From positions 27,379-91,378 of the forward strand of contig DASZPL010000135.1 of NCBI GenBank assembly GCA_035550315.1: a stretch of DNA of 64,000 bases, given 5' to 3'. Positions 1 to 64,000 of this stretch are shown piece by piece (the first letter of the stretch is position 1; every line of letters starts with the position of its first letter). The position numbers were made by a program, and so were the translations under genes. The DNA comes from Mycobacteriales bacterium (GTDB lineage: Bacteria; Actinomycetota; Actinomycetes; JAFAQI01). The notes beneath the pieces were generated by a model. That model was not told the origin of the DNA. It ran no database searches and was given only the letters and a program-made list of their open reading frames with translations.

Positions 1-825
1 GTGGTGCAGGTTGTGCCACGACTCGCCCATCGACGGGATCGCCAGCCACCACACGTTCGTGGCGCGGTCGCGGCTGGCGAACGGCTTCGACCCGAACACG
101 TGGCAGATCGAGTTGGTCGACCAGGTGACGTGATGCAGCAACGCGACCCGCACCAGGCTGCCCCAGAAGAACGCGGTCACCGCGCCCTGCCAGGTGAAGC
201 CGGACCAGGCGTAGCCGACGAGCGGCGGGAGCAGCAGGCTGATCGTCGCCAGCGACGGGAAGGCGCGCGAAATCCGGGAGATCGCCTTGTCGGCGAGCAG
301 GTCGGGGGCGAACCGCCGCTGGTTGGTCTGCTCGATGTCGAACATCCAGCCGATGTGGGCGTGCCACAGGCCCTTGACCAGGGCGCGCGCGTTCTCGCCG
401 TAGCGCCAGGGTGAGTGCGGGTCGCCCTCGGCGTCGCTGTAGGCGTGGTGACGGCGGTGGTCGGCGACCCAGCGGATCACCGGGCCCTCGATCGCGAGGC
501 TGCCGGCGACGGCGAGCGCCACCCGCAGCGCCTGCTTCGCCTTGAACGCCCGATGCGTGAAGTAGCGGTGGAAGCCGACCGTTACGCCGTGGCCCGAGAT
601 CGCGTACATCACGACCGCGATCACGATGTCGCGCCAGCTCAATCCCCATCCCCAGGCGACCGGCACCGCGGCGATCACGGCGAGCAGCGGCACGACGATG
701 AAGACGCCGAGCAGCACCTGTTCGGCGCGAGCGCCGCCAAGGCTTTTGATCCGCTCCGCCTCCGGTTCCCGCGTCCCCCGCTTGGGCATGGCGGCTGCGG
801 TCGACCGGGGCAACGTCTGCGTCAT
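1..825 (-). CDS. integral-membrane fatty-acid (acyl-CoA type) desaturase; 3' end runs off the window
   Basis: Absent from the ORF track because it is open at position 1. The reverse-strand translation reads MTQTLPRSTAAAMPKRG...HRYFTH...HRRHH...GESWHNLHH, which are the three His boxes of membrane desaturases. AGAGGA SD lies ~7 nt upstream of ATG 825; ATG 789 is an in-frame alternative. Confidence 0.8.
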   Translation of the reverse strand, partial: MTQTLPRSTAAAMPKRGTREPEAERIKSLGGARAEQVLLGVFIVVPLLAVIAAVPVAWGWGLSWRDIVIAVVMYAISGHGVTVGFHRYFTHRAFKAKQALRVALAVAGSLAIEGPVIRWVADHRRHHAYSDAEGDPHSPWRYGENARALVKGLWHAHIGWMFDIEQTNQRRFAPDLLADKAISRISRAFPSLATISLLLPPLVGYAWSGFTWQGAVTAFFWGSLVRVALLHHVTWSTNSICHVFGSKPFASRDRATNVWWLAIPSMGESWHNLHH

Positions 826-885
826 CGGGAGTCCTCTCACTCACCACGAGTCTTGCACGCGGTTTACCCACCGCCGAGCGCGAGG

Positions 886-956
886 CACAACCGTTGATCG
901 TTGTGCGATGACCGTGCCGATTTGGCCGAAAGCGGCACGTTAACTGCACAACGATC
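886..956. promoter_or_regulatory. nested inverted repeats between the desaturase start and tRNA-Gln (candidate operator or structured leader)
   Basis: GATCGTTGTGC (896-906) is the perfect reverse complement of GCACAACGATC (946-956). An inner hairpin pairs GTGCCG (914-919) with CGGCAC (933-938). An extra CACAAC (886-891) can pair with GTTGTG (900-905). Confidence 0.4.
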
Positions 957-978
957 ATCTAGCCTCAGTGACGATCTT

Positions 979-1051
979 TCCCGGATCGTCCAACCAGGCA
1001 GGACACGCGGTTTTGGTCCGTGGAATCGGGGTTCGAATCCCTGTCCGGGAG
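979..1051 (+). tRNA. tRNA-Gln (anticodon TTG)
   Basis: Hand-folded 73-nt cloverleaf. Acceptor stem TCCCGGA/TCCGGGA, D stem GTCC/GGAC, anticodon stem CGCGG/CCGTG with loop TTTTGGT, and T arm CGGGG-TTCGAAT-CCCTG. CCA is not encoded. Confidence 0.85.
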
Positions 1052-1118
1052 CCGGCGGAGCGGCGGCGCATTAGGCTCGGCGCTGCTTTCGCCGTACGAC
1101 GAAAATCCCGGAGCGGTC

Positions 1119-2648
1119 GTGGCTGACAACGTCGACAACGCACCGCTCGCGGCTGTCGTCGTGCTCGCCGCGGGTGAAGGCAAGCGGATGCGGTCCGAGC
1201 TGCCGAAGGTGCTGCACGCGATGTGCGGCCGCAGCCTGCTCGGCCACGTGCTCACCGCGACCGAACCGCTCGCGGCCGACCAGACCCTGGTCGTCGTCGG
1301 CCACGGGCGTCACGCCGTCTGCGACCAGCTCGCCGCCGACTGGCCGAGCGTCAAGCCGGTCGAGCAGCCGTCGCAGCGTGGCACCGGTGACGCCGTGCGG
1401 CTGGCGCTCGAGGCAATCCCCGACGTGGCCGACGGGACCGTGCTTGTCGTGCCGGGCGATGCGCCCTTGCTGACGACCCCGACGCTGCGCCGGCTGCTCG
1501 ACCGTCACGTCGAGACCCGTGCGGCCGCGACGTTGCTGACCGCGGAGTTGAGCGATCCCGCGGGGTACGGCCGGGTGGTGCGTGACGCCGACGGGCACGT
1601 CAGCACCATCGTCGAGGACCGCGACGCCGACGACCGCGTCCGGCAGATCGCCGAAGTCGGCACCAGCGTCTACGCCTTCGAGATCGCCCGGCTGCGCGAG
1701 TGCCTCGCCAAGGTCGGTGCCGACAACGCGCAGGGCGAGCAGTACCTCACCGACGTCATCGGCCTGTTGGTCGCGGCCAAGGACGTGGTCGCGAACGTCA
1801 GCGTCGACGACGAGCAGGAGGTGCTGGGCGTCAACGACCGGGTGCAGCTCGCCGCCGCGCGCCGTGCGATGCGCGACCGCATCGTCGAGCACTGGATGTT
1901 GTCGGGTGTCACCGTCATCGACCCGGCGACGACCTGGATCGGCGTCCGAGTCCGGCTGGAACCCGACTGCGTGATTCACCAGAACACCCAGCTGCACGGC
2001 GCCACCACGGTCGCAAAGTTCGCCGAGGTCGGACCGGACACGACATTGCGCGCGACGACGGTGGGCGAGGGCGCGAGCGTTGTGAAGTCGCACTGCAGCC
2101 GCGCCCAGATCGGCGCCGGCGCGACCGTCGGCCCGTACAGCTACCTGCGACCGGGCACGGTCCTCGGCCAGAACGCCAAGGCCGGCGCGTACGTCGAGCT
2201 GAAGAACGCATCGGTCGGAGACGACAGCAAGGTCCCGCACCTGTCGTACGTCGGCGACGCCGACATCGGCGAGCGCTCGAACATCGGCGCCGCCACCGTG
2301 TTCGTCAACTACGACGGGACGAACAAGCACCGCGCCAAGGTGGGTGACGACGTCCGCATCGGTTCCGACACGATGCTGGTCGCGCCGGTGTCGGTCGGCG
2401 ACGGCGCCTACACCGCGGCCGGCTCGGTCATCACCGAAGACGTGCCGCCAGGTGCCATGGCGGTTGCGCGCAGCCGCCAGCGCAACGTCGACGGCTGGGT
2501 CGAACGCAAGCGTCCGGGCAGCCCGTCGGCTGCCGCCGCGCGCCGCGCCCGCGAGCAAGCGCCGGACGGGGACACAATGGAAGCCGGCGACGGCAGCCCT
2601 TCCCCGGCCGACGGCAGCCACGAAGGCGAGCAGGGAGCAGCGCAGTGA
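1119..2648 (+). CDS. glmU: bifunctional UDP-N-acetylglucosamine pyrophosphorylase / glucosamine-1-phosphate N-acetyltransferase
   Basis: N-terminal LAAGEGKRM nucleotidyltransferase motif and C-terminal left-handed beta-helix hexapeptide repeats. GTG 1119 is preceded by GGAG. The track ORF start at 1020 overlaps the tRNA. Sits in the classic glmU-prs order. Confidence 0.9.
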
Positions 2649-3625
2649 CCGGGAAGAAGACACCCAACGAGAAGAACCTCATGCTCTTCTCCGGCCGCGC
2701 GCACCCCGAGCTGGCCGACGAGGTCGCCCGAGAACTGGGGCTGAGCGTCAGCCCGGCGCAAATCCACGACTTCGCCAACGGCGAGATCTACGCCCGGTTC
2801 GAGGAGTCCGTCCGCGGCTGTGACGCGTTCGTCGTCCAGTCGATGTCGACCCCGATCAACCAGTGGGTGGTCGAGACGCTGGTCATGGTGGACGCGCTCA
2901 AGCGCGGGTCGGCGAAGCGGATCACTGCGGTGCTGCCGTTCTACCCGTACTCCCGGCAGGACAAGAAGAGCCGCGGCCGCGAGCCCATCTCCGCGCGGCT
3001 GATCGCCGACCTCTACAAGACCGCCGGCGCCGACCGGATCCTCACCGTCGACCTGCACACCAGCCAGATCCAGGGGTTCTTCGACGGGCCGGTTGACCAC
3101 CTGTTCGCGCTGCCGCTGCTCGCCGACTACATCGCCGACCGCTACGACCCGACCCAGCTTGCCGTCGTCGCACCCGACTCCGGCCGGGTGCGCGTCGCCG
3201 AGCGCTGGACCGAGCGGCTCGGCGGCGTCCCGCTCGCTTTCATTCACAAGACCCGCGACATCAACGTGCCGAACTCCGTCGTCGCCAACCGGGTGGTCGG
3301 CGAGGTCGAGGGGCGGGCCTGCATCGTCGTCGACGACATGATCGACACCGCCGGCACGATCACCAAGGCCGCGGATGCGCTGCTTGATGCCGGCGCCGCC
3401 GACGTCGTCGTCGCCGCCACCCACGGCGTACTGTCCGGGCCGGCCATCGACCGGCTGAAGAACAGCCGGATCTCCGAGATTGTGATCACGAACACGCTGC
3501 CGATCAGCTCCGAGCAGCAGTTCGACAAGCTGACCGTGCTCTCGATCGCGCCGCTGATCGCGAACGCCATCGACCAGGTCTTCGCGGACGGCTCCGTGAC
3601 CAGCCTGTTCGATGGCAACGCCTAA
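2645..3625 (+). CDS. prs: ribose-phosphate pyrophosphokinase
   Basis: 326 aa with a typical PRPP synthetase sequence ([10 protein letters not shown]..., PRPP-binding loop [11 protein letters not shown]). GTGA overlap with the glmU stop. Confidence 0.92.
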
Positions 3626-3696
3626 CTGGACGCCGGCTTCTTCCTGTCGCCTACACTGATCGGCGCCTTCCGATCGTGTTCTGAGGAGTTTTAGCC

Positions 3697-4380
3697 GTGC
3701 CTGTCAGCATTTCTGCCGAACCTCGCACCGAGTTCGGCAAAGGTGGAGCGCGGCGGACCCGGCGGGCGGGCAAGTTGCCGGCCGTGCTGTACGGGCACGG
3801 CACCGACCCGCGGCACATCGCGCTGTCGACCCGTGACTTCGAGCACGCGCTGCGCACGGATGGCGCCAACGTGCTGCTCGAGGTGCACCTCGACGGCGAG
3901 AGCGAGCTGGCGCTGCCGAAGGCGATCCAACGCGACCCGGTGCGCGGCGCGATCGAGCACGTCGATTTGATCCTGGTCCGTCGCGGCGAGCGGATCAACG
4001 TCGACGTACCGATCACCGTGATCGGCGACCTGGTCGCCGGCGGCATGCTCGACCAGCAGCAGACCCGGATCGCGGTCAGCGCCGAGGCGACGAACATCCC
4101 CAGCGGCTTCGAGGTCTCGATCGACGGGCTCGAGATCGGCGGCTCGATCCACGCCGGCCAGGTCCAGTTGCCCGCCGGCGTCGAGCTGACCGGCGACCCC
4201 GAGCAGGTTGTCGTCCACATCCTGGCGCAGCCGACGGCCGAGGAGATCGAGGCCGAGCTCGGCGAGGGCGCGGCGGCAGAGGCCGGAGCCGAGGGCGCGG
4301 AGGCAGAGGCGGCTGCCGAAGGCGGCGCGCCGGCCGAGGGTGGCGAAGCCGCCGCCGAGTCAGGCTCGGACGAGGGCTGA
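3697..4380 (+). CDS. rplY: 50S ribosomal protein L25 / general stress protein Ctc
   Basis: N-terminus ...RTEFGKGGARRTRRAGKLPAVLYGHG is typical of the L25/Ctc family. Has a C-terminal Ala/Glu-rich tail and lies upstream of pth. Confidence 0.88.
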   Translation: MPVSISAEPRTEFGKGGARRTRRAGKLPAVLYGHGTDPRHIALSTRDFEHALRTDGANVLLEVHLDGESELALPKAIQRDPVRGAIEHVDLILVRRGERINVDVPITVIGDLVAGGMLDQQQTRIAVSAEATNIPSGFEVSIDGLEIGGSIHAGQVQLPAGVELTGDPEQVVVHILAQPTAEEIEAELGEGAAAEAGAEGAEAEAAAEGGAPAEGGEAAAESGSDEG

Positions 4381-4415
4381 CCGTCCTCGATCGGCTGCTG
4401 CATCGCAGCCCGGCG

Positions 4416-4988
4416 GTGAGCGACGAGGCGCCGTGGCTGGTCGTCGGCCTCGGCAATCCGGGACCGCAGTACGCCGGCAACCGGCACAACGTGGGCTTCA
4501 TGGTGGTCGACGTGCTCGCCGGTCGCGTCGGTGGCGGTTTCAAGGCGCACAAGTCGCGCTGTGAGGTGCTGGAGACCAGGCTGGCCGGGCAGCGCGCCGT
4601 GCTCGCGAAGCCCCGGTCGTTCATGAACGAGTCCGGCGGCCCGGTTGCGTCACTGGCCAAGTTCTTCAAAGCGCCGACCGACCGGCTGGTCGTCGTGCAC
4701 GACGAGCTCGACCTCGAGCCGGGCACCGTTCGCCTCAAGCTGGGGGGCGGCGACAACGGCCACAACGGACTGAAATCGCTGCGCCGCTCGCTCGGCAGCG
4801 GCGAGTTCTACCGGGTGCGCCTCGGCATCGGCCGGCCGCCCGGCCGGCAGGATCCGGCCGACTTCGTGCTGCGTGACTTCGCGCCGGCGCAGCGCGCCGA
4901 CGTCGGGGTGCAGGTCGAGACCGCCGCCGACGCCGCGGAGGCGTTGCTCCGCGACGGCCTCGCCGCGGCGCAGAACAACTTTCACTAG
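4416..4988 (+). CDS. pth: peptidyl-tRNA hydrolase
   Basis: WLVVGLGNPGPQYAGNRHNVGFM matches the Pth N-terminal signature. Confidence 0.92.
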   Translation: MSDEAPWLVVGLGNPGPQYAGNRHNVGFMVVDVLAGRVGGGFKAHKSRCEVLETRLAGQRAVLAKPRSFMNESGGPVASLAKFFKAPTDRLVVVHDELDLEPGTVRLKLGGGDNGHNGLKSLRRSLGSGEFYRVRLGIGRPPGRQDPADFVLRDFAPAQRADVGVQVETAADAAEALLRDGLAAAQNNFH

Positions 4989-5024
4989 CGAGCGGCGATC
5001 GCCGGCGCGGGCTACTGTGCCGCC

Positions 5025-5345
5025 ATGATCGTGGTGACGACGAACGAGGTCCCGGGCTACCGCATCGACGAGGTCATCGGCGAGGTGTTCGGCCTGACCG
5101 TGCGCTCGCGCAATGCGTTTTCACAGCTCGGCGCCGGGCTGAAATCGGTGTTCGGCGGCGAGCTCAAAGGCATGACCAAGGCGCTGTACGACAGCCGCAA
5201 CGAGGTCATGAACCGGATGATCGCCGACGCCGAGGAACGCGGCGCGAACGCCATCCTCGCGATGCGCTTCGACACCTCGGAGATGGGTGAGACCTGGACC
5301 GAGATCTGCGCCTACGGCACCGCGGTAAAGGTCTCGAAAATCTAG
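5025..5345 (+). CDS. YbjQ/UPF0145 family protein
   Basis: 106 aa. The pattern MIVVTTNEVPGYRIDEVIGEVFGL...ICAYGTAVKV is typical of the YbjQ family. Confidence 0.75.
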   Translation: MIVVTTNEVPGYRIDEVIGEVFGLTVRSRNAFSQLGAGLKSVFGGELKGMTKALYDSRNEVMNRMIADAEERGANAILAMRFDTSEMGETWTEICAYGTAVKVSKI

Positions 5346-5376
5346 TCACCGGCTGGCGGTAGCGTGAGTTACCGCC

Positions 5377-8300
5377 ATGACTGCTCCTCTCGCCGGACTG
5401 CTCGCTGCGGTTTCTGATGATCCCGCCATCAGGCGCGCGACCGAACTGGCCACCACCGGCACGCTGACATCCGTCGAGATCTCGGCGCCTTCCGCGCTGC
5501 GTCCGGCGGCGATCGCCAGCATCGCGGCGAGCGGCACCCCGGTGCTGGCGATCACCGCGAGCGAGCGCGAGAGCGAGCAGCTGGCCGAGTCGCTGCAGTC
5601 GCTGCTGCCGCCCGAGCTGGTCGCCGACTTCCCGGCGTGGGAGACGCTGCCCCACGAGCGGTTGTCACCGCGTGCCGACACCGTCGGCCGGCGGCTGGCC
5701 GTGCTCCGCCGGCTGCGGCACCCGGCCACCGACGACCCGGCCGCCGGCCCGGTGCGGGTGGTCGTCGCGCCGGTGCGGAGCGTGCTGCAGCCGCAGGTCG
5801 CGGGGCTCGGCGATCTGGAGCCGGTGCAGCTGCGCGAAGGCGACCAAGCGGACTTCGACGACGTGGTCCGGCGGCTCGCGGAGATCGCCTATACCCGCGT
5901 CGAGCTGGTCGAGGCGCGCGGTCAGTTCGCTGTGCGCGGCGGGATCCTCGACGTCTTCCCGCCGACGGAGAGCCATCCGGTGCGCGTCGAGTTCTGGGGT
6001 GACACCGTCGAGGAGGTCCGGTTCTTCGCCGCCGCCGACCAGCGGTCGCTGGAGCCGGCCGCGCGCGGGTTGTGGGCGCCGCCCTGCCGCGAGCTGCTGC
6101 TGACCGACGACGTACGCCGCCGGGCGGCCGACCTCGCGGACCGTCACCCGGACCTGGTGGACCTGCTCGACAAGCTGGCGGCCGGGATCCCGGTCGACGG
6201 CATGGAGGCGCTGGCGCCGGTGCTCGTCGACCGGCTGGTGCTGCTGCTCGACGAGCTGCCCGCCGGCGCGCACATCGTGGTCTGCGACCCCGAGCGGGTG
6301 CGCACCCGCGCGATCGAGCTGGTCCGCACCAGCGAAGAGTTCCTCGGCGCCTCGTGGGCCGCCGCCGCGTCGTCCGACAGCGAGGAGGCTCCGATCGACC
6401 TGGGTGCGGCGGCGTACCGATCATTGGCGGACGTCCGCTCCCGCGCCACCGAGCTGGGCCAGTCGTGGTGGACGCTCACGCCGTTCGTGCCGGACCAAGA
6501 GGTCGAGCCGGACGCGCTGGTCGCGTCGTTCCGCTCCGCCGAGACCTACCGCGGCGACGTCACCCGGACGTTCGACGACATCGGCGGCTGGGTGCGCGAC
6601 GGCTGGCGGGTCGTGCTCGTCACCGAGGGCCACGGGCCGGCACAACGGCTCACCGAGGTGCTGGCCGGCGAGGACATCCCGGCGCGGCTGATCCCCACCC
6701 TCGAGCAGCCGCCGGCGGCGACCGCCGTGGAGGTCACGACCGGCTGCCTGCCCGGCGGCTTCATCTCCTCTGAGCTGCGCCTCGCCGTGCTCACCGAAGC
6801 CGACATCTCCGGCCGGCGGGCCGGCGCGCGGGAGTCGCACCGGATGCCGAGCCGGCGCCGCGGCCGGGTCGACCCGCTCACCCTGGTGGCCGGCGACATC
6901 GTGGTCCACGAGCAGCACGGCGTCGGCCGGTTCGTCGAGCTGATGCAGCGCACCGTGCAGGGGGCCACCCGCGAGTACCTCGTCATCGAGTACGCGCCCA
7001 GCAAGCGCGGGCAGCCCGGCGACCGGCTCTACGTCCCGACCGACGCGCTCGACCAGGTCACCAAGTACGTCGGTGGCGAGGCGCCCAGCCTCGACAAGAT
7101 GGGCGGCGCCGACTGGGCCCGCCGCAAGGGCCGGGCCCGCAAGGCGGTGCGGGAGATCGCCGCCGAGCTGATCCGGCTGTACGCCGCGCGGATGGCCGCG
7201 CCTGGTCACGCGTTCGGGCCGGACACGCCGTGGCAGCGAGAGCTCGAGGACGCCTTCGCCTACGTCGAGACCCCCGACCAGCTGGCCGCGATCGACGAGG
7301 TGAAGCAGGACATGCAGGCGGCGCACCCGATGGACCGGGTGATCTGCGGCGACGTCGGCTATGGCAAGACCGAGATCGCGGTGCGCGCGGCGTTCAAGGC
7401 CGTGATGGACGGCAAGCAGGTCGCCGTACTGGTGCCGACGACGCTGCTCGCCCAGCAGCACTTCACCACCTTCAGCGAGCGGTTCGCCGCCTTCCCGGTG
7501 AGCGTGCGGGCGCTGTCCCGGTTCCAGACCGACAAGGAGCGCAACGACATCCTGGAAGGCCTTGCCGACGGCAAGGTCGATGTCGTGATCGGCACCCACC
7601 GGCTGCTGCAGCCGAGCACCCGGTTCCACGACCTCGGGCTCGTCGTCGTCGACGAGGAGCAGCGGTTCGGCGTAGAGCACAAGGAGTTCCTGAAGCGGCT
7701 GCGCACGTCGGTCGACGTGCTGACGATGTCGGCGACGCCGATCCCGCGGACCCTTGAGATGGCGATCACCGGGATCCGCGAGATGAGCGTGATCCAGACC
7801 CCGCCCGAAGAGCGGCATCCGGTGCTGACCTTCGTGGGGGCCTACGACGAGCGTCAGGTGGCAGCGGCGATCCGCCGCGAGCTGCTGCGCGACGGCCAGG
7901 CGTTCTACATCCACAACCGGGTCGAATCGATCGAGCGGGCCGCGACCCGGCTGCGCAGCCTGGTGCCGGAAGCCCGGGTCGCGGTTGCGCACGGGCAGAT
8001 GCCGGAGCACCAGCTCGAGCAGGTGATGGTCGCGTTCTGGGAGCAGCAGTTCGACGTGCTGGTCTGCACCACCATCGTCGAGAACGGCCTCGACATCACC
8101 AACGCCAACACCCTGGTCATCGAGCACGGCGACCGGCTCGGGCTGTCCCAGCTGCACCAGCTGCGCGGCCGGATCGGCCGGGGCCGCGAGCGCGCCTACG
8201 CCTACGTGCTTTACCAGCCGGAGCGGCCGCTGACCCAGGAGGCGCATGACCGGCTGGCCACCATCGCCCAGCACAGCGAGCTGGGCGCCGGCATGCACGT

Positions 8301-8958
8301 CGCGATGAAGGACCTCGAGATCCGCGGCGCCGGAAACCTGCTCGGTGGCGAGCAGTCCGGGCACATCGCCGCGGTCGGGTTCGACCTCTACGTGCGGCTG
8401 GTCGGCGAGGCGGTCGCCGAGTTCAAGGGCGAACCCGCCGAGACGCTGGCCGAGGTCCGCATCGAGCTGCCGGTCGACGCTCATCTGCCGCACGACTACG
8501 TGACCGCGGAGCGGCTGCGGCTCGACGCCTACCGGCGGCTGGCCGCCGCGCAGACCGAGGCCGACATCGCCGCCGTCCGGGCCGAGCTGCGCGACCGGTA
8601 CGGCCAGCCGCCACCGGCGGTCGACAACCTGCTGGCGGTGGCGGCGTTCCGGGTGTTTGCGCGCAGTCTCGGGATCACAGAGGTGGCGACCCAGGGCAAG
8701 TTCGTCCGCTTTGCCCCGCTGGACCTGCGGGAGTCGCAGGCGCTGCGGCTGCGCCGGCTCTACCCCGGGGCGGTCGTCAAACCGGCGTCGCGGATCGTGC
8801 TCGCTCCCGCGCCGACGGCCGGCGGCATCGCCGCGGCGGGAGCCGCAGCCGGCATTCGCGACCAGGCGATGCTCGACTGGTGCCGCGAACTGTTGCAGTC
8901 GGTGGTCGCCGACTTGGGCGGGCCTGCCGAGGCCGAGGCGCCGCGAGCCGCAGGCTAG
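5377..8958 (+). CDS. mfd: transcription-repair coupling factor
   Basis: 1193 aa. Contains a UvrB-homology region, a CarD-like domain (VVHEQHGVGRF), superfamily-2 helicase motifs (GDVGYGKTE, DEEQRFG) and a TRCF C-terminal domain. Confidence 0.93.
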   Translation: MTAPLAGLLAAVSDDPAIRRATELATTGTLTSVEISAPSALRPAAIASIAASGTPVLAITASERESEQLAESLQSLLPPELVADFPAWETLPHERLSPRADTVGRRLAVLRRLRHPATDDPAAGPVRVVVAPVRSVLQPQVAGLGDLEPVQLREGDQADFDDVVRRLAEIAYTRVELVEARGQFAVRGGILDVFPPTESHPVRVEFWGDTVEEVRFFAAADQRSLEPAARGLWAPPCRELLLTDDVRRRAADLADRHPDLVDLLDKLAAGIPVDGMEALAPVLVDRLVLLLDELPAGAHIVVCDPERVRTRAIELVRTSEEFLGASWAAAASSDSEEAPIDLGAAAYRSLADVRSRATELGQSWWTLTPFVPDQEVEPDALVASFRSAETYRGDVTRTFDDIGGWVRDGWRVVLVTEGHGPAQRLTEVLAGEDIPARLIPTLEQPPAATAVEVTTGCLPGGFISSELRLAVLTEADISGRRAGARESHRMPSRRRGRVDPLTLVAGDIVVHEQHGVGRFVELMQRTVQGATREYLVIEYAPSKRGQPGDRLYVPTDALDQVTKYVGGEAPSLDKMGGADWARRKGRARKAVREIAAELIRLYAARMAAPGHAFGPDTPWQRELEDAFAYVETPDQLAAIDEVKQDMQAAHPMDRVICGDVGYGKTEIAVRAAFKAVMDGKQVAVLVPTTLLAQQHFTTFSERFAAFPVSVRALSRFQTDKERNDILEGLADGKVDVVIGTHRLLQPSTRFHDLGLVVVDEEQRFGVEHKEFLKRLRTSVDVLTMSATPIPRTLEMAITGIREMSVIQTPPEERHPVLTFVGAYDERQVAAAIRRELLRDGQAFYIHNRVESIERAATRLRSLVPEARVAVAHGQMPEHQLEQVMVAFWEQQFDVLVCTTIVENGLDITNANTLVIEHGDRLGLSQLHQLRGRIGRGRERAYAYVLYQPERPLTQEAHDRLATIAQHSELGAGMHVAMKDLEIRGAGNLLGGEQSGHIAAVGFDLYVRLVGEAVAEFKGEPAETLAEVRIELPVDAHLPHDYVTAERLRLDAYRRLAAAQTEADIAAVRAELRDRYGQPPPAVDNLLAVAAFRVFARSLGITEVATQGKFVRFAPLDLRESQALRLRRLYPGAVVKPASRIVLAPAPTAGGIAAAGAAAGIRDQAMLDWCRELLQSVVADLGGPAEAEAPRAAG

Positions 8959-8968
8959 CCTTTTGCGC

Positions 8969-9939
8969 GTGCCTCGCCCCCGCAAGCTGCTCGCCGGAGC
9001 CGCGGTCGCGGTCGCAGCCGTCCCGCTGCTGGCCGCCTGCCACACCAGCCCCGGCGCGGCTGCGTTAGTCGGTGACCAGCGGATCTCTGCCGGGCATCTA
9101 CAGGACCAGGTCAACGCCGCGCTGGCCGACAAGCAGGCGCAGGCGCAGCTGGGCAGCGACCGGGCCGGATTCGCCCGGGTGCTGTTGTCGCACGACATCA
9201 GCGTGGCGCTGGTCAACGCGCTGATTCGCGACCGTCACATCACGATCTCGCCGTCGGACGTCGCCAACGTCACCAACCAGTTCGTGCAGCAGACCGGCAG
9301 CCTGGCCGCCTTCCACCAGCAGGCGGCGGCCGGCGGCATTCCGGCATCCGCGCTGCCGAGCTTCGTGCACTTCACGGCCGCCCAGCAGGCGCTCGAGCAG
9401 CGGCTGGTCGCCGGCCTGCCGGTGACCCAGCAGCAGCTGCGTAGCGAGTACCAGAAGAACATCGGCAACTTCGACCAGGTGCACGCGGCTCACATCCTGG
9501 TCAAACACAAGGCGCTGGCCCAGCACCTGCTCCGGCAGGTCAAGCAGGACCCGTCGTCGTTCGCCCGGCTGGCCAAGCGGTACTCCACCGACAAGCAGAG
9601 CGCCGCCCAGGGCGGTGACCTCGGCCAGGTCGCGCGCGGCTCGACCGTCACGGCGTTCGACCACGCGGTGTTCAACCACCCGCCGGGCAGCTACTTCATC
9701 GTGCATTCGCAGTTCGGCTGGCACGTCGTGCACGTCATCTCCCGCCACACCGTGTCGCTCACCCAGGCCACCCCGCAGTTGAAGCAGTCGCTCTTCGCCT
9801 CGCGCGCCGCCGACCTGCTGACCTCGGCGGAGCAGGCAGAGGCGAAGCGGATCGGCGTGCACGTGAACCCGCGGTACGGCGCGTGGCAGCCGACCAAGCT
9901 CACCGTCGTCGCAGCCCGCAACCCGGTGAGCTCGCCCGG

Positions 9940-9943
<4 letters not shown>
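8969..9943 (+). CDS. parvulin-type peptidyl-prolyl isomerase lipoprotein (SurA/PrsA-like)
   Basis: Signal peptide with lipobox LLAAC. C-terminal PPIC/rotamase motif AAHILVKHK...GGDLG...GWHVVHV. Start chosen after the mfd stop (GTG 8969; TTG 8963 is an alternative). Confidence 0.75.
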
Positions 9944-12464
<2,521 letters not shown>

Positions 12465-12468
<4 letters not shown>

Positions 12469-12959
12469 CGGCGCAGCCGCCGGTTGCCGCGGCCGACCTC
12501 GCCGCCGTCGCGGCACAGCTCGGCCGGACGCCGCGGGCAACCCGGCGAGTCGCGCACCGGTGCCCGTGCGGGCTGCCTGACGTGGTCGAGACGTCACCGC
12601 GATTGGCTGACGGCACGCCGTTCCCGACGCTGTTCTACCTGACCTGTCCCCGCGCCCGCTCCGCGGTCGGGCGGCTGGAGGCCGCCGGATTGATGCGGGA
12701 GATGACGCAGCGTCTGGCCGACGATCCCGAGTTGGCCGCTCGCTACCGCGCGGCGCACGAGGACTACCTGCGCCGGCGGGACGCGATCGATCCGCTCGGC
12801 ACGCAGGTCACGGCCGGCGGCATGCCGCAGCGGGTCAAGTGCTTGCACGTGCTGGTCGCGCATTCGCTGGCGGTTGGGCCTGGAGTCAATCCACTCGGCG
12901 ACGAGGCGCTCGACCGGCTGCCGGCGTGGGGGGCGGAAGGCCGGTGCGTGACGCCGTGA
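12465..12959 (+). CDS. DUF501 domain protein
   Basis: 164 aa with ...HRCPCGLPDVVETSPRL.DGTPFPTLFYLTCP, typical of DUF501. Conserved position between ftsB and ppx. Confidence 0.7.
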
Positions 12960-13888
12960 CCCGCGTGGCCGCGATCGACTGCGGCACCAACTCGCTCCGC
13001 TTGCTGATTGCCGACGTCGTTGCCGGCAGCACGCCGGAGCTGGTCGACGTCGACCGCCGGATGGAGATCGTGCGGCTCGGGGAGGGCGTCGACCGCACCG
13101 GTCAGTTCGCGCCGGCGGCGCTGCACCGGACGTTCGGCGTGCTCGACGACTATGCCGCGACGATCGCGCGCACCGGCGCGCAGCGGGTGCGGATGGTGGC
13201 CACTAGCGCCACCCGCGACGCCGGCAACCAGCAGGACTTCATCGACGGTGTGGTCGAGCGGCTCGGCATCGAGCCGGACGTCGTGACGGGTGCGGAGGAG
13301 GCGGCGCTGTCGTTCGACGGCGCCACCCACGAGCTGCCCGGCGCGGCGGCTGCCGCGCCGTACCTCGTCGTCGACATCGGCGGCGGTTCCACCGAGTTCA
13401 TCGTCGGTGACCAGGATGGCGTGACCGCGGCGCGGTCGGTCGACGTCGGCTGCGTCCGGCTGACCGAGCGGCACTTCCGTGACGACCCGCCGACCGCCGA
13501 GCAGGTTGCCGCCGCGGTCGCCGACGTGGAGGCGGCGCTGGATGCGGTTGCCGAAACCGTGCCCATCGACCGGGCGAAGACGTTGATCGGGCTGGCCGGC
13601 ACGGTGACCACGGTGACTGCCATCGTTCTGGACTTGCCCGAGTACGACGCCGCCCGGATCCATCACGCCACGGTCGCCGCGGGCGACGTGCACCGCGTGA
13701 CCGAGCAACTGCTGGCCGCCACGCATGCGGAACGTGCCGCGATGCCGGTGATGCACCCCGGCCGGGTGGACGTGATCGCGGGCGGCGCGGTCGTGCTGGA
13801 CGCGGTGATCCGCCGCAGTGGGGCCGCCGCGATGCTCGCCAGCGAGCACGACATCCTCGACGGCATCGCCTGGTCGTTGGCCGGTTGA
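12944..13888 (+). CDS. ppx: exopolyphosphatase / Ppx-GppA family phosphatase
   Basis: RVAAIDCGTNSLRLLIAD and DIGGGSTEF are ASKHA-fold phosphatase motifs. GTG 12944; GTG 12956 with a GTGA overlap is an alternative. Confidence 0.85.
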   Translation: MRDAVTRVAAIDCGTNSLRLLIADVVAGSTPELVDVDRRMEIVRLGEGVDRTGQFAPAALHRTFGVLDDYAATIARTGAQRVRMVATSATRDAGNQQDFIDGVVERLGIEPDVVTGAEEAALSFDGATHELPGAAAAAPYLVVDIGGGSTEFIVGDQDGVTAARSVDVGCVRLTERHFRDDPPTAEQVAAAVADVEAALDAVAETVPIDRAKTLIGLAGTVTTVTAIVLDLPEYDAARIHHATVAAGDVHRVTEQLLAATHAERAAMPVMHPGRVDVIAGGAVVLDAVIRRSGAAAMLASEHDILDGIAWSLAG

Positions 13889-14733
13889 GCGGCTGCGGCG
13901 CCGCCGTGGCGGTGCCGAGAATCGAGCCGGCTGCGTGGTGGGATGGCCGGGTGGTGGTCGCACCAGGCAGCGGATGGCCCGGCGACCCCGCCGACCGGTT
14001 GACGCCGGTCGCCACCACGGCCGACGACGTCGTGCGGCTGGCGGCGAGCGCGCCGTCACTCGACCATCTGACGGCCCGGGTCTCGGTCTGCCGGGCCTGC
14101 CCCCGCCTGGTCGAGTGGCGCGAGCAGGTCGCGGTCACCAAGCGCGCCGCGTTCGCCTCCGACACCTACTGGGGGCGGCCGGTGCCGGGCTGGGGGCCGG
14201 CGCGCGCCCGGATCGCGGTACTCGGGCTGGCGCCGGCTGCGCACGGCGGCAACCGCACCGGCCGGATCTTCACCGGCGACCGCAGCGGCGACTGGTTGTT
14301 CGCGGCGCTGTATCGCGCGGGGCTCGCGACCAAGCCGACCTCGGTCAGCGCCGCCGACGGGCAGCGGCTGCTCGACGTACGGATCCTGGCCGCGGTGCGG
14401 TGCGCGCCGCCGGCGAACAAGCCGACGACGCAGGAGCGTGACACCTGCGCCGGCTGGTTGGTGCGTGAGCTCGACTACCTGCGCCCCACGCTGCGGGTCG
14501 TGGTCGTGTTGGGCGGATTCGCCTGGGCGGCGCTGTGGCCGGCGCTCGCCGCGGCGGGCTACGACGTGCCCCGCCAGCGCCCCGGTTTCGGGCACCTGAC
14601 CGAGGTCGGTGTCGGCGGCGGACTGCTCGTGCTCGGCTGCTACCACCCCAGCCAGCAGAACACGTTCACCGGCAAGCTGACCGAGCCGATGCTCGACGCG
14701 GTGTTCGCCCGCGCTCGCGGCAACGTCGGCTAG
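13885..14733 (+). CDS. uracil-DNA glycosylase, family 4/5 (UdgB-like)
   Basis: Carries CRACPRLVEWRE...WGRPVPGWG...LGLAPAAHGGNRTGRIFTGDRSG...GCYHPSQQN. TTG start overlaps the ppx stop. Confidence 0.8.
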   Translation: MSGCGAAVAVPRIEPAAWWDGRVVVAPGSGWPGDPADRLTPVATTADDVVRLAASAPSLDHLTARVSVCRACPRLVEWREQVAVTKRAAFASDTYWGRPVPGWGPARARIAVLGLAPAAHGGNRTGRIFTGDRSGDWLFAALYRAGLATKPTSVSAADGQRLLDVRILAAVRCAPPANKPTTQERDTCAGWLVRELDYLRPTLRVVVVLGGFAWAALWPALAAAGYDVPRQRPGFGHLTEVGVGGGLLVLGCYHPSQQNTFTGKLTEPMLDAVFARARGNVG

Positions 14734-16133
14734 TACGTCGCGAGCGATCGCACCGGCTGCCCGACCAGCCAGGCCAACGCTTCTTCCGGATCCAGCGGCC
14801 GGGCGAAGTAGAAACCTTGACCGTCGGCGACGCCGAGGCTGCGAAGCTGATCCGCCTGCTCGACCAGCTCGACGCCTTCCGCGACGGTCTCCAGTCCGAG
14901 TGAGCGGCACAGCTCGACGATGGCGTGCACGACCGCCCGGTCCTGCGGCAGCTCGTGCACCGAGGTGACGAACGTCTGGTCGATCTTCACCTCCTGCACC
15001 GGCAGGCCGCGCAGCTGATGCAACGACGAGTAGCCGGTGCCGAAGTCGTCGATCGCAAGCCGCACCCCGAGGTTGCGGAACTGGCCGAGCACCTCGACGC
15101 TGCGGGTGCGGTGCGCGAGGACGCTGCTCTCCGTGATCTCGAGCGTCAACCACCGCGGCTCCAGGTTGCTCGCCGCGAGCAGCGCTCCGACCTGGCCGAC
15201 GAGTGCAGGGCTGTCGAGGCTGCGGGCCGACAGGTTGACCGCGACGCCAACCGGTTTGCCGGCGTCGTGCCACGACCGGCAGGCGACCAGCGCCCGCCGC
15301 AGCACGGTGGTGGTGAGGGTGGAGATCAGCCCGGTGGCCTCCGCCAGCGGGACGAACTCGTCCGGCGCCAGCTCACCCAGCGTCGGATGCGTCCATCGCA
15401 CCAACGCCTCGAAGCCGGCAACCTCGCCGGTCGTCAGGCTGACCTTCGGCTGGTAGGCGAGCCGCAACGAGCCGTCACCCAGCGCTTCGCGCAGGCCGGT
15501 CAGCACCTGCAGCCGGCGGGCACCGTCGCGCTCGTCGCCGGGCTCCCACTCGGCGATGCCCGATGCCGTCCCGGCCGCGGTGGTCATCGCCAGCTCGGCG
15601 CGTCGCAGCAGATCGGCGGCGCCGCTGCCGTGATCCGGCGAACGCGCGATGCCCATCGCGACCCGGACGTCGGCGTTGAGGTCGGCGAACCGGATCGACC
15701 CTTCCACCCGGCCCTTCACCGCCATCGCGTTGAGCCGGCCGATCTCGCTGCCGACGGCGCCCGGCACCGCCACTGCGAACTGGTCGGCAGCCACCCGGGC
15801 GATCAGCGAGCCGGGCGCGGGGGCGCCGGCCAGCCGCTCGGCCACCTCGACCAGGATCTGGTCGCCGGCGTCGTGGCCGAGCATCTCGTTGACGTCGTGG
15901 AACCGTTCGATGTCGAGCAGCAGCAAGACGCCGCCGCCGGCGCCGTCGAAGCCGGTGTCGAGGAAGCCGCGGAGCCGGTCCAGGCTGGCGAGTCCGGTCA
16001 GCGAGTCGCGGGCACCGACGTCGCGCAGCCGGTCGGCGAGCGCGGCCTCGCGCGCGAGCAACTCGGTCTCGCGAGCAGCCAGCGCGGCTTCTCGTTCGGC
16101 AAGGACGCGTTCTCGCGCGCGGCGTCCCCTCAC
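14730..16133 (-). CDS. GGDEF(degenerate)-EAL c-di-GMP phosphodiesterase-type protein
   Basis: EAL-domain motifs are intact (FEALVRW, DDFGTGYSSL, VKIDQTFV, VAEGVE). The GGDEF position reads AADQF. The N-terminus is a short Arg/Glu/Ala coiled coil with no sensor domain. Confidence 0.85.
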   Translation of the reverse strand: MRGRRARERVLAEREAALAARETELLAREAALADRLRDVGARDSLTGLASLDRLRGFLDTGFDGAGGGVLLLLDIERFHDVNEMLGHDAGDQILVEVAERLAGAPAPGSLIARVAADQFAVAVPGAVGSEIGRLNAMAVKGRVEGSIRFADLNADVRVAMGIARSPDHGSGAADLLRRAELAMTTAAGTASGIAEWEPGDERDGARRLQVLTGLREALGDGSLRLAYQPKVSLTTGEVAGFEALVRWTHPTLGELAPDEFVPLAEATGLISTLTTTVLRRALVACRSWHDAGKPVGVAVNLSARSLDSPALVGQVGALLAASNLEPRWLTLEITESSVLAHRTRSVEVLGQFRNLGVRLAIDDFGTGYSSLHQLRGLPVQEVKIDQTFVTSVHELPQDRAVVHAIVELCRSLGLETVAEGVELVEQADQLRSLGVADGQGFYFARPLDPEEALAWLVGQPVRSLATY

Positions 16134-16218
16134 GATCCGATGTTAGCCGCGTGACCCCTGTGACACTGATCTCCGCGCTTCGCGGTACCCATCATGATGG
16201 CGGGGTAAGGAGGGCGCC

Positions 16219-17538
16219 ATGGCTGGCAGCGCTAGACCGCCGCGGATCCTGATCGTGGGCGGCGGCTACGTCGGGATGTACACCGCATTGCGGTTGCAGC
16301 GAAAGCTGCACCGCGGCGAGGCCGCGATCACGATCGTCGACCCGCAGTCGTACATGACGTATCAGCCGTTCCTGCCCGAGTCGGCGGCCGGCAGCCTCGA
16401 GCCGCGCCATGTGGTGGTGCCACTGCGACGGGTGCTCAAGCGCTGCGAGGTGCTGGTCGGCCGGATTACGTCGATCGACCACGCCAACCGGACCGCGCAG
16501 TTCGATCCGTCCGAGGGCGAGGGACGCGAGCTGCCCTACGACATCCTCGTGATGGCGCCGGGATCGATCGCGCGGACGCTACCGATCCCCGGCTTGGCCG
16601 AGGTCGGCATCGGCTTCAAGACCGTCGCGGAGGCGATCTACCTGCGCAACCGGGTGTTGGCGAAACTCGACTTGGCGGCCTCGACGGAGGATCCGCGGAT
16701 CCGACGGCGCGCGCTGACGTTCGTGTTCATCGGCGGCGGTTACGCCGGCATCGAGGCGATCGCCGAGCTGCAGGACATGGCGCGGGACGCGACCCGCTAC
16801 TTCCACCGGGTCCAACCGTCGGACATGCGGTGGATCATGATCGAAGCGACCGGCCGGATCCTGCCGGAGGTCAGCGAAGGGCTGGCGGAGTACACGGTCC
16901 GCGAGCTGGCCAAGCAGGGCGTCGAAGTACGCCGCAACACCAAGGTCACGAGCCTCGCGGACGGGTGCGTCGAGCTCTCCGACGGCGAGCGGTTCGAGGC
17001 GGAGACCGTCGTGTGGACCGCCGGTGTGCGGCCGAACCCATTGCTCGAGCAGACCGACCTGCCGCTCGACGAGAAGACGCGGCTGCGCTGCCGTGCCGAC
17101 CTGCGCGTCGACGGGGTCGAGGATGCCTGGTCGGCCGGCGACTGCGCGGCCGTGCCCGACCTGACGAAGTCCGATCCCGACGCGATGTGCGGCCCGACCG
17201 CGCAGCACGCCGTCCGGCAGGCCAAGCAACTCGGCGACAACATCGTGGCGAGCCTGCGTGGCAAGCCGGTGCGCGACTACAAGCACGCGTACGCCGGGTC
17301 GGTCGCCAGCCTCGGCCTGCACCGCGGCGTCGCCGAGGTCTACGGCATCCGGGTGCGCGGCCTGCCGGCGTGGTTCATGCACCGCACCTATCACCTGGCG
17401 CGGGTGCCGACCACCAACCGAAAGTTCCGGGTCACCATCGACTGGACCCTGGCGCTATTCTTCCGGCGCGAAATCGTGTCGTTCGGCTCGTTCACTAACC
17501 CGCGCGCTGAGTTCACGGCCGCAACCACGAAGCACTAA
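16219..17538 (+). CDS. ndh: type II NADH dehydrogenase / FAD-dependent pyridine nucleotide-disulfide oxidoreductase
   Basis: PRILIVGGGYVGMY is the first Rossmann motif and FIGGGYAGIE the second. 439 aa with NDH-2-like organisation. Confidence 0.8.
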   Translation: MAGSARPPRILIVGGGYVGMYTALRLQRKLHRGEAAITIVDPQSYMTYQPFLPESAAGSLEPRHVVVPLRRVLKRCEVLVGRITSIDHANRTAQFDPSEGEGRELPYDILVMAPGSIARTLPIPGLAEVGIGFKTVAEAIYLRNRVLAKLDLAASTEDPRIRRRALTFVFIGGGYAGIEAIAELQDMARDATRYFHRVQPSDMRWIMIEATGRILPEVSEGLAEYTVRELAKQGVEVRRNTKVTSLADGCVELSDGERFEAETVVWTAGVRPNPLLEQTDLPLDEKTRLRCRADLRVDGVEDAWSAGDCAAVPDLTKSDPDAMCGPTAQHAVRQAKQLGDNIVASLRGKPVRDYKHAYAGSVASLGLHRGVAEVYGIRVRGLPAWFMHRTYHLARVPTTNRKFRVTIDWTLALFFRREIVSFGSFTNPRAEFTAATTKH

Positions 17539-17552
17539 CGTCAGCAGCGCCC

Positions 17553-17635
17553 GCCCGGATGGCGCAACGGCTGACGCAGGAGCCTTAAAAGCTCTGGCCC
17601 GCAAGGGCGTGTGGGTTCGAATCCCACTCCGGGCA
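17553..17635 (+). tRNA. tRNA-Leu (anticodon TAA, reads UUA)
   Basis: Hand-folded 83-nt class II tRNA. Acceptor stem GCCCGGA/TCCGGGC, anticodon stem GGAGC/GCTCT with loop CTTAAAA, a 15-nt variable arm, and T arm GTGGG-TTCGAAT-CCCAC. Confidence 0.85.
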
Positions 17636-17664
17636 CGTCGTGCGAGTGAGACCGAGGAGAGGTA

Positions 17665-18141
17665 ATGACCAAGGCTGAGGATGCTTTCGCGCTGTTTCAG
17701 GCCGCCGTCGGACAGCCCGAGGGCACCGGCGAGTGGTTCGAGGTGACGCAGGACCGGATCAACGCGTTCGCCGACGTCACCGAAGACCACCAGTTCATCC
17801 ACGTCGACCCGAAGCAGGCCGCCGACCTATCCCCGTGGGGCACGACCATCGCGCACGGCTTCCTGACGCTGTCGCTGCTGACGCACCTGTCGCACTCCAT
17901 CCAGCAGCCGGCCGAGCGGTTCGACGGCGTCGTGATGGGGGTCAACTACGGCTTCGAGAAGGTGCGCTTCATCAGCCCGGTCAAGGTCGGGTCGAAGATC
18001 CGGGTCAGCAGCGTGCTCGCGGCGGCCGAGCTGAAAGACCCCAACAACGTGCAGATCACCCGGACGATGACGGTGGAGATCGACGGTGAGTCGAAGCCGG
18101 CACTGGTCGCCGACTGGATCACCCGAATCGTCTACGGCTGA
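17665..18141 (+). CDS. MaoC-like (R)-specific enoyl-CoA hydratase/dehydratase
   Basis: 158 aa. INAFADVTEDHQFIHVDPKQA and ...TIAHGF are hot-dog MaoC motifs. GAGGAGAGG SD upstream. Confidence 0.8.
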   Translation: MTKAEDAFALFQAAVGQPEGTGEWFEVTQDRINAFADVTEDHQFIHVDPKQAADLSPWGTTIAHGFLTLSLLTHLSHSIQQPAERFDGVVMGVNYGFEKVRFISPVKVGSKIRVSSVLAAAELKDPNNVQITRTMTVEIDGESKPALVADWITRIVYG

Positions 18142-18163
18142 GCAGCGCAATCCCGCGCGCGGC

Positions 18164-18577
18164 TCAGCCCGCGACATCCGGGCCGGCGCGCGTGAGCGCG
18201 AGCCGCAGCAGCACCCGCTGGTCGCGCTCCATCGCCGCGCGGTAGTCGTCCCAGTCCGGGTGCTCGCCTGACACCGAGCGGTAGTAGGCGATCAGCCCGT
18301 CCATGGCTTCCGGCAGGCTGACCACGGTTACCGCGCCCTCGACCTGCACCCAACGGCCACCGAAGAACTTGTCCGGGAAGACGCAGATCCACGCGCGCGG
18401 GTCACGGCGTACGTTCTTGGTCTTCATCGCGGGCTCGCGCGAGGACACCACGACGTACCCCTCGTCGTCGACGGAGGCAGTCACCGGCGACAGCTGCGGA
18501 GTGCCGTCGGCGCGCATCGTCGCCATGACGGCGTGGTGCTGAGTGCGGATCACATCGCGGGCTTCGTCGAGGTCCAT
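18164..18577 (-). CDS. pyridoxamine 5'-phosphate oxidase (PPOX) family protein, possibly F420-dependent
   Basis: Internal ATG at 18577 gives MDLDEARDVIRTQHHAVMATMRADGTPQLSPV..., a typical PPOX split-barrel N-terminus. The upstream 58 codons of the track ORF are Arg/Pro-rich non-coding-like sequence. Confidence 0.7.
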   Translation of the reverse strand: MDLDEARDVIRTQHHAVMATMRADGTPQLSPVTASVDDEGYVVVSSREPAMKTKNVRRDPRAWICVFPDKFFGGRWVQVEGAVTVVSLPEAMDGLIAYYRSVSGEHPDWDDYRAAMERDQRVLLRLALTRAGPDVAG

Positions 18578-18603
18578 GACCGCGCAACGAGCCCGCGGCG
18601 CGG

Positions 18604-18831
18604 CTAATTCCGGTTGGCCGCGCGGCGCCGGTCGTGCTCGTGGACGATGGCGCGGGCATAGCCGTGCGGCAGGCCGTGCTCGTCGCGAAGCCAGGTGACC
18701 CGTTCGTCGAAGCGCAGCAACGCCGGGCCGGCGTCCAGGCAGCCGAACCAACTCGTCAGGTCACGCCCCGTGGCGTCGGGGATCCTCGCCAGCAGCGACT
18801 GGTGGGTGTCCTCGGAACGGGGCATCGACAT
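18604..18831 (-). CDS. DUF4287 domain protein
   Basis: GGAGGA SD precedes ATG 18831. The 75-aa product MSMPRSEDTHQSLLARIPDATGRDL..WLRDEHGLPHGYARAIV resembles DUF4287. Confidence 0.6.
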   Translation of the reverse strand: MSMPRSEDTHQSLLARIPDATGRDLTSWFGCLDAGPALLRFDERVTWLRDEHGLPHGYARAIVHEHDRRRAANRN

Positions 18832-18925
18832 TGGTCCTCCCGGCGCAGGCGGCTGACGGCTGGTCCCGTTAGGGTGCCCCACTCCGGGGTCCCCGGACAA
18901 GGGACGGCTGGCTACCCTTCGCCGG

Positions 18926-19258
18926 GTGGCGGCGGAGCCGGTTGAGTACGACGAACGGCTCGCGCTCACCGCGGCCGAACTGGATCGGCTCGCGACTAGA
19001 TTGCGCCGGCTCAGCGCGGCGGCGTGGACCACGCGTCGTGCCCCGGTCGTCGCGTTGCTCCGGCAGCTGGCGGACGTCGAGCGGAGTGTCTCCCGCGGCT
19101 CGCCCCACGACGTTCCGGCGGTGCCTGACCATGCAATGGGCGACGCCGTCGCCACGATCGGCGGCGACGCGCTCGACGTACTGTCCGGCTACCCGGACGA
19201 CCGGCAACTCGCGGTAATGCTGTCGGCGGTGCGTGCCGCCCTCGACGCGACCCGCTAG
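18926..19258 (+). CDS. hypothetical protein
   Basis: 110 aa with strong G/C third-position bias in this frame. No recognisable motif. 4-nt convergent overlap with the thiolase stop. Confidence 0.5.
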   Translation: MAAEPVEYDERLALTAAELDRLATRLRRLSAAAWTTRRAPVVALLRQLADVERSVSRGSPHDVPAVPDHAMGDAVATIGGDALDVLSGYPDDRQLAVMLSAVRAALDATR

Positions 19259-20478
19259 CTGAGCCGCTCCACGACCATGGCCATGCCCTGGCCGCCACCG
19301 ACGCACATCGTCTCCAGCCCGAACGTCTTGTCGTGGGTCTGCAGCGAGTTGATCAGCGTCGTCAAGATCCTGGCGCCGGTCATGCCGAACGGGTGACCCA
19401 GCGCGATCGCGCCGCCGTTGATATTCAGCTGGTCGCCGAACGGGTCGATGCCGATCTCACGAGCCGACGGGATGACCTGCGCGGCGAACGCCTCGTTGAT
19501 CTCGACCAGGTCGATGTCGTTGATCGACTTGCCGGCATGGGCGAGCGCGCTCTTCGTCGCCTCGATCGGCCCGAGTCCCATGATCTCCGGGCTGAGCGCC
19601 GAGACGCCGGTCGAGACGATGCGCGCCAGCGGGGTCAGGCCGAGCTCTTTCGCCCGCGTGTCGCTCATGATGACGACGGCCGCGGCGCCGTCGTTGAGCG
19701 GGCAGCAGTTGCCGGCGGTGACCGTGCCGTCCGGCCGGAACACCGGCTTCAGCGCCTGGACCGCTTCAAGCGTGACCCCCGCCCGCGGCCCGTCGTCCTT
19801 CGACACCTCGGTGCCGTCCGGCTTCGTCACCGGCGTCACCTCGCGGTCGAAGAAACCGTTGGCGATCGCCTTCTCGGCCAGGTTCTGTGACCGCACCCCG
19901 AACTCGTCCTGCTCCTGGCGCGACACGCCCTTCAATTGTGCGACGTTCTCGGCGGTCTGACCCATCGCGATGTAGACGTCCGGGATGTCGCCGGACTCCC
20001 GCGGATCGGACCAGGTGAAGTTGCCCTCGCCGGCCTTCGCCGAGCGCGCCTTCGCGTCCGCGAAGACCGGGTTCTCGGTGTCGGGGAGCGAGTCGCTGCT
20101 GCCCTTCGCGTACCGGCTGACGCACTCCACACCGGCGCTGACGAAGACGTCGCCCTCGCCGGCCTTGATCGCATGGAACGCCATCCGAGTCGACTGCAGG
20201 CTCGACGAGCAGTAGCGCGTGATCGTGGTACCGGGAACGTCGTCGAGGCCGAGCATGACGGCGATGACGCGGGCGATGTTGAACCCCTGCTCGCCACCCG
20301 GCAGGCCGCAGCCGACGATCAGGTCGTCGATCGTGTGCGGGTCGAGCTGCGGCACCTTGTCGAGTGCGGCCTGCACGATCGTCTTCGCCAGGTCATCCGG
20401 CCGGAAGTCGACGAGCGAGCCCTTGAAGGCGCGACCGATGGGGGAGCGAGCGGTCGCAACGACGACGGCCTCAGGCAT
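19255..20478 (-). CDS. acetyl-CoA C-acetyltransferase (thiolase)
   Basis: 407 aa with typical thiolase II motifs: active-site Cys region (YCSSSLQS), NINGGAIALGHPFGMTG, and CVGGGQG. Confidence 0.92.
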   Translation of the reverse strand: MPEAVVVATARSPIGRAFKGSLVDFRPDDLAKTIVQAALDKVPQLDPHTIDDLIVGCGLPGGEQGFNIARVIAVMLGLDDVPGTTITRYCSSSLQSTRMAFHAIKAGEGDVFVSAGVECVSRYAKGSSDSLPDTENPVFADAKARSAKAGEGNFTWSDPRESGDIPDVYIAMGQTAENVAQLKGVSRQEQDEFGVRSQNLAEKAIANGFFDREVTPVTKPDGTEVSKDDGPRAGVTLEAVQALKPVFRPDGTVTAGNCCPLNDGAAAVVIMSDTRAKELGLTPLARIVSTGVSALSPEIMGLGPIEATKSALAHAGKSINDIDLVEINEAFAAQVIPSAREIGIDPFGDQLNINGGAIALGHPFGMTGARILTTLINSLQTHDKTFGLETMCVGGGQGMAMVVERLS

Positions 20479-20528
20479 GGCAACTCCTCACGAGAGCGAG
20501 ACAGGCTTCCTACAGTACGTTCCCTGCA

Positions 20529-21899
20529 ATGGAGGTCTACGCCTCGGTCCTCGACCTGATCGGGAACACTCCGCTCGTCCGGCTGCGGAGCGTTGCCGGC
20601 AACGCTCCCGCTCCGGTCTTTGCCAAACTCGAGTACTTCAATCCGGGCGGCTCGGTCAAAGACCGGATCGCGACCCGGATGATCGACGCCGGCGAACGCA
20701 GCGGTGCGCTCCAGCCCGGCGGCACGATCGTCGAGCCCACGTCCGGCAACACCGGGATCGGGCTGGCCATCGTGGCCCAGCAGCGCGGCTACCGATGCGT
20801 CTTCGTCTGCCCCGACAAGGTGTCGCAAGACAAGATCAGCGTGCTCCGTGCCTACGGCGCGGAAGTCGTCGTCTGCCCCACCGCCGTCCCGCCCGACCAC
20901 CCTGACTCCTACTACAAGGTGTCGGATCGGATCGCCCGCGAGCGCCCCGGTGCCTGGAAGCCCGACCAGTACTCCAACCCCGGCAACCCGCAATCGCACT
21001 ACGAGACCACCGGGCCCGAGATCTGGCGGCAGACCGAGCAGCGCGTCACGCACTTCGTGGCCGGCGTCGGCACCGGCGGCACGATCAGCGGCGCCGGCCG
21101 ATTCCTGAAGGAGGCGTCGAACGGCAAGGTGCAGGTGATCGGAGCCGACCCTGAGGGCTCCGTCTACTCCGGCGGCACCGGCCGGCCCTACCTCGTGGAA
21201 GGCGTCGGCGAGGACATTTGGCCGCAGACCTACGACCGGACGATCTGCGACCAGGTCATCGCCGTCTCCGACGCCGACTCGTTCCTGATGACGCGGCGGC
21301 TGGCGGCCGAGGAGGGCATGCTCGTCGGCGGCTCCTGCGGGATGGCCGTCGTGGCTGCCGTCTCGGTCGCGCAGCGGCTCACGCCCGACGACCTCGTCGT
21401 CGTACTCCTCCCGGACGGCGGCCGCGGCTACCTGTCGAAGATCTTCAACGACGACTGGATGGCCGACTACGGCTTCCTCGCCAGCGCCGACCGGGCCGAG
21501 ACCGTCGGCGAGGTGCTCACCGGCAAGAGCGGCCAGCTGCCGGAGTTCGTGCACGTGCACCCCAACGAGACCGTGCGTGAGGCGGTCAACATCCTGCGGG
21601 AGTACGCCGTGTCCCAGATGCCGGTGGTGCGCGCCGAACCACCGGTGATGGTCGCCGAGGTAGTCGGGTCCGTCGTCGAGCGGGACCTGCTCGATGCGCT
21701 GTTCGCCGGCCGGGCCCGGCTGGCCGATCCGCTCGAACGGCACATGTCGGCACCGCTGCCGATGATCGGCGCGGGCGAACCGGTCGAGGCTGCCGTCAGC
21801 GCGCTACAGGATGCGGACGCGGCCGTGGTGTTGGACGACGGTCGACCGGTCGGCATCGTGACCCGCCAGGACCTGCTCGGCTTTCTCGCGTCGCGGTAA
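20529..21899 (+). CDS. cbs: cystathionine beta-synthase (PLP domain plus tandem CBS domains)
   Basis: LIGNTPLVRL and NPGGSVKDR carry the PLP lysine, followed by a GTGGT loop. The C-terminal pair of CBS domains is typical of actinobacterial Cbs. Confidence 0.88.
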   Translation: MEVYASVLDLIGNTPLVRLRSVAGNAPAPVFAKLEYFNPGGSVKDRIATRMIDAGERSGALQPGGTIVEPTSGNTGIGLAIVAQQRGYRCVFVCPDKVSQDKISVLRAYGAEVVVCPTAVPPDHPDSYYKVSDRIARERPGAWKPDQYSNPGNPQSHYETTGPEIWRQTEQRVTHFVAGVGTGGTISGAGRFLKEASNGKVQVIGADPEGSVYSGGTGRPYLVEGVGEDIWPQTYDRTICDQVIAVSDADSFLMTRRLAAEEGMLVGGSCGMAVVAAVSVAQRLTPDDLVVVLLPDGGRGYLSKIFNDDWMADYGFLASADRAETVGEVLTGKSGQLPEFVHVHPNETVREAVNILREYAVSQMPVVRAEPPVMVAEVVGSVVERDLLDALFAGRARLADPLERHMSAPLPMIGAGEPVEAAVSALQDADAAVVLDDGRPVGIVTRQDLLGFLASR

Positions 21900-21902
21900 C
21901 GC

Positions 21903-22024
21903 GGTGCTGGGGCGGTTGGCATATTCGCTCTGCGGTGCTGGGGGCGGTGGCATCTTCCGCTCTCGGTGCTGGGACAAAGAGCCCTTCGGGCTTTTGTCCA
22001 CGCATCCTCCGAGCGGAATATGCC
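21903..22024. repeat. tandem 31-nt repeat (2.3 copies), a stem-loop, and a distal complementary arm
   Basis: Copies at 21903-21933 and 21934-21964 share about 28 of 31 positions with one 1-nt offset; a partial copy lies at 21965-21973. A hairpin GGACAAAGAGCCC-TTCG-GGGCTTTTGTCC spans ~21972-21999. GAGCGGAATATGCC (22011-22024) is complementary to GGCATATTCGCTC (21918-21930) and, with one mismatch, to GGCATCTTCCGCTC (21949-21962). Confidence 0.75.
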
Positions 22025-22253
22025 ACCGCGTACTCGGCTCGTATGCGGCGGTTTGCTTGGTTGCCTAGCGCGACTCGTGTCGGGTTGGGCGACGTCGTGA
22101 GGGCGGGGCGTGAGTTGCTCTTGGCAACCGGGGTGGATCGGGGGTAGGGCGGCGGCGCGGGTCGTTGCGGTACACAGCGCGTGTCGGTGACGGGTTGTCC
22201 ACCGGTGGTGCCGAGTCGCGCTTCGCTTGGCGTTTGTGGGTCACGGTCGGTGG

Positions 22254-22580
22254 ATGGAGGACAGCTTGTTCATCGACCCGCAGGCGTTGTTGGACGAGTG
22301 GCGTGATGATCCGGGCCCGGGGGCGGCGGGATATCGATCCGACGAACGCATCCTGCTCGAGGGTGAGTACGGCCTCGAGATCTACATGCGCGACCTCGCT
22401 GGTGAGTGGCGGCGGGTGCTCGACGACCGGAAGTCGATTCCGTTCGAGCCCGACGCGCCCGGTCGGTATCTCGCGACCGCGCTACGACGCAGCCGCGATC
22501 TGGCCGGAATCTCGCAGCGTGCGCTGGCGAGCCGTGCAGGTGTTGGGTCATCAGCCGGTCGTCACGACGGCGGCGACTGA
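22254..22580 (+). pseudogene. possible truncated XRE-type HTH gene remnant
   Basis: The 108-aa ORF has coding-like codon bias. It ends LATALRRSRDLAGISQRALASRAGVG, which looks like the first helices of an XRE helix-turn-helix, then terminates ~12 codons later. That is too short for a complete HTH domain. Confidence 0.35.
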
Positions 22581-22608
22581 GGCGGCCGGGGTTGGGCGGG
22601 TCGCTAGC

Positions 22609-23766
22609 GTGACAGCCGTGGCAGACCAGGAAGCGGGCGACCGCCAGCCGGGGTTCGAGACGGTCGCGCTGCACGCGGGGCAGGAACCCGATCCGCTGAC
22701 GGGTGCGGTGGTGCCGCCGGTCTACCTGACGTCGACCTATGCGCAGGACGGGGTGGGCGGACTGCGCGGCGGTTACGAGTACAGCCGCAGCGCCAATCCG
22801 ACGCGCGCCGCGCTGGAAACCTGCCTGGCGGCGCTGGAGGGCGGCGCCAAGGGATTTGCGTTCGCCAGCGGGCTGGCCGCCGAAGACACGGCGTTGCGGG
22901 CGTTGTGCCAGCCGGGCGACCACGTGGTCATTCCGGCCGATGCGTACGGCGGCACCTATCGACTGTTCGCCAACGTGCTCGAGCGGTGGGGCCTCAGCTA
23001 CACGCCGGTGGACCAGCGAAACCTCGACGGCGTCCAAGCGGCGATCCGCGACAACACCCGAATCGTCTGGTGCGAGACGCCGACGAACCCGCTGCTCGGC
23101 ATCAGCGACATCAGCGCGCTCGCGGCAGTCGCACACGGCGCCGACGCGCTGCTCGTGGTCGACAACACCTTCGCGTCGCCGTACCTGCAGCAGCCGTTGC
23201 GGCTCGGGGCCGACGTCGTCGTGCACTCGATGACCAAGTACCTCGGCGGTCACAGCGACGTCGTCGGCGGAGCGCTGGTCGCGGCCGACCCCGAACTGGC
23301 AGAGCGCCTCGGCTACCACCAGAACGCGATCGGTGGCATCGCCGGACCGTTCGACTCCTGGTTGGTACTGCGCGGGTTGAAGACGCTGGGCGTCCGGATG
23401 GACCGGCACTGCGACAACGCCGAGCGCGTGGTGGCGCTGCTCCGGTCGCACGACGCCGTGACCGAGGTGCTCTACCCGGATCGCGACCCGGTCGCGGCGA
23501 AGCAGATGCGGCGGTTCGGCGGCATGGTGTCGTTCCGGACGGCCGGTGGCGAGGCGCAGGCGGTGGAGGTCTGCGGCCGGACCCGGTTGTTCACGTTGGC
23601 CGAGTCGCTCGGTGGCGTCGAGTCGCTGATCGAGCACCCGGCGCGGATGACCCACGCCAGTGCGGCCGGCTCACCCCTGGAGGTGCCGCCCGACCTCGTG
23701 CGCCTCTCGGTCGGGATTGAGACCGCCGACGATCTCCTCGCCGACCTGCGGCAGGCCCTCGGCTGA
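22609..23766 (+). CDS. metB: cystathionine gamma-synthase/gamma-lyase (Cys/Met metabolism PLP enzyme)
   Basis: Carries FETVALHAGQEPDP.TGAV.PP.Y.TSTY and HSMTKYLGGHSD with the PLP lysine. GTG 22609 gives ~385 aa. The track ORF (22165) includes ~150 non-homologous N-terminal codons. Confidence 0.88.
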   Translation: MTAVADQEAGDRQPGFETVALHAGQEPDPLTGAVVPPVYLTSTYAQDGVGGLRGGYEYSRSANPTRAALETCLAALEGGAKGFAFASGLAAEDTALRALCQPGDHVVIPADAYGGTYRLFANVLERWGLSYTPVDQRNLDGVQAAIRDNTRIVWCETPTNPLLGISDISALAAVAHGADALLVVDNTFASPYLQQPLRLGADVVVHSMTKYLGGHSDVVGGALVAADPELAERLGYHQNAIGGIAGPFDSWLVLRGLKTLGVRMDRHCDNAERVVALLRSHDAVTEVLYPDRDPVAAKQMRRFGGMVSFRTAGGEAQAVEVCGRTRLFTLAESLGGVESLIEHPARMTHASAAGSPLEVPPDLVRLSVGIETADDLLADLRQALG

Positions 23767-24969
23767 CCCGGCCGACGGCAGGCCGCGGGTCTCGGGCGCA
23801 AACACCGCGAGCGTGGCCGCGGCCGCCAGGATCGCCGCCGTCGAGCCGAACGCCGCGGCGTACGACGCATCTGCGATCCGCCCGGCAACCACCGGCCCGA
23901 CGACGCTGCCGACATCGGAGGACATCGTGTACGCCGCGAACACTGGGCCGCCGCTGCCCTCGACAACGTCACCCACGATCGCCGCCGGCGCCACATCGAG
24001 CAGACCCGAGCCGAGGCCGAGCAGGCCCAGGCCGATCAGGTAACCGGCGAGCTCCGGCCATGCTGCGAGCACCGCGATCCCGGCCGCGCTGCCGATGCAG
24101 CCGCTGACCAGTACGGGCTTGCGCCCCACCCGGTCCGCGTAGCGACCGGCCGGCAGCAGGGTCGCGCCATTGACGGCCGACACGATGAGGAAGCCGATGC
24201 CCGTCCAGATCACCGGTCGGTGCAGGACGTCGGAGACGAACAACGGGATCAGCGCCGAGCGGACACCGATGGCGCCCCAGGAGTCGGCGAAGTTCGCGAC
24301 CAGCGCGGCGCGGTAGGCGCGGTTGCGTAGCGCGGTGCCGAGCGATGTCCGCGCAACCGCGCCCGCCGCCGAACGGTCGGCCAACGGCGTTGCGCGAAGC
24401 TCGATCAGCGCGACCGACCCGGCGACCACCAGCGTGCCGGCGTAGATGAAGAACGGCAGTCGGATCGAGATGCCGTCGATCACGCCACCCAGCACCGGGC
24501 CGGTGATGCCACCGAGCAGGAAGCCGCCCTGCCAGAACCCGACGGCGTGCGCCCGGCTCTCCGGTCCGACCATCCGCACCAGCAGGCTCATCGCGCCGAT
24601 CGAGAACATCGCGGAGCCGACGCCGCCGATCCCGCGCAGCAGGATCAGCTGGACGTAGCTCTGCGCGACGCCGGCGAGTGCGCTGCTGACCGCCACGATG
24701 CCGATGCCGGTTGCGAGCACGAGCCGCTCGCCCAGCCGGTCGACCAGCCGGCCTGCCGGAAAGGCGAACGCGATCCGCATCACCGCGAACGCGCTGATGA
24801 CCGCCGCCGCCGCAGCCCGGCCGACGCCGAAGTCGCGAGCGAACACCGGCAGCGCCGGCGCCACGATCCCGAAGCCGAGCGCGACGAAGAACGCGACCGC
24901 GACCAGCACCCGCACCTCGCGGGGCAGCGGAATGGTGGCGTCGCCGCTCGGCGACCGCGCGATCCGCAC
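23671..24969 (-). CDS. MFS transporter
   Basis: 432 aa with ~12 predicted hydrophobic helices and an MFS loop motif (GRLVDRLGER). The 3' end overlaps the metB 3' end. Confidence 0.8.
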   Translation of the reverse strand: MRIARSPSGDATIPLPREVRVLVAVAFFVALGFGIVAPALPVFARDFGVGRAAAAAVISAFAVMRIAFAFPAGRLVDRLGERLVLATGIGIVAVSSALAGVAQSYVQLILLRGIGGVGSAMFSIGAMSLLVRMVGPESRAHAVGFWQGGFLLGGITGPVLGGVIDGISIRLPFFIYAGTLVVAGSVALIELRATPLADRSAAGAVARTSLGTALRNRAYRAALVANFADSWGAIGVRSALIPLFVSDVLHRPVIWTGIGFLIVSAVNGATLLPAGRYADRVGRKPVLVSGCIGSAAGIAVLAAWPELAGYLIGLGLLGLGSGLLDVAPAAIVGDVVEGSGGPVFAAYTMSSDVGSVVGPVVAGRIADASYAAAFGSTAAILAAAATLAVFAPETRGLPSAGSAEGLPQVGEEIVGGLNPDREAHEVGRHLQG

Positions 24970-25007
24970 CCTCCGCCCCGCCGCTCGCGCCGACTAACCC
25001 GAGACGG

Positions 25008-26960
25008 CTAGGACGCGCGGGCGACGCGCCCCCGCCGGGCGCGCAGGTAGTCGCTGATGACGTAGTCGCCGAGCCGCTCGGCATCCGGCGTAAAGACCCG
25101 GCCGCCGTTGCGCTGTGCTATCGCCTCGACGAACCGCACCAACCCGGGCTCGTCGTCGAGCATGAACACGTTGATCGTTGCGCCGCGCCGGGTCATCCGC
25201 TCGACCTCTGCCATGGTCGCGGCGGTGGTCTCGGGATGGGTCGGCCAGTCGAACCAGGCGCTGCCGTCCGGCAGCAGGTGCGCGGTCGGTTCGCCGTCGG
25301 TGACGACCATGACCACCGGCTCGGCGTCGGGATGCCCGGCCAGATGACGGCCGGCCAGCATCAACGCGTGTTGCAGGTTGGTGCCCTGCACCATGTCCCA
25401 GGTCAAGCTCGGCAGGTCGGCCGCGCGCAGCACCCGCGCGTAGCGCGAGAAGCCGATCACCTCGATGGCGTCTTGCGGGTACTTCGTCGTCACCAACGTG
25501 TGCAGCGCGAGGGCGGTCGACTTCGCGGTCGCCCAGGTACCGCGCAGCGCCATCGAGTAGGACAGGTCGACCAGGAGCGCGACCGCCGCGCCCGACCGCC
25601 GTTCGGTCTCGACCACCTCGAAGTCCTCGACCGCGACTCGCACCGGCGTCCCCTGGCCGGTCCGCAGCACCGCGTTCTTGACCGTGCGTACGACGTCGAA
25701 CGGCTGCTGGTCGCCGAACTCCCACGGCCGAGTTGCACCCGTCGGGTCGCCGGCGGCGCCGGCGTCGTGCTGATCGTGGTCGCCGCGACCGCGGGCGTGC
25801 AGCCGCGCGAAGATCCGGCGCAGCGCGGTCTCGCCGAGTCGGCGCATCCCCTTCGGGGTCAACGTCAGCTCGCCGTCGCTGCGTTGCAGGTAGCCCTGCC
25901 GCTGCAGCTCGCGCTCCACCCGGCGCAGCGCCTCGAGGTCGTCGACGGCGTTACGGCCGAGGGCGCGCTCGAGCAGCTCCGGGTCGACGTCGTCGAGCGA
26001 TGCGCCCGGATACGACTGCGACAGCAACTGCTCGAGCTCGTCGAGGTCGGCGGCGTCCTCCAACGCCGTGGTCGCGTCACCGAGGCCGAGGGGCGTGTCG
26101 CCGCGCATCTGCTGCCGGCTGCGCCAGTCCAGCTCGGGCCGGCGCGACCGCAACGCGTCCGACAGCCGCGCCAGCTCGTCGGCCAACCCGGTGTCCGCCA
26201 TCGCCTGCTGCATCAGCCCGGCCAGCTCCGCCTGCTGCTCCGGCGACAACGAGTTCATCAACCGCTGCGCCGCCGCGGCCCGGCGTGCCAGCGAGTCGAC
26301 CAGCTCGTCGAGCGACTGCGGCTGGTCCGGGAAGAACTCGCCGTACTCCTGCATGAACTGCTCGAACCGCTCGCTGACGTCCTCGCCTCTGGCGTCGGCG
26401 TCGAGCATCTCGTTGAGCGCGGCGAGCATCTCGCGAATCCGCTGCTGCGTCTGCGGGTCGCCGTTCGCGAGCGCCTGCTTCATGCCGCGGAACTGGCTGT
26501 CGAGCACCTCGGAGCGCAACAGGTCCTGGATCTGCTGGTACGCCGCGGCCGCCTCCGGCGAGCGCCAGCGATGCTCGGCCAGCTCGCGCACCGCCCGCGC
26601 GGTGTCATTGGGCAGCGCGTCGAGCTCGGCCTCTTCCAGGCGCGCGTCGTCGCTCGGGTCGGCGAACAGCGCCCGGCGCTCCGCCTCCAACGCCTGGTCG
26701 AGCAGCTCTCGGACCTGCGCCAGCGTGCCGTCCAGCCGGCCGGCGCGTCGCGCCTGGCGCTGCCGCTTGCGCACGTCGCGCATCAGGCTGTCAAGCCCGC
26801 GCCGTCCGGTGAGACCGCGGCGCAGCAACCGCTGCAACGCCTCCGCCGGCGAGGCGCCGGACAGGACCGAGTCGCCGATCTCGTCGATCGCGTCGGTCAG
26901 GTCGTACGGTGGCGCCAGCGGGTCATCGCCGCCGTGCCACTCGCCGTACCTCGATCTCAC
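25008..26960 (-). CDS. von Willebrand factor A (VWA) domain protein
   Basis: GTG 26960 overlaps the upstream ATPase stop (GTGA). C-terminal VWA domain has a MIDAS motif DLSYSM...VVTDGEP. The long N-terminal helical region is acidic. The track ORF start at 27563 is an artefact. Confidence 0.8.
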   Translation of the reverse strand: MRSRYGEWHGGDDPLAPPYDLTDAIDEIGDSVLSGASPAEALQRLLRRGLTGRRGLDSLMRDVRKRQRQARRAGRLDGTLAQVRELLDQALEAERRALFADPSDDARLEEAELDALPNDTARAVRELAEHRWRSPEAAAAYQQIQDLLRSEVLDSQFRGMKQALANGDPQTQQRIREMLAALNEMLDADARGEDVSERFEQFMQEYGEFFPDQPQSLDELVDSLARRAAAAQRLMNSLSPEQQAELAGLMQQAMADTGLADELARLSDALRSRRPELDWRSRQQMRGDTPLGLGDATTALEDAADLDELEQLLSQSYPGASLDDVDPELLERALGRNAVDDLEALRRVERELQRQGYLQRSDGELTLTPKGMRRLGETALRRIFARLHARGRGDHDQHDAGAAGDPTGATRPWEFGDQQPFDVVRTVKNAVLRTGQGTPVRVAVEDFEVVETERRSGAAVALLVDLSYSMALRGTWATAKSTALALHTLVTTKYPQDAIEVIGFSRYARVLRAADLPSLTWDMVQGTNLQHALMLAGRHLAGHPDAEPVVMVVTDGEPTAHLLPDGSAWFDWPTHPETTAATMAEVERMTRRGATINVFMLDDEPGLVRFVEAIAQRNGGRVFTPDAERLGDYVISDYLRARRGRVARAS

Positions 26961-28393
26961 CGCGCCCCATACACGGTGCGGTCGGGGAGCGTCTCCTTGG
27001 ACAGCCGGCGCAGCAGGTAGAGCCCTTCGAGTGCGAACTCCAGGCCGGCGGCCGCCAGGCCGGGCGACTCGCCCTCGTCGATGCCGAGCGCGCTGAGGAT
27101 CCGGCCGAGCCCCGGCACCGTGCCGAGCCCGCTGAGCAGCTCGGTGCCCGGCACCAGCTCGCCGGTCTCGACCGTCGTGCCCTCGTTGAACACGTCGACC
27201 AGCGGCGCCAGATCGACGCCGCCCAGTCGGGCCCGAAACGTGTCGGCCACCGCCCGCCGCAGCAGGTGCTCCAGGATCTCCGGCTCGCGGCCTTCTTCCG
27301 ACGCCTCGAACTCGACCTTGCCCTGTACCGCCGGCACGATCGCCGGCAGGTCGGCGACCCGGGCGACCGGCATCTCCTCGCCGGTCAGCGCCGCCCGCCG
27401 CACCGCCGACGCCGCCACCGTCTCGGCGGCGGCCACCGCGAACCGCGCGGAGACCCCGGAGCGCTGGTCGACGGCGGGCGAGTCGCGGACGTGGCGGGTG
27501 AACCGCGCGACCACCTCGACGAGGTGGTCGGGCAGCGCGGCGGAGACCGCGTCGTCGCCCCAATGCACGACCGCTTCCTGGCGCACCATGCGCAGCTCGT
27601 CCTCGAGCTCCAGCGGGTAGTGCGTGCGGACCTCGGCGCCGAACCGGTCCTTCAGCGGGGTGATGATTCGTCCCCGGTTGGTGTAGTCCTCGGGGTTCGC
27701 GGTTGCGACGAGCATGACGTCGAGCGGCAGCCGCAGCACGTAGCCGCGCACCTGGATGTCGCGCTCCTCCAACACATTGAGCAGCGCGACCTGGATCCGC
27801 TCGGCGAGGTCGGGCAGCTCGTTGATCGCGACGATCCCGCGGTTGGTGCGGGGGACCAGGCCGTAGTGCACCGTCTCGGGGTCGCCGAGGGTGCGGCCCT
27901 CCGCCACCTTGATCGGGTCGACGTCGCCGATCAGGTCACCGACCGACACGTCGGGGGTGGCGAGCTTCTCGGCGTACCGCTCATCTCGCGGCTTCCAGCT
28001 GACCGGCAGGTCGTCGCCGGCCTCGGCCGTCAGCCGGCGACAGCGCGCGCAGGCCGGGGCATACGGATGGTCGTTGATCTCGCAGCCGGTCACGACCGGC
28101 GTCCACTCGTCGAGCAGGTCGACGAGGGTCCGGGCCAGCCGGGTCTTGCCCTGGCCGCGCTCGCCGAGCAGCACGATGTCGTGGCCGGCCAGCACCGCGC
28201 GCTCGACCTGCGGCAGCACGGTGTCGTCGAAGCCGATGATGCCGGAGAACCGCTCGCCGCCTTCCGCCATCCGCGCGAGCAGGTTGTCGCGCAGCTCGGC
28301 GTGCACGCTCTTGTGGCGATGGCCGGATGCCCGCAGCGCGGCGAGCGTGGTCGGGCGGTCGGTGGGCGAGGCAGGGGCGGCGGCACTCATCAC
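26957..28393 (-). CDS. AAA+ ATPase, ChlI/MoxR (Mg-chelatase-like) family
   Basis: Walker A LLGERGQGKT, Walker B-like GIVAINELPDL, and a Cys cluster C-x15-C-x2-C (CEINDHPYAPACARCRRL). Forms an operon with the downstream VWA protein. Confidence 0.8.
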   Translation of the reverse strand: MMSAAAPASPTDRPTTLAALRASGHRHKSVHAELRDNLLARMAEGGERFSGIIGFDDTVLPQVERAVLAGHDIVLLGERGQGKTRLARTLVDLLDEWTPVVTGCEINDHPYAPACARCRRLTAEAGDDLPVSWKPRDERYAEKLATPDVSVGDLIGDVDPIKVAEGRTLGDPETVHYGLVPRTNRGIVAINELPDLAERIQVALLNVLEERDIQVRGYVLRLPLDVMLVATANPEDYTNRGRIITPLKDRFGAEVRTHYPLELEDELRMVRQEAVVHWGDDAVSAALPDHLVEVVARFTRHVRDSPAVDQRSGVSARFAVAAAETVAASAVRRAALTGEEMPVARVADLPAIVPAVQGKVEFEASEEGREPEILEHLLRRAVADTFRARLGGVDLAPLVDVFNEGTTVETGELVPGTELLSGLGTVPGLGRILSALGIDEGESPGLAAAGLEFALEGLYLLRRLSKETLPDRTVYGAR

Positions 28394-28427
28394 CTCACGT
28401 TACGTCCAGCCGGGGCAGACTGAACAC

Positions 28428-29594
28428 ATGGCTGCATTCGGTGACGGCCTCGCCGTCGGGGCGGATCTCGTCGAGGCGACCGACACCGCGGTGGCCCGAG
28501 CGACCGCGGGCCTGGCCGGCCACCGGGCCGACCTGATGATCGGGTTCGTCCACGGCGAGGACGTCGCCGCGATCGAAGCCGCACTGCACCGGCTCGCCGA
28601 GCTGGCCGGCGCCGCGACCGTGCTGGGTTGCTCGGTGCCCGGTGTCATTGCCGGCGGCCGCGGCGTGGAGGAGACGCCGGCGGTCGCCGTCTGGTGCGCT
28701 GCGTTGCCCGACGCGCAGGTGCGCAGCTTCGCGCTGCGGGCGGTGCCGGCCGCCGGCGGCCTCGCCGTGTTGGGCATGCCGGAGCAACAGCTGGACGACG
28801 CGGTCGCGGTACTGCTCGCGGACCCGTGGTCGTTCCCGGTCGACGGCTTCGTCGCGGAGAGCAACACCACGCTGCCGGGCCTGCCGGTGGTCGGCGGGCT
28901 CGCGGTCGGGCCCGACGGGCACGGCTCGACCCGGCTGCTGGTCGATGGCCGGGTCGTGGACGAGGGCGCGGTCGGTGTCGTGCTGGGCGGCGCGGTCGAC
29001 GTCCACCCGCTGGTCAGCCAGGGCTGCCGCCCGGTCGGGCCGACCATGACAGTGACGGCGGCCGAGGGCAACCTGCTGCTCGAGCTGGCCGGAGCGCCGG
29101 CGCTCGCCAAGCTCGAGGAGATCGTGACGACGTTGCCGCCGGAAGAGCAGTCGCTGGTCGCCACCGGCCTGCAGATCGGCATCACCCGCGACGAGTACGT
29201 CGACGAGCAGGGGCAGGGCGACTTCTTGATCCGCGGCGTCGCGGGCGCGGACGAGGCCCGCGGCGCGCTCGCGGTCGGCGACGTGGTGCCGGTCGGCCGG
29301 ACCGTCCGGTTTCAGGTCCGCGACGCGGTGGCCGCCGACGCCGACCTGCGCGCGACGCTCGACGCGTTTCGCGACCGTCGGTCCCGCGACGTGCAGGGGG
29401 CGCTGTTGTTCTCCTGCAACGGTCGCGGTGCGGGCTTGTTCGGTACGCCGGACCACGACCCCGAGGTGGTGCGGTCACAACTGGTCGGCTCCGGCGTCGC
29501 CGGCTGCTTCGCCGCCGGCGAGATCGGCCCCGTCGCCGGGCGCAACTTCGTGCACGGCTTCACCGCGTCGATCCTCGCGTTCAGCGCGACGTGA
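28428..29594 (+). CDS. FIST (FIST_N/FIST_C) sensory domain protein
   Basis: ATG 28428 gives 388 aa. The overall pattern matches FIST domain proteins (..LMIGFVHGED.., ..LLFSCNGRG..LFG.., ..GFFAAGEIGPV). The track start at 27891 lies inside the divergent ATPase gene. Confidence 0.7.
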   Translation: MAAFGDGLAVGADLVEATDTAVARATAGLAGHRADLMIGFVHGEDVAAIEAALHRLAELAGAATVLGCSVPGVIAGGRGVEETPAVAVWCAALPDAQVRSFALRAVPAAGGLAVLGMPEQQLDDAVAVLLADPWSFPVDGFVAESNTTLPGLPVVGGLAVGPDGHGSTRLLVDGRVVDEGAVGVVLGGAVDVHPLVSQGCRPVGPTMTVTAAEGNLLLELAGAPALAKLEEIVTTLPPEEQSLVATGLQIGITRDEYVDEQGQGDFLIRGVAGADEARGALAVGDVVPVGRTVRFQVRDAVAADADLRATLDAFRDRRSRDVQGALLFSCNGRGAGLFGTPDHDPEVVRSQLVGSGVAGCFAAGEIGPVAGRNFVHGFTASILAFSAT

Positions 29595-30805
29595 CCAACG
29601 CGGCGCAAATGACGGTCGGCGACGTCGAGGCGGCGGCCGAGCTGCTCCGCGACGTCGTCCGGCGTACCCCACTGGAAGGCTCGCGCCCGCTCGCCGAGAT
29701 GGTCGGCGGTCCGGTGTGGCTGAAGTGCGAGAACCTGCAGCGCGCCGGCTCGTTCAAGCTGCGCGGTGCCTACGTCCGGATCGCGCGATTGACCAAGGCC
29801 GAACGCGACCGCGGCGTGGTCGCGGCGAGCGCCGGCAATCACGCGCAGGGCGTGGCGCTGGCGGCCAGCCTGCTGGGCAGCCGGGCGACGGTGTTCATGC
29901 CGGAGGGCGCGCCGATCCCGAAGGTCGAGGCGACCCGCGGCTACGGCGCCGAGGTGCGGTTCGCGGGTCTGACCATCGACCAGTCGCTCGATGCGGCGAC
30001 CGGCTTTGCGGCGGAGGCCGGGCAGGTGCTGATTCACCCGTTCGACCATCCGGACGTCGTGGCCGGCCAGGGCACCGTCGGGTTCGAGATCCTCGACCAG
30101 CTGCCTGACGTGCGGACCGTCGTCGTGAGCACGGGCGGTGGCGGCCTGCTGTCGGGCGTCGCGCTGGCGGTGAAGGCGCGGCGGCCCGAGGTCCGTGTCA
30201 TCGGCGTGCAGGCGACCGGGGCGGCGAGCTTCGCCGAGTCGCTACGCGCCGGTCATCCGGTGTCGCTCCCGGCCATGGCGACGGTCGCGGACGGCATCGC
30301 GGTCGGCTGCCCCGGCGAGCTGACGTTCGACTTGGTGCGCCGCTACGTCGATGACGTCGTCACCGTGTCCGACGACGCCTTGGCCCGCGCGCTGCTGCTC
30401 TGCCTGGAGCGGGCCAAGCTGGTCGTCGAGCCGGCCGGCGCGGCGGCGGTCGCCGCCCTGATGGAGCAGCCGACGGCGTTTCAGCCCCCGGTCGTGGCCG
30501 TGCTGTCCGGCGGCAACATCGACCCGGTGCTGCTGCTGCGCGTGCTGCGCCACGGCATGATCGCGGCCGGTCGCTACCTGTCGTTCCAGCTGCGCATCCC
30601 GGACCGCCCGGGCGAGCTCGCCCGGCTGCTCCAGGAGCTGGCGGCATCGGGCGCGAACGTGCTGGACGTCGAACACCTGCGCACCGGACCACAGCTGCAC
30701 CTCGACGAGGTCGAGGTGCAGCTGCAACTGGAAACCCGCGGCCCCGCGCACCGCGAAGCGGTGCTCGGCCGGCTTCGCGCCGCCGGCTACCCGCTGGGTC
30801 TGTGA
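29591..30805 (+). CDS. ilvA: threonine ammonia-lyase (threonine dehydratase)
   Basis: GTGA overlap with the FIST stop. KCENLQRAGSFKLRGA carries the PLP lysine, followed by ASAGNHAQGVA and a C-terminal ACT-like regulatory domain. Confidence 0.88.
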   Translation: MTNAAQMTVGDVEAAAELLRDVVRRTPLEGSRPLAEMVGGPVWLKCENLQRAGSFKLRGAYVRIARLTKAERDRGVVAASAGNHAQGVALAASLLGSRATVFMPEGAPIPKVEATRGYGAEVRFAGLTIDQSLDAATGFAAEAGQVLIHPFDHPDVVAGQGTVGFEILDQLPDVRTVVVSTGGGGLLSGVALAVKARRPEVRVIGVQATGAASFAESLRAGHPVSLPAMATVADGIAVGCPGELTFDLVRRYVDDVVTVSDDALARALLLCLERAKLVVEPAGAAAVAALMEQPTAFQPPVVAVLSGGNIDPVLLLRVLRHGMIAAGRYLSFQLRIPDRPGELARLLQELAASGANVLDVEHLRTGPQLHLDEVEVQLQLETRGPAHREAVLGRLRAAGYPLGL

Positions 30806-30814
30806 CGGCTTGGG

Positions 30815-31309
30815 CTAGCCGGTGTACGGCGACGCGCTGATCAGCTCGACCCGGATCTCGCTGCCGGTCGGCGCGGTGTAGCTGACCTGGTCGCCCGGCG
30901 ACGCCCCGGTGAGCGCTTGACCGAGCGGCGACTGTGCGGAGTACACGGTCACGTCGGTGACCGCCGCCTCCTCCCGGGAGCCGATCAGGAACGTCTCCTC
31001 GTCGCCGCCGTCGACGTACCGGATCCGCACGACCATTCCCGGTCCCGCCACACCCTCGTCGGCGGTCGGCGGCGTCCCAACCTTGGCGTCACGCAACAGC
31101 TGGGTGAGCTGACGAATCCGCGCCTCCATCTTTCCCTGCTCGTCCTTGGCGGCGTGGTAGCCGCCGTTCTCGCGCAGGTCGCCTTCGGCGCGGGCGGCGC
31201 CGATCCGGCGGGAGATCTCCGCCCGGGCGGGTCCCGACAGCTCTTCCAGCTCCGCCTTGAGCCGGTCGTAGGCCTCCTGGGTCAGCCAGGTCACGGTCGT
31301 GTCGCTCAT
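30815..31309 (-). CDS. greA: transcription elongation factor GreA
   Basis: ATG 31309 gives [24 protein letters not shown]....[20 protein letters not shown], the classic GreA N-terminus. Confidence 0.92.
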
Positions 31310-31349
31310 CCGATCCAGGTTACGGGCTAGCCATGCCACGATTGAAGCC

Positions 31350-32231
31350 GTGACCGATGGATCGCTGCGCCTGCTGGCGGTGCACGCGCACCCCGACGAC
31401 GAGGCCAGCAAGGGCGCGGCGACGGTCGCCCGCTACGTCGCCGAGGGCGTCGAGGTGATGGTCGCCACCTGCACCGGCGGCGAGCGCGGGTCGATCCTGA
31501 ACCCCGCGATGGACCGTCCCGACGTGATCGCCAACCTCAGCGGGATCCGGCACAAGGAGATGCAGCGCGCGATCGAGATCCTGGGCGTGCACCACACCTG
31601 GCTGGGATTCGTCGATTCGGGCCTGCCCGAGGGCGACCCGGTGCCACCGGTGCCGGAGGGCTGTTTTGCGCTGGAGTCGCTTGAGGTCGCCGCCGAGCCG
31701 CTAGTGCGCCTGGTGCGAACCTTCCGGCCGCACGTCATGACAACGTACGACGAGAACGGCGGCTACCCGCACCCCGACCACGTCATGACGCACAAGGTCA
31801 GCGTCGAGGCGTTCGACGCAGCCGGCGACCCGGACCGCTATCCCGGCACCGGCGAGCCGTGGCAGCCGCTGAAGCTCTACTACCACATGACGTTTCACCG
31901 GGCGCGGTTCCAAGCGCTGCACGACGCCATGACCGCGGCCGGCCTGGAGTCGCCGTACGCCGACCGGCTCAAGGAGTGGGGCGATCGACCGGACGTCGGC
32001 GGCCGAGTCACGACCCGGGTCCACTGCGCCGACTACTTCGAGGTGCGCGACCGGGCGCTGCTCGCCCACGAGACCCAGGTGGACCCGCTGTCGTTCTGGT
32101 TCGCCTGCCCGCTCGACGTGCAGCGGGTGGCGTGGCCCACCGAGGACTACGAGCTGGCCCGGTCGCTGGTCGACAGCGAGCTGCCGGAGGACGACCTGTT
32201 CGCAGGCGTCCGCGACGAGGCGCGGCGATGA
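31350..32231 (+). CDS. mca: mycothiol S-conjugate amidase (LmbE/MshB/Mca family)
   Basis: [11 protein letters not shown] is the zinc motif and HPDH is also present. ~293 aa, divergent from greA as in other actinobacteria. Confidence 0.82.
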
Positions 32232-32398
32232 TCCTCGCCTCCGGCGACAGCGCGGTCGGCGCCGGCCTGATCGCGTTCCTGGTCGTGGTCGCGCTGGGGA
32301 TCGCGGCGTACTTCCTGTTCCGGTCGATGAACCGTCACCTGCGCAACGTGCCGAAGTCGTTCCCGCCGCCGGACGACCATGACGACGAGTCCGGATGA
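32228..32398 (+). CDS. small membrane protein
   Basis: 56 aa with one hydrophobic helix ([21 protein letters not shown]). ATGA overlaps at both ends, with mca upstream and MarR downstream. Confidence 0.5.
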
Positions 32399-32853
32399 CG
32401 AGCGCACCGGCGTCGCATGCCGAGGTCGCTGCCCGGCTGCGGGTCGCGATCGCGCGGCTGGCGCGCCAGCTCCGGCAGCAAAGCGTCGGCGGCCTATCGC
32501 CGTCGCAGTGGTCGGCGATGATCACCATCGAGGACAACGAACCGGTCCGCATCGGTGACGTCGCGGAGCGCGAAGGTGTCAGCGCGCCGACCGCCACCCG
32601 GATCGTCGCGGTGCTGGAGGAGGCCGGCATGGTGTCGCGGTCCAGCGACCCGCTCGACCGCCGCACCGCCTACATCGCGCTGACCGAGACGGGACGCGAG
32701 AAGCTCGAGTGGTCGCGCAGCGTCCGCACCGCTGCGCTGGTGCAACGGCTCGGCCACATGTCCGAGGAAGACATCGGCCGGTTGGTCGCCGCCTTGCCGG
32801 TGCTCGAGTCACTGCTCGTCGACGAACGGCTGGACCACCCGCCCGCCGACTGA
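32395..32853 (+). CDS. MarR family transcriptional regulator
   Basis: 152 aa. Winged-HTH pattern [12 protein letters not shown]....[38 protein letters not shown]. Confidence 0.85.
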
Positions 32854-32879
32854 GTAAAGCCCTCGCATGGCACCGTGGG

Positions 32880-34844
<1,965 letters not shown>

Positions 34845-34876
34845 CGCCGGGCGGTCAGCGCACCTAACCTTCCGCT

Positions 34877-36397
34877 ATGCCGGACCTCACCGGTGCCGAG
34901 CTGGTCGCGCGGACGGATCGCCGCCTGTCAGCGCGGATCCCGGCGGCGCATCTGGTCGGGGCGATCTTGGCGGCCGCCTCTGGCGCGCTGACCGGTGCCA
35001 ACATTCACAACCAGCCCGGGTTCACCTCGACCGACCTCATCGCGCTGGTCTGCTACCTCGCGGTCTCCGGACCGGTCGGCCTCGTCACGGCTCGCTGGCT
35101 GTGCCGCCGGGCGGTGGGGTGGCTGGTCGAGGACCGGCCGGCAACGGCCGCCGACCAGCGGCGCGTGATGCGGTTGCCGATCGTCCTCGCGCTGCACGGC
35201 ATGGTCGGTTGGCTGGGCGCCGGCGCGATCTGGTCCGGGCTGACCCTGGCCGGCGGTCACGGCGCCGCTGACACCGCCCGGGTCGCGATGTCGATCGAGC
35301 TCGGCGGCCTCACGACCTCCGGCCTGTGTTACTTGATCGTCGAGTGGACGATCCGGCCGGTCGTCGCGCTGGCCCTGCGGCACCAGGTGCCCGACCGGCC
35401 GCTCACTCCCGGCGTGCGCACGAAGCTGTTGGCTTCCTGGCTGCTGGGAGCCGACGTCTTCCTGCTGATGATCGGGTTGACCTTCCTGGGTCGACCGTCA
35501 TCCTCGCCGCCGAGTGAAGCCGCGATCTGGTTCATCATCGGCGCCGGACTGCTCGCCGGCACCGCCGTGGTCTACGTCGCCACCCGGTCGCTGGCGGTGC
35601 CGCTGGTCGAACTCCGCCGGTCCGTCGGCAAGGTGCAGCGGGGTGACCTCGACGTACACCTGGAAGTAAACGACGGTGGCGAGCTCGGACTGCTGCAGGC
35701 CGGGTTCAACCAGATGGTCGGCGGTCTCCGGGAACGCGCGCTGGTGCAGGACCTGTTCGGCCGGCACGTCGGCGCGGAGGTCGCCCGGGAAGCGATCTCC
35801 GCCGGCAATGTCGAGCTTGGCGGCGAACGTCGGCGCGTCGGCGTCATCTTCGTCGACCTGATCGGATCCACCCGGCTGGCGCAGTCCGGCTCGCCGGAAC
35901 TCGTCGTCGCCTTGCTGAACCGGTTCTTCGCGGCCGTGGTGCGAGTGGTCGCGGACGAGGGCGGCTGGATCAACAAGTTCGAAGGCGACGGTGCGATGTG
36001 CGTCTTCGGAGCGCCGGCCGCGGCGGAGGATCACGCGGCGCGGGCGCTGCGGGCCGCGCGGACGCTGCGCCGCGAGCTGCTCGCCCTCGTGGCCACGACG
36101 CCCGAGCTTGATGCCGCGATCGGCGTGTCCGCCGGGGACGTGGTCGCCGGCAACGTCGGCGCGCACGAGCGCTTCGAATACACCGTCATCGGCGCGCCGG
36201 TGAACGAAGCCGCGCGGCTCTGCGACGCGGCCAAGCAACGCTTCGGCCGGGTGCTCGCCGGCGAGGAGGCGGTCGCCCGCGCCGACGGCGAGGCGGCGAT
36301 GTGGTCGGTCGGTGGCGAGCTCCAGCTGCGCGGGTACGACGAGCCGACCCTGGTCTACGAGCCGACCGACGGCCCGCCGGTCGCCGCCCGCACCTGA
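34877..36397 (+). CDS. membrane-bound class III adenylate cyclase with HAMP domain
   Basis: N-terminal multi-TM region, a HAMP linker (..VPLVELRRSVGKVQRGDLDV..), and a cyclase domain (VGVIFVDLIGSTRLA, KFEGDGAMCVFGAP, VIGAPVNEAARL). Confidence 0.88.
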   Translation: MPDLTGAELVARTDRRLSARIPAAHLVGAILAAASGALTGANIHNQPGFTSTDLIALVCYLAVSGPVGLVTARWLCRRAVGWLVEDRPATAADQRRVMRLPIVLALHGMVGWLGAGAIWSGLTLAGGHGAADTARVAMSIELGGLTTSGLCYLIVEWTIRPVVALALRHQVPDRPLTPGVRTKLLASWLLGADVFLLMIGLTFLGRPSSSPPSEAAIWFIIGAGLLAGTAVVYVATRSLAVPLVELRRSVGKVQRGDLDVHLEVNDGGELGLLQAGFNQMVGGLRERALVQDLFGRHVGAEVAREAISAGNVELGGERRRVGVIFVDLIGSTRLAQSGSPELVVALLNRFFAAVVRVVADEGGWINKFEGDGAMCVFGAPAAAEDHAARALRAARTLRRELLALVATTPELDAAIGVSAGDVVAGNVGAHERFEYTVIGAPVNEAARLCDAAKQRFGRVLAGEEAVARADGEAAMWSVGGELQLRGYDEPTLVYEPTDGPPVAART

Positions 36398-36435
36398 GCC
36401 GGGTTGTTCGCCCGGAGCGAACTGGCTCGCGCGGA

Positions 36436-36473
36436 GAATGCTTACGCGATTACATGTAATCACGCAAGCATTC
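36436..36473. promoter_or_regulatory. 38-bp near-perfect palindrome (17/19 arm matches)
   Basis: GAATGCTTACGCGATTACA|TGTAATCACGCAAGCATTC is AT-richer than its surroundings. It ends 4 nt before the GAGGAGG SD of the 36492 gene and starts 39 nt after the cyclase stop. Confidence 0.7.
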
Positions 36474-36491
36474 TGGCGAGGAGGCCGGACA

Positions 36492-36998
36492 ATGAGCGAC
36501 GAGATTCGCGCCTGGTTCAGCGGACGGCTGCCCGGCGACTGGTTCACATCGGCGCCGTCGGTCGTGGTCGACCGCGACGAGATCACCATCACCGGTGAAC
36601 TGACGCCACCGGAGCCGGCCGGCGACACCGACGATGCCCGGCGCGCTGCCGAGGCGGGGCGGATCAGCCGGTTCCGCGAGCAGACCCGCGACGAGCGGAT
36701 CGCGATCGCGCGGGAGGCCGAGCACCGGTTCGGGCGCAAGGTCGCGTGGGCCGCCAAGTGCGGCGAGACCGAGAAGCCGTTCACCCGGCTCGCCGCGCCG
36801 GTGATGACCCGGTTGCGGCAGCCCGAGCGAGTCGTGCTCGACACCCTGGTCGACGCGGGCGTCGCGCGGTCCCGCTCCCACGCGCTCGCCTGGTGCGTCC
36901 GGTTGGTCGGCGAACACGCCGAGCAGTGGCTGGGCGAGCTGCGGGGGGCGTTGACCGAGGTGGAGCGGCTGCGGGCGGCCGGCCCGGCGAGCAGCTAA
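36492..36998 (+). CDS. hypothetical protein with a possible C-terminal ribbon-helix-helix-like segment
   Basis: The 168-aa product starts at an ATG with a GAGGAGG SD. The C-terminal stretch PERVVLDTLVDAGVARSRSHALAWCVRLVGEH resembles an RHH (strand plus SRS-helix) pattern, but this is a weak call. Confidence 0.55.
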   Translation: MSDEIRAWFSGRLPGDWFTSAPSVVVDRDEITITGELTPPEPAGDTDDARRAAEAGRISRFREQTRDERIAIAREAEHRFGRKVAWAAKCGETEKPFTRLAAPVMTRLRQPERVVLDTLVDAGVARSRSHALAWCVRLVGEHAEQWLGELRGALTEVERLRAAGPASS

Positions 36999-37139
36999 CC
37001 CCGCACCGAGCCGAGCGCCGCGACCCTTACCGAAAGGTGCGGGTCGGCGCGCCGGCGATTCGCCCCCGGTCGTGGCGGGAATACAGGACGAGCGTTATGC
37101 TTGGCGCCTTCCTCGCTCGCGCCTAGCCGGAGGAGAGTT

Positions 37140-38960
<1,821 letters not shown>

Positions 38961-38967
38961 CCGGCGG

Positions 38968-39717
38968 TCAGTGCCGCATCGCCCAGACCACCCGCACTGA
39001 CGCGCTCACCGTCTGCCGGCCCGGGTTCAGCGGGATCGGGCTGCCGGGCGCGGCCGCGACGGCGCCGGCCGCACCGTGGATCGCCAGCCGCTCGCCGTTC
39101 GTGCCGTGAACGTTGGCGGTGATGCTCATCACCCGGCCGAGCTGCCGGCCGGCCAGCGTCGCGAACTGCTCCGCCGCGTCCTTCGCGCTGGCGAACGCGT
39201 CGGCGCGCGCCTTCTCGATCAGTTTCGCCTTATGCGCAATCGTCAGCCGGGCGTCGTCGATCCGTAGATGGTTGCCGCCCGCGCTGGCGGCGGCATCGAG
39301 CGCGTCGCCGGCATCGGCGAGCGGGATCTTCGCCGTCATCGACTCATCGGCTTGGAAGCCGTTGCGATGCCCATGGGAGTAGTGCGGCTCGACCGACAGC
39401 CCGAAGGTCTGGATCCGGCTGGCCGCCACGCCTTGGGCCTCCAACGCGTCGATCACCGCCGTCGCTGCGCTGCCGGCCGTGTCGAGCGCCGCCTTCGCCG
39501 TGCTCTGGGTCGCGTGCGCGTCGAAGTCGATGACCAGCGTGTCCGGCGTCCCTTTGGCGCTGCCGTGACCCGACACGCTGACCGAGTCGGTGTGCGCCGT
39601 CGGATGCGCGACTGCGGCGACGGCGGGCGCGCTGCCGCCGACCATGGCGATGGTGGTTACGCCGACCGCTGCGGTGGTCACGACGGCGCGCGTGGCTCGG
39701 TTTCGGATCCGTGTCAT
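38968..39717 (-). CDS. SIMPL (DUF541) domain secreted protein, copy 1
   Basis: ATG 39717 with a GAGGAG SD. Signal peptide followed by ...VSGHGSAKGTPDTLVIDF....A....A.....ARADAFASAKDAAEQFA.LAGR.LG.V..I, the SIMPL pattern. Confidence 0.7.
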   Translation of the reverse strand: MTRIRNRATRAVVTTAAVGVTTIAMVGGSAPAVAAVAHPTAHTDSVSVSGHGSAKGTPDTLVIDFDAHATQSTAKAALDTAGSAATAVIDALEAQGVAASRIQTFGLSVEPHYSHGHRNGFQADESMTAKIPLADAGDALDAAASAGGNHLRIDDARLTIAHKAKLIEKARADAFASAKDAAEQFATLAGRQLGRVMSITANVHGTNGERLAIHGAAGAVAAAPGSPIPLNPGRQTVSASVRVVWAMRH

Positions 39718-39736
39718 CTGGTTCTCCTCGAGTGGG

Positions 39737-40492
39737 TCACTGCAGGCTCCACACCACGTGGACGGTAACGCCGATTTGTTGTTGGCCGGGCCGGATCGGT
39801 ACGGCGGCCTTCGCGTCGGATCGCAGCGCGCTGTCGTACTGCAACGGCACGGGGGTGCGTCCGCCGTGGTCGACCGTCGCCGTGATCGCCAGCACCCGGC
39901 CGAGCGTCCGTCCGGCCAGGTTCGCATACTGCGTGGCCGCGGCCTTTGCGTCGGTGAACGCCTTGGCCCGGGCGGCGGCCAGCAGCCGCGCGTCGTCGCT
40001 GACGTCGAACGACAGCCCCTCGACCCGCACCTGGTTGCCGGCGGCGGTAGCGGCGGCGTCGAGGGTGCGGCCAACGCGAGTCAGCTGGTGGATCGACACG
40101 GTGATCGATTCGCTGGCGGCGTACCCGTCCGGTTGGCCATGCACGTCGTAGGTCTGGTCGAGCGACAGGTCCGTGGTCTGGATGTCGCGGCGGCCGACGC
40201 CGCTTCCGGTCAACCGCGCGATCACCTGCCGGGCCGCGGTGCTCGAACCGTCGAGCGCCGCCTGCACCGTCGGCTGGTGCGACGCGACCCGAAGCCGCGC
40301 GACCAAGGTGTCCGGCACGCCGTCGACCGAGCCATGCCCCGCCAACCGCAGGGTGTTCGCGTTGGTCGGCGTCGACGCGGCCGCCGCGGTCGAGCCGGAG
40401 TCGCCACCGACCGCGGCGGCGGTCGCACCCACGCTCAACGCCGCGACCGCCGCGATCGCCAGCGCGGTGATCGCCGTACGGTTCACCGTCAT
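39737..40492 (-). CDS. SIMPL (DUF541) domain secreted protein, copy 2
   Basis: ATG 40492 with a GGAGG SD. Clear paralogue of the downstream gene (LAGHGSVDGVPDTLVARL..., ARAKAFTDAKAAATQYANLAGRTLGRV). Confidence 0.7.
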   Translation of the reverse strand: MTVNRTAITALAIAAVAALSVGATAAAVGGDSGSTAAAASTPTNANTLRLAGHGSVDGVPDTLVARLRVASHQPTVQAALDGSSTAARQVIARLTGSGVGRRDIQTTDLSLDQTYDVHGQPDGYAASESITVSIHQLTRVGRTLDAAATAAGNQVRVEGLSFDVSDDARLLAAARAKAFTDAKAAATQYANLAGRTLGRVLAITATVDHGGRTPVPLQYDSALRSDAKAAVPIRPGQQQIGVTVHVVWSLQ

Positions 40493-40574
40493 CGTCGCCT
40501 CCGGCTTGCAGTTGGTGACACTCAGACGGCGGGAATCGCAGTCTGGTTTCATCCGGCGAAGTAACCTGCGGGCC

Positions 40575-41342
40575 GTGGGCTTACGGCGTGTGGTCTACGG
40601 CGTTTACGAGCGGCGCCTGATCCGGTCGCTGCCAGCGAACCCTCGCCCCCGCCACGTCGGCGTCATCCTCGATGGCAACCGCCGGTGGGCCCGCGCGACC
40701 GGAGCGGCGGACGTCAGCGAAGGCCACCAGGCCGGCGCCGAGCACATCCTGGACCTGCTCGGCTGGTGCGAGGAGGCCGGCGTCGAGGTCGTGACGCTCT
40801 GGCTGCTCTCCAGCGACAACCTGGCCCGGCCGCCCGAAGAGCTCGGACCACTGCTCCGCATCATCGAAGCGACCGCCGCCGAGCTGGCGGCACCGACTCG
40901 GCGCTGGCGAGTGCATCCGGTCGGGGCGCTCGACCTGCTGCCGGACTCGACCGTGCGGGCGCTGAAGGAAGCCGACGAGGTCACCCGGGACAAGGTCGGC
41001 CTGCTGGTCAACATCGCCGTCGGGTACGGCGGACGGCGCGAGATCACCGACGCGGTCCGCAGCCTGCTGCACGAGCATGCGTCGCGCGGCGCCTCCCTCG
41101 AGGAGGTTGCGGACGTGCTCGACGTCGAGCACATCGCGGACCACCTCTACACCCGCGGCCAGCCCGACCCGGACTTGGTCATCCGCACGTCCGGCGAGCA
41201 GCGGCTTGGCGGCTTCCTGCTGTGGCAGAGCGCGCATTCCGAGTTCTACTTTTGCGACGCGCTGTGGCCCGACTTTCGCCGGATCGACTTCCTGCGCGCG
41301 CTTCGGTCGTACGCGCAGCGGGAGCGGCGCCTGGGGGCGTGA
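40575..41342 (+). CDS. cis (Z)-prenyl diphosphate synthase (UppS family)
   Basis: PRHVGVILDGNRRWA, TLWLLSSDN and RTSGEQRLGGFLLWQSAHSEFYF are cis-IPPS motifs. GTG 40575 gives 255 aa. Confidence 0.88.
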   Translation: MGLRRVVYGVYERRLIRSLPANPRPRHVGVILDGNRRWARATGAADVSEGHQAGAEHILDLLGWCEEAGVEVVTLWLLSSDNLARPPEELGPLLRIIEATAAELAAPTRRWRVHPVGALDLLPDSTVRALKEADEVTRDKVGLLVNIAVGYGGRREITDAVRSLLHEHASRGASLEEVADVLDVEHIADHLYTRGQPDPDLVIRTSGEQRLGGFLLWQSAHSEFYFCDALWPDFRRIDFLRALRSYAQRERRLGA

Positions 41343-41352
41343 CCCTTTGCCG

Positions 41353-41400
41353 AGTCCGAGCTCGGACGTAAGCCTGCGGCTTAGTCCTAACGCTCGGACT
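41353..41400 (+). terminator. nested stem-loop downstream of the prenyl synthase gene
   Basis: Outer stem AGTCCGAGC (41353-41361) pairs with GCTCGGACT (41392-41400). Inner hairpin TAAGCC-TGC-GGCTTA. There is no U-tract, so a terminator function is only inferred from position. Confidence 0.35.
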
Positions 41401-41449
41401 TCGCCAAATGGTCACGCATACCAAAGACGTGATGTGATCTTGGGGGTGG

Positions 41450-42790
41450 GTGCGTCGGTTCGTTGAGGGCGGCGGTGTGGCCGGGCCGGACGTTGTGATC
41501 GTGGGCGGGCGGTGCGCGGGGGCGTCGCTGGCGATTCAGTTGGCGCGCAGCGGGGCGTCGGTGTGCGTCGTCGACCGCGCGCGGTTTCCCAGCGACGTGC
41601 TGTCCACGCACGGCATCCAGCCGTCCGGCGTTCTCGCGCTGAACCGGCTCGGCGTGCGCGAGCAGGTCGAGGCGACCACGGTGCCGATCGTGCGGGCGGA
41701 GATCGCGCTCGGCGCGGCGTCCGGTGCGGTCGACGAGGTCACGGAGTTGCTCGGCGCGCCGATGTTGAACGTCCGGCGCTGCACCCTCGACCAGATCCTG
41801 CTCGACGCCGCCGCGGCGGCGGGCGCTGACGTGCGGCCGGAGACCAACGTCCGCGAACTGATCCGCGACGGCGACCGGATCACCGGCATCCGCACCAGCG
41901 CCGGCGACATCGAAGCCGCGATCGTCGTCGGCGCGGACGGATCCCGGTCGACGGTGGCGCGCCTGGTCGATGCCGAGGAGTACGCCGTGACCGCGCCACC
42001 ACGGCTCTTTGTCTGGGGTTACTTCGACGGCGTCGCGATCGACGGCGCAGCGACCGTATGGGTCGGAAAGCCGGACGCGCACGGCTTCCTCGCCAGCCCG
42101 ACAGACGCCGGCCTGTTCATGGCGGCCGCGACGTTTGACATGGCGCGCAAGGCCGACGTGCTCGTCGACCGCGAGCAGGCCTTCCGCACTGCCCTGCGCG
42201 AGTGGCCCGAGCTCGAAGCCGTCGTCGCCGGCGGCACCTTGCAGGGTCCGCTCCGCGCGATGGCGAACTGGCGCGGGTTCTTCCGGCGCAGCGCGGGACC
42301 CGGCTGGGCGTTGGTCGGTGATGCCGGCCACTTCAAGGACCCGACGCCGGGACAGGGGATCGCCGATGCCTTCCGCCAGTCGGAGCGGTTGGCGAGCGCG
42401 ATTCTCGACGGACTGGGCGGCCGCGTCCCCATTGACGAGGCATTGACGCGGTGGTGGCACTGGCGCGATGCCGACGCGTGGGAGATGTACTGGTTCGCCC
42501 ACGACATCGGTGCGGCGGGCCGCACGGCGCCGTTAACGCGCGAGGTGCAAGAGTCCATCGTTCGGAGCCCCCGAATGCGGCAGCGGCTCATCCGGGTGCT
42601 GAACCATGAGGTGTCGCCGGCAGCGGTCGCGACGACGGGACTGGTCGCCGGCGCCTTCGCCCGATCGCTGGCGCGATCAAGAGCCGATCGGCGCCGGATC
42701 CTCACCGAGGCGCGCGACATCGTGCGCGACGAGCTGAGCCGGCGTCGGGCGCGCCCCAGAGCGTCGCGTGGGCGTGTCGGACGAGGTTGA
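41450..42790 (+). CDS. FAD-dependent oxidoreductase/monooxygenase (geranylgeranyl-reductase / aromatic-ring hydroxylase-like)
   Basis: DVVIVGGRCAGASLAIQLARSGASVCVVD is the dinucleotide-binding motif and GDAGHFKDPTPGQGI is a DG-type FAD motif. The start is uncertain (GTG 41450, or a downstream GTG). Confidence 0.7.
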   Translation: MRRFVEGGGVAGPDVVIVGGRCAGASLAIQLARSGASVCVVDRARFPSDVLSTHGIQPSGVLALNRLGVREQVEATTVPIVRAEIALGAASGAVDEVTELLGAPMLNVRRCTLDQILLDAAAAAGADVRPETNVRELIRDGDRITGIRTSAGDIEAAIVVGADGSRSTVARLVDAEEYAVTAPPRLFVWGYFDGVAIDGAATVWVGKPDAHGFLASPTDAGLFMAAATFDMARKADVLVDREQAFRTALREWPELEAVVAGGTLQGPLRAMANWRGFFRRSAGPGWALVGDAGHFKDPTPGQGIADAFRQSERLASAILDGLGGRVPIDEALTRWWHWRDADAWEMYWFAHDIGAAGRTAPLTREVQESIVRSPRMRQRLIRVLNHEVSPAAVATTGLVAGAFARSLARSRADRRRILTEARDIVRDELSRRRARPRASRGRVGRG

Positions 42791-42846
42791 CGGCGTCAGC
42801 GGTTTACGGTCGCAGGAAGGGCGTGACCTAGCCCATCGGAGGGCCC

Positions 42847-44190
42847 GTGACCCCAGCGACTAGCGCCGCAGCAGCTAAGACAACAGCGAGGCGGCGCAAG
42901 CCGCGGCGGCGCGACTACGTCCTTGACACCAGCGTCCTGCTGGCCGATCCGTCTGCGATCAGCCGGTTCGCGGAGCACAACGTCGTACTCCCGGTCGTCG
43001 TCATTGCGGAGCTCGAGGCGAAGCGCAACCATCCCGAGCTCGGCTGGTTCGCCCGGCAGGCGTTGCGGCTGCTCGACGACCTGCGGGCCCGCCACGGCCG
43101 GCTCGACGCCCCGGTGCCGGCCAACGAGTCGGGCGGGACGCTGCGGGTCGAGCTGAACCACTGCGATCCGGCCATCCTGCCGCCGGGGTTCCGGCAAGGC
43201 GACAACGACGCGCGCATCCTCGTCGTCGCCTGCAACCTGGCGGCCGAGGGCGCCGACGTCGTGCTCGTCAGCAAGGACATGCCGCTGCGGATCAAGGCGG
43301 CGAGCGTCGGCATCACGGCGGAGGAGTACCTCGCCGAGCAGGTCACGTCCGGTTGGTCCGGCATGGCCGAGCTCGACGTGGTCGGTGACGACGTCGACCG
43401 GTTGTACGCCGACGGCCGGCTCGACCTCGAGTCCGCCCGCGAGCTGCCGTGTCACACCGGCGTCGTGTTGCTGTCGGAACGCGGCAGCGCGCTGGCGCGG
43501 GTCGGGCCGGACAAGCAGCTGCGGCTGGTGCGCGGTGATCGCGACGCGTTCGGCATTCACGGCCGCAGCGCCGAGCAGCGGGTCGCCCTGGACCTGCTGC
43601 TCGACCCCGAGGTCGGCATCGTCTCGCTCGGCGGTCGCGCCGGCACCGGCAAGTCCGCGCTGGCGTTGTCGGCCGGGCTCGAGACGGTGTTGGAGCGCCG
43701 GCAGCACCGGAAGGTCATCGTGTTCCGCCCGCTCTACGCCGTCGGCGGCCAGGACCTCGGCTACCTGCCCGGCAGCGAGAGCGAGAAGATGACCCCCTGG
43801 GCCGAGGCGGTCTTCGACACCCTCGGCGCCGTCGTCCCCGAGCGCGTGATCGACGAGATCGTGCACCGTGAGCTGCTCGAAGTGTTGCCACTGACGCACA
43901 TCCGGGGCCGCAGCCTGCACGACGCGTTCATCATCGTCGACGAGGCGCAGTCCCTCGAGCGCGGCGTCCTCCTCACCGTGCTGTCGCGGATTGGGCAGGG
44001 CTCGCGGGTGGTGCTGACGCACGACGTCGCGCAGCGCGACAACCTGCGCGTCGGCCGGCACGACGGCATCGCCGCGGTCATCGAGGCGTTGAAGGGTCAT
44101 CCGCTGTTCGCGCACGTGACGTTGACCCGCTCGGAGCGCTCACCCATCGCCGCCCTGGTCACCGAGATGCTCGAGGACTTGGGCAGCTAG
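42847..44190 (+). CDS. phoH2: PIN-domain / PhoH-like ATPase fusion (PhoH2)
   Basis: N-terminal PIN domain ([12 protein letters not shown]), then PhoH P-loop [12 protein letters not shown] and Walker B IIVDEAQ. Confidence 0.88.
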
Positions 44191-44208
44191 TCCTTCTAAC
44201 CTGATGCC

Positions 44209-45312
44209 ATGACGGCGGAGCGCGACGTCGACCGCAGTTCGCTCGACGCCCGCCGCTGGGTCGACGAGGCGATCCGGCGGGTAGAAGCCGACGCCAACCG
44301 CTCGGCCGACACCCACCTGGTGCCGCTGCCGCTACCGGCGTTCGGCGAGATCGACGTCTACCTCAAGGACGAGTCGACCCACCCGACCGGGTCGTTGAAG
44401 CATCGGCTCGCCCGATCCCTGTTTCTCTACGGTCTGTGCAACGGCTGGATCCGCGAAGGTACGACGATCGTCGAGGCGTCCTCGGGATCGACCGCGATCA
44501 GCGAGGCGTACTTCGCGCGCATGCTAGACCTGCCGTTCATCGCCGTGATGCCGCGCGAGACGAGTGCCGAGAAGATCGCGCTGATCGAACGGGAAGGCGG
44601 CAAGTGCCATCTGGTTGACGACGCGACCGCTGTCTACGTCGAGGCGGCCCGACTGGCCGAGCAGACCGGCGGTCACTACCTCGACCAGTTCACCTACGCC
44701 GAGCGCGCGACCGACTGGCGCGGCAACAACAACATCGCCGAGTCGATCTTCGAGCAGCTGCAGCTCGAGCGGTTTCCGATCCCGCGTTGGATCGTGGTCG
44801 GCGCCGGCACGGGTGGCACCAGCGCCACCATCGGTCGCTACGTCAGGTACCGCCGGCACGCGACCGGACTCGTGGTCGTCGACCCGGAGCACTCCGCTTT
44901 CTTTCCGGGTTGGCACGACGATGACGGGTCGGCGACGACTGACTGCGGCTCGCGGATCGAAGGCATCGGGCGTCCCCGGGTCGAGCCAAGCTTCGTTCCG
45001 GGCGTGGTCGACCGGATGATCACCGTGCCCGACGCCGCGTCGATCGCAACCGTCCGTGTCCTCGAGGCGATGCTGGGACGGCGGGTCGGGGCTTCCACCG
45101 GCACGAACGTGTGGGGTGCGCTCCGCCTCGCGAGCGAGATGCACGTTCGGGGCGAGCCCGGCAGCATCGTCACCCTCCTCTGCGACGGCGGCGACCGCTA
45201 TGCGCACAGCTACTTCGACGACGACTGGCTGGCGGCGCACGGCCTGGACCTGTCGCCATACTTGGACCGGCTCCAGCAGACGCTGACGACGGGACGTTGG
45301 ACGGCGGGCTGA
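44209..45312 (+). CDS. PLP-dependent enzyme of the cysteine synthase / tryptophan synthase beta superfamily
   Basis: [16 protein letters not shown] carries the PLP lysine, and [12 protein letters not shown] is the phosphate-binding loop. The substrate cannot be inferred. Confidence 0.7.
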
Positions 45313-45328
45313 CGGCAAACCGGCCGTG

Positions 45329-46081
45329 CTAATACGGTTCCTCGCCCTCGGTGGTTTCGACCGCGAGCACGCCTTCGATCTCCGTCAGCCGGCTGACGAG
45401 CTCCGTCAGGCTCGCCCGGCCCTGGATCTGCACCGTTACCTCGACTTCGGTGGTTGCGGCGCGGTGGTCGGCGGCTGCCGGACGTCGCGCGCCCTGGCGC
45501 GTGGTATCGACGCCGACGACGTGGAAGCCAGCATCAGTCACGGTTGCGAGGATGCGGCGTAGCAGCCCCCGGCCGTCGTGGTAGCGGACTTGCAAGGCTG
45601 GCGCGCCGATGCCGAGCCGGCGGGTCACGGCGTGGCCGAGCGGAGGCAACCCGATGATCGCCAGAAAGTAACCACCGGTGGCGATCGCCGCGAGGAGCGC
45701 CAGACCCGCCCCGGCCGCGGCGCCGACGGCGGCCGTGAGCCATACGCTGGCCGCCGTCGTCAAGCCGCGGACGCTGTCGCGATAGACGAAGATGATGCCG
45801 CCGCCGATGAAGCCCACGCCGGAGACGATCTGGGCGGCCACCCGTGACGGATCCAGCACGACCCGCCCGCCGGACAGCACGTCGGTGAAGCCGTACTTGC
45901 TGATCAGCATGAACAGGGCTGCCGCAGTGCCGACGAGCGTGTAGGTGCGAATGCCCGCAGCCTTCTGTTTTGCTTCCCGTTCCAGGCCGATGAGGGCGGA
46001 CAGGCCAAACGCGATCGCGATCTCGCCGATTTGGGCCCAGCCTTGGCCGCTGGGCTCGCCGAACGCCGCGACCGAGGTCAC
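45329..46081 (-). CDS. mgtC: MgtC/SapB family membrane protein with C-terminal ACT-like domain
   Basis: Carries GLEREAKQKAAGIRTYTLVG plus further TM helices. The soluble C-terminal ~90 aa is typical of MgtC. Confidence 0.8.
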   Translation of the reverse strand: MTSVAAFGEPSGQGWAQIGEIAIAFGLSALIGLEREAKQKAAGIRTYTLVGTAAALFMLISKYGFTDVLSGGRVVLDPSRVAAQIVSGVGFIGGGIIFVYRDSVRGLTTAASVWLTAAVGAAAGAGLALLAAIATGGYFLAIIGLPPLGHAVTRRLGIGAPALQVRYHDGRGLLRRILATVTDAGFHVVGVDTTRQGARRPAAADHRAATTEVEVTVQIQGRASLTELVSRLTEIEGVLAVETTEGEEPY

Positions 46082-46129
46082 GATCCGAACGTAGCGCGGC
46101 CGTCCGGCTCAGACCGCATTCGGACCCGG

Positions 46130-46633
46130 CTAGACGCGGCTGGGTTGGGGTGGCCGCAACGCGATGTTGGCGCAGGCCTCGCAGGTCGTCTCCGGCACCA
46201 GTCCCAGCCGCATCAAAACGGCAAAGACCTTGCATCCGACGCAGTACGCGAAGATCGACTCGAGGCCCGCCGCGACGATCATCACGCCGAGCAGTGCTTG
46301 GGTGACGGTGTCGTGACCGGCCGCCAGAAAGCCGAGTGCCGTGGCCGTGACGACTGCCCCGATGGCCTGGGCGAAGCGCTTGGGTGGCCCAGCCACGGGT
46401 TTGGCGGGGCCGAGATGAGGCGCGACCACGCGGGTTGCGATCTGGCCGAGCGGGCTCAACGTCGGTCCGGTCAGCACCCGGGCGAAGAACCCGTAGACGA
46501 CGATCGGCAGCAGCCACAGCCAACCGGCTCCGGCGGTCAGGCTGAGGACGAGGATGACCACGCTCATCGCTAGTACGCCGGCCGCTACGGTGCGCGCGGC
46601 GAGCTCATTGACCGGGTTGGGGAATTCGAACAC
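46130..46633 (-). CDS. DUF4395 family membrane protein
   Basis: 167 aa with four hydrophobic helices. The C-terminal CVGC and CEAC pairs fit the DUF4395 pattern as I remember it. Confidence 0.6.
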   Translation of the reverse strand: MFEFPNPVNELAARTVAAGVLAMSVVILVLSLTAGAGWLWLLPIVVYGFFARVLTGPTLSPLGQIATRVVAPHLGPAKPVAGPPKRFAQAIGAVVTATALGFLAAGHDTVTQALLGVMIVAAGLESIFAYCVGCKVFAVLMRLGLVPETTCEACANIALRPPQPSRV

Positions 46634-46660
46634 CTGACCTCCTGCGATGCCCCTAGTGAA

Positions 46661-47461
46661 TCAACGCGCTAGTGCGTCAACCAATGCCCGTTGGTGCTGA
46701 ACCTTCTTCGTGTCGCCGACGAGTGCCGCTTCGAGATCGACGACGCATCCAGCCAGCGGCGTCGCCGCGAGCTTGGCTGAGTACGGCGCGAGCTCGGTCG
46801 CCAGCCTTGTCTCCGCCTTCAGCACCTGTGTGCGGTGCGGCGAGTAGAGCGGCGCAATCAGGTTGAACAACCCGTTGGATCCGGTACCGAACAGCGTGAG
46901 CAACGGTCGCAATGCGGGCTTCAGGCTGTCCGCCAGCTTTGGATACTCCGCCAGGATCGGGCCCAACAGCTCCAGCTCCGGCTGGTACGCCGCAGCCGCG
47001 GCGAAGGCCTCGGCGGAGAACGGACCGAATGCCGGCGCAAGCGATACCAGCGACTGAACTCCCCCGATGTCCGCCGGCCGCGCGATGGCCACGGGACACT
47101 TGCCGATAGCGCTCACCGGCACGGGTGGGATCGATGAGCCCGATGACGGTGTCGGCTTTGTCGGCGACGGCGATGGCGCCGTCGAAGCCGTCGACGCGTG
47201 ATGCTGTCCCGGAGCGGTCGACGTTGACGGTGCGTTGTCGCCGCTTGCTGCCACCGGCGCGGCCAGCGCCGGCGCCGGGCTGGCACTGGGCGCCGGTGGG
47301 GTGGGTGCCGGCGGCGTCGACGAGCTGCTGGCGGGGCGGAACGTCCGGGTCGTGACCTGCGTGACGTGCACGGCGAAGGCGACCAATGCCGCCAGCGCCA
47401 GCGCCAAGACCGCGGCGAGACCTCCCCGCAGGACGGCGCGGTGTTGCAACAGCCGGGTCAC
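46661..47461 (-). CDS. membrane-anchored hypothetical protein (TM, Pro/Ser/Thr/Ala linker, helical C-terminal domain)
   Basis: GTG 47461 overlaps the upstream stop (GTGA). The N-terminal TM is LAAVLALALAALVAFAV, followed by a ~100-aa PSTA-rich linker and a ~150-aa domain with no recognisable motif. The upstream ~330 codons of the 599-aa track ORF are an out-of-frame overlap with the neighbouring gene. Confidence 0.6.
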   Translation of the reverse strand: MTRLLQHRAVLRGGLAAVLALALAALVAFAVHVTQVTTRTFRPASSSSTPPAPTPPAPSASPAPALAAPVAASGDNAPSTSTAPGQHHASTASTAPSPSPTKPTPSSGSSIPPVPVSAIGKCPVAIARPADIGGVQSLVSLAPAFGPFSAEAFAAAAAYQPELELLGPILAEYPKLADSLKPALRPLLTLFGTGSNGLFNLIAPLYSPHRTQVLKAETRLATELAPYSAKLAATPLAGCVVDLEAALVGDTKKVQHQRALVDALAR

Positions 47462-48531
47462 GTCGTCGGCCCCGGTTGCCGATCGACCCGGCTGATGGTG
47501 AGCAGGCCGCCGGCGGCAGCGACGGCGATAGCGAGTGCGACAGCGATCAGCCACCACGTCACGTGCCACTTGTCGTGCGTCACGGTCGTCGTCGAGGCTG
47601 CGGCCGGCTGTCCCGCCACCTGCGGTGGGGCGGCGTTGTCGGACCCCTGGCTCGTTGCCCGGGCAGCGGATCCCGGCCTCGGGTTGCTGCCACCGCCCGC
47701 CGGGCTCGTCCCGGTTGCCGCCCCGGGCGCGGCCGAGGGCCCGCCGGCCGTTGTTCCTGCCGGCGAGTTGTTCCCCGCCTTGGCCGCGGACCCGGATGTC
47801 GACGTCGCCGCGGTCGACGTGCCGGTGCTCGGCTCGAAGTGCCCGACGAGGTGCCATGAGCCAGTGAACTTGTCGAACGGTCCGCCGACCACCTGACTCG
47901 TCCAGTGCAAGGTAAAGGCGCCGGTCGCGGCGTCGTACGTCCCGGTGGCGGGTCGGGTGTTTCCGGGATAGCTCCCGTCCGGCTTCGGGGCGCCCTGGTT
48001 GAAGTACTGGTTGTTCCAGGACACCGAGAACGAGCGGAGATCCGCCGTCAGTGTCCCGCCGTGGTCGGTGACGGTCGGCGCCGGCACTTTGGTCTTGGTC
48101 TGCGGGTCGATCGGGTTTGTGGCGGTCGCGAACGACGTCCCCTCGAACTGCGCCGGGGCGGTGATGCGCTGCGCCCGGGCGTTGCCGGACGAGTCGAACG
48201 GCGGGGACGGCGTCGGTTGGTAGGACCCGATGCGCAGGCCACCGTCGGATCCTCCGGACAGCGGGGTATAGGCCTGATCGCTGCACTGAGAGTCGCTGTT
48301 CGACATGTAAGGACCGCTCGCCGATCCACTCGGCAGGATCATCTGCAGGTACGTCCCGGAAACCTGGCCGTGCGTGCACGTTCCTGGAGTGAGCACCAAC
48401 GTCCCGGTGAGCTTGCTCGCGGCGGACGCGGGTTGCGCGTGCCAGAGCCCGCCGGCGCAAGTCGCTGCCAGCAGGGCGGGCAGGAGCAGGGCCGCCGCGC
48501 CACTTCTGCGGCGAAGAGCAATGCCAGTCAT
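47458..48531 (-). CDS. secreted 2-Cys domain protein, paralogue 1 (signal peptide, conserved domain, low-complexity linker, C-terminal TM anchor)
   Basis: ATG 48531 gives MTGIALRRRSGAAALLLPALLA... with a signal peptide. The ~190-aa domain is shared with 49618, 62532 and 63497. The tail is STAGP-rich and ends in the TM helix WWLIAVALAIAVAAAGGLL. Confidence 0.7.
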   Translation of the reverse strand: MTGIALRRRSGAAALLLPALLAATCAGGLWHAQPASAASKLTGTLVLTPGTCTHGQVSGTYLQMILPSGSASGPYMSNSDSQCSDQAYTPLSGGSDGGLRIGSYQPTPSPPFDSSGNARAQRITAPAQFEGTSFATATNPIDPQTKTKVPAPTVTDHGGTLTADLRSFSVSWNNQYFNQGAPKPDGSYPGNTRPATGTYDAATGAFTLHWTSQVVGGPFDKFTGSWHLVGHFEPSTGTSTAATSTSGSAAKAGNNSPAGTTAGGPSAAPGAATGTSPAGGGSNPRPGSAARATSQGSDNAAPPQVAGQPAAASTTTVTHDKWHVTWWLIAVALAIAVAAAGGLLTISRVDRQPGPTT

Positions 48532-48555
48532 GGGTCTGCGATCCGCCTGAGTCGT

Positions 48556-48631
48556 TGTTATCTCTCGATGGACTATCATAATCTACTAAAGTAAGTTACA
48601 CCACTAATGACCTAGGCAGCGATACCCGGGA
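48556..48631. promoter_or_regulatory. AT-rich divergent intergenic region between the 48531(-) and 48632(+) operons
   Basis: TGTTATCTCTCGATGGACTATCATAATCTACTAAAGTAAGTTACACCACTAATGACCTAGG stands out against the GC-rich background. It lies between two divergently transcribed genes. Confidence 0.5.
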
Positions 48632-49621
48632 GTGGGCTTGGGCGCCAACGGATCGGCCACGCACCGCGTTCGGCGATGGGCACTAGTTGCCTGCGCGGTG
48701 CTGGGGCTCGCGCTGGCAACGGCCCCGGTCGCCTTCGACATGTTCGCCCGTGCTCCGAAGGGCGCCGTGATGATGGACGACTTCAAGCCCTTCATGACCG
48801 CGCAGCGACTCGACGGCTACCAGGGCGATATCGCCTCGATCGGTCGCGCGGTGCATGAGGTCGACACGACCGTGAAGAGCCGGCTGCGATCACACGGCCG
48901 ATCACTACCGGGGAGCTATCGCCGGTTGAGCGACCGATGGCCGCAGATCAACGCAACCATGCGCCGGCTGTTGGACCGGGTACAGGCAAATCTCGGCAAC
49001 CATCGCGCCGTCGCTGCCCTGCCGAGCTTCCGACTGTTTCCGTGGTTCTTCGTCATTCCGGGTGTGCTGATCCTCCTCGTCGCCGCGGCCGCGCTGCTCC
49101 GCTGGCTGCCGCTGACGGGCGCCCGCATCGGGCTCGGCGTACTGGGCCTAGGACTCGTGCTCGCCCCGGTGGCGTTCCAGATGTTCACGCGCGCGCCGCA
49201 AGGCGCGCGGATGATGTCGGCGTTCCGCACGATCGAGACCACTTCGAACGTGCAGCGGATCCAGGGCTACTTCTCGACCATGGCTGTCGGTCAGGGGGCG
49301 GTGCGCATCGATGTCGTTCCCGCCCTGACGCGAACCGGACTGACCGCGCAGCAGGTCGACCGGCGATACCCGGCAACCGCGCACCTCGATGCGCAGTGGG
49401 TCCACATCCTCAACGACATGACGCCGATGATCGGCGCGATGAGCGACAGCGTGCCGCGCTACCAGGCGATCTCGGCGCTGCCCTCCTTCACGCTCTTCCC
49501 GTGGTTTTTCCTGATCCCGGGCGTTTTCACCGGTGCACTCGCCTGCTGGGCACGACGACGAGCGATCACAACCGAAGAACCGCTCGAAGCAAAGACGCCC
49601 GAACCGGAGGGAGCTCGATGA
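48632..49621 (+). CDS. internally duplicated membrane protein (unknown family)
   Basis: 329 aa built from two homologous halves. Each half is TM, then APVAF(D/Q)MF(A/T)RAP(K/Q)GA.MM, then ~100 aa, then ALPSF.LFPWFF.IPGV (TM). Confidence 0.65.
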   Translation: MGLGANGSATHRVRRWALVACAVLGLALATAPVAFDMFARAPKGAVMMDDFKPFMTAQRLDGYQGDIASIGRAVHEVDTTVKSRLRSHGRSLPGSYRRLSDRWPQINATMRRLLDRVQANLGNHRAVAALPSFRLFPWFFVIPGVLILLVAAAALLRWLPLTGARIGLGVLGLGLVLAPVAFQMFTRAPQGARMMSAFRTIETTSNVQRIQGYFSTMAVGQGAVRIDVVPALTRTGLTAQQVDRRYPATAHLDAQWVHILNDMTPMIGAMSDSVPRYQAISALPSFTLFPWFFLIPGVFTGALACWARRRAITTEEPLEAKTPEPEGAR

Positions 49622-50337
49622 CCCGGCCACGCACGTTGTCTTTGTTCGCCGCAGTCGCCGCCGTCGTCGCGACTGCGGCGGCATGCGGCGGCTCGGGAAG
49701 TTCGTCCGGTGACAGTCAGAGCGCCGGATCCGGCAAGCCGCTCGTCGGGACGTTTCGACTGACACCCGGCAAGTGCACATCTGGCGCGCCGACCGGCTCC
49801 TACTTCCGCATGATCGAGCCGCATGGCACGCTCGCGCATGGCAAGTTCTTCGACAATCCCGACTCCACCTGCAAGGACAAGTCCTTCACGGTGCAGGCGC
49901 CCGGCGCGGATGGTGGGCTGGAGACCGGTCGGTACCAGCCGAGCCCGGCGACTCCCTTCGACGCAACCGGCAACTCCCGCGCCCACCTCATCACGAAGCC
50001 CGGCACGTTCACTGCGATCCGGTTCGGCATCGAGACGAACCGAGTGGATCCGCAAACCCATCACGCGGTTCCACCGCCGCGGATCGTTGACACCGCCGGC
50101 AAGCTCTCCGGCCAGGTGGAGGCCTGGTCGGCATCCTGGAACAACCAGTACTTCAACCAGGGCTCGCCGAAGCCGGACGGCAGTCGACCGGGACTCACAT
50201 TGCCGGTGCGAGGGACATACGACGCGCGCACGGGCGCGTTCGTCCTGACCTGGGCAAGTCAGGTCGTCGGTGGCCCGTTCAACGGCTTCACCGGCTACTG
50301 GCACCTGCAGGGCCACTTCGTTGCGGCGCGGCGCTAG
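49618..50337 (+). CDS. 2-Cys domain lipoprotein, paralogue 2
   Basis: ATGA overlap with the upstream stop. Lipobox ATAAAC. The domain aligns by eye along its whole length with paralogue 1 (GTFRLTPGKC..GSYFRM..C.., WNNQYFNQG.PKPDG, GTYDA.TGAF.L.W.SQVVGGPF..FTG.WHL.GHF). Confidence 0.75.
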   Translation: MTRPRTLSLFAAVAAVVATAAACGGSGSSSGDSQSAGSGKPLVGTFRLTPGKCTSGAPTGSYFRMIEPHGTLAHGKFFDNPDSTCKDKSFTVQAPGADGGLETGRYQPSPATPFDATGNSRAHLITKPGTFTAIRFGIETNRVDPQTHHAVPPPRIVDTAGKLSGQVEAWSASWNNQYFNQGSPKPDGSRPGLTLPVRGTYDARTGAFVLTWASQVVGGPFNGFTGYWHLQGHFVAARR

Positions 50338-50820
50338 ATGCGCATCTCAGCAAAGTCCGACAACGCGGTGCGCGCGATGGCGGAGCTGGCCGCCGCGGGT
50401 GACGGCGCCCTGGTCCGGGCCGAGGACATCGCGGCGGCCCAGGGGATTCCTGTGACCTTCCTTCTCGGCATCCTCCGCGAGTTGCGGGTTGCGCACCTCG
50501 TGCGGAGCTATCGGGGTCGCGGCGCCGGCTTCGCGCTCGCGCGCTCACCTGAGGCGATCACCATCGCCGATGTCATTCGCGCCGTCGATGGCCCGCTGGC
50601 AAATGTCCGCGGCCTGAGTCCGGACGAGCTGACCTACCGCGGGTCCGCCGCGCCACTACGTGAGGTGTGGTTTGCCGTCCGCGGAAGCCTGCGCGAGGTG
50701 CTCGAGCAGGTCACGCTCGCCGACCTCGTGCGCACCGAGCTGCCCGCGAACGTGAGGTTCTGGGCAGCGCGTTACACCGCCGAGCAGGTGGAACGCGGAT
50801 GGACCGCGAGCGTTTCCTGA
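50338..50820 (+). CDS. Rrf2 family transcriptional regulator (no cysteines)
   Basis: Carries MRISAKSDNAVRAMAELA......V.AEDIA.AQGIP..FL..IL.EL..A.LV.S.RG..GG..LAR....I...DVIRAVDGPL. The ATG follows the preceding TAG directly. Confidence 0.85.
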   Translation: MRISAKSDNAVRAMAELAAAGDGALVRAEDIAAAQGIPVTFLLGILRELRVAHLVRSYRGRGAGFALARSPEAITIADVIRAVDGPLANVRGLSPDELTYRGSAAPLREVWFAVRGSLREVLEQVTLADLVRTELPANVRFWAARYTAEQVERGWTASVS

Positions 50821-50842
50821 CGGCTACGACGAGCGGTGACCG

Positions 50843-51052
50843 TTACGCCGCGCTCGGCGCGTCGCCGTGCGCGAGGTGCAAGTAACGCAGCGACTGCTCG
50901 ATGTGGCGCCGCTGGGCGACCTGCTCGGCGGCAGCGGCAGCTGCGAGCGCGGCATTCCGGATGCTGTGCCGCTGCAGGCCGAGGAGCCGGTCGACGGTGA
51001 TCGCCGACCGATGCCAGGCGGCGACGGCGAGGCTGGAGAGTTGTCCGGTCAT
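50843..51052 (-). CDS. small hypothetical protein
   Basis: 69 aa starting at ATG 51052, 4 nt after the upstream stop. G/C-biased third positions; no motif. Confidence 0.4.
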   Translation of the reverse strand: MTGQLSSLAVAAWHRSAITVDRLLGLQRHSIRNAALAAAAAAEQVAQRRHIEQSLRYLHLAHGDAPSAA

Positions 51053-51056
51053 GGCC

Positions 51057-51641
51057 TCACGCTCCGAGGGACTGTGGCGTGGTGTGGCGCAACGCCGCAA
51101 CGTGACGGACGAACTGCTCGATCTGACCGATGGCGCGGACGGTCATGGCCGCGTTCACCGGCTGTCGCCGATCGGCGGGCAGGGCAGGCAGCCGCAGCTG
51201 CGGGTGGCTGTGGGCGGACCGGCGCAACGAGTTGGCCGTTGACTGCGCCACCGGCCGCACGGGCGGGCGGCCGGCCAAGATGATCCCGTCGCAGGCCTGC
51301 GGCGAGCGCCATGCGATCGAGGAGGCGACGAAGCCGCCGAACCCGTGGCCGGCGAAGATCGTCGGTAGCCCCTGGCGGGTCGCCAGTTCGACCAGCCGCT
51401 CGCCGGCAGCGAGCAGCTGGTCGAATGGCGGTTGGTCGAACGGGTCGGCGTGGTCGGCGACGTCTGCAGTGCATCCCGCCGCCCACACGATGGTGTCTCG
51501 CGCGCTGAGTGCTTCAGCAAGCTCCTGGTATTGCTCAGGCTCCTCGCCGGCGCCCGGGAACAGCACAAGCGCAGCGATCGGTTGGGCGGCACGCCACCGA
51601 CGGAAGTGGATGGGCCGCCCGACGGCGCTGGGGAGCAGCAT
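51057..51641 (-). CDS. alpha/beta-hydrolase-fold-like protein lacking the nucleophile serine
   Basis: ATG 51641 with a GAGGAGG SD. ALVLFPGAGEEPEQY... and the nucleophile-elbow position reads GHGFGG instead of GHSxGG. Confidence 0.55.
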   Translation of the reverse strand: MLLPSAVGRPIHFRRWRAAQPIAALVLFPGAGEEPEQYQELAEALSARDTIVWAAGCTADVADHADPFDQPPFDQLLAAGERLVELATRQGLPTIFAGHGFGGFVASSIAWRSPQACDGIILAGRPPVRPVAQSTANSLRRSAHSHPQLRLPALPADRRQPVNAAMTVRAIGQIEQFVRHVAALRHTTPQSLGA

Positions 51642-51719
51642 TGTCGCCTCCTCGGGATATGACGCGAGCTGTGTGGGTCCCAGCCTGTCCGCACCGGCTG
51701 ACAATGTCAAGTAAATCAA

Positions 51720-53126
51720 TCAAGTTAATGTAGTGATTCCGAGGCGGACGGCGGTGTCGAAGGGTTGGTTGACCAGCACGACGCCAGCTTCGCGGGCGTT
51801 GAGCAGCGACGCGGCAACCGCGGCGCGGAAGCCGCCGCCGCAGTACACCCAGATGCCGCGCGCTGACGGCGGTACACCGGAACGCCGGTCGCTGTCGACG
51901 ATCTCGGCCAGGTCGGGCAATGCGAAGTGACGTGCCCCGACCACGTGACCGGCCTGGTACTCCTGCTCGCTGCGGACGTCGAGCACGATCGGTTCGGCTC
52001 GCTGTCGCTCCTCCGCCAAGTCGGCGAACCGCCGGACCGAGTAACTACGGAGTCGCTCACGGTCACCGCCCGACCACTGGTCGGGAGACCCGAGCATCAT
52101 TCCGAGCGGTCGGTCGATCCCGACTTGAACGAGTTGACGCTGCGCGGTCGCAACCTCGCTGTCGCTGCCGAGCAGCACGACTCCGGCGCCGGCCGGGAGG
52201 ATCCACGGCAGGTACGCGACGAGCGGACCGCTCGCCTCGATATTGATCGAGCCGGCAAGATGCTGGCCGGCAAAAGCCACCCGATCGCGCACATCGACCA
52301 GCCAGTGGCCGGCGGCAGCCAATGCGATGAGGTCTTTCGGTTCAAGCGGCTTCGGCGGATCGAGGACGACCGGTGTCGGGCCGATTGCGTTGTGGAGCGG
52401 GAGGCGCCCGTAGTGGCGGGGGATCGGTCCGTAGCCTGCGATGAGCGCGTCGACAAAGTCTTGCTCCGGCGTCAGCAGGGCCGGGTTGACGAGGCACTCT
52501 TCGGCCAGCGTTGCTGACGCGGTCTCGCCGGCGACATCGGCCGAGCAGAACGACCCGAAGCCGTGGGTCGGCAGCAGCAACGTGTCGGGGGGCAGCTCGT
52601 CGACGAGCCGGCGCACGGACCGCCACTGGGCGTGTGCCAGCTCGACGGTCTGCGCTGAACCGTAGAGGTCCGTCCGTCCGACCGAGCCGTTCAGCAATGC
52701 CCCACCCGTGCAAACGGCGACGGGCCCGTTGGCGGCTTCGATGACCAGGGCAACATGGTGCGGGGTGTGACCGGGCGTCGCGAGCGCACGCAGTGCGAGG
52801 CCGCCGGCGGCGTAGGTCACGCCTTCCGTGGCCGGCGTGAAGCCGAATCTCGGGTCCGGGTCACCCGGCGGCACGACATAGGTGGCGCGGTGGCGGCGCG
52901 ACAGCTCCAGCCCGCCGGACACGTAGTCCGCATGCCGATGGGTTTCGGCGACCAACTCGATCCGGGCATCGTGGCGTTCGGCGACCGCTTCGATCCGGTC
53001 GATGTCCCGTGGAGGATCGACCACCAATGCGGTCGATCCCTCCGTGATGACATAGGTCCGGTTGCCGAGGCACGGATTCGCCAATGACTCAATCTGCACG
53101 GGAGCAGCCTTTCCGCCGGCAGGCAA
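51720..53126 (-). CDS. persulfide dioxygenase (MBL fold) fused to tandem rhodanese domains (CstB-like)
   Basis: MBL motif ETHRHADYVSGG, then ATPGHTPHH and LPTHG. Two rhodanese modules follow, the last with the active-site loop CGGGFRAA. GTG 53099 is an alternative start. Confidence 0.75.
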   Translation of the reverse strand: MPAGGKAAPVQIESLANPCLGNRTYVITEGSTALVVDPPRDIDRIEAVAERHDARIELVAETHRHADYVSGGLELSRRHRATYVVPPGDPDPRFGFTPATEGVTYAAGGLALRALATPGHTPHHVALVIEAANGPVAVCTGGALLNGSVGRTDLYGSAQTVELAHAQWRSVRRLVDELPPDTLLLPTHGFGSFCSADVAGETASATLAEECLVNPALLTPEQDFVDALIAGYGPIPRHYGRLPLHNAIGPTPVVLDPPKPLEPKDLIALAAAGHWLVDVRDRVAFAGQHLAGSINIEASGPLVAYLPWILPAGAGVVLLGSDSEVATAQRQLVQVGIDRPLGMMLGSPDQWSGGDRERLRSYSVRRFADLAEERQRAEPIVLDVRSEQEYQAGHVVGARHFALPDLAEIVDSDRRSGVPPSARGIWVYCGGGFRAAVAASLLNAREAGVVLVNQPFDTAVRLGITTLT

Positions 53127-53145
53127 GGTCGATAGAGTTAGTGAT

Positions 53146-55809
53146 GTGATCCTACAAAGTTCAGCGACTAAGTCGAGTTATGTGGTGGTGGGCGCTGGTG
53201 CCGCCGGGACCCTGACTGCGACTCGGCTGTTGGACGAAGCCGGCCGAGCACATCGACCTGTCGATGTCACATTGGTCGACCCGCGGGACAGCGATGGCCG
53301 TGGCGTGGCGTTTTCGACAGGCGACGTACGTCACCTGCTCAACGTGCCGGCCGCGAAGATGTCGGCGTACTCGGAAGACCCGCAGCACTTCATGGCTTGG
53401 CTATCGGCACATGGCCGTCCGGTCGGCGAGGCCGACTTCGTGCCGCGAGTCTGGTACGGCGACTATCTTTCCGACGTCCTGGCAGACGCTGCGCGTCGGG
53501 CCCCGTGGGCACGGCTGCGGCGGGTCCGGGCGCGCGCCGCCGACCTGACGCGTCTCGGCCATCGATGTCAGGTCGTGCTCGAGACCGGCGATCGACTGAT
53601 CGCGGACACCGTGATCCTCGCCATCGGCCATCTCGGGGTGAACCTCGGCTGGGCGCCGGAGGAACTGCGCACTTCGCCTGCCCTGATCGCCGATCCCTGG
53701 CAGCCGGATGCGTTGACCGCCGTGCCGGCCGACGGCGACGTGCTCCTTGTCGGGACGGGTTTGACGATGGTCGACGCGTACCTCGTGGTGCAGCGCCCCG
53801 GGCGGGTGGTGCACGCCGTCTCCCGGCATGGTGAGCTACCGCGTAGCCACCGCACCGCTCTGTTGCCGGCGATGGAGGCCCCTGAGTTCTCTGTCGCGAC
53901 GCCGTCGCTCGCAGAGCTTCGGGAAGTGATGCGATCCCACATGGCGAAAGCCAAGGCCCGTTACGGCGACTGGCGGCCGGCGGTCGACAGCATCCGACCG
54001 ATCACGCAGCGCCTTTGGGCCGGCCTCGATGACGCTGATCGGGCAGAGTTCGCCGCGCTGGACGCGCGTGCCTGGGACGCCCTCCGGCATCGGGTTCCGC
54101 CCGCCAGCGCTTCCGTGATCGCCGATGCGCGCCAGGCTGGCGTCCTTCGCACCCACCGCGGCCGGGTCCTCAGCGCCCATCCCAACGGCGTCGGATTGGC
54201 CGTCACCCTCTCAACCGGCGAGACGGTTTCGGTCGGCGCTGTGGTCAACTGCACCGGCCCGTGCGATCGCCCGGCCGACAGCCCGGACCCATTCATCGGC
54301 CGTCTCCTCGAGCGTGGGCTGGCCCGTCCAGGAGCGCTCGGCATCGGTTTCGAAGCAGCCGGTGACGGTCGGGTGCTACCGAGGTCGGGTTCGTCACTGT
54401 CGATCTGGACGCTCGGGGCGCTCCGGAAGGGCGCGCTGTGGGAGTCGACCGCGATTCCCGAGATTCGGGACCAGGCAGCGGCGCTAGCACGCTGTCTTTT
54501 CCGCGAGTCGCGCACCGCGGCCCGCCCGGTCGACCCCTACGGCCTGCCGCTGTCAACCACGGCCGCGGCGGCGGCCGCATGGTGTCGCGCGATCAACGCT
54601 GTTCGCCGAGTGCAGGCCCACGCGGTTGAGGCGCTCGCCGAAGCAATCGAAGCGGACCCGGACTTTGCCCTTGGCCACGCGGCGATGGCCTTGCTCGGTC
54701 ACGAGTGGGATCTTCCCGTCGATCGAACGGATTGCTTGCGACGGTCAGTCGAAGCTGTCCGTTTCCGCGGCGATGCACGGGAGCGCAGCTTCGTCCACAT
54801 GGTGCGCAGCCGCCTCACCGGTCCGGTGGCCAGCGGAGACCGCGAGCTGCGCCGCCACATTGCGGCGCACCCGCGCGACTGCCTTGCGGTGAGTATCGCG
54901 CTGCCGACGATCGCGTTCAGCGGGTTGTCGCAGCCGGTGGAGGCGGCGTGGCAGCTCGTCGATGAGCTCACCCCGGCGTACGGAGACGACTGGTGGTTCC
55001 TCGGTATTCGTGCGTTCAGTCGTCAGGAGCAGGAGCGCTGGGCCGAGGCCGAATCGCTCGCCAGCCGGGCACTCGACGGCGACCCCGCGGCCGGGCACGC
55101 GGCTCATGCCCGCACCCACGTCTGCTACGAGACCGGCGCGCACGAATCCGGCCTGCAATGGCTGGACGGGTGGATTGCGGCACACGGGTCGGCGGCAAAC
55201 TTTCGCGCGCACTACTCGTGGCATGCCGCGTTGCACGAGCTTGCTCTCGATGACCTTGCCGCCGCGCGCGACCGGTTCGCCACCCAGCTGTCTCCGGCGG
55301 CGGTCACCGGCGCGCGGGCGCTGATCGACTCCGTCTCGCTGCTGTGGCGCCTGCGCCTGCTCGACGCGTGGCCGGGCGACCTTCCGGTCGCCCCACTGCT
55401 CGAAACGGTTGATGAGTGTGTCTTTGATCGCCCGACGACGCCGTTCGCGGCCTTGCACGCAATCGTCGGGATGGCGGCGGCGGCCGACATTGCCGGGCTC
55501 GAACGGCTCCGTCACTACCTCGACCGGCAACCGCAGCCGGTGTTTCGAGACGTATTGGCCACGCTATGTGCAGGGTTCGCGGCGGTCGCGGCCGCGCGAC
55601 CGCGCGACGGCATCCGTCCGTTGACCGATGTGTTGCCTCACCTTCGCCAGCTCGGCGGCAGTGTCGCCCAGCAAGAAGTCGTCGTCGAGACCTTGCTCTA
55701 CGCATTGACTGCTGCGGGGGAAGCGCGGTTGGCACGCGAGTTGCTTGCCGAGCGGCTGCGCCGGCGCGAATCGCCGTTGGACCGTCGCCGGCTCGCGACG
55801 CTGAGCTGA
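53146..55809 (+). CDS. YdhS-like FAD/NAD(P)-binding protein fused to a TTC38-like TPR domain
   Basis: The N-terminal ~460 aa carry YVVVGAGAAGT and a second LLVGTGLTMVD nucleotide-binding motif. The C-terminal ~410 aa (from ~54520) track the TTC38 family by eye: GLPLSTT, ADPDFALGHA, H..THVCYE, AHYSWHAALHEL, IDSVSLLWRL, LGGS.AQQ.V. Start set at GTG 53146; the track start at 53062 lies inside the divergent gene. Confidence 0.7.
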   Translation: MILQSSATKSSYVVVGAGAAGTLTATRLLDEAGRAHRPVDVTLVDPRDSDGRGVAFSTGDVRHLLNVPAAKMSAYSEDPQHFMAWLSAHGRPVGEADFVPRVWYGDYLSDVLADAARRAPWARLRRVRARAADLTRLGHRCQVVLETGDRLIADTVILAIGHLGVNLGWAPEELRTSPALIADPWQPDALTAVPADGDVLLVGTGLTMVDAYLVVQRPGRVVHAVSRHGELPRSHRTALLPAMEAPEFSVATPSLAELREVMRSHMAKAKARYGDWRPAVDSIRPITQRLWAGLDDADRAEFAALDARAWDALRHRVPPASASVIADARQAGVLRTHRGRVLSAHPNGVGLAVTLSTGETVSVGAVVNCTGPCDRPADSPDPFIGRLLERGLARPGALGIGFEAAGDGRVLPRSGSSLSIWTLGALRKGALWESTAIPEIRDQAAALARCLFRESRTAARPVDPYGLPLSTTAAAAAAWCRAINAVRRVQAHAVEALAEAIEADPDFALGHAAMALLGHEWDLPVDRTDCLRRSVEAVRFRGDARERSFVHMVRSRLTGPVASGDRELRRHIAAHPRDCLAVSIALPTIAFSGLSQPVEAAWQLVDELTPAYGDDWWFLGIRAFSRQEQERWAEAESLASRALDGDPAAGHAAHARTHVCYETGAHESGLQWLDGWIAAHGSAANFRAHYSWHAALHELALDDLAAARDRFATQLSPAAVTGARALIDSVSLLWRLRLLDAWPGDLPVAPLLETVDECVFDRPTTPFAALHAIVGMAAAADIAGLERLRHYLDRQPQPVFRDVLATLCAGFAAVAAARPRDGIRPLTDVLPHLRQLGGSVAQQEVVVETLLYALTAAGEARLARELLAERLRRRESPLDRRRLATLS

Positions 55810-55888
55810 TCGGGGGCGGCCTGTCGCGCAGATCACATTTGCGCGCGGCACCTGCGTTGGCGCCCCGCGCCCCATCGTGATATACGTT

Positions 55889-55915
55889 CTAAACGACCTA
55901 AGTTGAGTGGTTTAG
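55889..55915. promoter_or_regulatory. CTAAAC-N15-GTTTAG inverted repeat upstream of the SBP56-like gene
   Basis: Perfect 6-bp arms at 55889-55894 and 55910-55915 sit inside an AT-rich patch (55878-55925), ~35 nt upstream of the ATG at 55951. Confidence 0.5.
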
Positions 55916-55950
55916 TGCATATAGGCCATACGCCACCAGGAGGATGGGGA

Positions 55951-58374
55951 ATGCGGCTCGGCTCACGGACCAGGCGGAGCGTCATCATCGCGGCGGCCCT
56001 CGCGGTCGTCGCCTCGACTGGCACTGCCGTTGCAGCGTCGACGCAGCAATCAACTGGCGCCAACAGTTTGCTGCCGACCGTCACGAGGACGATCTCGAAA
56101 ATCTCGACCGGCGTGGGCAAGGTGACGGAGAGCATCAACTACACCGTCAACGCCGACCCGCAGTCGCGTGCGGACGCAACCGACAGCTATGGCAATCCGC
56201 TTGAGGGCCTGTCCCTGAAGGGTCTGCCCAGCCTGCCGGGCCTGGGCGCGAAGCTGCCGCTCGAGGACGGCAACAACCCCGACCTCGACAACGAGCCGTC
56301 CGGTGGTGCCTCGTGCCCGCCCGCCGGCAAGGGCCACGAGTACATGATCGTGTGGGCCGGCAAGATGAACGCGGCCGACCTGACCGGCAGCGACGTTGTC
56401 GATCTGCTGAACGGCGGCGAGGTCAACCCGGAGGGCCTCGCGTCTGAGATTCCCATCGAGTTCGGTGAGACCGGCTCGGACATGATGGTCACGATCGACG
56501 CCGAGCCCGGGTGTAACACCTACGGCAAGGTGGTCAACGTCTCGGTGATCACTGGTCCCGACGGCATCGAGAACGAGCCGCACCACATGCAGTACACCTG
56601 GTATCCGAACCAGACGGTCTGGGCCGGCGGTCTGTTCACATCACGGCTGTTCACGTTCGATCTGTCGAACCTGCCGCAGGTGACGCTGCAGAAGATCGAC
56701 GAGCCGTGGGCCACGCCGAGCGGGAGTATTTGGGACGCCTTTGCGACCCTGCCTAACGGCGACGCCTACGGCACGTTGATGGGCGGCCCGCTCTACGCGT
56801 ACGGCACGACGCCCGGCGCCGTCGTCGAGATTGCCGGCAACGACCACCCGGGCGCCAAGCCCGGCGACATCCTCGGTGAGTGGCCCGCCGACGCGCCGAA
56901 CAAGCTCGTCGACGGACTGAACTCGAACGGATCGGCCGCGGGCGCACTGCTGCAATCGCTCGGCCAGACCGTGACCAACGTCCCGAATCTCATCAACAGC
57001 ACCAACTGCCCGCCGCCGAACTCGAACGACGGCCGGAAGCGGGCCGGATGCGACACCGGCCTGAACCTCAAGACCGGGTCTGGCATCACCAAGTGCCCCG
57101 ATTTCGGCAGCTGCGCCAACCCGCACGGTGTCCAAGTGCGCGCCGACCTGAAGACGTTGGTCACCTCGGACTACGCCGAGCCGGCGCAGATCATCGAAGA
57201 CCCGATCAAGCCGTCGAGCGCGAACTACTTCCGGCGGACGGTCCGAGTCTGGAGCTTGGGCAACCAAGGGTGCTCCGGCAACAAGACGCCGGGCGCCTCG
57301 CTGAATCACCCCGAGATCTGTGCGGTCGACGTCATGCCACAGGGACCGCGTGACGACGCCAACCCGGCGCACGCGGAAAACATGGGAATCATGGAGAACG
57401 GCGCTACCTGGGACTACCCCTTGCCCGACGGCCGGATCCCGAAGGGGTGGTTCTCGGAAAGCATGTGTGGCGGCGCGGTCTTCTACACGCCGGACATCAC
57501 CGACACCAAGGACCACCCCTGGCACGAGGTCTTCGACTCGACCGCCGCCGCGAACGCGCTGCATAACGGCGGCGCCGGACGCAACGCACCCGGCGGCAAC
57601 AACGGCAAGACCCCGCTGAATGAGCCAGCCGGCTGCGACGGCGCCGCATGGGACGTCGTGAGTCCGGACAACCGGTTCCTCGGTCACGCCGTGAACGGCC
57701 GGTTTGTCCTGCAGGACGACTTCGACGACGCCGGCTCGCCGAAGATGGTCTACACCCTCAGCATCACGAAGCTGCTCGAAGCCGGCGACAGCTACAAGTG
57801 CGACCTCTCGGACAACGTCCGTGCGCTTGCCGACCCGACCCTCGGGGGCAAGGACTGCCCGACCGTCGTCGGTGTGGTCCCGATCAACGACCCGACCTCC
57901 GGCGGTCCGCACTGGGCCGAGTTCGACAACTTCCGGCTCGCCGCGGTCAAGATCAAGGATCCGAAGACCGGAAAGATTGTCACCGACTATCACGCCCCGA
58001 CCCGGATCGCGGAAGCCAACTACTTCGTCGCGCGCACCGGCGTCGACGGCAACCACACGGTCTGCATGATCAACATGAACCCGAAGACCGGCTCGCTGTC
58101 GCTGGACACCAGCTTCATCGACGAGACCGAGGGCACGCCCTGTGTCCAGTTCAACCGTCGTGACTGGCCGGACCCGAACATCAAGGGGTTCTACAAGCCG
58201 CACTCGATGCTGTTCGTCGAGAACGGCGCGCCCGCTACGGGCTATACGCCGTACGGCCACGACTACGGCCCGAACTGCCAGTTCGGCAAGGTCGTCGACG
58301 GCGAATGCCATGGCTACTGGGGCGAGCCGATCGACATGGGAGCCGATACCGCCGGCCTCCCGTACGAGGAGTGA
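55951..58374 (+). CDS. expanded selenium-binding-protein (SBP56)/methanethiol-oxidase-like secreted protein
   Basis: ATG 55951 with a GGAGGA SD. The signal peptide has a twin arginine (SRTRRSVIIAAALAV). Colinear by-eye matches to SBP56: MMVTIDAEPGCNTYGKVV..NEPHHMQYTW (cf. LATVDVDPKSPQY..VIH..ELHHSGWN), SRLFTFDL, HGVQVRADLKTLVTSDYAEP, SPDNRFL, GGPHW. At 807 aa it is far longer than the ~470 aa I recall for the family. Confidence 0.6.
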   Translation: MRLGSRTRRSVIIAAALAVVASTGTAVAASTQQSTGANSLLPTVTRTISKISTGVGKVTESINYTVNADPQSRADATDSYGNPLEGLSLKGLPSLPGLGAKLPLEDGNNPDLDNEPSGGASCPPAGKGHEYMIVWAGKMNAADLTGSDVVDLLNGGEVNPEGLASEIPIEFGETGSDMMVTIDAEPGCNTYGKVVNVSVITGPDGIENEPHHMQYTWYPNQTVWAGGLFTSRLFTFDLSNLPQVTLQKIDEPWATPSGSIWDAFATLPNGDAYGTLMGGPLYAYGTTPGAVVEIAGNDHPGAKPGDILGEWPADAPNKLVDGLNSNGSAAGALLQSLGQTVTNVPNLINSTNCPPPNSNDGRKRAGCDTGLNLKTGSGITKCPDFGSCANPHGVQVRADLKTLVTSDYAEPAQIIEDPIKPSSANYFRRTVRVWSLGNQGCSGNKTPGASLNHPEICAVDVMPQGPRDDANPAHAENMGIMENGATWDYPLPDGRIPKGWFSESMCGGAVFYTPDITDTKDHPWHEVFDSTAAANALHNGGAGRNAPGGNNGKTPLNEPAGCDGAAWDVVSPDNRFLGHAVNGRFVLQDDFDDAGSPKMVYTLSITKLLEAGDSYKCDLSDNVRALADPTLGGKDCPTVVGVVPINDPTSGGPHWAEFDNFRLAAVKIKDPKTGKIVTDYHAPTRIAEANYFVARTGVDGNHTVCMINMNPKTGSLSLDTSFIDETEGTPCVQFNRRDWPDPNIKGFYKPHSMLFVENGAPATGYTPYGHDYGPNCQFGKVVDGECHGYWGEPIDMGADTAGLPYEE

Positions 58375-61178
58375 CGGCGGGCCGCCCGCCGCGCCGGAGC
58401 CTGCGATTGCTCCGGCGCGGCGGAACGGTCGCAGTGCTGGCCGGGGGGCTTGCCGTCGGCATCGCGAGTCCGGCGTCTGCGCATCCCTACCTGCTGCGCA
58501 GCGATCCGGTAGCAGGTGCCGTGCTGCCTGCTACCCCCAGCGAGATCCACATCTTCTACACCGAGGGTCTCGACCGGCCGTACTGCTCGGTCACGATCGT
58601 GACGCCTGCCGGTCAGGACATCACCACTCGACAGGTCGCTGCCGGACAGCCGACCGAGCTCGCCGTCGCGCCCACCCGGTCGCTGACCGCGACCGGCACG
58701 TACGCGGTTGAGTGGACGGCGGTCGGCGATGACGGCCACACCGTCATCGGCAACTTCGGTTTCAGCGTGGGGCATCCGACGAGCAACTCGGCGGTTGGGT
58801 CAACGGTTGGCACGACGACCGGCAGCGCAAGCGGTCAAGCCGGCCTGCAGCGACTGCTGCGGACCGTGCAGCCGATCGCCACTGTCATCTTCGCGGGATT
58901 CTTGTTACTCGCCGGCGCCATAGCCGCTGCTCGGCGCCGGGCCGTGCGCGCTCGTGCCATCAGTTTCGCGGTGCACTGCGGCGTCGTGCTTGCGTTGTGC
59001 GGCGCGGCCGTGGCCGATGGCGGATGGACCGCATTTGCCGGCTCCGAGCTCGGGCATCGGCTTCTCGTCGCGCTCGGACTCAGCCTGTTGGCCGTCGGCG
59101 TGGTTGTCGATCGGGGCGCCCTGGCCGCCGGGCGAGCACCGGCCGGCTGGCGGCGCTACGCCGGCCCGGCTCTCGCTGCTGGCCTGCTCGTCGTCCTCGC
59201 CATGTCCGGGCATGCCGACAGTCAGCCCGAGAGCCGGCGGGCACTGGCGATCGTGGTCTATTCGGTGCATCTCGTCGCAGTGAGCGTCTGGATCGGAGCG
59301 CTGGTTGCGGTGCTCCTGCGGCTGCGACCCGGACGGGACATTGCGCTGACCGACTCATCGGTGCGGCGGTTGCGCGGAGTCGTCGTGGTCTCGCTCCTAG
59401 CCGTGCTGGGAACCGGGCTTGCGACGACCGACTGGGGACTGCGGTCGCTGTCCGATGTGCTGCACACGACGTACGGCGCGCTTGCCATCACCAAGCTGTC
59501 GCTGTTCGGCGTCATCGTCGTTCTCGGTGGCGCCGCGGCCTGGTCCCGGACGCGTGGCCATCGCCGTCGGGTTGGCTCGATGTTGTTTGCCGCAGAGGGA
59601 ACGGTTGCCGTCGCGACGTTGGTGGTGGCCGGAGCCCTCGGCCAGATTGCGCAGCCGCTCGATCAGCCCTACGCCTCGCAGGCCTACGCCAGCGCCGCCG
59701 GGCTGCCGGTCGCCGTTGCTGCTGACGGGTCCGATTCGCTCGTTGTCGGGGCATTGGCACCCGGGATCGTCGGTGACAACACCCTCGTCGTCGAGGTTGG
59801 AGACGCCGACGAGGATGACTTTCTGAGCCCGGCGCCGGACGTGCGCTCCGTTCGTGCGACGTTGAGCTGTGGTTGCGGAGTAGCTGATCGCGACGTACGG
59901 CTGCAGCCGACCGGCGGTGGTGCCGAGTGGACCGGCGACGTGGATCTGCCGGCGGCCGCATCGTGGTTGGTCACGGCCCACGTGCGACGGTCGAACGGCT
60001 CGCCGGTCACGGTGCGGCTGCCGGAGCAGGTCGACCGGCCTGACCTGCCCGACCAGGTGGTAGTCGGAGTGCCGACGTCGTTGTCGGGGCGCACGGGCGA
60101 GACCTGCCGGGACGAGACCCTCGGCCTCCAGGTCGCGCTGGCCGACGTGAACTCGACGGCCGCCGATCACGGCGCGCTCGTCCGGGTGGTGGCGGTCGAT
60201 CTGCACGACGGCGTTGCCTCGGCGATCGCCCGGCTGCGGCGGCTTGGCGCGGCCGTCTTGGCCATGCCATGCGGGAGTCAGCAGCAGCTCAGTCGCATCG
60301 AGCGCGGCGCGGATGCGGCGGGCCTGCCAGTGGTGACCGGCGCGGCGACCACCGCGACCGATGCCGCTACCTGGTCGATGCAACCGGACTGGCGCTCGGA
60401 GGGAGCCGCAATCGGTCAGCAGGCCGTTCGGCAAGGGGGCCGCGTCGTGACGGCCGTCGTCGGTCGCACCGCAGTCGACCGCATGGAGGTCGCCGGCTTG
60501 CGCAGCGCGTTGGCGGACACCTCGGTGCGGCTGCGGACGAGCGTGCTGCCCGATCGGCCGGTGCGCTGGGTCCGGTCGCTCGAGCAGACTCGCACCGACC
60601 TGGTCGCGGTCCTGGCCGACCGCGAGGAAGCGCTGCCGCTGACCCACGCCTTCTCGAAGGTCGTCGCCGACGCGGGATGGCTGCCCTCGCACGGAATCGT
60701 GGCGTCCAGCCAGTTGATGAGCACCGACTTCATCAACGCCGCGGGGGACATCACCCGACTCGGCGCGATCGAGTTCGCGAGTGACATCAACCCATTCGAC
60801 CCGGTCTCGCAGTACTACGCCGAGCGGTTGCGGGCGCTCGAGCCCGGCTTGCGTCCCAGCTTTGACGGGCTGCACGGCTACGAAGGAGGCCTTGTGATCA
60901 GCTCCGCCCTACGCGACGGAGGCGGCCGTCCGTCGGCAGCGCAGCTGACCGGGCTGCTCGGCCGACGCTTCACGGACTTCGCGGTCGGCAGTTACCGCGT
61001 CGGGTGGCGTCCGACCGGCGGCACCTCGACATCGATCGCCTTCTTCCGGTCGACGTACATCAACCCGATGGCGCTGCCGGCCGATACGCCGGGTGGCGCC
61101 TCCTCGCTCGCTCACGAGGGCACGTTCCTCGACACCGGCGGGTTCGAGCAGGTCGCGCCGTTCCGGACGATCTCATGA
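58371..61178 (+). CDS. CopC-CopD-YtkA-like-periplasmic-binding-protein (type 1) fusion
   Basis: GTGA overlap with the upstream stop. Signal peptide ASA|HPYLLRSDP, with a CopC domain ending DDGHTVIGNFGFSV. A multi-TM CopD-like region follows, then an Ig-like segment (GDNTLVVEV...WTGDVDL...WLVTAHV), then a ~370-aa LivJ/PBP1-like C-terminal domain. Confidence 0.65.
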   Translation: MTAGRPPRRSLRLLRRGGTVAVLAGGLAVGIASPASAHPYLLRSDPVAGAVLPATPSEIHIFYTEGLDRPYCSVTIVTPAGQDITTRQVAAGQPTELAVAPTRSLTATGTYAVEWTAVGDDGHTVIGNFGFSVGHPTSNSAVGSTVGTTTGSASGQAGLQRLLRTVQPIATVIFAGFLLLAGAIAAARRRAVRARAISFAVHCGVVLALCGAAVADGGWTAFAGSELGHRLLVALGLSLLAVGVVVDRGALAAGRAPAGWRRYAGPALAAGLLVVLAMSGHADSQPESRRALAIVVYSVHLVAVSVWIGALVAVLLRLRPGRDIALTDSSVRRLRGVVVVSLLAVLGTGLATTDWGLRSLSDVLHTTYGALAITKLSLFGVIVVLGGAAAWSRTRGHRRRVGSMLFAAEGTVAVATLVVAGALGQIAQPLDQPYASQAYASAAGLPVAVAADGSDSLVVGALAPGIVGDNTLVVEVGDADEDDFLSPAPDVRSVRATLSCGCGVADRDVRLQPTGGGAEWTGDVDLPAAASWLVTAHVRRSNGSPVTVRLPEQVDRPDLPDQVVVGVPTSLSGRTGETCRDETLGLQVALADVNSTAADHGALVRVVAVDLHDGVASAIARLRRLGAAVLAMPCGSQQQLSRIERGADAAGLPVVTGAATTATDAATWSMQPDWRSEGAAIGQQAVRQGGRVVTAVVGRTAVDRMEVAGLRSALADTSVRLRTSVLPDRPVRWVRSLEQTRTDLVAVLADREEALPLTHAFSKVVADAGWLPSHGIVASSQLMSTDFINAAGDITRLGAIEFASDINPFDPVSQYYAERLRALEPGLRPSFDGLHGYEGGLVISSALRDGGGRPSAAQLTGLLGRRFTDFAVGSYRVGWRPTGGTSTSIAFFRSTYINPMALPADTPGGASSLAHEGTFLDTGGFEQVAPFRTIS

Positions 61179-61882
61179 CAGGTCGCAGGCTCCGACGGCC
61201 CGCTGATGCGGCCTTGACTGCGGTCTTGCTCTCGGCACTCGCGCTCGGCCTGACCGGCTGCGGCGGGGGGAGCGCCGATAGCTCCGGCGGCGTGTCGTCG
61301 GCAGCGAGCCCGACCCCGATTAGCTCGCTCCGCGAATCCGGCGACACGCCGCCGGTCCCGCCCGGCTGCACGAGTGCGGCGTTGCCCGCGGTCTATCGGG
61401 AGGACGGTCGGCACAGCGGCGCCTTGTCGGCGACTGCCTACAGCTCATCCGCCGACGTCCAGGCAGCGCTGCTCTACGACCAGTACCAATCCGGTCTGCG
61501 AGCCGTGTTCACCAGGACGGCGCCGGCGCCCCGCACTCGGATCACCGGCGTTGTCAGCTGTGTCGCCATGCACTTTCCGACGACCGAGCAAGCCGCCCGT
61601 TTCTTCTCGTCGTACCGGTATCTGCGCAAACAAGCGGGTCGGCTCGCCCGGCGGTTGCCGATCGGGGCGTCGCTCGGAAGTGCGACGCGGTCGGCGGCGT
61701 ACCTCGAGCGACGGCAGTCGTTTCGCGGCTACCACATCGCGTCGACCGACGTCGCCGAGGTTGCGGCGCAATCCGGCAGCACGTTGTGGATCGCGTCGGT
61801 GGCGGCGCGACAACCTTCGGTCAGCCTCGCCAGGTCCCTGCTCGTTTCGATGCTGCGTGCGGACGCAAGAGGTGCCTCGTGA
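61175..61882 (+). CDS. lipoprotein, unknown function
   Basis: ATGA overlap with the upstream stop. Lipobox LGLTGC. 235 aa, no motif recognised. Confidence 0.6.
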   Translation: MTGRRLRRPADAALTAVLLSALALGLTGCGGGSADSSGGVSSAASPTPISSLRESGDTPPVPPGCTSAALPAVYREDGRHSGALSATAYSSSADVQAALLYDQYQSGLRAVFTRTAPAPRTRITGVVSCVAMHFPTTEQAARFFSSYRYLRKQAGRLARRLPIGASLGSATRSAAYLERRQSFRGYHIASTDVAEVAAQSGSTLWIASVAARQPSVSLARSLLVSMLRADARGAS

Positions 61883-62529
61883 CCGCGCGTAGCCGATGGG
61901 CGGCTGCCCTGCTCGTGGTGAGCATTGCCACCGCGACCGGATGCCACTCGCGCACGGTCACGGATGCCGGCATTGAGCGAACGCCGACCGGTACGACGAG
62001 TGCGGCAACTGCGCCCCCCGGTTCGGCAGCTCCGGGTCGGGGGAGGGCGGCGTACACCGCGCGACAGCTCGTCGACGACGGCTTGCCATCCAAGATTGGC
62101 CCGGGAGCCCTGACAAAGCCACAGGTCAAGCAGCTGATGCAGTACTTCGAGAACAAGGTGGCGCACGCCTACGCGACGGGCCGGAGCGATTCGCTGACGC
62201 ACTATCTCGCCGGCCCGATGCTCAGCGGCAACCGAGCGACGATCCAGCTGCTGGCGGCGAAGCACAAGCGCAACGTCTTCCACATCGATGTCGTGGCCGT
62301 GCACTTGCAGGCCAACGAAGCAACGCGCCTGGTTTTCGCTATGACCGGCGACATGACGTCGAACTACTTCGTTGACACCGCGACCGGTCGGGTGCTCGAC
62401 CACGGCCTGCCTGGACCGTCGCAGGTCAAGTTCCTGATCTTCCTCGACCAGAATCCCGCCACCCGCACGTGGTACTGGACCGGCGAGCAGTCGCAGGCCG
62501 CTGCGGACAACGCCACTGGGAGCGGGTGA
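61879..62529 (+). CDS. lipoprotein, unknown function
   Basis: GTGA overlap with the upstream stop. Lipobox ATATGC. 216 aa, no recognisable catalytic motif. Confidence 0.6.
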   Translation: MTARSRWAAALLVVSIATATGCHSRTVTDAGIERTPTGTTSAATAPPGSAAPGRGRAAYTARQLVDDGLPSKIGPGALTKPQVKQLMQYFENKVAHAYATGRSDSLTHYLAGPMLSGNRATIQLLAAKHKRNVFHIDVVAVHLQANEATRLVFAMTGDMTSNYFVDTATGRVLDHGLPGPSQVKFLIFLDQNPATRTWYWTGEQSQAAADNATGSG

Positions 62530-62531
62530 CG

Positions 62532-63500
62532 ATGCGTGGCAGCGCCGTTCGGTTCGTCGCCGCCGGGGTGTTGGCGGCGAGCCTCCTGCTGGTTGTCGGA
62601 TCCGTCGCGCCGGCAGCCGCCGGCTCACCGCCGGCGGCTCAGCAGTTGCGCGGGACCTTCCGGCTGGAGCGCGCGTCGTGCACCCGCGGCCACCCGTCGG
62701 GCAGCTACGTCACGGTGACGTACGGCACCCGATCGATCGCGAACCCGCAGTCCGGCTGCGACCGGGGGGTCTACACGTTGTTGCAACCTGGCCGCCGTGG
62801 TCTCTCGACCGAGCGGTTCAGCCCGCTCGACGACCTGACCTTCGACGGCGGTGGCGACCCGCACGGCGGCGGCATCGCCCGGACGGTCGGGTTCCGCGGC
62901 CACCGGCTCTCGTTGGTCACGTCCCCGCGGGACCTTCAGGCGGCCCCTACCGGACCAGCCGTGTTTGCCCCGCCGACCATCTATCTCATCGGCCATCGGC
63001 TGGTCGGTGACGTCCGGTCGGTGCAGGCGCTGTACGACGGACGGCCCGGCTCCTCCTGTGTGACCGCCGCTGGGGCCGGCTGCTGGCTGGTCGGGGCCGA
63101 GCGGGCGACGGGCAGCTTCAACCCGACGACGCGCCGGTTCTCGTTGCAGTGGTTCAGCGGCCAGTCCTTCGTCGGCTCGTCGGCCGGCACGGTGGTCCAC
63201 CTCGCCGGGCGCTTTTACGGTGTCGGTCGGCCGGTGCCCCAGGGTCGGACCGTCGATCTCGGGACGCAGAGCTTTGCCGCCGGATCGCCCCCGCCGCGCT
63301 CGGCCGTGGTCACGTCCGGCAAGCCGCGGCGCCACCGGGCGGCTCCTCGCCACCGGCGGACCGCGGGCCCGGCCACGGCCGCCGGTCGCGACGACACCGC
63401 CGGCCGGCCGGGATGGCCCGAGTCCGCGGCCGAGGTGCTGCTCGCACTCAACGGTGTCGCCTCGGTTGGCGTGCTGGCGCGACGAAGGAGGACCCGGTGA
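62532..63500 (+). CDS. secreted 2-Cys domain protein, paralogue 3 (divergent), with basic/Pro-rich tail and possible C-terminal anchor
   Basis: Signal peptide present. LRGTFRLERASCTRGHPSGSYVTV....PQSGCDRGVYTLLQPG and ...SLQWFSG...VHLAGRF align with paralogues 1 and 2. GTG 62526 (GTGA overlap) is an alternative start. Confidence 0.6.
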   Translation: MRGSAVRFVAAGVLAASLLLVVGSVAPAAAGSPPAAQQLRGTFRLERASCTRGHPSGSYVTVTYGTRSIANPQSGCDRGVYTLLQPGRRGLSTERFSPLDDLTFDGGGDPHGGGIARTVGFRGHRLSLVTSPRDLQAAPTGPAVFAPPTIYLIGHRLVGDVRSVQALYDGRPGSSCVTAAGAGCWLVGAERATGSFNPTTRRFSLQWFSGQSFVGSSAGTVVHLAGRFYGVGRPVPQGRTVDLGTQSFAAGSPPPRSAVVTSGKPRRHRAAPRHRRTAGPATAAGRDDTAGRPGWPESAAEVLLALNGVASVGVLARRRRTR

Positions 63501-64000
63501 TCGCCGTTCGGCGCGCGCAGATCACGGTGGTGGTTGCCGCGGTGCTCGCCGTGCTGCTCGCCGGCTGCAGTGGTGGGCCGCAGCAGCCGGCGGCGACCCG
63601 ACTGCAGGGCATCCTTCGCCTCGACGCCGGCCACTGCGGTGCGCGGCACCGGGCCCCGACCGGTAGCTACCTGATCGTGATCTCGGCCGCGACCGGCAAG
63701 GCGGTGCCAAACCCCGCGAGCGGCTGTCGCAATCACGACTACACGCTGCTGCAGCCGGGCACCGAGGGCGGGATCCGGACCGGGAGCTTTCAACGACAGC
63801 CAGCCCCGGCGTTCGACAGCCACCGCAACGCACGCGCCGGGCTGATCATCCGGCCCACTCGGTTCGGCCGTTACCGGTTCGGGCTCGCGACCAGCTCTCG
63901 TGACGAGCAGGATGCTCCCGCCGGTGCGCCGGCGTACCCCCCACCGACCGCCCTGGTGCGCGGGAACGCACTCTCGGTCGATCTGCGTTCGCTCGTGTTG
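63497..64000 (+). CDS. 2-Cys domain lipoprotein, paralogue 4; 3' end runs off the window
   Basis: Absent from the ORF track because it is open-ended. GTGA overlap with the upstream stop. Lipobox LLAGC. LQGILRLDAGHCGARHRAPTGSYLIV...PASGCRNHDYTLLQPGTEGGIRTGSF..PAPAFDS.RNARA matches the family. Confidence 0.6.
   Translation, partial: MIAVRRAQITVVVAAVLAVLLAGCSGGPQQPAATRLQGILRLDAGHCGARHRAPTGSYLIVISAATGKAVPNPASGCRNHDYTLLQPGTEGGIRTGSFQRQPAPAFDSHRNARAGLIIRPTRFGRYRFGLATSSRDEQDAPAGAPAYPPPTALVRGNALSVDLRSLVL

Follow-up and report, generated by a model that had tools for sequence, protein, structure and literature searches.

Two of the four paralogous genes carried by the window, i.e. the whole 64-kb stretch of DNA analysed, belong to an envelope module that is conserved and consists of two divergent operons. 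The exported all-beta domain encoded by these four genes, hereafter c1 to c4, appears from sequence comparisons to define a previously undescribed family of Actinomycetota. The domain, its three membrane partner proteins and its usual setting among genes of sulfur scavenging together suggest a hitherto unnoticed envelope system with a link to sulfur.

A family of exported all-beta domains

The first-pass annotation of the window had proposed four open reading frames sharing one domain. They are indeed present, at 47458–48531 on the minus strand (c1, with an alternative ATG upstream, at 48579) and at 49618–50337, 62532–63500 and 63497–64000 on the plus strand (c2, c3 and c4), and BLASTP identifies them as true paralogues over an exported all-beta domain of ~195 aa (E 1e-11 to 1e-75). 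In pairwise BLASTP, c1 and c2 share 54–55% identity over ~200 aligned aa (E 1e-75); the other pairs are c2/c4 (40–41%, 1e-22), c1/c4 (37–39%, 1e-20 to 1e-22), c3/c4 (38–39%, 1e-15 to 1e-18), c2/c3 (31%, 1e-11) and c1/c3 (28%, 1e-11 to 1e-13). By tblastn the window holds exactly four copies of the domain, and their four-way alignment recovers the shared motif proposed earlier, as L.G...L....C......G.Y ... N..S.C ... T ... G...G ... FD ... I ... F.

The translated c1 product (357 aa) consists of a signal peptide, a type-A beta domain, a Pro/Thr/Ala-rich linker and a C-terminal TM anchor; c2 (239 aa, identical to the NCBI MAG protein P0001) is a lipoprotein with a type-A domain alone; c3 (322 aa, identical to P0391) has a signal peptide, a type-B, four-Cys, domain, a linker and a weak C-terminal anchor; and c4, interrupted by the window end, is a type-B lipoprotein whose full length, taken from the Logan contigs L081/L082, is 235 aa. 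Lipidation is predicted for c4 at a canonical lipobox (LLAGC, fitting [LVI][ASTVI][GAS]C) and for c2 at one relaxed at position -3 (TAAAC), while c1 and c3 have no lipobox and instead a signal peptide with a C-terminal hydrophobic anchor; the export signals announced for the four genes, two lipoboxes and two anchors, agree with this. A lenient lipobox pattern is found in 90 of the 120 close c2 homologues among the matches listed, and both formats, lipoprotein and signal peptide with C-terminal TM anchor, recur across the family.

This family is of modest size: c2 has 975 homologues, none of them named, and with clustering at 50% identity 501 cluster representatives match at E<=1e-3, 208 of them at E<=1e-30, almost all from Actinomycetota. 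The earlier claim that the domain is unrecognised held in every comparison made. c1–c4 match nothing in Pfam at E<=1 except signal-peptide noise and no domain in NCBIfam; a precomputed Pfam domain is absent from all 120 c2 homologues listed; the beta domain has no match among PDB sequences, nor its c2 model a significant one by Foldseek (PDB, BFVD); and eight module proteins compared with the PADLOC anti-phage defence families gave zero matches. The AlphaFold2 model of c2 (pLDDT 87.6, ~95 across the domain) is all-beta, with 13 strands. Some family members carry the domain in tandem (P0121, P0124, P0125), some are fused to TIG and TSP3 repeats, and distant ones to MopE-type putative metal-binding repeats. 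We rejected an ABC-transporter solute-binding protein as a candidate: there is no match to the corresponding HMMs, the fold is all-beta, and the genes conserved beside the module include neither a permease nor an ATPase.

The two cysteines of the shared motif are both present in 214 database proteins, both missing in 47 and single in 1; for genome loci these figures are 103, 31 and 1. The pair is thus jointly missing in ~18% of domains, with perfect covariation. This both-or-none pattern indicates that the pair forms a structural disulfide, and a dispensable one, so that of the two roles which the first-pass annotation named for checking the disulfide stands. The alternative named with it, a metal site, was rejected together with a redox-active or catalytic one, since the Cys are not invariant and are lost together. 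In an alignment of 178 diverse domains, 80% conservation is reached by none of the His, Met or Cys columns; conservation is highest for Gly, Pro and aromatics, with N, S, T, Q and D (the conserved polar residues being N80, S83, T91, Q107, T140 and D144).

The c1/c2 module and its membrane partners

In the first operon of the module, c1, tail-anchored and with a long linker, is followed by a 266-aa anchored helical protein (p239up, 46661–47461, minus strand) and by a DUF4395 membrane protein. The translation of p239up contains an N-terminal anchor, a low-complexity linker and a helical C-terminal domain punctuated by prolines, the segments between them being amphipathic. Its GTG start is overlapped by the c1 stop, and the two genes are translationally coupled. 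It has no Pfam match; a homologue is found in 31 of 80 loci, and the two cysteines of its C-terminal pair are kept in 31/31 and 30/31 homologues. The DUF4395 protein (167 aa, 46130–46633, minus strand) is a bona fide member of PF14340 (E 6e-31, 107.8 bits for a cut-off of 24.5, full profile covered), a family itself uncharacterised and mentioned only in passing, in two papers, so that it brings a name without a function. It occurs in 35/80 loci. Where its last TM helix ends, and in the tail that follows, it carries a CxxC-x16-CxxC motif, whose four Cys are invariant in 34/34 homologues.

The second operon runs from a 4-TM helical-bundle protein, memb329 (48632–49621, plus strand; 307 aa from the NCBI start at 48698), through c2, a membrane-proximal lipoprotein whose ATG is overlapped by the memb329 stop, to a regulator of the Rrf2 family that lacks Cys and begins immediately after the c2 stop (50338–50820, plus strand; Pfam Rrf2, 8e-33). 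memb329 is internally duplicated and, in its AlphaFold2 model (pLDDT 91.6), all-helical with two extracytoplasmic helical bundles; the first-pass annotation had not singled it out. Among specific NCBIfam models the regulator comes closest to CymR, with a score under the cut-off of that model, and ~5/80 loci have an Rrf2 gene in the vicinity of the module. Between c1 and memb329, the divergent promoter region (48550–48620), which contains a sigma-70-like site, is AT-rich, as are just four other patches of the window. A patch occurs at the same position in L001–L004, L008, L018, L026 and L034, and the motif AGTTR..TAGTG is common to the patches at the promoters of the island.

The partner that stays constant is a 4-TM protein of the memb329 type, which adjoins the beta domain in 69/80 loci, and DUF4395 and the 266-aa helical protein are frequent further partners. 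The description of an extracytoplasmic domain set next to membrane genes was well founded. These membrane partners comprise 4+4 TM helices only, with no recognisable transporter fold or ATPase.

Natural fusions join the same proteins in several combinations. In P0126 and L010 the 4-TM protein and the beta domain make up a single protein; P0146 and P0148 have the beta domain linked through a TM helix with the 4-TM protein in one chain (41–50% identity, E 5e-66 to 1e-89). L031 has DUF4395 fused to the 4-TM protein; L035 has a single 813-aa ORF made of beta domain, 4-TM protein and DUF4395; and P0163 combines the beta domain with TIG repeats and with the C-terminal helical part of p239up (BLASTP 7e-16). 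These fusions argue that the module proteins act as one envelope complex, in which beta domain, 4-TM protein, DUF4395 and helical protein would be assembled in the membrane with the beta domains on its outer face.

The divergent c3/c4 set

In c3 and c4 the second half of the domain is of another type, B, to which 16 of the 281 instances of the domain belong: in place of WNNQYFNQGSPKPDG it has a loop that carries a second Cys pair (..C....GC..). The label of "two-cysteine" domain consequently suits c1 and c2 and fails for c3 and c4, and the loose match of c3 to the second part of the motif, rightly noticed before, is explained by this loop standing in for WNNQYFNQGSPKPDG. Only four close homologues of c3 were found.

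c3 and c4 are co-directional, overlapping, and joined to an operon of four upstream genes (55903–62529, plus strand) annotated with Pfam and NCBIfam: an exported, distantly SBP56/MtoX-like protein of 823 aa (55903–58374), a CopC-CopD fusion (58305–61178; CopC in Pfam, CopC and CopD in NCBIfam), a 234-aa lipoprotein (61178–61882) and a 247-aa exported protein (61786–62529). Downstream of c4, beyond the window, follow a 199-aa anchored helical protein, whose homologues adjoin c4- or c3-like genes in L001, L003 and L086, and a sulfate-binding protein. c3, c4 and the 199-aa protein form a second set, divergent and restricted to its lineage, with which the SBP56-like/CopC-CopD operon ends. This gene order is repeated in L001 and L003, the closest relatives, where the operon comes directly after memb329-c2; the paralogues seen as bracketing the island therefore reflect a local rearrangement.

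The name SBP56, given to the 823-aa product without reserve at first, has to be weakened. A full-length match is absent; the only one, to NCBIfam MtoX, covers 84 residues with 37.7 bits for a cut-off of 650 (E 8e-10), and neither Pfam, PF05694 included, at E<=5 nor PDB sequences gave anything. From these comparisons it is a distant relative at most. Nor is the copper/SBP56-like operon the constant partner of the family: SBP56-like and CopCD genes are minority neighbours, at 5–6 of 80 loci. The pair of FAD-NAD(P)-binding and MBL-rhodanese genes is found at more loci (13/80).

Sulfur neighbourhood and possible functions

This pair is divergent in the window (51720–55809), with an MBL-rhodanese protein resembling persulfide dioxygenase on the minus strand (51720–53126) and a 915-aa FAD-NAD(P)-binding protein on the plus strand (53062–55809), both from Pfam; by clustering it is the commonest non-core neighbour. 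The module is further flanked there by a PALP enzyme and, just past the window end, by the sulfate-binding protein. At other loci we found LLM monooxygenases of the NtaA/DmoA, SsuD and SfnG types (10 loci), a SufS-like desulfurase (9), a MetN-like ATPase (8), a family 2A encapsulin (6), the SBP56-like protein with CopCD (5–6), a Stf0 sulfotransferase (5), sulfatase, TauD and CDO (4 each) and a type III SQR (3). At least one such family occurs, by clustering, in 32 of 46 long non-Mycobacteroides loci. In a stricter tblastn analysis, genes of sulfur scavenging or sulfide oxidation lie at 24/80 loci as compared with 2/80 PEPCK-anchored controls, counts that include related genomes and hence non-independent observations; among loci of at least 12 kb the figures are 22/55 and 1/24 (p ~1e-3), the families having been picked from the tested loci themselves and the control contigs being shorter and from other samples. 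The sulfur link noticed in the window thus recurs in other genomes, and we infer that the module is repeatedly embedded among genes of sulfur scavenging and sulfide/persulfide oxidation. Many loci have no sulfur gene within 8–10 kb of the module: such genes are absent at L088 and at all 9 Mycobacteroides loci, and in Marmoricola OAE513 the module lies between trmD and rplS.

Our best guess, a tentative one to which we give a little less than an even chance, is that the module is a membrane-tethered unit for the capture and hand-over of a sulfur compound. Its anatomy resembles that of systems in which tethered binding domains serve a small partner in the membrane: one copy stands on a stalk, another lies close to the membrane, and the integral membrane protein beside them is at times part of the same polypeptide. 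Together with the position among sulfur genes, this makes such a role the most likely. The beta domains at the cell surface would capture a compound containing sulfur and pass it to, or take it over from, the 4-TM/DUF4395 membrane part.

A less likely though serious alternative is that the module serves the envelope in general and has no role specific to sulfur: it would handle a lipid or another hydrophobic component of the envelope, or provide surface-binding or structural proteins, and its sulfur neighbours would come from hitch-hiking in islands or from shared stress regulation. The loci devoid of sulfur genes (L083, L088 and those of Mycobacteroides) fit this well, as do the tandem repeats and TIG/TSP3 fusions typical of surface proteins and the amphipathic, Pro-punctuated segments of the helical partner. 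The structural matches go the same way, small beta-barrel ligand binders for the beta domain and, for the 4-TM protein, only TTYH, one listed PDB entry of which is a lipid complex, but all are below significance. Moreover the sulfur enrichment spans several orders and varied gene orders, which chance hardly explains, and the regulator sharing the operon in the window is CymR-like and Cys-less.

It is improbable that the module is a transmembrane thiol-redox relay, leading reducing equivalents from the neighbouring FAD-NAD(P) protein in the cytoplasm through DUF4395 to exported Cys pairs in the manner of DsbD/CcdA. The invariant Cys of DUF4395, the well-kept pair of the helical protein and the pair present in most beta domains would suit it, as would the FAD-NAD(P) neighbour, whose 910-aa homologue directly follows DUF4395 on the same strand in L087. 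However the beta-domain Cys are dispensable, and L031, L041 and L042 combine DUF4395 with Cys-less domains only; DUF4395 is missing from more than half of the loci; the spacing of its motif is more like a Zn/Fe site than a membrane-embedded relay; and its Cys, in the tail and where the last helix reaches the cytoplasm, have a topology that follows from the L035 fusion, in which DUF4395 comes after the 4-TM protein's last TM helix.

A carrier of copper or another metal, or a scaffold for the exported SBP56-like enzyme and CopC-CopD, was the idea of the first-pass annotation and now looks quite improbable. In its favour are the position of c3/c4 in the window, L001 and L003, the SBP56-like and CopCD genes after memb329-c2 in L008, L026, L034 and L049, Cu P-type ATPases at 4 loci, and the MopE-type repeats of distant members. 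Yet copper genes occur at only 9/80 loci, the conserved Met residues of memb329 are often Leu in distant homologues, and the Cys pair is a dispensable disulfide. The lack of any His, Met or Cys conserved family-wide, hence of metal ligands, makes a copper carrier unlikely and argues against copper as the ligand; known chaperones or carriers (CopC, YcnI/DUF1775, PCuAC, MopE) were also rejected for want of an HMM match. Least probable of all is a sensor accessory, in which 4-TM bundles loaded by the beta-domain proteins would sense an external cue and signal through DUF4395 to Rrf2: chemoreceptor ligand-binding domains (PilJ, McpS, McpZ) are among the weak Foldseek matches of the 4-TM protein, Rrf2 shares the operon and the motif-bearing AT-rich patches mark the island promoters, but these matches are non-significant, Rrf2 is seldom near the module and there is no cytoplasmic signalling domain.

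Compared with known systems, the c2 model, all-beta with a run of hairpins, resembles the small beta-barrel ligand binders that head its Foldseek matches (HpuA, lipocalin PGDS, LpqH, avidin, nitrobindin), at levels (all E >0.2, TM-score <=0.24) from which no relationship can be claimed. The best matches of memb329 are TTYH proteins (E 5e-3 to 0.09, TM-score 0.20–0.31, 12–16% identity), in which TM helices likewise extend into an extracellular helical bundle; the resemblance is of architecture only, TTYH proteins having five TM helices, memb329 four and an internal duplication. CopC/CopD, a fusion of which is itself encoded in the window, and YcnI/YcnJ also set an anchored exported all-beta domain beside, or fused to, a multi-TM partner, but the beta domain described here has neither sequence or fold match to them nor conserved His/Met ligands, and its partners are the 4-TM protein and DUF4395 instead of CopD. 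The NEAT-domain Isd and the HtaA/HtaB relay receptors of Gram-positive bacteria are paralogous surface binding domains with differing anchoring. There is no homology to them, no Pfam match and no conserved adjacent ABC importer in the module; the likeness is one of organisation, with paralogous binding domains at a single locus, one stalked by a TM anchor and one a membrane-proximal lipoprotein, and with tandem repeats in some members of the family.

The beta domain and its family

The four genes described by the first-pass annotation, c1 at 47458-48531(-), c2 at 49618-50337(+), c3 at 62532-63500(+) and c4 at 63497->64000(+), are all present in the window (~70% GC). Their claimed paralogy holds by BLASTP (E from 1e-11 for c2/c3 to 1e-75 for c1/c2), their shared motif with its two cysteines is recovered in a four-way alignment, and tblastn detects no further copy of the domain in the window. 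The export signals also agree with that description: c2 and c4 are predicted lipoproteins, and in c1 and c3 a signal peptide is combined with a low-complexity linker and a hydrophobic anchor at the C-terminus. Contigs running past the window end give c4 a full length of 235 aa. The loose fit of c3 to the second part of the motif is accounted for by a variant second half common to c3 and c4, where a loop with a second Cys pair replaces the loop WNNQYFNQGSPKPDG of c1 and c2; this variant is found in 16 of 281 domain instances.

The family had been called unrecognised, and indeed Pfam and NCBIfam contain no match to any of the four copies. In a collection of 5.8 billion proteins c2 has 975 homologues, those named by their source being all "hypothetical", and a Pfam domain is found in none of the best 120 of them. 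An exhaustive profile search gave 501 clusters (50% identity, E<=1e-3), and 271 genomic loci were confirmed, nearly all in Actinomycetota; the groups include Acidimicrobiia, Nocardioidaceae, Mycobacteriales MAGs, Mycobacteroides, Gordonia, Gaiellales, Solirubrobacterales and Miltoncostaeaceae. The profile of a 42-sequence alignment returned only noise from the PDB sequences. The AF2 model of c2 is all-beta, with 13 strands (pLDDT 87.6, ~95 over residues 40-239), and Foldseek searches of PDB and BFVD gave no significant hit for it, the best one in PDB having E 0.28 and TM-score 0.24. No published description of the family was found in a literature that deals with DUF4395, with SBP56 and CopD, and with persulfide dioxygenase, Rrf2 and a lipoprotein. 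Because there is neither such a description nor a detectable relative in the sequence and structure libraries searched (the fold being compared with PDB and BFVD), we rate the beta domain family and its module as categorically new; the family is now defined and fit for addition to domain databases. Three secreted database proteins of 800-1000 aa (P0134, P0214 and P0221), probably from outside Actinomycetota, contain two or three copies of a Cys-less form of the domain as well as thrombospondin type 3 repeats and putative metal-binding repeats of MopE type.

The two cysteines are both present in 214 of 262 domain instances, both absent in 47 and single in 1 (103, 31 and 1 respectively in the genome loci). 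Such a strict covariation, with joint loss tolerated, is the signature of a structural disulfide and is at odds with a metal or catalytic site; the check on Cys conservation proposed earlier thus goes against the metal site suggested with it. Across 178 diverse domains the most conserved positions are Gly, Pro, Phe, Leu and Trp together with N80, S83, T91, Q107, T140, D144 and Q181 (c2 numbering), and no His, Met or Cys column is conserved at 80% or more.

A unit with three partners

Window proteins were searched by tblastn against 80 loci carrying a domain gene, many of which have at least two such genes. The 4-TM protein (48632-49621(+)) is a neighbour of the domain gene in 69 of the 80, DUF4395 (46130-46633(-)) in 35 and the anchored helical protein (266 aa, 46661-47461(-)) in 31. 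In the window the stop codon of c1 shares bases with the GTG at which the helical protein gene starts, DUF4395 following 28 nt further; the opposite strand shows a similar overlap between the 4-TM stop and the c2 ATG, and the c2 stop abuts the ATG of an Rrf2 regulator.

The same parts also occur as natural fusions. The 4-TM protein is joined to the domain in the database protein P0126 and at locus L010, and P0146 and P0148 run from the domain through a linker and a TM helix to the 4-TM protein. Locus L031 (6345-7883) fuses DUF4395 to the 4-TM protein; at L035 (7944-10385) a single 813-aa ORF comprises signal peptide, domain, linker, TM helix, 4-TM protein and DUF4395. P0163 combines the domain, TIG repeats and the helical protein's C-terminal domain. 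From the order of the parts it follows that the beta domain is extracellular and that DUF4395 has its N-terminus on the inner side, and the L031 and L035 fusions provide the first functional context for DUF4395. The beta domain is an exported, disulfide-stabilised domain with two anchoring formats, which forms a unit with the anchored helical protein, DUF4395 and the 4-TM protein.

Apart from DUF4395 itself and a weak SPW match on TM helices, the module proteins have no match in Pfam, NCBIfam or PADLOC. The 4-TM protein is internally duplicated: two units, each with a TM helix, a ~100-aa helical ectodomain and a TM helix, repeat the motifs APxAFxMFxRAPxGAxMM and LPxFxLFPWFFxIPG. Its confident, all-helical model (pLDDT 91.6) has as its only Foldseek neighbours the Tweety homologues (TTYH), all at low similarity (E 5e-3 to 0.09, TM-score 0.20-0.31). 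The CxxC-x16-CxxC of DUF4395 is invariant in 34/34 homologues, and the helical protein has a Cys pair conserved in 30-31 of its 31 homologues.

Gene neighbourhood and regulation

When all ORFs of the 80 loci are clustered and the recurrent clusters named by Pfam and NCBIfam, the recurrent neighbours show a coherent sulfur theme: FAD-NAD(P)-binding protein with MBL-rhodanese (13 loci), LLM monooxygenases (10), SufS-like cysteine desulfurase (9), MetN-like ATPase (8), family 2A encapsulin shell and SBP56-like protein (6 each), CopCD and Stf0 sulfotransferase (5 each), sulfatase, TauD and cysteine dioxygenase (4 each), and type III SQR-like (3). By this clustering, at least one of these families occurs in 32 of 46 long non-Mycobacteroides loci. 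A reading of the LLM neighbours in the 10 loci as all SfnG was rejected, since the 19 scanned include a single SfnG, besides eight of NtaA/DmoA type and four of SsuD type. Six loci (L029, L045, L046, L055, L071 and L075) have an encapsulin shell (NCBIfam 530 bits, cut-off 380) and a SufS-like desulfurase at most 8 kb from the module, with cysteine dioxygenase and type III SQR-like genes alongside in L071 and L075.

As a control we took 80 PEPCK-anchored metagenome loci, with one tblastn criterion for both sets. At least one strict sulfur family was found in 24/80 test against 2/80 control loci, in 22/55 against 1/24 of those of at least 12 kb (Fisher p ~1e-3), and at 5.0 against 0.27 per 100 kb, figures to be read knowing that the families were chosen from the test loci, that control contigs are shorter and that related genomes are not independent. 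The linkage check proposed earlier is thus borne out for sulfur genes but not for the SBP56-like and CopCD genes, which by tblastn neighbour the domain gene in only 6 and 5-6 of the 80 loci.

Within the window (51720-55809) the MBL-rhodanese gene is divergent from that of the 915-aa FAD-NAD(P)-binding protein, the annotated starts overlapping by ~65 nt; the C-terminal half of the latter (~430 aa) has no assigned domain, and crude ORF calls join the two proteins in one ORF at L013 and L016. Sulfur amino-acid genes lie upstream (20529-23766 and 44209-45312): cystathionine beta-synthase (PALP+CBS), a Cys/Met-metabolism PLP enzyme and a second PALP enzyme.

c3 and c4 do lie in the copper operon to which they had been assigned, near its end, the order being SBP56-like protein, CopC-CopD, 234-aa lipoprotein, 247-aa exported protein, c3, c4 and a 199-aa helical protein, with a sulfate ABC substrate-binding protein next, just past the window end (L081:5850-6359). 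The lipoprotein and the 247- and 199-aa proteins have no similarity to the core proteins. The label SBP56 is not upheld: this exported 823-aa protein (from 55903), with a TRRS twin-arginine-like signal, lacks any Pfam or PDB-sequence match and shows only an 84-residue, sub-threshold NCBIfam match to methanethiol oxidase. In 5-6 loci of four orders the next gene encodes a CopC-CopD fusion of 957 aa, with no assigned domain over its last ~500 aa, and the pair (55903-61178 in the window) is a conserved uncharacterised unit. c3 and c4 are themselves a rare, fast-evolving pair; the c3 search gave only 4 close homologues, so that the c3-type subfamily could not be profiled. That the copies bracket an island is true of the window but is a local arrangement, since in L001 and L003 the c3/c4 operon is convergent with and directly after the 4-TM gene and c2, as is the unit of c3, c4 and the 199-aa protein alone in L086.

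Of the only five AT-rich patches of the window, four (48550-48620, 51693-51749, 53125-53175 and 55872-55933) lie at island promoters. The regulator of Rrf2 type encoded after c2, which is Cys-less and has CymR (below cut-off) as its nearest specific NCBIfam model, may use them as operators. AGTTR-N(0-8)-TAGTG occurs twice in these promoters against 0.11 expected, which is only suggestive of a shared operator; the search for one found no strong inverted repeat there. An Rfam scan of the window returned two tRNAs only, and no riboswitch near the island. Elsewhere, just downstream of an adenylate-cyclase-domain gene (34877-36397), lies a near-perfect AT-rich palindrome, GCTTACGCGATTACATGTAATCACGCAAGC (36433-36469).

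Possible function of the module

To our knowledge, little is known of how sulfur compounds move across the Actinomycetota envelope beyond the sulfate, sulfonate and methionine ABC systems, and the gap is widest for the abundant Acidimicrobiia and Nocardioidaceae of soil and peat. The conserved four-component module, with DUF4395 as its only known domain, is a testable candidate for the missing transport step because it adjoins alkanesulfonate/sulfone monooxygenases, persulfide-dioxygenase-like enzymes, desulfurase encapsulins and the SBP56-like/CopCD operon. Its function is offered as a hypothesis, and its link to sulfur metabolism is credible. We tentatively favour, at somewhat less than even confidence, a surface device that would capture a sulfur-containing compound and hand it over, tethered beta domains feeding a small membrane partner; the complex itself we hold with much more confidence than the class of its ligand. 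Possible cargoes include sulfane sulfur/polysulfide, thiosulfate/sulfite and organosulfur compounds. It is rather doubtful that beta domain, Tweety-like 4-TM protein, DUF4395 and helical protein together make a new actinobacterial envelope machine, based on a beta fold that lacks a solved relative and taking up, exporting or relaying sulfur species; were this true, it would be the first function for DUF4395.

The association with sulfur genes is not universal: none lies near the module in L088 or in the Mycobacteroides loci, and the module of Marmoricola OAE513 is flanked by trmD and rplS. A sulfur-independent module for envelope or lipid handling is an unlikely explanation, and the one that best survives besides that of sulfur capture. 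A thiol relay of DsbD type running via DUF4395 and the FAD protein is quite improbable, as some loci bearing DUF4395 hold only Cys-less domains, which also weakens the case for DUF4395 as oxidoreductase of the domain disulfide. The copper carrier suggested by the first-pass annotation is disfavoured, and we give it little credit: the beta domain has no conserved ligands, and the ten to eleven Met conserved in close homologues of the 4-TM partner are often Leu in distant ones, so that they are not taken as evidence for copper and a Met-rich Cu(I) site was dropped. That the module would be an accessory to a sensor is the least probable of all.

Surface capture and hand-over of a sulfur compound stays our preferred reading. 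Genetics is feasible, since the module exists in cultured organisms (Nocardioides, Marmoricola, Mycobacteroides chelonae, M. franklinii and Gordonia). In its tethered binding domains feeding a small membrane partner, the module would resemble CopC/CopD, YcnI/YcnJ and the relay receptors of Gram-positive bacteria.

Follow-up and report, generated by a model that had tools for sequence, protein, structure and literature searches.

The locus analysed here probably points to an undescribed copper enzyme family of reduced-sulfur metabolism, the core of which would be a two-protein extracytoplasmic module composed of an exported beta-propeller and a CopC/CopD-type membrane protein. It lies in a window of 64,000 nt from a Mycobacteriales bacterium, an actinobacterium from soil that is uncultured (GCA_035550315.1, contig DASZPL010000135.1, positions 27,379-91,378 of the forward strand); the window is the whole stretch of DNA that was analysed, and coordinates refer to it. 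The initial annotation had proposed a five-gene island for methanethiol and sulfide oxidation. Open reading frame, Pfam and NCBIfam analysis found all five genes in place, and on closer inspection its observation was partly confirmed and its interpretation partly supported. The features of the locus are as follows.

47458..48579, minus strand: secreted protein, C-terminally anchored (signal peptide and C-terminal transmembrane segment in the translation)
48632..49621, plus strand: membrane protein with internal duplication (Pfam: weak SPW match only)
49606..50337, plus strand: lipoprotein, lipobox AAAC, paralogue of 62532-63500
50338..50820, plus strand: Rrf2 regulator (PF02082 113.8 bits; NCBIfam CymR 1.6e-20, below cut-off)
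51057..51719, minus strand: small alpha/beta-hydrolase (Hydrolase_4 1.2e-9), directly 3' of the MBL-rhodanese gene
51720..53126, minus strand: MBL plus two rhodanese domains, likely start GTG 53099
53146..55809, plus strand: FAD/NAD(P) flavoprotein with helical C-terminal domain (PF13454 142 bits; longest ORF from 53062)
55810..55950, plus strand: intergenic region of lower GC, with a conserved promoter/operator-like block, then AGGAGG and ATG
55951..58374, plus strand: exported 807-aa beta-propeller, divergent SBP56 superfamily (sequence, profile and fold comparisons)
58371..61178, plus strand: CopC, CopD-like, middle and periplasmic-binding-protein-like domains (longest ORF from 58305)
61175..61882, plus strand: lipoprotein, lipobox LTGC; start overlaps the preceding stop (ATGA); homologues in 10-11 loci
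61879..62529, plus strand: lipoprotein, lipobox ATGC; start overlaps the preceding stop (GTGA)
62532..63500, plus strand: secreted protein starting 2 nt past the preceding stop; paralogue of 49606-50337; homologues in related loci

The propeller gene (55951-58374) is the first of a predicted five-gene operon with stop/start overlaps. AGGAGG lies 7 nt 5' of its ATG, and the intergenic region 55810..55950, which had no match in Rfam, contains a conserved block, TGnTATA... followed by an imperfect palindrome, as a predicted promoter/operator. Since the GTG start of the CopC-CopD gene (58371) overlaps the TGA stop of the propeller gene (58372-58374), translational coupling of the two genes, as assumed initially, is plausible. 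The three paralogues in the window (47458-48579, 49606-50337 and 62532-63500) cluster with homologues in 8 loci; 49606..50337, in which no Pfam domain was found, has homologues in L001-L003, L005, L007, L033 and L045. Tblastn against the related loci detected homologues of 48632..49621 at 50-61% identity in L001, L003, L005 and L045; this gene accompanies the module in close relatives. The alpha/beta-hydrolase 51057..51719 had no homologue in related loci and thus falls outside the conserved set.

The 807-aa protein, whose signal peptide includes TRRSVII (predicted export), had been assigned to the SBP56 family. At the level of profile scores this failed: Pfam SBP56 (PF05694, gathering score 34 bits) did not match even at E<=10, and the NCBIfam MtoX model (NF052453) reached 37.7 bits (E=8e-10) against an equivalog cut-off of 650 bits, with the match restricted to residues 191-274 and to profile positions 35-114 of 408. 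At the superfamily level the assignment stood. PF05694 was matched by 17/30 members of the propeller family at E<=0.01 (best 2.3e-7), and hhalign comparison of the family with 21 MtoX sequences gave 97% probability (E=1.2e-10). Bridging proteins of 436-470 aa exceed the Pfam SBP56 cut-off at 38-59.5 bits and also match the propeller-family profile at 1e-25 to 1e-62, with transitive links from the family to SBP56 via P0405, P0467 and P0464. Furthermore, the best Foldseek match of the AF2 model, which is of moderate confidence (pLDDT 67), was 2ECE (E=5.5e-14, TM(target) 0.71). Membership in the SBP56 superfamily with a predicted seven-bladed beta-propeller fold is supported because the partial NCBIfam match, the profile-profile comparison, the bridging sequences and the fold all agree. 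Thiocyanate dehydrogenase and N2O reductase were missing from the propeller's PDB sequence matches (E<=1) and from its 50 best Foldseek matches. A literature search found no paper describing this propeller family.

H211, H212, D262, H392, H654 and H702 were invariant in 118/118 family sequences, down to 34% identity, while C388 and H751 were kept in 117 and H474 in 113 of the 118. The putative copper ligands of MtoX in R. pomeroyi are His88, His89, His141 and His424 (PMC10936201, PMC5739008). His88/89 and His424 align with H211/H212 and H751, so the expected metal ligands were found in part; at the position of His141 the family has the invariant Asp262 (118/118), leaving the propeller with three of these four histidines. 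Trp223 of the proposed MtoX TTQ aligns with the invariant Pro411, for Trp386 the alignment gives no clear equivalent, and no MauG/cytochrome c peroxidase gene was found near the propeller gene in the window or among the conserved neighbour clusters. The catalytic, substrate-binding Cys of MtoX sits in 'TCQSPYM' or 'GGDCS' (PMC10936201); at the aligned N-terminal position the propeller family has no conserved Cys, its sole invariant Cys being C388 in a CANPHG motif. H392, H654, H702 and C388 are family-specific, without counterpart in MtoX. The metal centre of the propeller is predicted from these alignments to be a remodelled, histidine-rich version of an SBP56/MtoX-type site. An MtoX orthologue was rejected on the score (37.7 versus 650 bits), the replacement of His141 by Asp and of Trp223 by Pro, and the missing catalytic Cys.

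It is unlikely, then, that the 807-aa protein is a genuine methanethiol oxidase resembling MtoX/SELENBP1, with CopCD in place of SCO1 as copper supplier and with formaldehyde and sulfide or sulfane sulfur as products. This proposal would account for superfamily and fold, for the three retained copper histidines, for the copper partner and sulfur-handling neighbours, and for a homologue in Pseudonocardia sulfidoxydans (L072), a DMS/DMDS degrader. Moreover, sulfane sulfur is a product of MtoX enzymes (PMC10936201), with which rhodanese-type neighbours would fit well. However, besides the score far below the equivalog cut-off, it conflicts with the invariant Asp at the His141 position, with the invariant Pro at the TTQ position and the absence of mauG, with the missing catalytic Cys, and with four additional invariant residues that MtoX lacks. 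In contrast to R. pomeroyi, no formaldehyde-detoxification gene was found near the propeller gene. MtoX-type methanethiol oxidation, as first suggested for this locus, was thus not borne out. Methanethiol as the substrate is a guess, because the SBP56 and MtoX scores failed, MtoX features are missing, the neighbouring MBL-rhodanese protein lacks the Asp of the persulfide dioxygenase (PDO) iron site, and sulfur genes accompany the propeller in a minority of loci.

The CopC-CopD fusion named in the initial annotation was recovered as a CopC domain joined to a CopD-like one. Its CopC domain (PF04234) scored 59.7 bits (cut-off 23.3), and His60, just past an ASA cleavage site, aligns with His1, the first residue of mature 1M42 and 9C14; the CopC Cu(II) ligands H60, D143 and H145 are kept in 14 partner proteins. 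CopD was below cut-off in both Pfam (18.9 versus 32.1 bits) and NCBIfam (E=8.5e-11), and for the orthologue in L085 there are precomputed matches to CopD and Peripla_BP_6. H303 and H322 are conserved in the CopD-like transmembrane domain, the middle domain has a CxC motif, the C-terminus resembles type-I periplasmic binding proteins (Peripla_BP_6 E=1.3e-5), and no YtkA domain was detected. The latter two extracytoplasmic domains had been overlooked initially. A cupredoxin gene lies inside the operon of L085 and of L005, a hint at redox chemistry.

A homologous partner gene follows the propeller gene in 64/67 related loci, and the pair spans Actinomycetota, Chloroflexota and Dormibacterota. Cultured carriers include Pseudonocardia dioxanivorans and a Kutzneria strain. 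The partner is without CopC in 46 loci; the CopC-less partners found in Pseudonocardiales are homologues of the window partner (hhalign 99.5%, E=2e-22). Because it is present in 64/67 loci, the pairing of propeller and CopD-type protein is more than chance. Described mtoX loci have SCO1/MauG-type partners (PMC5739008), and the initially noted deviation, a CopCD partner instead, holds across hundreds of genomes.

A near-universal CopD-type partner, the only association of this kind in the family, would also be expected if the propeller were a non-enzymatic extracytoplasmic metal binder for uptake or buffering of copper, another metal or a chalcogen around a CopD-type permease, which we consider slightly less probable than a methanethiol oxidase. 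Where the partner is without CopC, as in the 46 loci, the propeller's role would then be comparable to that of CopC or YcnI, and the family is named for selenium binding, not for catalysis. In B. subtilis, YcnI is reported to pass Cu(II) on to YcnJ (PMC12362106). On the other hand, about 80 positions, many of them charged besides the histidines, remain invariant at 34-40% identity, a constraint more typical of an enzyme; two operons include a cupredoxin gene, sulfur genes recur nearby, and the nearest characterised relatives are oxidases.

The sulfur-linked genes lie on the other side of the intergenic region. The MBL-rhodanese protein aligns end to end with 3TP9 (7e-48) and with a chain of 3R2U (2.5e-28), which we take to be CstB of S. 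aureus. It had been annotated as a CstB-like persulfide dioxygenase, and the architecture of MBL and two rhodanese domains stood, as did the catalytic Cys of the C-terminal rhodanese (VYCGGGFRA aligned with VHCQSGIRS) and both His motifs of the PDO iron site. Instead of the Asp of the iron triad ('SGD'/'GD' motif), presumably equivalent to ETHE1 Asp154, the window protein and 10/11 related copies have Gly ('TGG'). A persulfide dioxygenase role is doubtful since this iron-binding Asp is missing.

Profile matches bore out the FAD/NAD(P)-binding oxidoreductase and the Rrf2 regulator. The AF2 model of the flavoprotein (pLDDT 90) had FzmM as best Foldseek match (1.1e-16), followed by PvdA, lysine monooxygenase, SidA and DesB between 1e-11 and 2e-10; the modelled fold is that of class-B (N-hydroxylating/FMO-like) monooxygenases, an assignment of fold that does not imply activity. 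Its C-terminal half is all-helical and TPR-like; TPR_19 is matched by some homologues, and the JGI name is 'TPR repeat proteins'. A His/Trp-rich motif in this half presumably resembles TTC38, which we treat as a lead only. Two genomes, L021 and L085, encode the N-terminal flavoprotein domain and the MBL-rhodanese protein as a single fused polypeptide. Streptomyces and Kribbella, two genera missing from the SBP-like matches, commonly carry the FAD-TPR protein, and in one Streptomyces genome the FAD-TPR gene adjoins cysC, cysD and cysN with the propeller absent. The Rrf2 translation contains no cysteine, so the three Cys ligands of the Fe-S cluster are missing, in line with the cluster-less type named initially, and this CymR-like regulator would therefore be unable to bind a cluster in the usual way. 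In Pseudonocardia and Carbonactinospora loci, copies sharing 51-55% identity are found at a distance of 4-5 kb from the SBP-like gene; L001-L007, the closest relatives, have no Rrf2 gene.

Compared to the partner gene, these neighbours are less constant. Sulfur-related genes were found in 25/47 long loci and none in the remaining 22/47. Among 83 loci, MBL-rhodanese homologues adjoin the SBP-like gene in 12, the PF13454 flavoprotein occurs in 11 and Rrf2 in 11; Sulf_transp, a YeeE-type transporter, occurs in 20 loci and in Pseudonocardiales replaces the other sulfur genes near the propeller. Co-conservation of the locus, considered initially as a check, thus holds for the CopD-type partner but only for about half of the long loci as regards sulfur genes. 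Similarly, of the postulated sulfur-pathway neighbourhood it can be said that MBL-rhodanese, flavoprotein, YeeE-type transporter and Cys-less Rrf2 recur, but each in a minority of loci. Clustering of sulfur genes with the propeller exceeds chance only in part.

The least probable reading is that the propeller operon and the cytoplasmic flavoprotein/MBL-rhodanese/Rrf2 set are unrelated modules, the latter serving general sulfur assimilation or detoxification and the 'pathway' being an accident of gene order: the low counts among the 83 loci, the common occurrence of the FAD-TPR protein without the propeller, as beside cysC, cysD and cysN, and the separate predicted promoter region of the propeller gene would fit, but the association is found again in each of the two deep branches of the family (~40% and ~75-80% identity to the window protein) and takes varied forms (divergent, downstream, fused), Sulf_transp substitutes as a second sulfur gene type in Pseudonocardiales, and by a rough, uncomputed estimate a chance MBL-rhodanese gene would be expected in ~1% of 20-kb windows.

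We therefore return to an SBP56-type copper enzyme with a dedicated CopC/CopD partner and a reduced sulfur compound as substrate class, a reading to which we give an even chance. It builds on homology, fold, conserved residues, operon structure and gene co-occurrence, from which we infer copper binding, catalysis, the substrate and a flow that links the two modules. The propeller, a descendant of the SBP56/methanethiol-oxidase superfamily, would receive copper acquired by the partner, in which a CopC domain predicted to bind Cu(II) is joined to a channel of CopD type and to a further pair of outward-facing domains. Delivery might be direct on the outer face or might proceed by cytoplasmic import before Tat export. 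As a copper redox enzyme, the propeller would have as its substrate a small, reduced compound of sulfur (a thiol, sulfide or polysulfide) and as its product sulfide or sulfane sulfur. In this genome the MBL-rhodanese protein and the flavin monooxygenase-like protein may handle that product in the cytoplasm; related lineages have a YeeE-type sulfur transporter in the corresponding position. The Cys-less Rrf2 protein is a candidate controller. Precedents for such a pairing are the thiocyanate dehydrogenase (TcDH) cluster, which carries copCD (PMC5744179), and YcnJ, which supplies copper to cuproenzymes (PMC13344008).

Among known systems, MtoX/SELENBP1 (PF05694) shares with the propeller the superfamily and the seven-bladed architecture, a twin-arginine-like signal peptide with predicted export, the His-His pair and C-terminal His, and an adjoining copper-handling gene. 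The propeller differs in being ~200-370 residues longer, with insertions, and in the extra invariant CANPH, H654 and H702; its partner is CopC-CopD-PBP rather than SCO1/SenC and MauG, and the formaldehyde dehydrogenase gene is missing nearby. The CuZ site of N2O reductase is likewise carried by a seven-bladed propeller, and about seven invariant His may occupy an equivalent strand position from one blade to the next, which we treat as no more than a lead; here, similarity in sequence or ranked fold is lacking, as are nosDFYL genes and a CuA domain. CstB, the persulfide dioxygenase-rhodanese fusion of the S. aureus cst operon, has the same MBL and two rhodanese domains and the C-terminal rhodanese Cys, whereas the window subfamily has Gly in place of the Asp in the 2-His-1-Asp iron site, and its partner is a class-B flavoprotein, fused in some genomes, instead of SQR, CstA or CstR. 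YcnJ of B. subtilis (CopC-CopD-YtkA), which serves cuproenzyme metalation (PMC13344008), resembles the window partner in its N-terminal Cu(II)-binding CopC domain, for which the solved structure 9c14 was matched, in a CopD-like membrane domain and in an extracytoplasmic C-terminal domain. In place of YtkA, the window partner has a CxC middle domain and a ~390-residue type-I periplasmic-binding-protein-like domain, and unlike YcnJ it is dedicated to one neighbouring gene, with a stop/start overlap. In the TcDH cluster of Thioalkalivibrio, CopC and CopD are encoded separately, fccAB and ABC transporter genes are also present, the product is sulfur, not sulfide, and the enzyme has no detectable sequence or top-ranking fold similarity to the propeller. 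Nevertheless, it too is a copper enzyme that works in sulfur metabolism in the periplasm, and its gene has as neighbours copC and copD, the presumed suppliers of its copper (PMC5744179).

Translation and Pfam searches recovered every gene named in the initial annotation within the window, which has a G+C content of 66-74%, together with a short hydrolase gene that was absent from that list:

50338-50820, + strand, Rrf2 regulator
51057-51719, - strand, short alpha/beta-hydrolase, abutting the MBL-rhodanese gene
51720-53126, - strand, MBL protein with two rhodanese domains
53062/53146-55809, + strand, PF13454 FAD/NAD(P) protein, C-terminus long and helical
55951-58374, + strand, large exported propeller protein of 807 aa
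58371-61178, + strand, CopC-CopD protein (the partner)

The propeller ATG is preceded by AGGAGG at a distance of 7 nt, and the intergenic region of 141 bp and lower GC 5' of the gene argues for a promoter of its own. Downstream, four consecutive stop/start overlaps or near-contacts were found:

58371-58374, overlap GTGA, propeller to CopC-CopD protein
61175-61178, overlap ATGA
61879-61882, overlap GTGA
62527-62534, near-contact TGA-cg-ATG

These junctions imply a five-gene operon in the order propeller, CopC-CopD protein, two lipoproteins and a secreted protein. The NCBI gene call for the propeller (P0001, 753 aa) starts 54 codons later and thereby loses the signal peptide; the Shine-Dalgarno sequence and full-length relatives favour the 807-aa form. 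Three paralogous secreted proteins or lipoproteins flank the operon (47458-48579, -; 49606-50337, +; 62532-63500, +), sharing the motif GTF/LxLxPGxCT...SGxY and lacking known domains, and their homologues accompany the operon in eight loci. Just upstream, 44209-46633 encodes an MgtC-ACT protein, a DUF4395 protein and a PLP-dependent (PALP) enzyme with a possible place in cysteine metabolism. A mobile island found no support, with no tRNA nearby and a merely slightly lower GC content.

A non-coding block at 55830-55930 is kept upstream of the propeller gene in five related loci (L001-L004, L007), although the relatives' proteins share just 76-80% identity with the window protein. It comprises the extended -10-like element TG(C/A)TATA(T/C), followed by CAACnCACTCAAGTTAnGnGGGTTAG, an imperfect palindrome of the form CCCAC-N9-GTGGG. 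Farther upstream, the palindrome TGTGAC-N6-GTCAC occurs in five relatives (L001, L002, L003, L005, L007) and is degenerate in the window. The arrangement is probably a promoter with an operator; scanning 48-64 kb against Rfam yielded no genuine match for the leader.

The assignment of the 807-aa protein to SBP56 held at the level of superfamily homology, but the direct Pfam SBP56 test proposed along with it gave no match even at E<=10. The NCBIfam methanethiol-oxidase equivalog, whose cut-off is 650 bits, reached 37.7 bits and covered residues 191-274 alone. PDB sequences were not matched by phmmer with the 807-aa protein, and a PDB search with the family profile returned 2ECE as its sole, weak match. 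Among 30 family members, however, 17 matched PF05694 at E<=0.01, and profile-profile alignment (hhalign) of the family with 21 genuine MtoX sequences, a set seeded with the R. pomeroyi gene from its megaplasmid, gave 97% probability at E=1.2e-10. Exhaustive profile searching moreover uncovered a bridging clade of 436-470-aa proteins that exceed the Pfam SBP56 gathering score while matching the family at 1e-25 to 1e-62. For the AF2 model of the propeller (pLDDT 67, pTM 0.74), the PDB was matched best by 2ECE, an SBP56 structure from S. tokodaii (E=5.5e-14, TM 0.71), which leads all other matches by six orders of magnitude. Kinship with thiocyanate dehydrogenase (TcDH) or N2O reductase was rejected, as neither the PDB profile search nor the 50 best structure matches of the model revealed similarity to them. 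Altogether, five lines of evidence make the superfamily-level homology solid. In databases, family members are labelled 'hypothetical' or 'selenium-binding family protein'; the 807-aa protein itself shares 100% identity with an NCBI protein from the MAG of an uncultured 'Mycobacteriales bacterium'.

Residues named for MtoX are the putative copper ligands His88, His89, His141 and His424 in R. pomeroyi numbering, the tryptophans Trp223 and Trp386 of a proposed TTQ, and a catalytic cysteine (PMC5739008, PMC10936201). In an alignment including the bridging proteins, His88 and His89 correspond to H211 and H212 of the propeller and His424 to H751, whereas His141 is replaced by Asp262, so that the metal ligands are only partly retained. 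At the His141 position two bridging proteins carry His and a third already has Asp. The Trp223 position is Pro411 in the propeller family, and the catalytic cysteine has no conserved counterpart in the family alignment. A comparison of 118 family members, reaching down to 34% identity, shows no change at H211, H212, D262, H392, H654 or H702, with C388 and H751 kept in 117 and H474 in 113; MtoX has no counterpart of H392, H654 and H702 in the alignment. In the secondary structure of the model, which runs in four-strand repeats, the conserved residues occupy the beginning of the equivalent strand from one repeat to the next, and we infer that they may form a ring of ligands around the propeller axis.

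This remodelling implies that the propeller is not an MtoX orthologue and that its substrate is not transferable by homology; the 807-aa protein belongs inside the SBP56 superfamily and outside MtoX. That it is nevertheless a true methanethiol oxidase, as the shared ancestry and the retained H211, H212 and H751 would allow, appears unlikely given the altered site. A further reading, which we regard as a long shot, is a partner-assembled multinuclear copper centre on the SBP56 scaffold. The cluster would be trinuclear or sulfide-bridged, of a kind known in no SBP56 protein, with a ring of invariant residues as ligands, each blade contributing one of the six to seven histidines, Asp262 and Cys388. 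Its assembly would fall to the dedicated CopC-CopD-PBP protein together with the operon lipoproteins, and the enzyme would be a dehydrogenase passing electrons to a cupredoxin, a convergent counterpart of TcDH or of the CuZ centre of N2O reductase.

The copper partner is the strongest finding of this analysis. Its CopC domain (59.7 bits) begins with the first mature residue His60, aligned with His1 of the solved CopC and YcnJ structures, and conserves D143 and H145; the CopD-like membrane domain conserves H303 and H322, the middle domain carries a CxC motif, and the C-terminal domain of ~390 residues resembles type-I periplasmic binding proteins (Peripla_BP_6, E=1.3e-5), an annotation likewise given to this domain in the orthologue at locus L085. 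Surveying one representative genome per species yielded 452 loci with a propeller relative, and among the fetched loci whose sequence extends far enough downstream (n=67), 64 carry a homologous partner gene directly 3' on the same strand. Partners with CopC occur in Actinomycetota close to the window, Chloroflexota, Dormibacterota and Solirubrobacterales, those without it in Pseudonocardiales and related groups; the latter nevertheless retain homology across the CopD, middle and PBP-like regions (hhalign 99.5%, E=2e-22). Between the window partner and that of Carbonactinospora (L083), BLASTP was not significant and Pfam found nothing, homology becoming apparent by profile-profile comparison. 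So constant a pairing would also suit a propeller that is itself a non-enzymatic component of copper trafficking; beside its homology to the MtoX enzymes, we hold this to be quite unlikely.

The sulfur side of the locus is real, yet looser than the copper pairing, and was partly mislabelled. The proposed CstB-like persulfide dioxygenase can be aligned over its whole length with 3TP9 and with chain 3R2U from S. aureus, and it retains the rhodanese catalytic Cys, but the iron-triad Asp of persulfide dioxygenases is Gly in the window protein and in 10 of 11 related copies, which makes dioxygenase activity doubtful. The MBL-rhodanese-rhodanese subfamily (window, L001-L005, L007, L019, L020, L028, L048) has this Gly for the metal-binding Asp of 'SGD' and Tyr at the last His of the HxHxDH motif, suggesting a metal site or chemistry unlike that of CstB and ETHE1. 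The adjoining alpha/beta-hydrolase had no counterpart in related loci. In the high-confidence model of the FAD protein (pLDDT 90), a monooxygenase-like part, closest in fold to N-hydroxylating/flavin-containing monooxygenases such as FzmM, PvdA and SidA, precedes a TPR-like domain that is helical throughout. Two genomes encode the N-terminal domain of the FAD protein as a fusion with MBL-rhodanese (PF13454 + MBL + rhodanese; L085 22059-22466, 935-aa product; L021 12905-15589), and in two more the two are adjacent, which implies that flavoprotein and rhodanese protein are functionally tied and work together. The FAD-TPR fusion also occurs widely in Streptomyces and Kribbella, with different neighbours: cysC, cysD and cysN in a Streptomyces and molybdate genes in Kribbella, ruling out that it always stands beside sulfur genes.

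Among 83 loci, the propeller gene is accompanied by MBL-rhodanese in 12, the PF13454 flavoprotein in 11, a Cys-less Rrf2 in 11 and a YeeE-type Sulf_transp protein in 20. The window Rrf2, correctly described as cluster-less, is itself Cys-less, and its gene is missing from the window's closest relatives. Of the loci spanning at least 15 kb (n=47), 25 contain MBL-rhodanese or Sulf_transp but 22 contain neither, so that co-conservation was borne out in part; that the two modules are adjacent by chance, to which the latter loci would lend themselves, we deem improbable.

Pfam searches of the window and de novo neighbour clustering in the 83 loci revealed no SCO1, MauG, cytochrome or formaldehyde-detoxification genes. 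The sole additional findings were a cupredoxin at two loci and one more secreted protein at 11. In L085 (21705-21953) and L005 (21188-21430), the small cupredoxin gene (82 aa) stands last in the propeller operon, and its product may serve to accept electrons; no such gene occurs in the window, which ends at 64000. The secreted protein (~330 aa; L002 955-2070, L020 13438-14529, L028 13443-14426 and eight others), missing from the window, joins a Pro/Ser/Thr-rich N-terminal part to a C-terminal domain. In Pseudonocardia dioxanivorans alone (L081 1128-2855), a nitrile-hydratase-like three-gene set (beta-N, alpha, beta-N + beta-C) precedes the propeller gene by 7 kb, its split beta subunit being reminiscent of thiocyanate hydrolase.

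The initial observation was thus confirmed in part, and its pathway interpretation partly supported. We give about even odds to the reading that has the best support, which joins three points: the propeller, an SBP56-superfamily member whose ligand set is new, is exported and works as a copper redox enzyme; its dedicated CopC/CopD-type partner metalates it; and it acts on a reduced sulfur compound, the product passing to the rhodanese-containing and flavin-dependent cytoplasmic proteins or, alternatively, being imported by the YeeE-type transporter.

SBP56 proteins, which include human SELENBP1, are to our knowledge the only known aerobic methanethiol oxidases, and their copper site and mechanism are unsettled. 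The present family, which occurs in soil Actinomycetota, Chloroflexota and Dormibacterota (about 450 genomes at species level), is not categorically new; a literature search found no paper on it or on the gene set. In it the SBP56 active site has been naturally redesigned: the ligands differ, and the Trp223 position lacks the TTQ tryptophan. The family provides a comparison set for judging which MtoX and SELENBP1 residues matter, a candidate for a new enzyme in soil sulfur cycling, and a testable case of how CopCD proteins serve one specific cuproenzyme.

The fused CopC-CopD protein further points to a different maturation route. Described mtoX loci carry SCO1/SenC and MauG (PMC5739008), as initially stated and as we saw directly in the R. 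pomeroyi mtoX locus, whereas the propeller loci have a CopC/CopD-type partner instead. The closest functional precedents of this partner are copCD beside thiocyanate dehydrogenase (PMC5744179) and YcnJ, a CopC-CopD-YtkA importer that supports cuproenzyme assembly (PMC13344008).

Follow-up and report, generated by a model that had tools for sequence, protein, structure and literature searches.

An SBP56-like beta-propeller protein of 807 residues with an apparently remodelled catalytic constellation, encoded beside copper- and sulfur-related genes in an actinobacterium

The window analysed here is a stretch of 64,000 nucleotides of actinobacterial DNA. It contains the gene of an 807-residue SBP56-like protein, which is followed by a gene coding for a CopC-CopD-binding-protein fusion and preceded by genes for a flavoprotein, a CstB-like persulfide dioxygenase-rhodanese and an Rrf2-family regulator (Table 1). 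The corresponding open reading frame spans positions 55903-58374 on the forward strand. A TTG start at 55903 and an automated gene call (P0001, 753 residues, start V55), in which the signal peptide is lost, were discarded, because a perfect AGGAGG at a distance of 7 nt and the conserved signal peptides of the family favour ATG 55951. The product length and the coordinates given in the sequence-only reading are exact. The intergenic stretch that holds the AGGAGG is AT-rich. No terminator was found between the gene and the CopC-CopD gene. Upstream of the gene, a promoter scan yielded no sigma-70-like promoter, and the single terminator-like match is at chance level, which is uninformative in a high-G+C actinobacterium.

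Table 1. Features of the locus and of the 807-residue protein. Positions refer to the window, residue numbers to the protein starting at ATG 55951.
Feature	Position	Strand	Basis or remark
Rrf2-family transcriptional regulator	50338..50820	+	Pfam 8e-33
CstB-like persulfide dioxygenase-rhodanese fusion (MBL + rhodanese)	51720..53126	-	Pfam; PDB matches
Flavoprotein, NAD_binding_9 FAD/NAD(P)-binding domain plus C-terminal region of ~430 aa without assignment	53062..55809	+	Pfam 1.8e-41
Shine-Dalgarno AGGAGG	55938..55943	+	Read from sequence, 7 nt 5' of ATG
CDS, 807-aa SBP56-like protein	55951..58374	+	ORF list; stop TGA 58372-58374
Predicted signal peptide, aa 1 to ~28-30	55951..56040	+	Sequence features; equivalent leader in 97/120 family members
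N-terminal beta-hairpin, aa 42-67, TVTRTISKISTGVGKVTESINYTVN	56074..56151	+	Predicted strands 43-52 and 58-67, pLDDT 85-92
Pro/Gly/Asn-rich linker, aa 68-125	56152..56325	+	pLDDT <50 at aa 86-118; insertion map
SBP56-type beta-propeller core, aa 126-757	56326..58221	+	Foldseek 2ECE, hhalign to MtoX, insertion map
H211-H212 (ENEPHH)	56581..56586	+	HH motif; human H73/H74, Ruegeria MtoX H88/H89, Hyphomicrobium H89/H90
D262	56734..56736	+	Position of third catalytic His; human H137, Ruegeria MtoX H141, Hyphomicrobium H140
Largest internal insertion, aa 318-383	56902..57099	+	Insertion map; pLDDT <50 at 343-381
H392-G-V-Q395 (ANPHGxQ motif)	57124..57135	+	Alignments
E482 (IME)	57394..57396	+	Catalytic Glu; human E252, MtoX E269
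H654 (GGPHW)	57910..57912	+	Family-specific invariant His; Asn in MtoX
H751 (KPHSMLF)	58201..58203	+	Conserved C-terminal His; MtoX H424, human H457
C-terminal extension, aa 758-807	58222..58371	+	Cys776/Cys786 pair, conserved tail GEPIDMGADTAGLPYEE
CopC - CopD - Peripla_BP_6 fusion gene	58371..61178	+	Pfam CopC 6e-16, NCBIfam CopC/CopD
Three unannotated ORFs (61004-61882, 61786-62529, 62469-63500)	61004..63500	+	tblastn

In order to place the protein among known folds, an AlphaFold2 model (pTM 0.85, pLDDT 80.6) was compared with PDB structures by means of Foldseek. The best match is 2ECE, the SBP56 protein ST0059 from Sulfolobus tokodaii (E-value 5.1e-14, probability 1.00, TM-score 0.70 on the target). 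This is the sole SBP56 structure in the PDB set searched; we take it to be a cytoplasmic protein whose function is not known. Sequence identity is 13%, and the block DF-AVID...S-TY-K-V...NE-HH is common to both proteins. The TM-score normalised to the query is only 0.41, since some 40% of the query has no equivalent in 2ECE. The next matches are generic propellers (LRP6, Elp2, DFPase, PQQ dehydrogenases, lactonases) with E-values of 3e-6 or worse, and membership in a different beta-propeller family was rejected on these grounds. Alignment of the family profile to a profile of orthologs of the experimentally validated MtoX (methanethiol oxidase) from Ruegeria pomeroyi by means of hhalign gave a probability of 97.1% (E-value 7.1e-11, 296 columns). 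In the full-length alignment the canonical order of the SBP56 blocks, from EYxxVWAG through KPHSMLF, is kept, as had been read from the sequence.

Direct sequence searches, in contrast, do not make the relationship clear. Pfam SBP56 (PF05694, gathering score 34 bits) does not match the protein even at E<=10, and matches 22 of 39 family members weakly (best E-value 2.3e-7). The NCBIfam MtoX model NF052453, an equivalog, yields a local match of 37.8 bits against a cutoff of 650 bits (E-value 7.7e-10), which covers only residues 175-258 and model positions 35-114 of 408. A phmmer search of the PDB sequences with the protein gave no matches; the family profile recovered 2ECE marginally (E-value 0.036), ranked below a spurious aspartic-proteinase match. 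Structure, profile-profile comparison and the bridging sequences described below nevertheless agree, and they support a genuine but very divergent SBP56-fold beta-propeller, the relationship being real and remote.

The protein has 195 homologs, the closest of which are 58-81% identical over the full length. They come mainly from actinobacterial genomes and metagenomes and are mostly unannotated; a few are named 'selenium-binding family protein' by NCBI. About 27 positions are invariant and about 110 nearly invariant over the 630-residue core. Five uncharacterised proteins of canonical length (P0284, P0350, P0356, P0376 and P0384; 436-470 residues) pass the Pfam SBP56 gathering score and also match the family profile with E-values of 1e-25 to 1e-66. 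These bridging proteins have the C-terminal blocks FN-R--WPHG and KPH/RPH as well as H654 in common with the long family, and all carry signal or lipoprotein-like leaders; the N-terminal hairpin is missing from them, as are almost all of the insertions. The family forms a distinct branch, as had been proposed from the sequence, and in the literature searched no earlier description of a long actinobacterial or CopC-linked SBP56 branch was found. We lean, with slightly more confidence than doubt and jointly with the functional reading given below, towards a deep, long-form and mainly actinobacterial branch of the SBP56/methanethiol-oxidase superfamily, of which the protein is a member and not an MtoX ortholog.

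Compared to MtoX (435-436 residues) and human SELENBP1 (472 residues), the excess length noted earlier is real: 314 of the 807 residues, in about 14 segments, have no counterpart in these proteins according to the insertion map. An N-terminal extension exists as well, but it comprises about 95 residues rather than the 130 first estimated, from the predicted cleavage site (residues ~28-30) to the first SBP56 block EYMIVWAG (residues 129-137). Its beta-hairpin is a family-wide addition absent from MtoX and SELENBP1; it also occurs in relatives of about 600 residues and contains the nearly invariant N63. The subsequent linker is predicted to be disordered and is largely confined to the sub-branch of about 800 residues. 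Several internal insertions had likewise been claimed, and they map within the propeller core to residues 143-174 (helical), 318-383, 438-449, 467-480, 531-559, 611-636 (helical) and 661-681; the segment 318-383 is a Cys-containing loop of low confidence in the model. The C-terminal extension is found only in long forms. Within the family, cysteines are gained or lost strictly in pairs: their number is even in 99% of 105 members with a Met start, and the 807-residue protein contains eight pairs. The ~314 extra residues are surface decorations, namely the N-terminal hairpin and linker, two helical inserts, loops and the C-terminal tail, which are stapled by paired cysteines.

Catalytic positions were assigned from the residue roles determined by mutagenesis of human SELENBP1 (PMC10362175) and from the list of conserved His residues of MtoX (PMC5739008). 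The assignment rests on alignments at 13-25% identity; the human sequence used matches Table 1 of PMC10362175 in each of the 14 residues given there. One half of the constellation is kept. The columns of H211 and H212 are invariant or nearly so across the family, the bridging proteins, MtoX and human SELENBP1, E482 is invariant in the family, and the column of H751 is invariant in all groups. The other half is exchanged, His by D262, Tyr by H392, Asp by Q395 and Asn by H654. Of the five catalytic residues common to human SELENBP1 and MtoX, two differ: Asp stands in place of His, and Gln in place of Asp. Read over eight positions, 113 family sequences have the signature HHDHQEHH, compared to HHHYDENH in MtoX.

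The placement of D262 is given concordantly by hhalign and by a MAFFT alignment with bridging sequences; one greedier hhalign run put the third His at L281, which is likewise not a His. Asp occupies this column in 152 of 184 aligned sequences and every time occurs together with H392; this His is new and invariant in the family, and Tyr202 takes its position in MtoX. The pairs D262/H392 and His/Tyr co-vary without mixed states. The former is also found in P0284 and in the longer P0268 and P0278, whereas His/Tyr, the canonical state, persists in P0350 and P0356; several of the ligands have been lost from P0376 and P0384. Q395 aligns with the catalytic Asp (Ruegeria D205, human D189), and at least 90% of the family contain Gln at this position. 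Asp and Gln are less typical copper ligands. In human SELENBP1, H137, H140 and D189 are each needed for activity, and the exchange D189N alone abolishes it (PMC10362175); the corresponding residues of the 807-residue protein are Asp, Ala and Gln. Judging from these alignments, the active site is remodelled relative to MtoX and SELENBP1. Because the catalytic constellation has changed, which the sequence-only reading had not noted, the label 'SBP56-like' should not be taken to mean 'methanethiol oxidase', and due to the replacements of His by Asp and of Asp by Gln, methanethiol oxidase activity cannot be assumed.

The leader of the protein reads MRLGSRTRRSVIIAAALAVVASTGTAVA, followed by AS. It consists of a positively charged n-region MRLGSRTRR, the h-region SVIIAAALAVVASTGTAVA and a probable cleavage site AVA / AS; the RRSVII stretch, the hydrophobic segment and the cleavage motif are present as first described. 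Equivalent leaders occur in 97 of 120 homologs. Lipoprotein and sortase anchoring were excluded, as the leader contains no lipobox Cys and the C-terminus no LPXTG. The sequence-only reading had further proposed that the Tat pathway exports the protein folded and already metallated, which we now regard as improbable. The string T-R-R-S-V-I-I fits an RRx-hydrophobic-hydrophobic core, 65 of the 97 family leaders contain RR anywhere ahead of the h-region, and canonical MtoX leaders also tend to RR (alignment consensus MxxRR; KRREFG in R. pomeroyi). However, the string departs from the full S/T-R-R-x-F-L-K consensus, its core pattern occurs in only 39 of the 97 leaders, and RR is missing from the signal peptides of eight proteins that are among the closest full-length relatives (P0002, P0006, P0007, P0011, P0013, P0015, P0016 and P0017). 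In genomes of ~70% G+C, moreover, Arg is the default basic residue, and ordinary Sec n-regions carry it where Lys would otherwise stand. With ~29 residues the leader is short; it has an AxA site and a very hydrophobic core of 19-20 residues (Kyte-Doolittle value 2.8). The eight cysteine pairs, conserved pair by pair, indicate that folding is oxidative and takes place outside the cell, and the CopC domain of the neighbouring gene product, located outside the membrane, could load copper there after export. The lack of RR conservation, the hydrophobic h-region, the paired cysteines and the CopC-CopD gene next door all fit a protein that is exported unfolded, most likely via Sec, with folding, disulfide formation and copper loading taking place outside the cell.

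The CopC-CopD-Peripla_BP_6 gene starts either with GTG 58371, which overlaps the TGA stop of the SBP56-like gene, or with TTG 58407; the mature CopC part is predicted to begin at ASA / HPYLL. We infer that both genes are co-operonic. A CopC-CopD(-Peripla_BP_6) gene also lies directly downstream of the homolog in five of eight distinct related loci (L001, L005, L006, L007 and L010). The remaining three have a weak CopD match (L008) or an unannotated gene for 548-590 residues at the same position. Furthermore, cupredoxin genes occur in two of the related operons, and the three unannotated ORFs downstream of CopCD are conserved in order in L001, L005, L006 and L007 (29-55% identity, tblastn). In mtoX operons, the gene order is mtoX - SCO1/senC - mauG (PMC5739008), and the same order was seen in the R. 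pomeroyi locus. Neither a SCO1/SenC gene nor a cytochrome-c-peroxidase/MauG gene was found in the 64-kb window or in the eight distinct related loci. MtoX and the 807-residue protein are both encoded directly 5' of a copper-handling gene; the partners differ. The usual interpretation of CopC-CopD fusions is that they take up copper, so the partnership observed here could mean something else.

Sulfur-related genes recur near family members, not always adjacent to the SBP56-like gene: CstB-like MBL-rhodanese, NAD_binding_9 flavoprotein, Sulf_transp and Rrf2 genes. The CstB-like protein matches the PDB entries 3TP9 (7e-48) and 3R2U (2.5e-28), as well as ETHE1 and BpPRF, and has homologs in L006 and L008. 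Homologs of the flavoprotein adjoin the SBP-like gene in L006, L008 and L001, and a 51%-identical Rrf2 regulator lies near the Carbonactinospora homolog (L002). With its dioxygenase-rhodanese, its flavoprotein and its regulator, the locus resembles the cst operon of S. aureus, in which CstR controls sulfide detoxification by CstA, CstB and SQR; Sulf_transp genes are present in related loci. Unlike in cst, the regulator is of the Rrf2 and not of the CsoR type, and the flavoprotein is not recognised as a sulfide:quinone oxidoreductase. The module of SBP56-like protein and CopCD has no counterpart in cst.

Taken together, fold, conserved residues and gene neighbourhood make it somewhat more probable than not that the protein is a secreted, seven-bladed beta-propeller metalloenzyme for copper-dependent oxidation of extracellular thiols or other sulfur compounds. 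Copper would be supplied by the co-transcribed CopC-CopD-binding-protein fusion, which would replace the SCO1/SenC chaperone of mtoX operons. Outside the cell, a small thiol or reduced sulfur compound would be oxidised with O2 in a manner similar to methanethiol oxidase (R-CH2-SH + O2 + H2O -> R-CHO + H2S or sulfane sulfur + H2O2). Further processing of the sulfide or persulfide formed would take place in the cytoplasm, through the neighbouring flavoprotein and the CstB-like dioxygenase-rhodanese, and the Rrf2 regulator would control the genes for sulfide and persulfide handling. Given the remodelled site, it is quite possible that substrate or mechanism are unlike those of MtoX.

The strongest competing explanation is a true methanethiol oxidase, isofunctional with MtoX and SELENBP1, in which the additions are surface decorations only and the altered residues amount to a neutral exchange of ligands at an unchanged copper centre. 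The proteins of Hyphomicrobium sp. VS and R. pomeroyi (SPOA0269) have the same fold and block order, and a signal peptide that suggests an extracytoplasmic location; both groups also have in common the His pair of NExHH, the (L/M)E glutamate and, towards the C-terminus, the His of xPH/xAH. The propeller of SELENBP1 and of C. elegans SEMO-1, which are copper-dependent thiol oxidases, is homologous too, with H73, H74, E252 and H457 having equivalents. The perfect co-variation of D262 plus H392 as against His plus Tyr looks like a His ligand that has moved to the neighbouring blade rather than been lost, and the adjoining gene of copper-chaperone type and the occasional NCBI name fit as well. On the other hand, identity to MtoX is only ~21%, the NF052453 score is far below its cutoff and genes for SCO1/SenC and MauG were found neither in the window nor in the eight related loci. 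The residue whose exchange inactivates the human enzyme is Gln in the family. The extra invariant His654, together with numerous invariant charged residues confined to the family, suggests that the site is built differently. We therefore consider isofunctionality a serious but less likely alternative. The known proteins differ in other respects, too: MtoX is proteobacterial, and SELENBP1 is cytosolic, lacks a signal peptide and contains CSSC and C-terminal Cys motifs that are absent here.

Somewhat more speculative still is the idea that HH-D-H-Q-E-H-H represents a metal centre of a new type built on the SBP56 scaffold, perhaps a copper site that is binuclear or has another coordination. With copper delivered by a dedicated CopC-CopD-binding-protein machine, it might oxidise an extracellular sulfur compound other than methanethiol, such as sulfide, polysulfide or larger organic thiols, in soil actinobacteria. 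Use of the SBP56 propeller for other chemistry or another metal, for example in a hydrolase or lyase that depends on Ca, Zn or Fe or in an oxidase whose substrate contains no sulfur, appears distinctly unlikely. The changes of His to Asp and Asp to Gln, the new His residues and the large insertions, which could build a new substrate pocket, are compatible with it, and metal-centred propeller enzymes (DFPase, lactonases, luciferin-regenerating enzyme) are among the weaker structural matches. However, the structural E-value for SBP56 is eight orders of magnitude better than for the hydrolase propellers, and CopC/CopD, cupredoxin, persulfide and sulfur-transport genes persist across distant branches, which points to copper and sulfur. 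Finally, a non-catalytic extracellular copper store, sensor or scavenger serving copper acquisition by CopC-CopD would agree with the downstream genes, with the many conserved His residues and with the initial characterisation of SBP56 proteins as mere ligand binders, but it is very unlikely, as the pattern of invariant positions, including buried Arg, Asp and Glu, is enzyme-like, the recurrent sulfur-oxidation neighbours would be left unaccounted for, and CopC already binds copper.

The preferred reading is thus a copper-dependent oxidase; soil actinobacteria would probably use this enzyme, uncharacterised so far, to oxidise sulfur compounds outside the cell. Methanethiol oxidase and SELENBP1 have been recognised as copper enzymes only recently, and their metal site and mechanism are still debated; the PDB set searched contained no structure of an active form. 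The enzyme is relevant for the global sulfur cycle, with the turnover of DMSP, DMS and methanethiol, and for human physiology, with H2S signalling, halitosis and cancer biomarkers. The long branch stays below the curated threshold of the Pfam SBP56 model, so that surveys relying on this model to gauge the potential for methanethiol oxidation would miss it. The co-varying catalytic rearrangement, combined with a different copper-delivery partner, offers a natural comparative system for identifying the copper-binding residues and exploring the capabilities of the scaffold, and the poorly understood CopC-CopD fusions gain a testable client. If the reading as a new metal centre were true, the CstB-type persulfide pathway would have, in this protein, an entry point that had not been recognised before.

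The gene of the 807-aa SBP56-like protein starts at ATG 55951, exactly where the sequence-only reading had placed it, since an AGGAGG element precedes this codon by 7 nt in an AT-rich intergenic stretch of a window whose G+C content is about 70%. The automated call P0001 (753 aa) starts at V55 and has lost the signal peptide; the leader is MRLGSRTRRSVIIAAALAVVASTGTAVA/AS. The homologous database proteins P0003, P0004, P0005, P0008, P0009, and P0014 also appear mis-started or N-terminally truncated. Coordinates are compiled in the table.

A Pfam scan of the protein was empty at E<=0.01, and SBP56 was missing even at E<=10; a phmmer search of PDB sequences gave no match, and the NCBIfam equivalog model of the bacterial methanethiol oxidase MtoX aligned with aa 175-258 only (37.8 bits versus a cutoff of 650). 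Homology to SBP56 is established by structure, profile-profile comparison, and transitivity. An AlphaFold2 model based on a 120-sequence alignment was confident (pTM 0.85, mean pLDDT 80.6). Its top match in a Foldseek search of the PDB was 2ECE, the SBP56 of Sulfolobus tokodaii (E 5.1e-14, TM 0.70 on target); all remaining matches were generic propellers with E 3e-6 or worse. The MtoX reference comprised the megaplasmid-borne mtoX of Ruegeria pomeroyi, whose function has been validated experimentally, and collected orthologs. By means of hhalign, the family profile was aligned with the MtoX profile over 296 columns (97.1% probability, E 7.1e-11), and greedier settings covered the whole of MtoX, with the blocks in canonical order. 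In an HMMER search across 1.84 billion representatives, the family profile matched 673 proteins with E<=1e-3, of which 120 had E<=1e-30; the matches include bridging proteins of canonical length (436-470 aa) that reach the Pfam SBP56 gathering score with 38-59 bits. Thus, the SBP56-like nature and the canonical block order claimed from the sequence were both confirmed, and the predicted structure resembles SBP56 rather than a different propeller.

For the protein itself, 195 relatives were detectable. These comprise about 16 long forms (740-863 aa, 58-81% identity), about 16 forms of ~690 aa (~55% identity), and many of ~600 aa (35-47% identity). The latter group includes proteins from the cultured actinobacteria Carbonactinospora thermoautotrophica, Pseudonocardia dioxanivorans, Amycolatopsis, Kibdelosporangium, and Actinokineospora, a few of which carry the NCBI name "selenium-binding family protein"; the relatives are named "hypothetical protein" almost throughout. 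The family has few members and is not covered by the current Pfam SBP56 model. A survey of SBP evolution (PMC10277263) does not describe the long-form branch, and no description of it was found in the literature on SBP/MTO with Actinobacteria or CopC. In its accessible part, a 2026 conservation paper (PMC13603461) compares RdMTO and SELENBP1 alone. In these searches, the proposal of a distinct, undescribed subfamily was supported.

Features of the gene, its product and its neighbourhood (positions in the window; residues counted from ATG 55951)
Feature	Window	Strand	Residues (aa)	Remark
PALP-family enzyme (PLP-dependent)	44209-45312	+		~10 kb 5'
C-terminal half of ORF at 48937	49639-50337	+		
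NAD_binding_9 flavoprotein	53062-55809	+		5' of the gene
ORF	55903-58374	+		ORF list
AGGAGG, ribosome-binding	55938-55943	+		
CDS, start ATG 55951	55951-58374	+	807 in total	sequence
Part missing from P0001	55951-56112			signal peptide
N-terminal hairpin			42-67	confidently modelled, family-wide
Pro/Gly/Asn-rich linker			68-125	disordered
Helical insert			143-174	
Large loop			318-383	low-confidence
Smaller loops			438-449, 467-480, 531-559	
Second helical insert			611-636	
Insert hairpin			661-681	
C-terminal extension	58222-58371		758-807	
CopC-CopD fusion with C-terminal type-I periplasmic-binding-protein-like region	58371-61178	+	~935-957 in total	Peripla_BP_6 / ANF_receptor, weak matches
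Unannotated ORF	61004-61882	+		
Unannotated ORF	61786-62529	+		
Unannotated ORF	62469-63500	+		

The protein contains 314 residues without counterpart in MtoX and its human homologue SELENBP1, which agrees with the N-terminal extension and the several internal insertions noted earlier. Compared to the ~600-aa members, about 175 of them are unique to the long form. A conserved acidic tail, GEPIDMGADTAGLPY(E/Q)E or G-EVD..-GG(F)PY-E, closes the long and ~690-aa forms and is missing from the ~600-aa forms; it might plug the active site or serve as a signal for maturation or interaction.

MtoX possesses four strictly conserved histidines (Eyice et al., PMC5739008), and in human SELENBP1, methanethiol oxidase activity requires each of H73, H74, H137, H140, D189, and E252 (Philipp et al., PMC10362175). 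A joint alignment was made of family members with bridging proteins, MtoX, and human SELENBP1 (sequence checked against 14 tabulated residues). Human H73/H74 (H88/H89 in Ruegeria MtoX) are kept as H211/H212, E252 (E269) as E482, and H457 (H424) as H751. Human H137 (H141) is replaced by an invariant Asp, D262, and D189 (D205) by Q395. The position of human H140 is not conserved, MtoX included (F144; here A265). Two further histidines are new and invariant: H392 in an ANPHG motif, where MtoX has a Tyr, and H654 in GGPHW, where MtoX has an Asn. Positions 262 and 392 are occupied by D+H in 152 and by H+Y in 19 of the 184 aligned sequences; the mixed pairs D+Y and H+H do not occur among them. Over eight positions, this yields the signature HHDHQEHH for 113 family members versus HHHYDENH for MtoX, and in the model all eight residues are located at strand starts with a pLDDT of 90 or more. 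This pattern looks like a coordinated rebuilding of the putative metal site, in which one His ligand was possibly moved to the adjacent blade. The bridging proteins P0376 and P0384 (436-452 aa; signatures HALTATSH and HGLSAASH) have lost most putative ligands and may therefore be non-catalytic.

Signal peptides were found in 97 of 120 family sequences. The earlier suggestion that the leader is compatible with Tat export gained no support from the relatives: RR is missing in 8 of the closest full-length relatives, and just 39 of the 97 leaders contain RRx followed by two hydrophobic residues. Judged from these leaders, the signal peptide appears to be a family feature and the twin arginine does not. 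Cysteines are gained or lost strictly in pairs (122/188, 441/457, 506/562, 617/636, 705/731, and 776/786), and 99% of 105 Met-start members have an even number in the mature part, which supports the view that disulfides form, and the protein hence folds, outside the cytoplasm. Given paired cysteines and a non-conserved RR, Sec export followed by external copper loading would be a more economical reading than Tat.

The next gene, which encodes the CopC-CopD fusion, may start at GTG 58371, in overlap with the stop codon (58372-58374); an alternative start is TTG 58407 with a GGAG 7 nt 5', and no terminator was found between the two genes. The predicted mature CopC part has an N-terminal His (ASA/HPYLL) and a DDGH inside, the known features of the Cu(II) site in the CopC family. 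Among the related loci compared, the fusion directly follows the homologue in L001, L006, L007, and L010, and split genes do so in L005. In L008, the homologue is followed by a 612-aa protein that weakly matches CopD; in the Kibdelosporangium and Carbonactinospora loci, unannotated proteins of 548-590 aa take this place. Three unannotated ORFs without a Pfam family come next, in the same order as in L001, L005, L006, and L007. The last of them seems paralogous to the C-terminal half of the ORF at 48937, whose leader is lipoprotein-like (AAACGG), as GTFRL..C..G.P.GSY occurs in both; relatives also adjoin the SBP-like gene of L010. In L001 and L006, the operon goes on to encode a BNR/Sortilin-like propeller and a small cupredoxin (L001 20506-21953, L006 19942-21431), with cupredoxin genes at its end; the window stops earlier, at 64000.

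On the 5' side, the flavoprotein has a C-terminal region of ~430 aa without Pfam or PDB match; its counterpart is fused to MBL and rhodanese domains in L001 and comprises just 401 aa in L006. Also located 5' are an Rrf2 regulator gene and a divergent MBL-rhodanese fusion. Among proteins of solved structure, the fusion is most closely related to CstB-type persulfide dioxygenase-sulfurtransferases (3TP9, 3R2U, ETHE1, BpPRF). Homologues of the flavoprotein, MBL-rhodanese or Rrf2 genes, or Sulf_transp genes, recur beside family members. A PALP-family enzyme (cysteine synthase / cystathionine beta-synthase type) is encoded further 5', and another such gene lies near the Kibdelosporangium homologue (L009 4790-6001); both may point to sulfur amino-acid metabolism as well, or be coincidental. 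SCO1/SenC and MauG, the hallmark of mtoX operons (PMC5739008), were not seen in any locus compared; the candidate partner here is CopC-CopD instead.

The evidence fits best with a secreted metalloenzyme of the SBP56 superfamily that is stabilised by disulfides. Its fold, homology, secretion signal, residue pattern, and synteny are demonstrated; copper, substrate, and reaction are deduced. We do not file it as MtoX, given the exchange of two catalytic residues and the addition of new ones; the equivalog score, the third His, the Asp, and synteny all speak against this identity. The enzyme would probably depend on copper and be served by the CopC-CopD system in place of SCO1/MauG. Outside the cell, it would oxidise a small thiol or another reduced sulfur compound, and the resulting sulfide or persulfide would be fed into a CstB-type pathway. 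Set beside the residues kept and those exchanged, an isofunctional methanethiol oxidase with swapped ligands is conceivable, if rather doubtful. The same exchanges, taken as a sign of other chemistry or another metal on the SBP56 scaffold, make for a clearly less likely account. A non-catalytic copper-binding partner of CopCD, to which the adjoining gene could point, is very improbable.

The family represents neither a new fold nor a new principle, and Pfam SBP56, used at the curated cutoff, is blind to it. It offers a clear natural variant, amenable to testing, of a debated copper site and has a putative new maturation partner.
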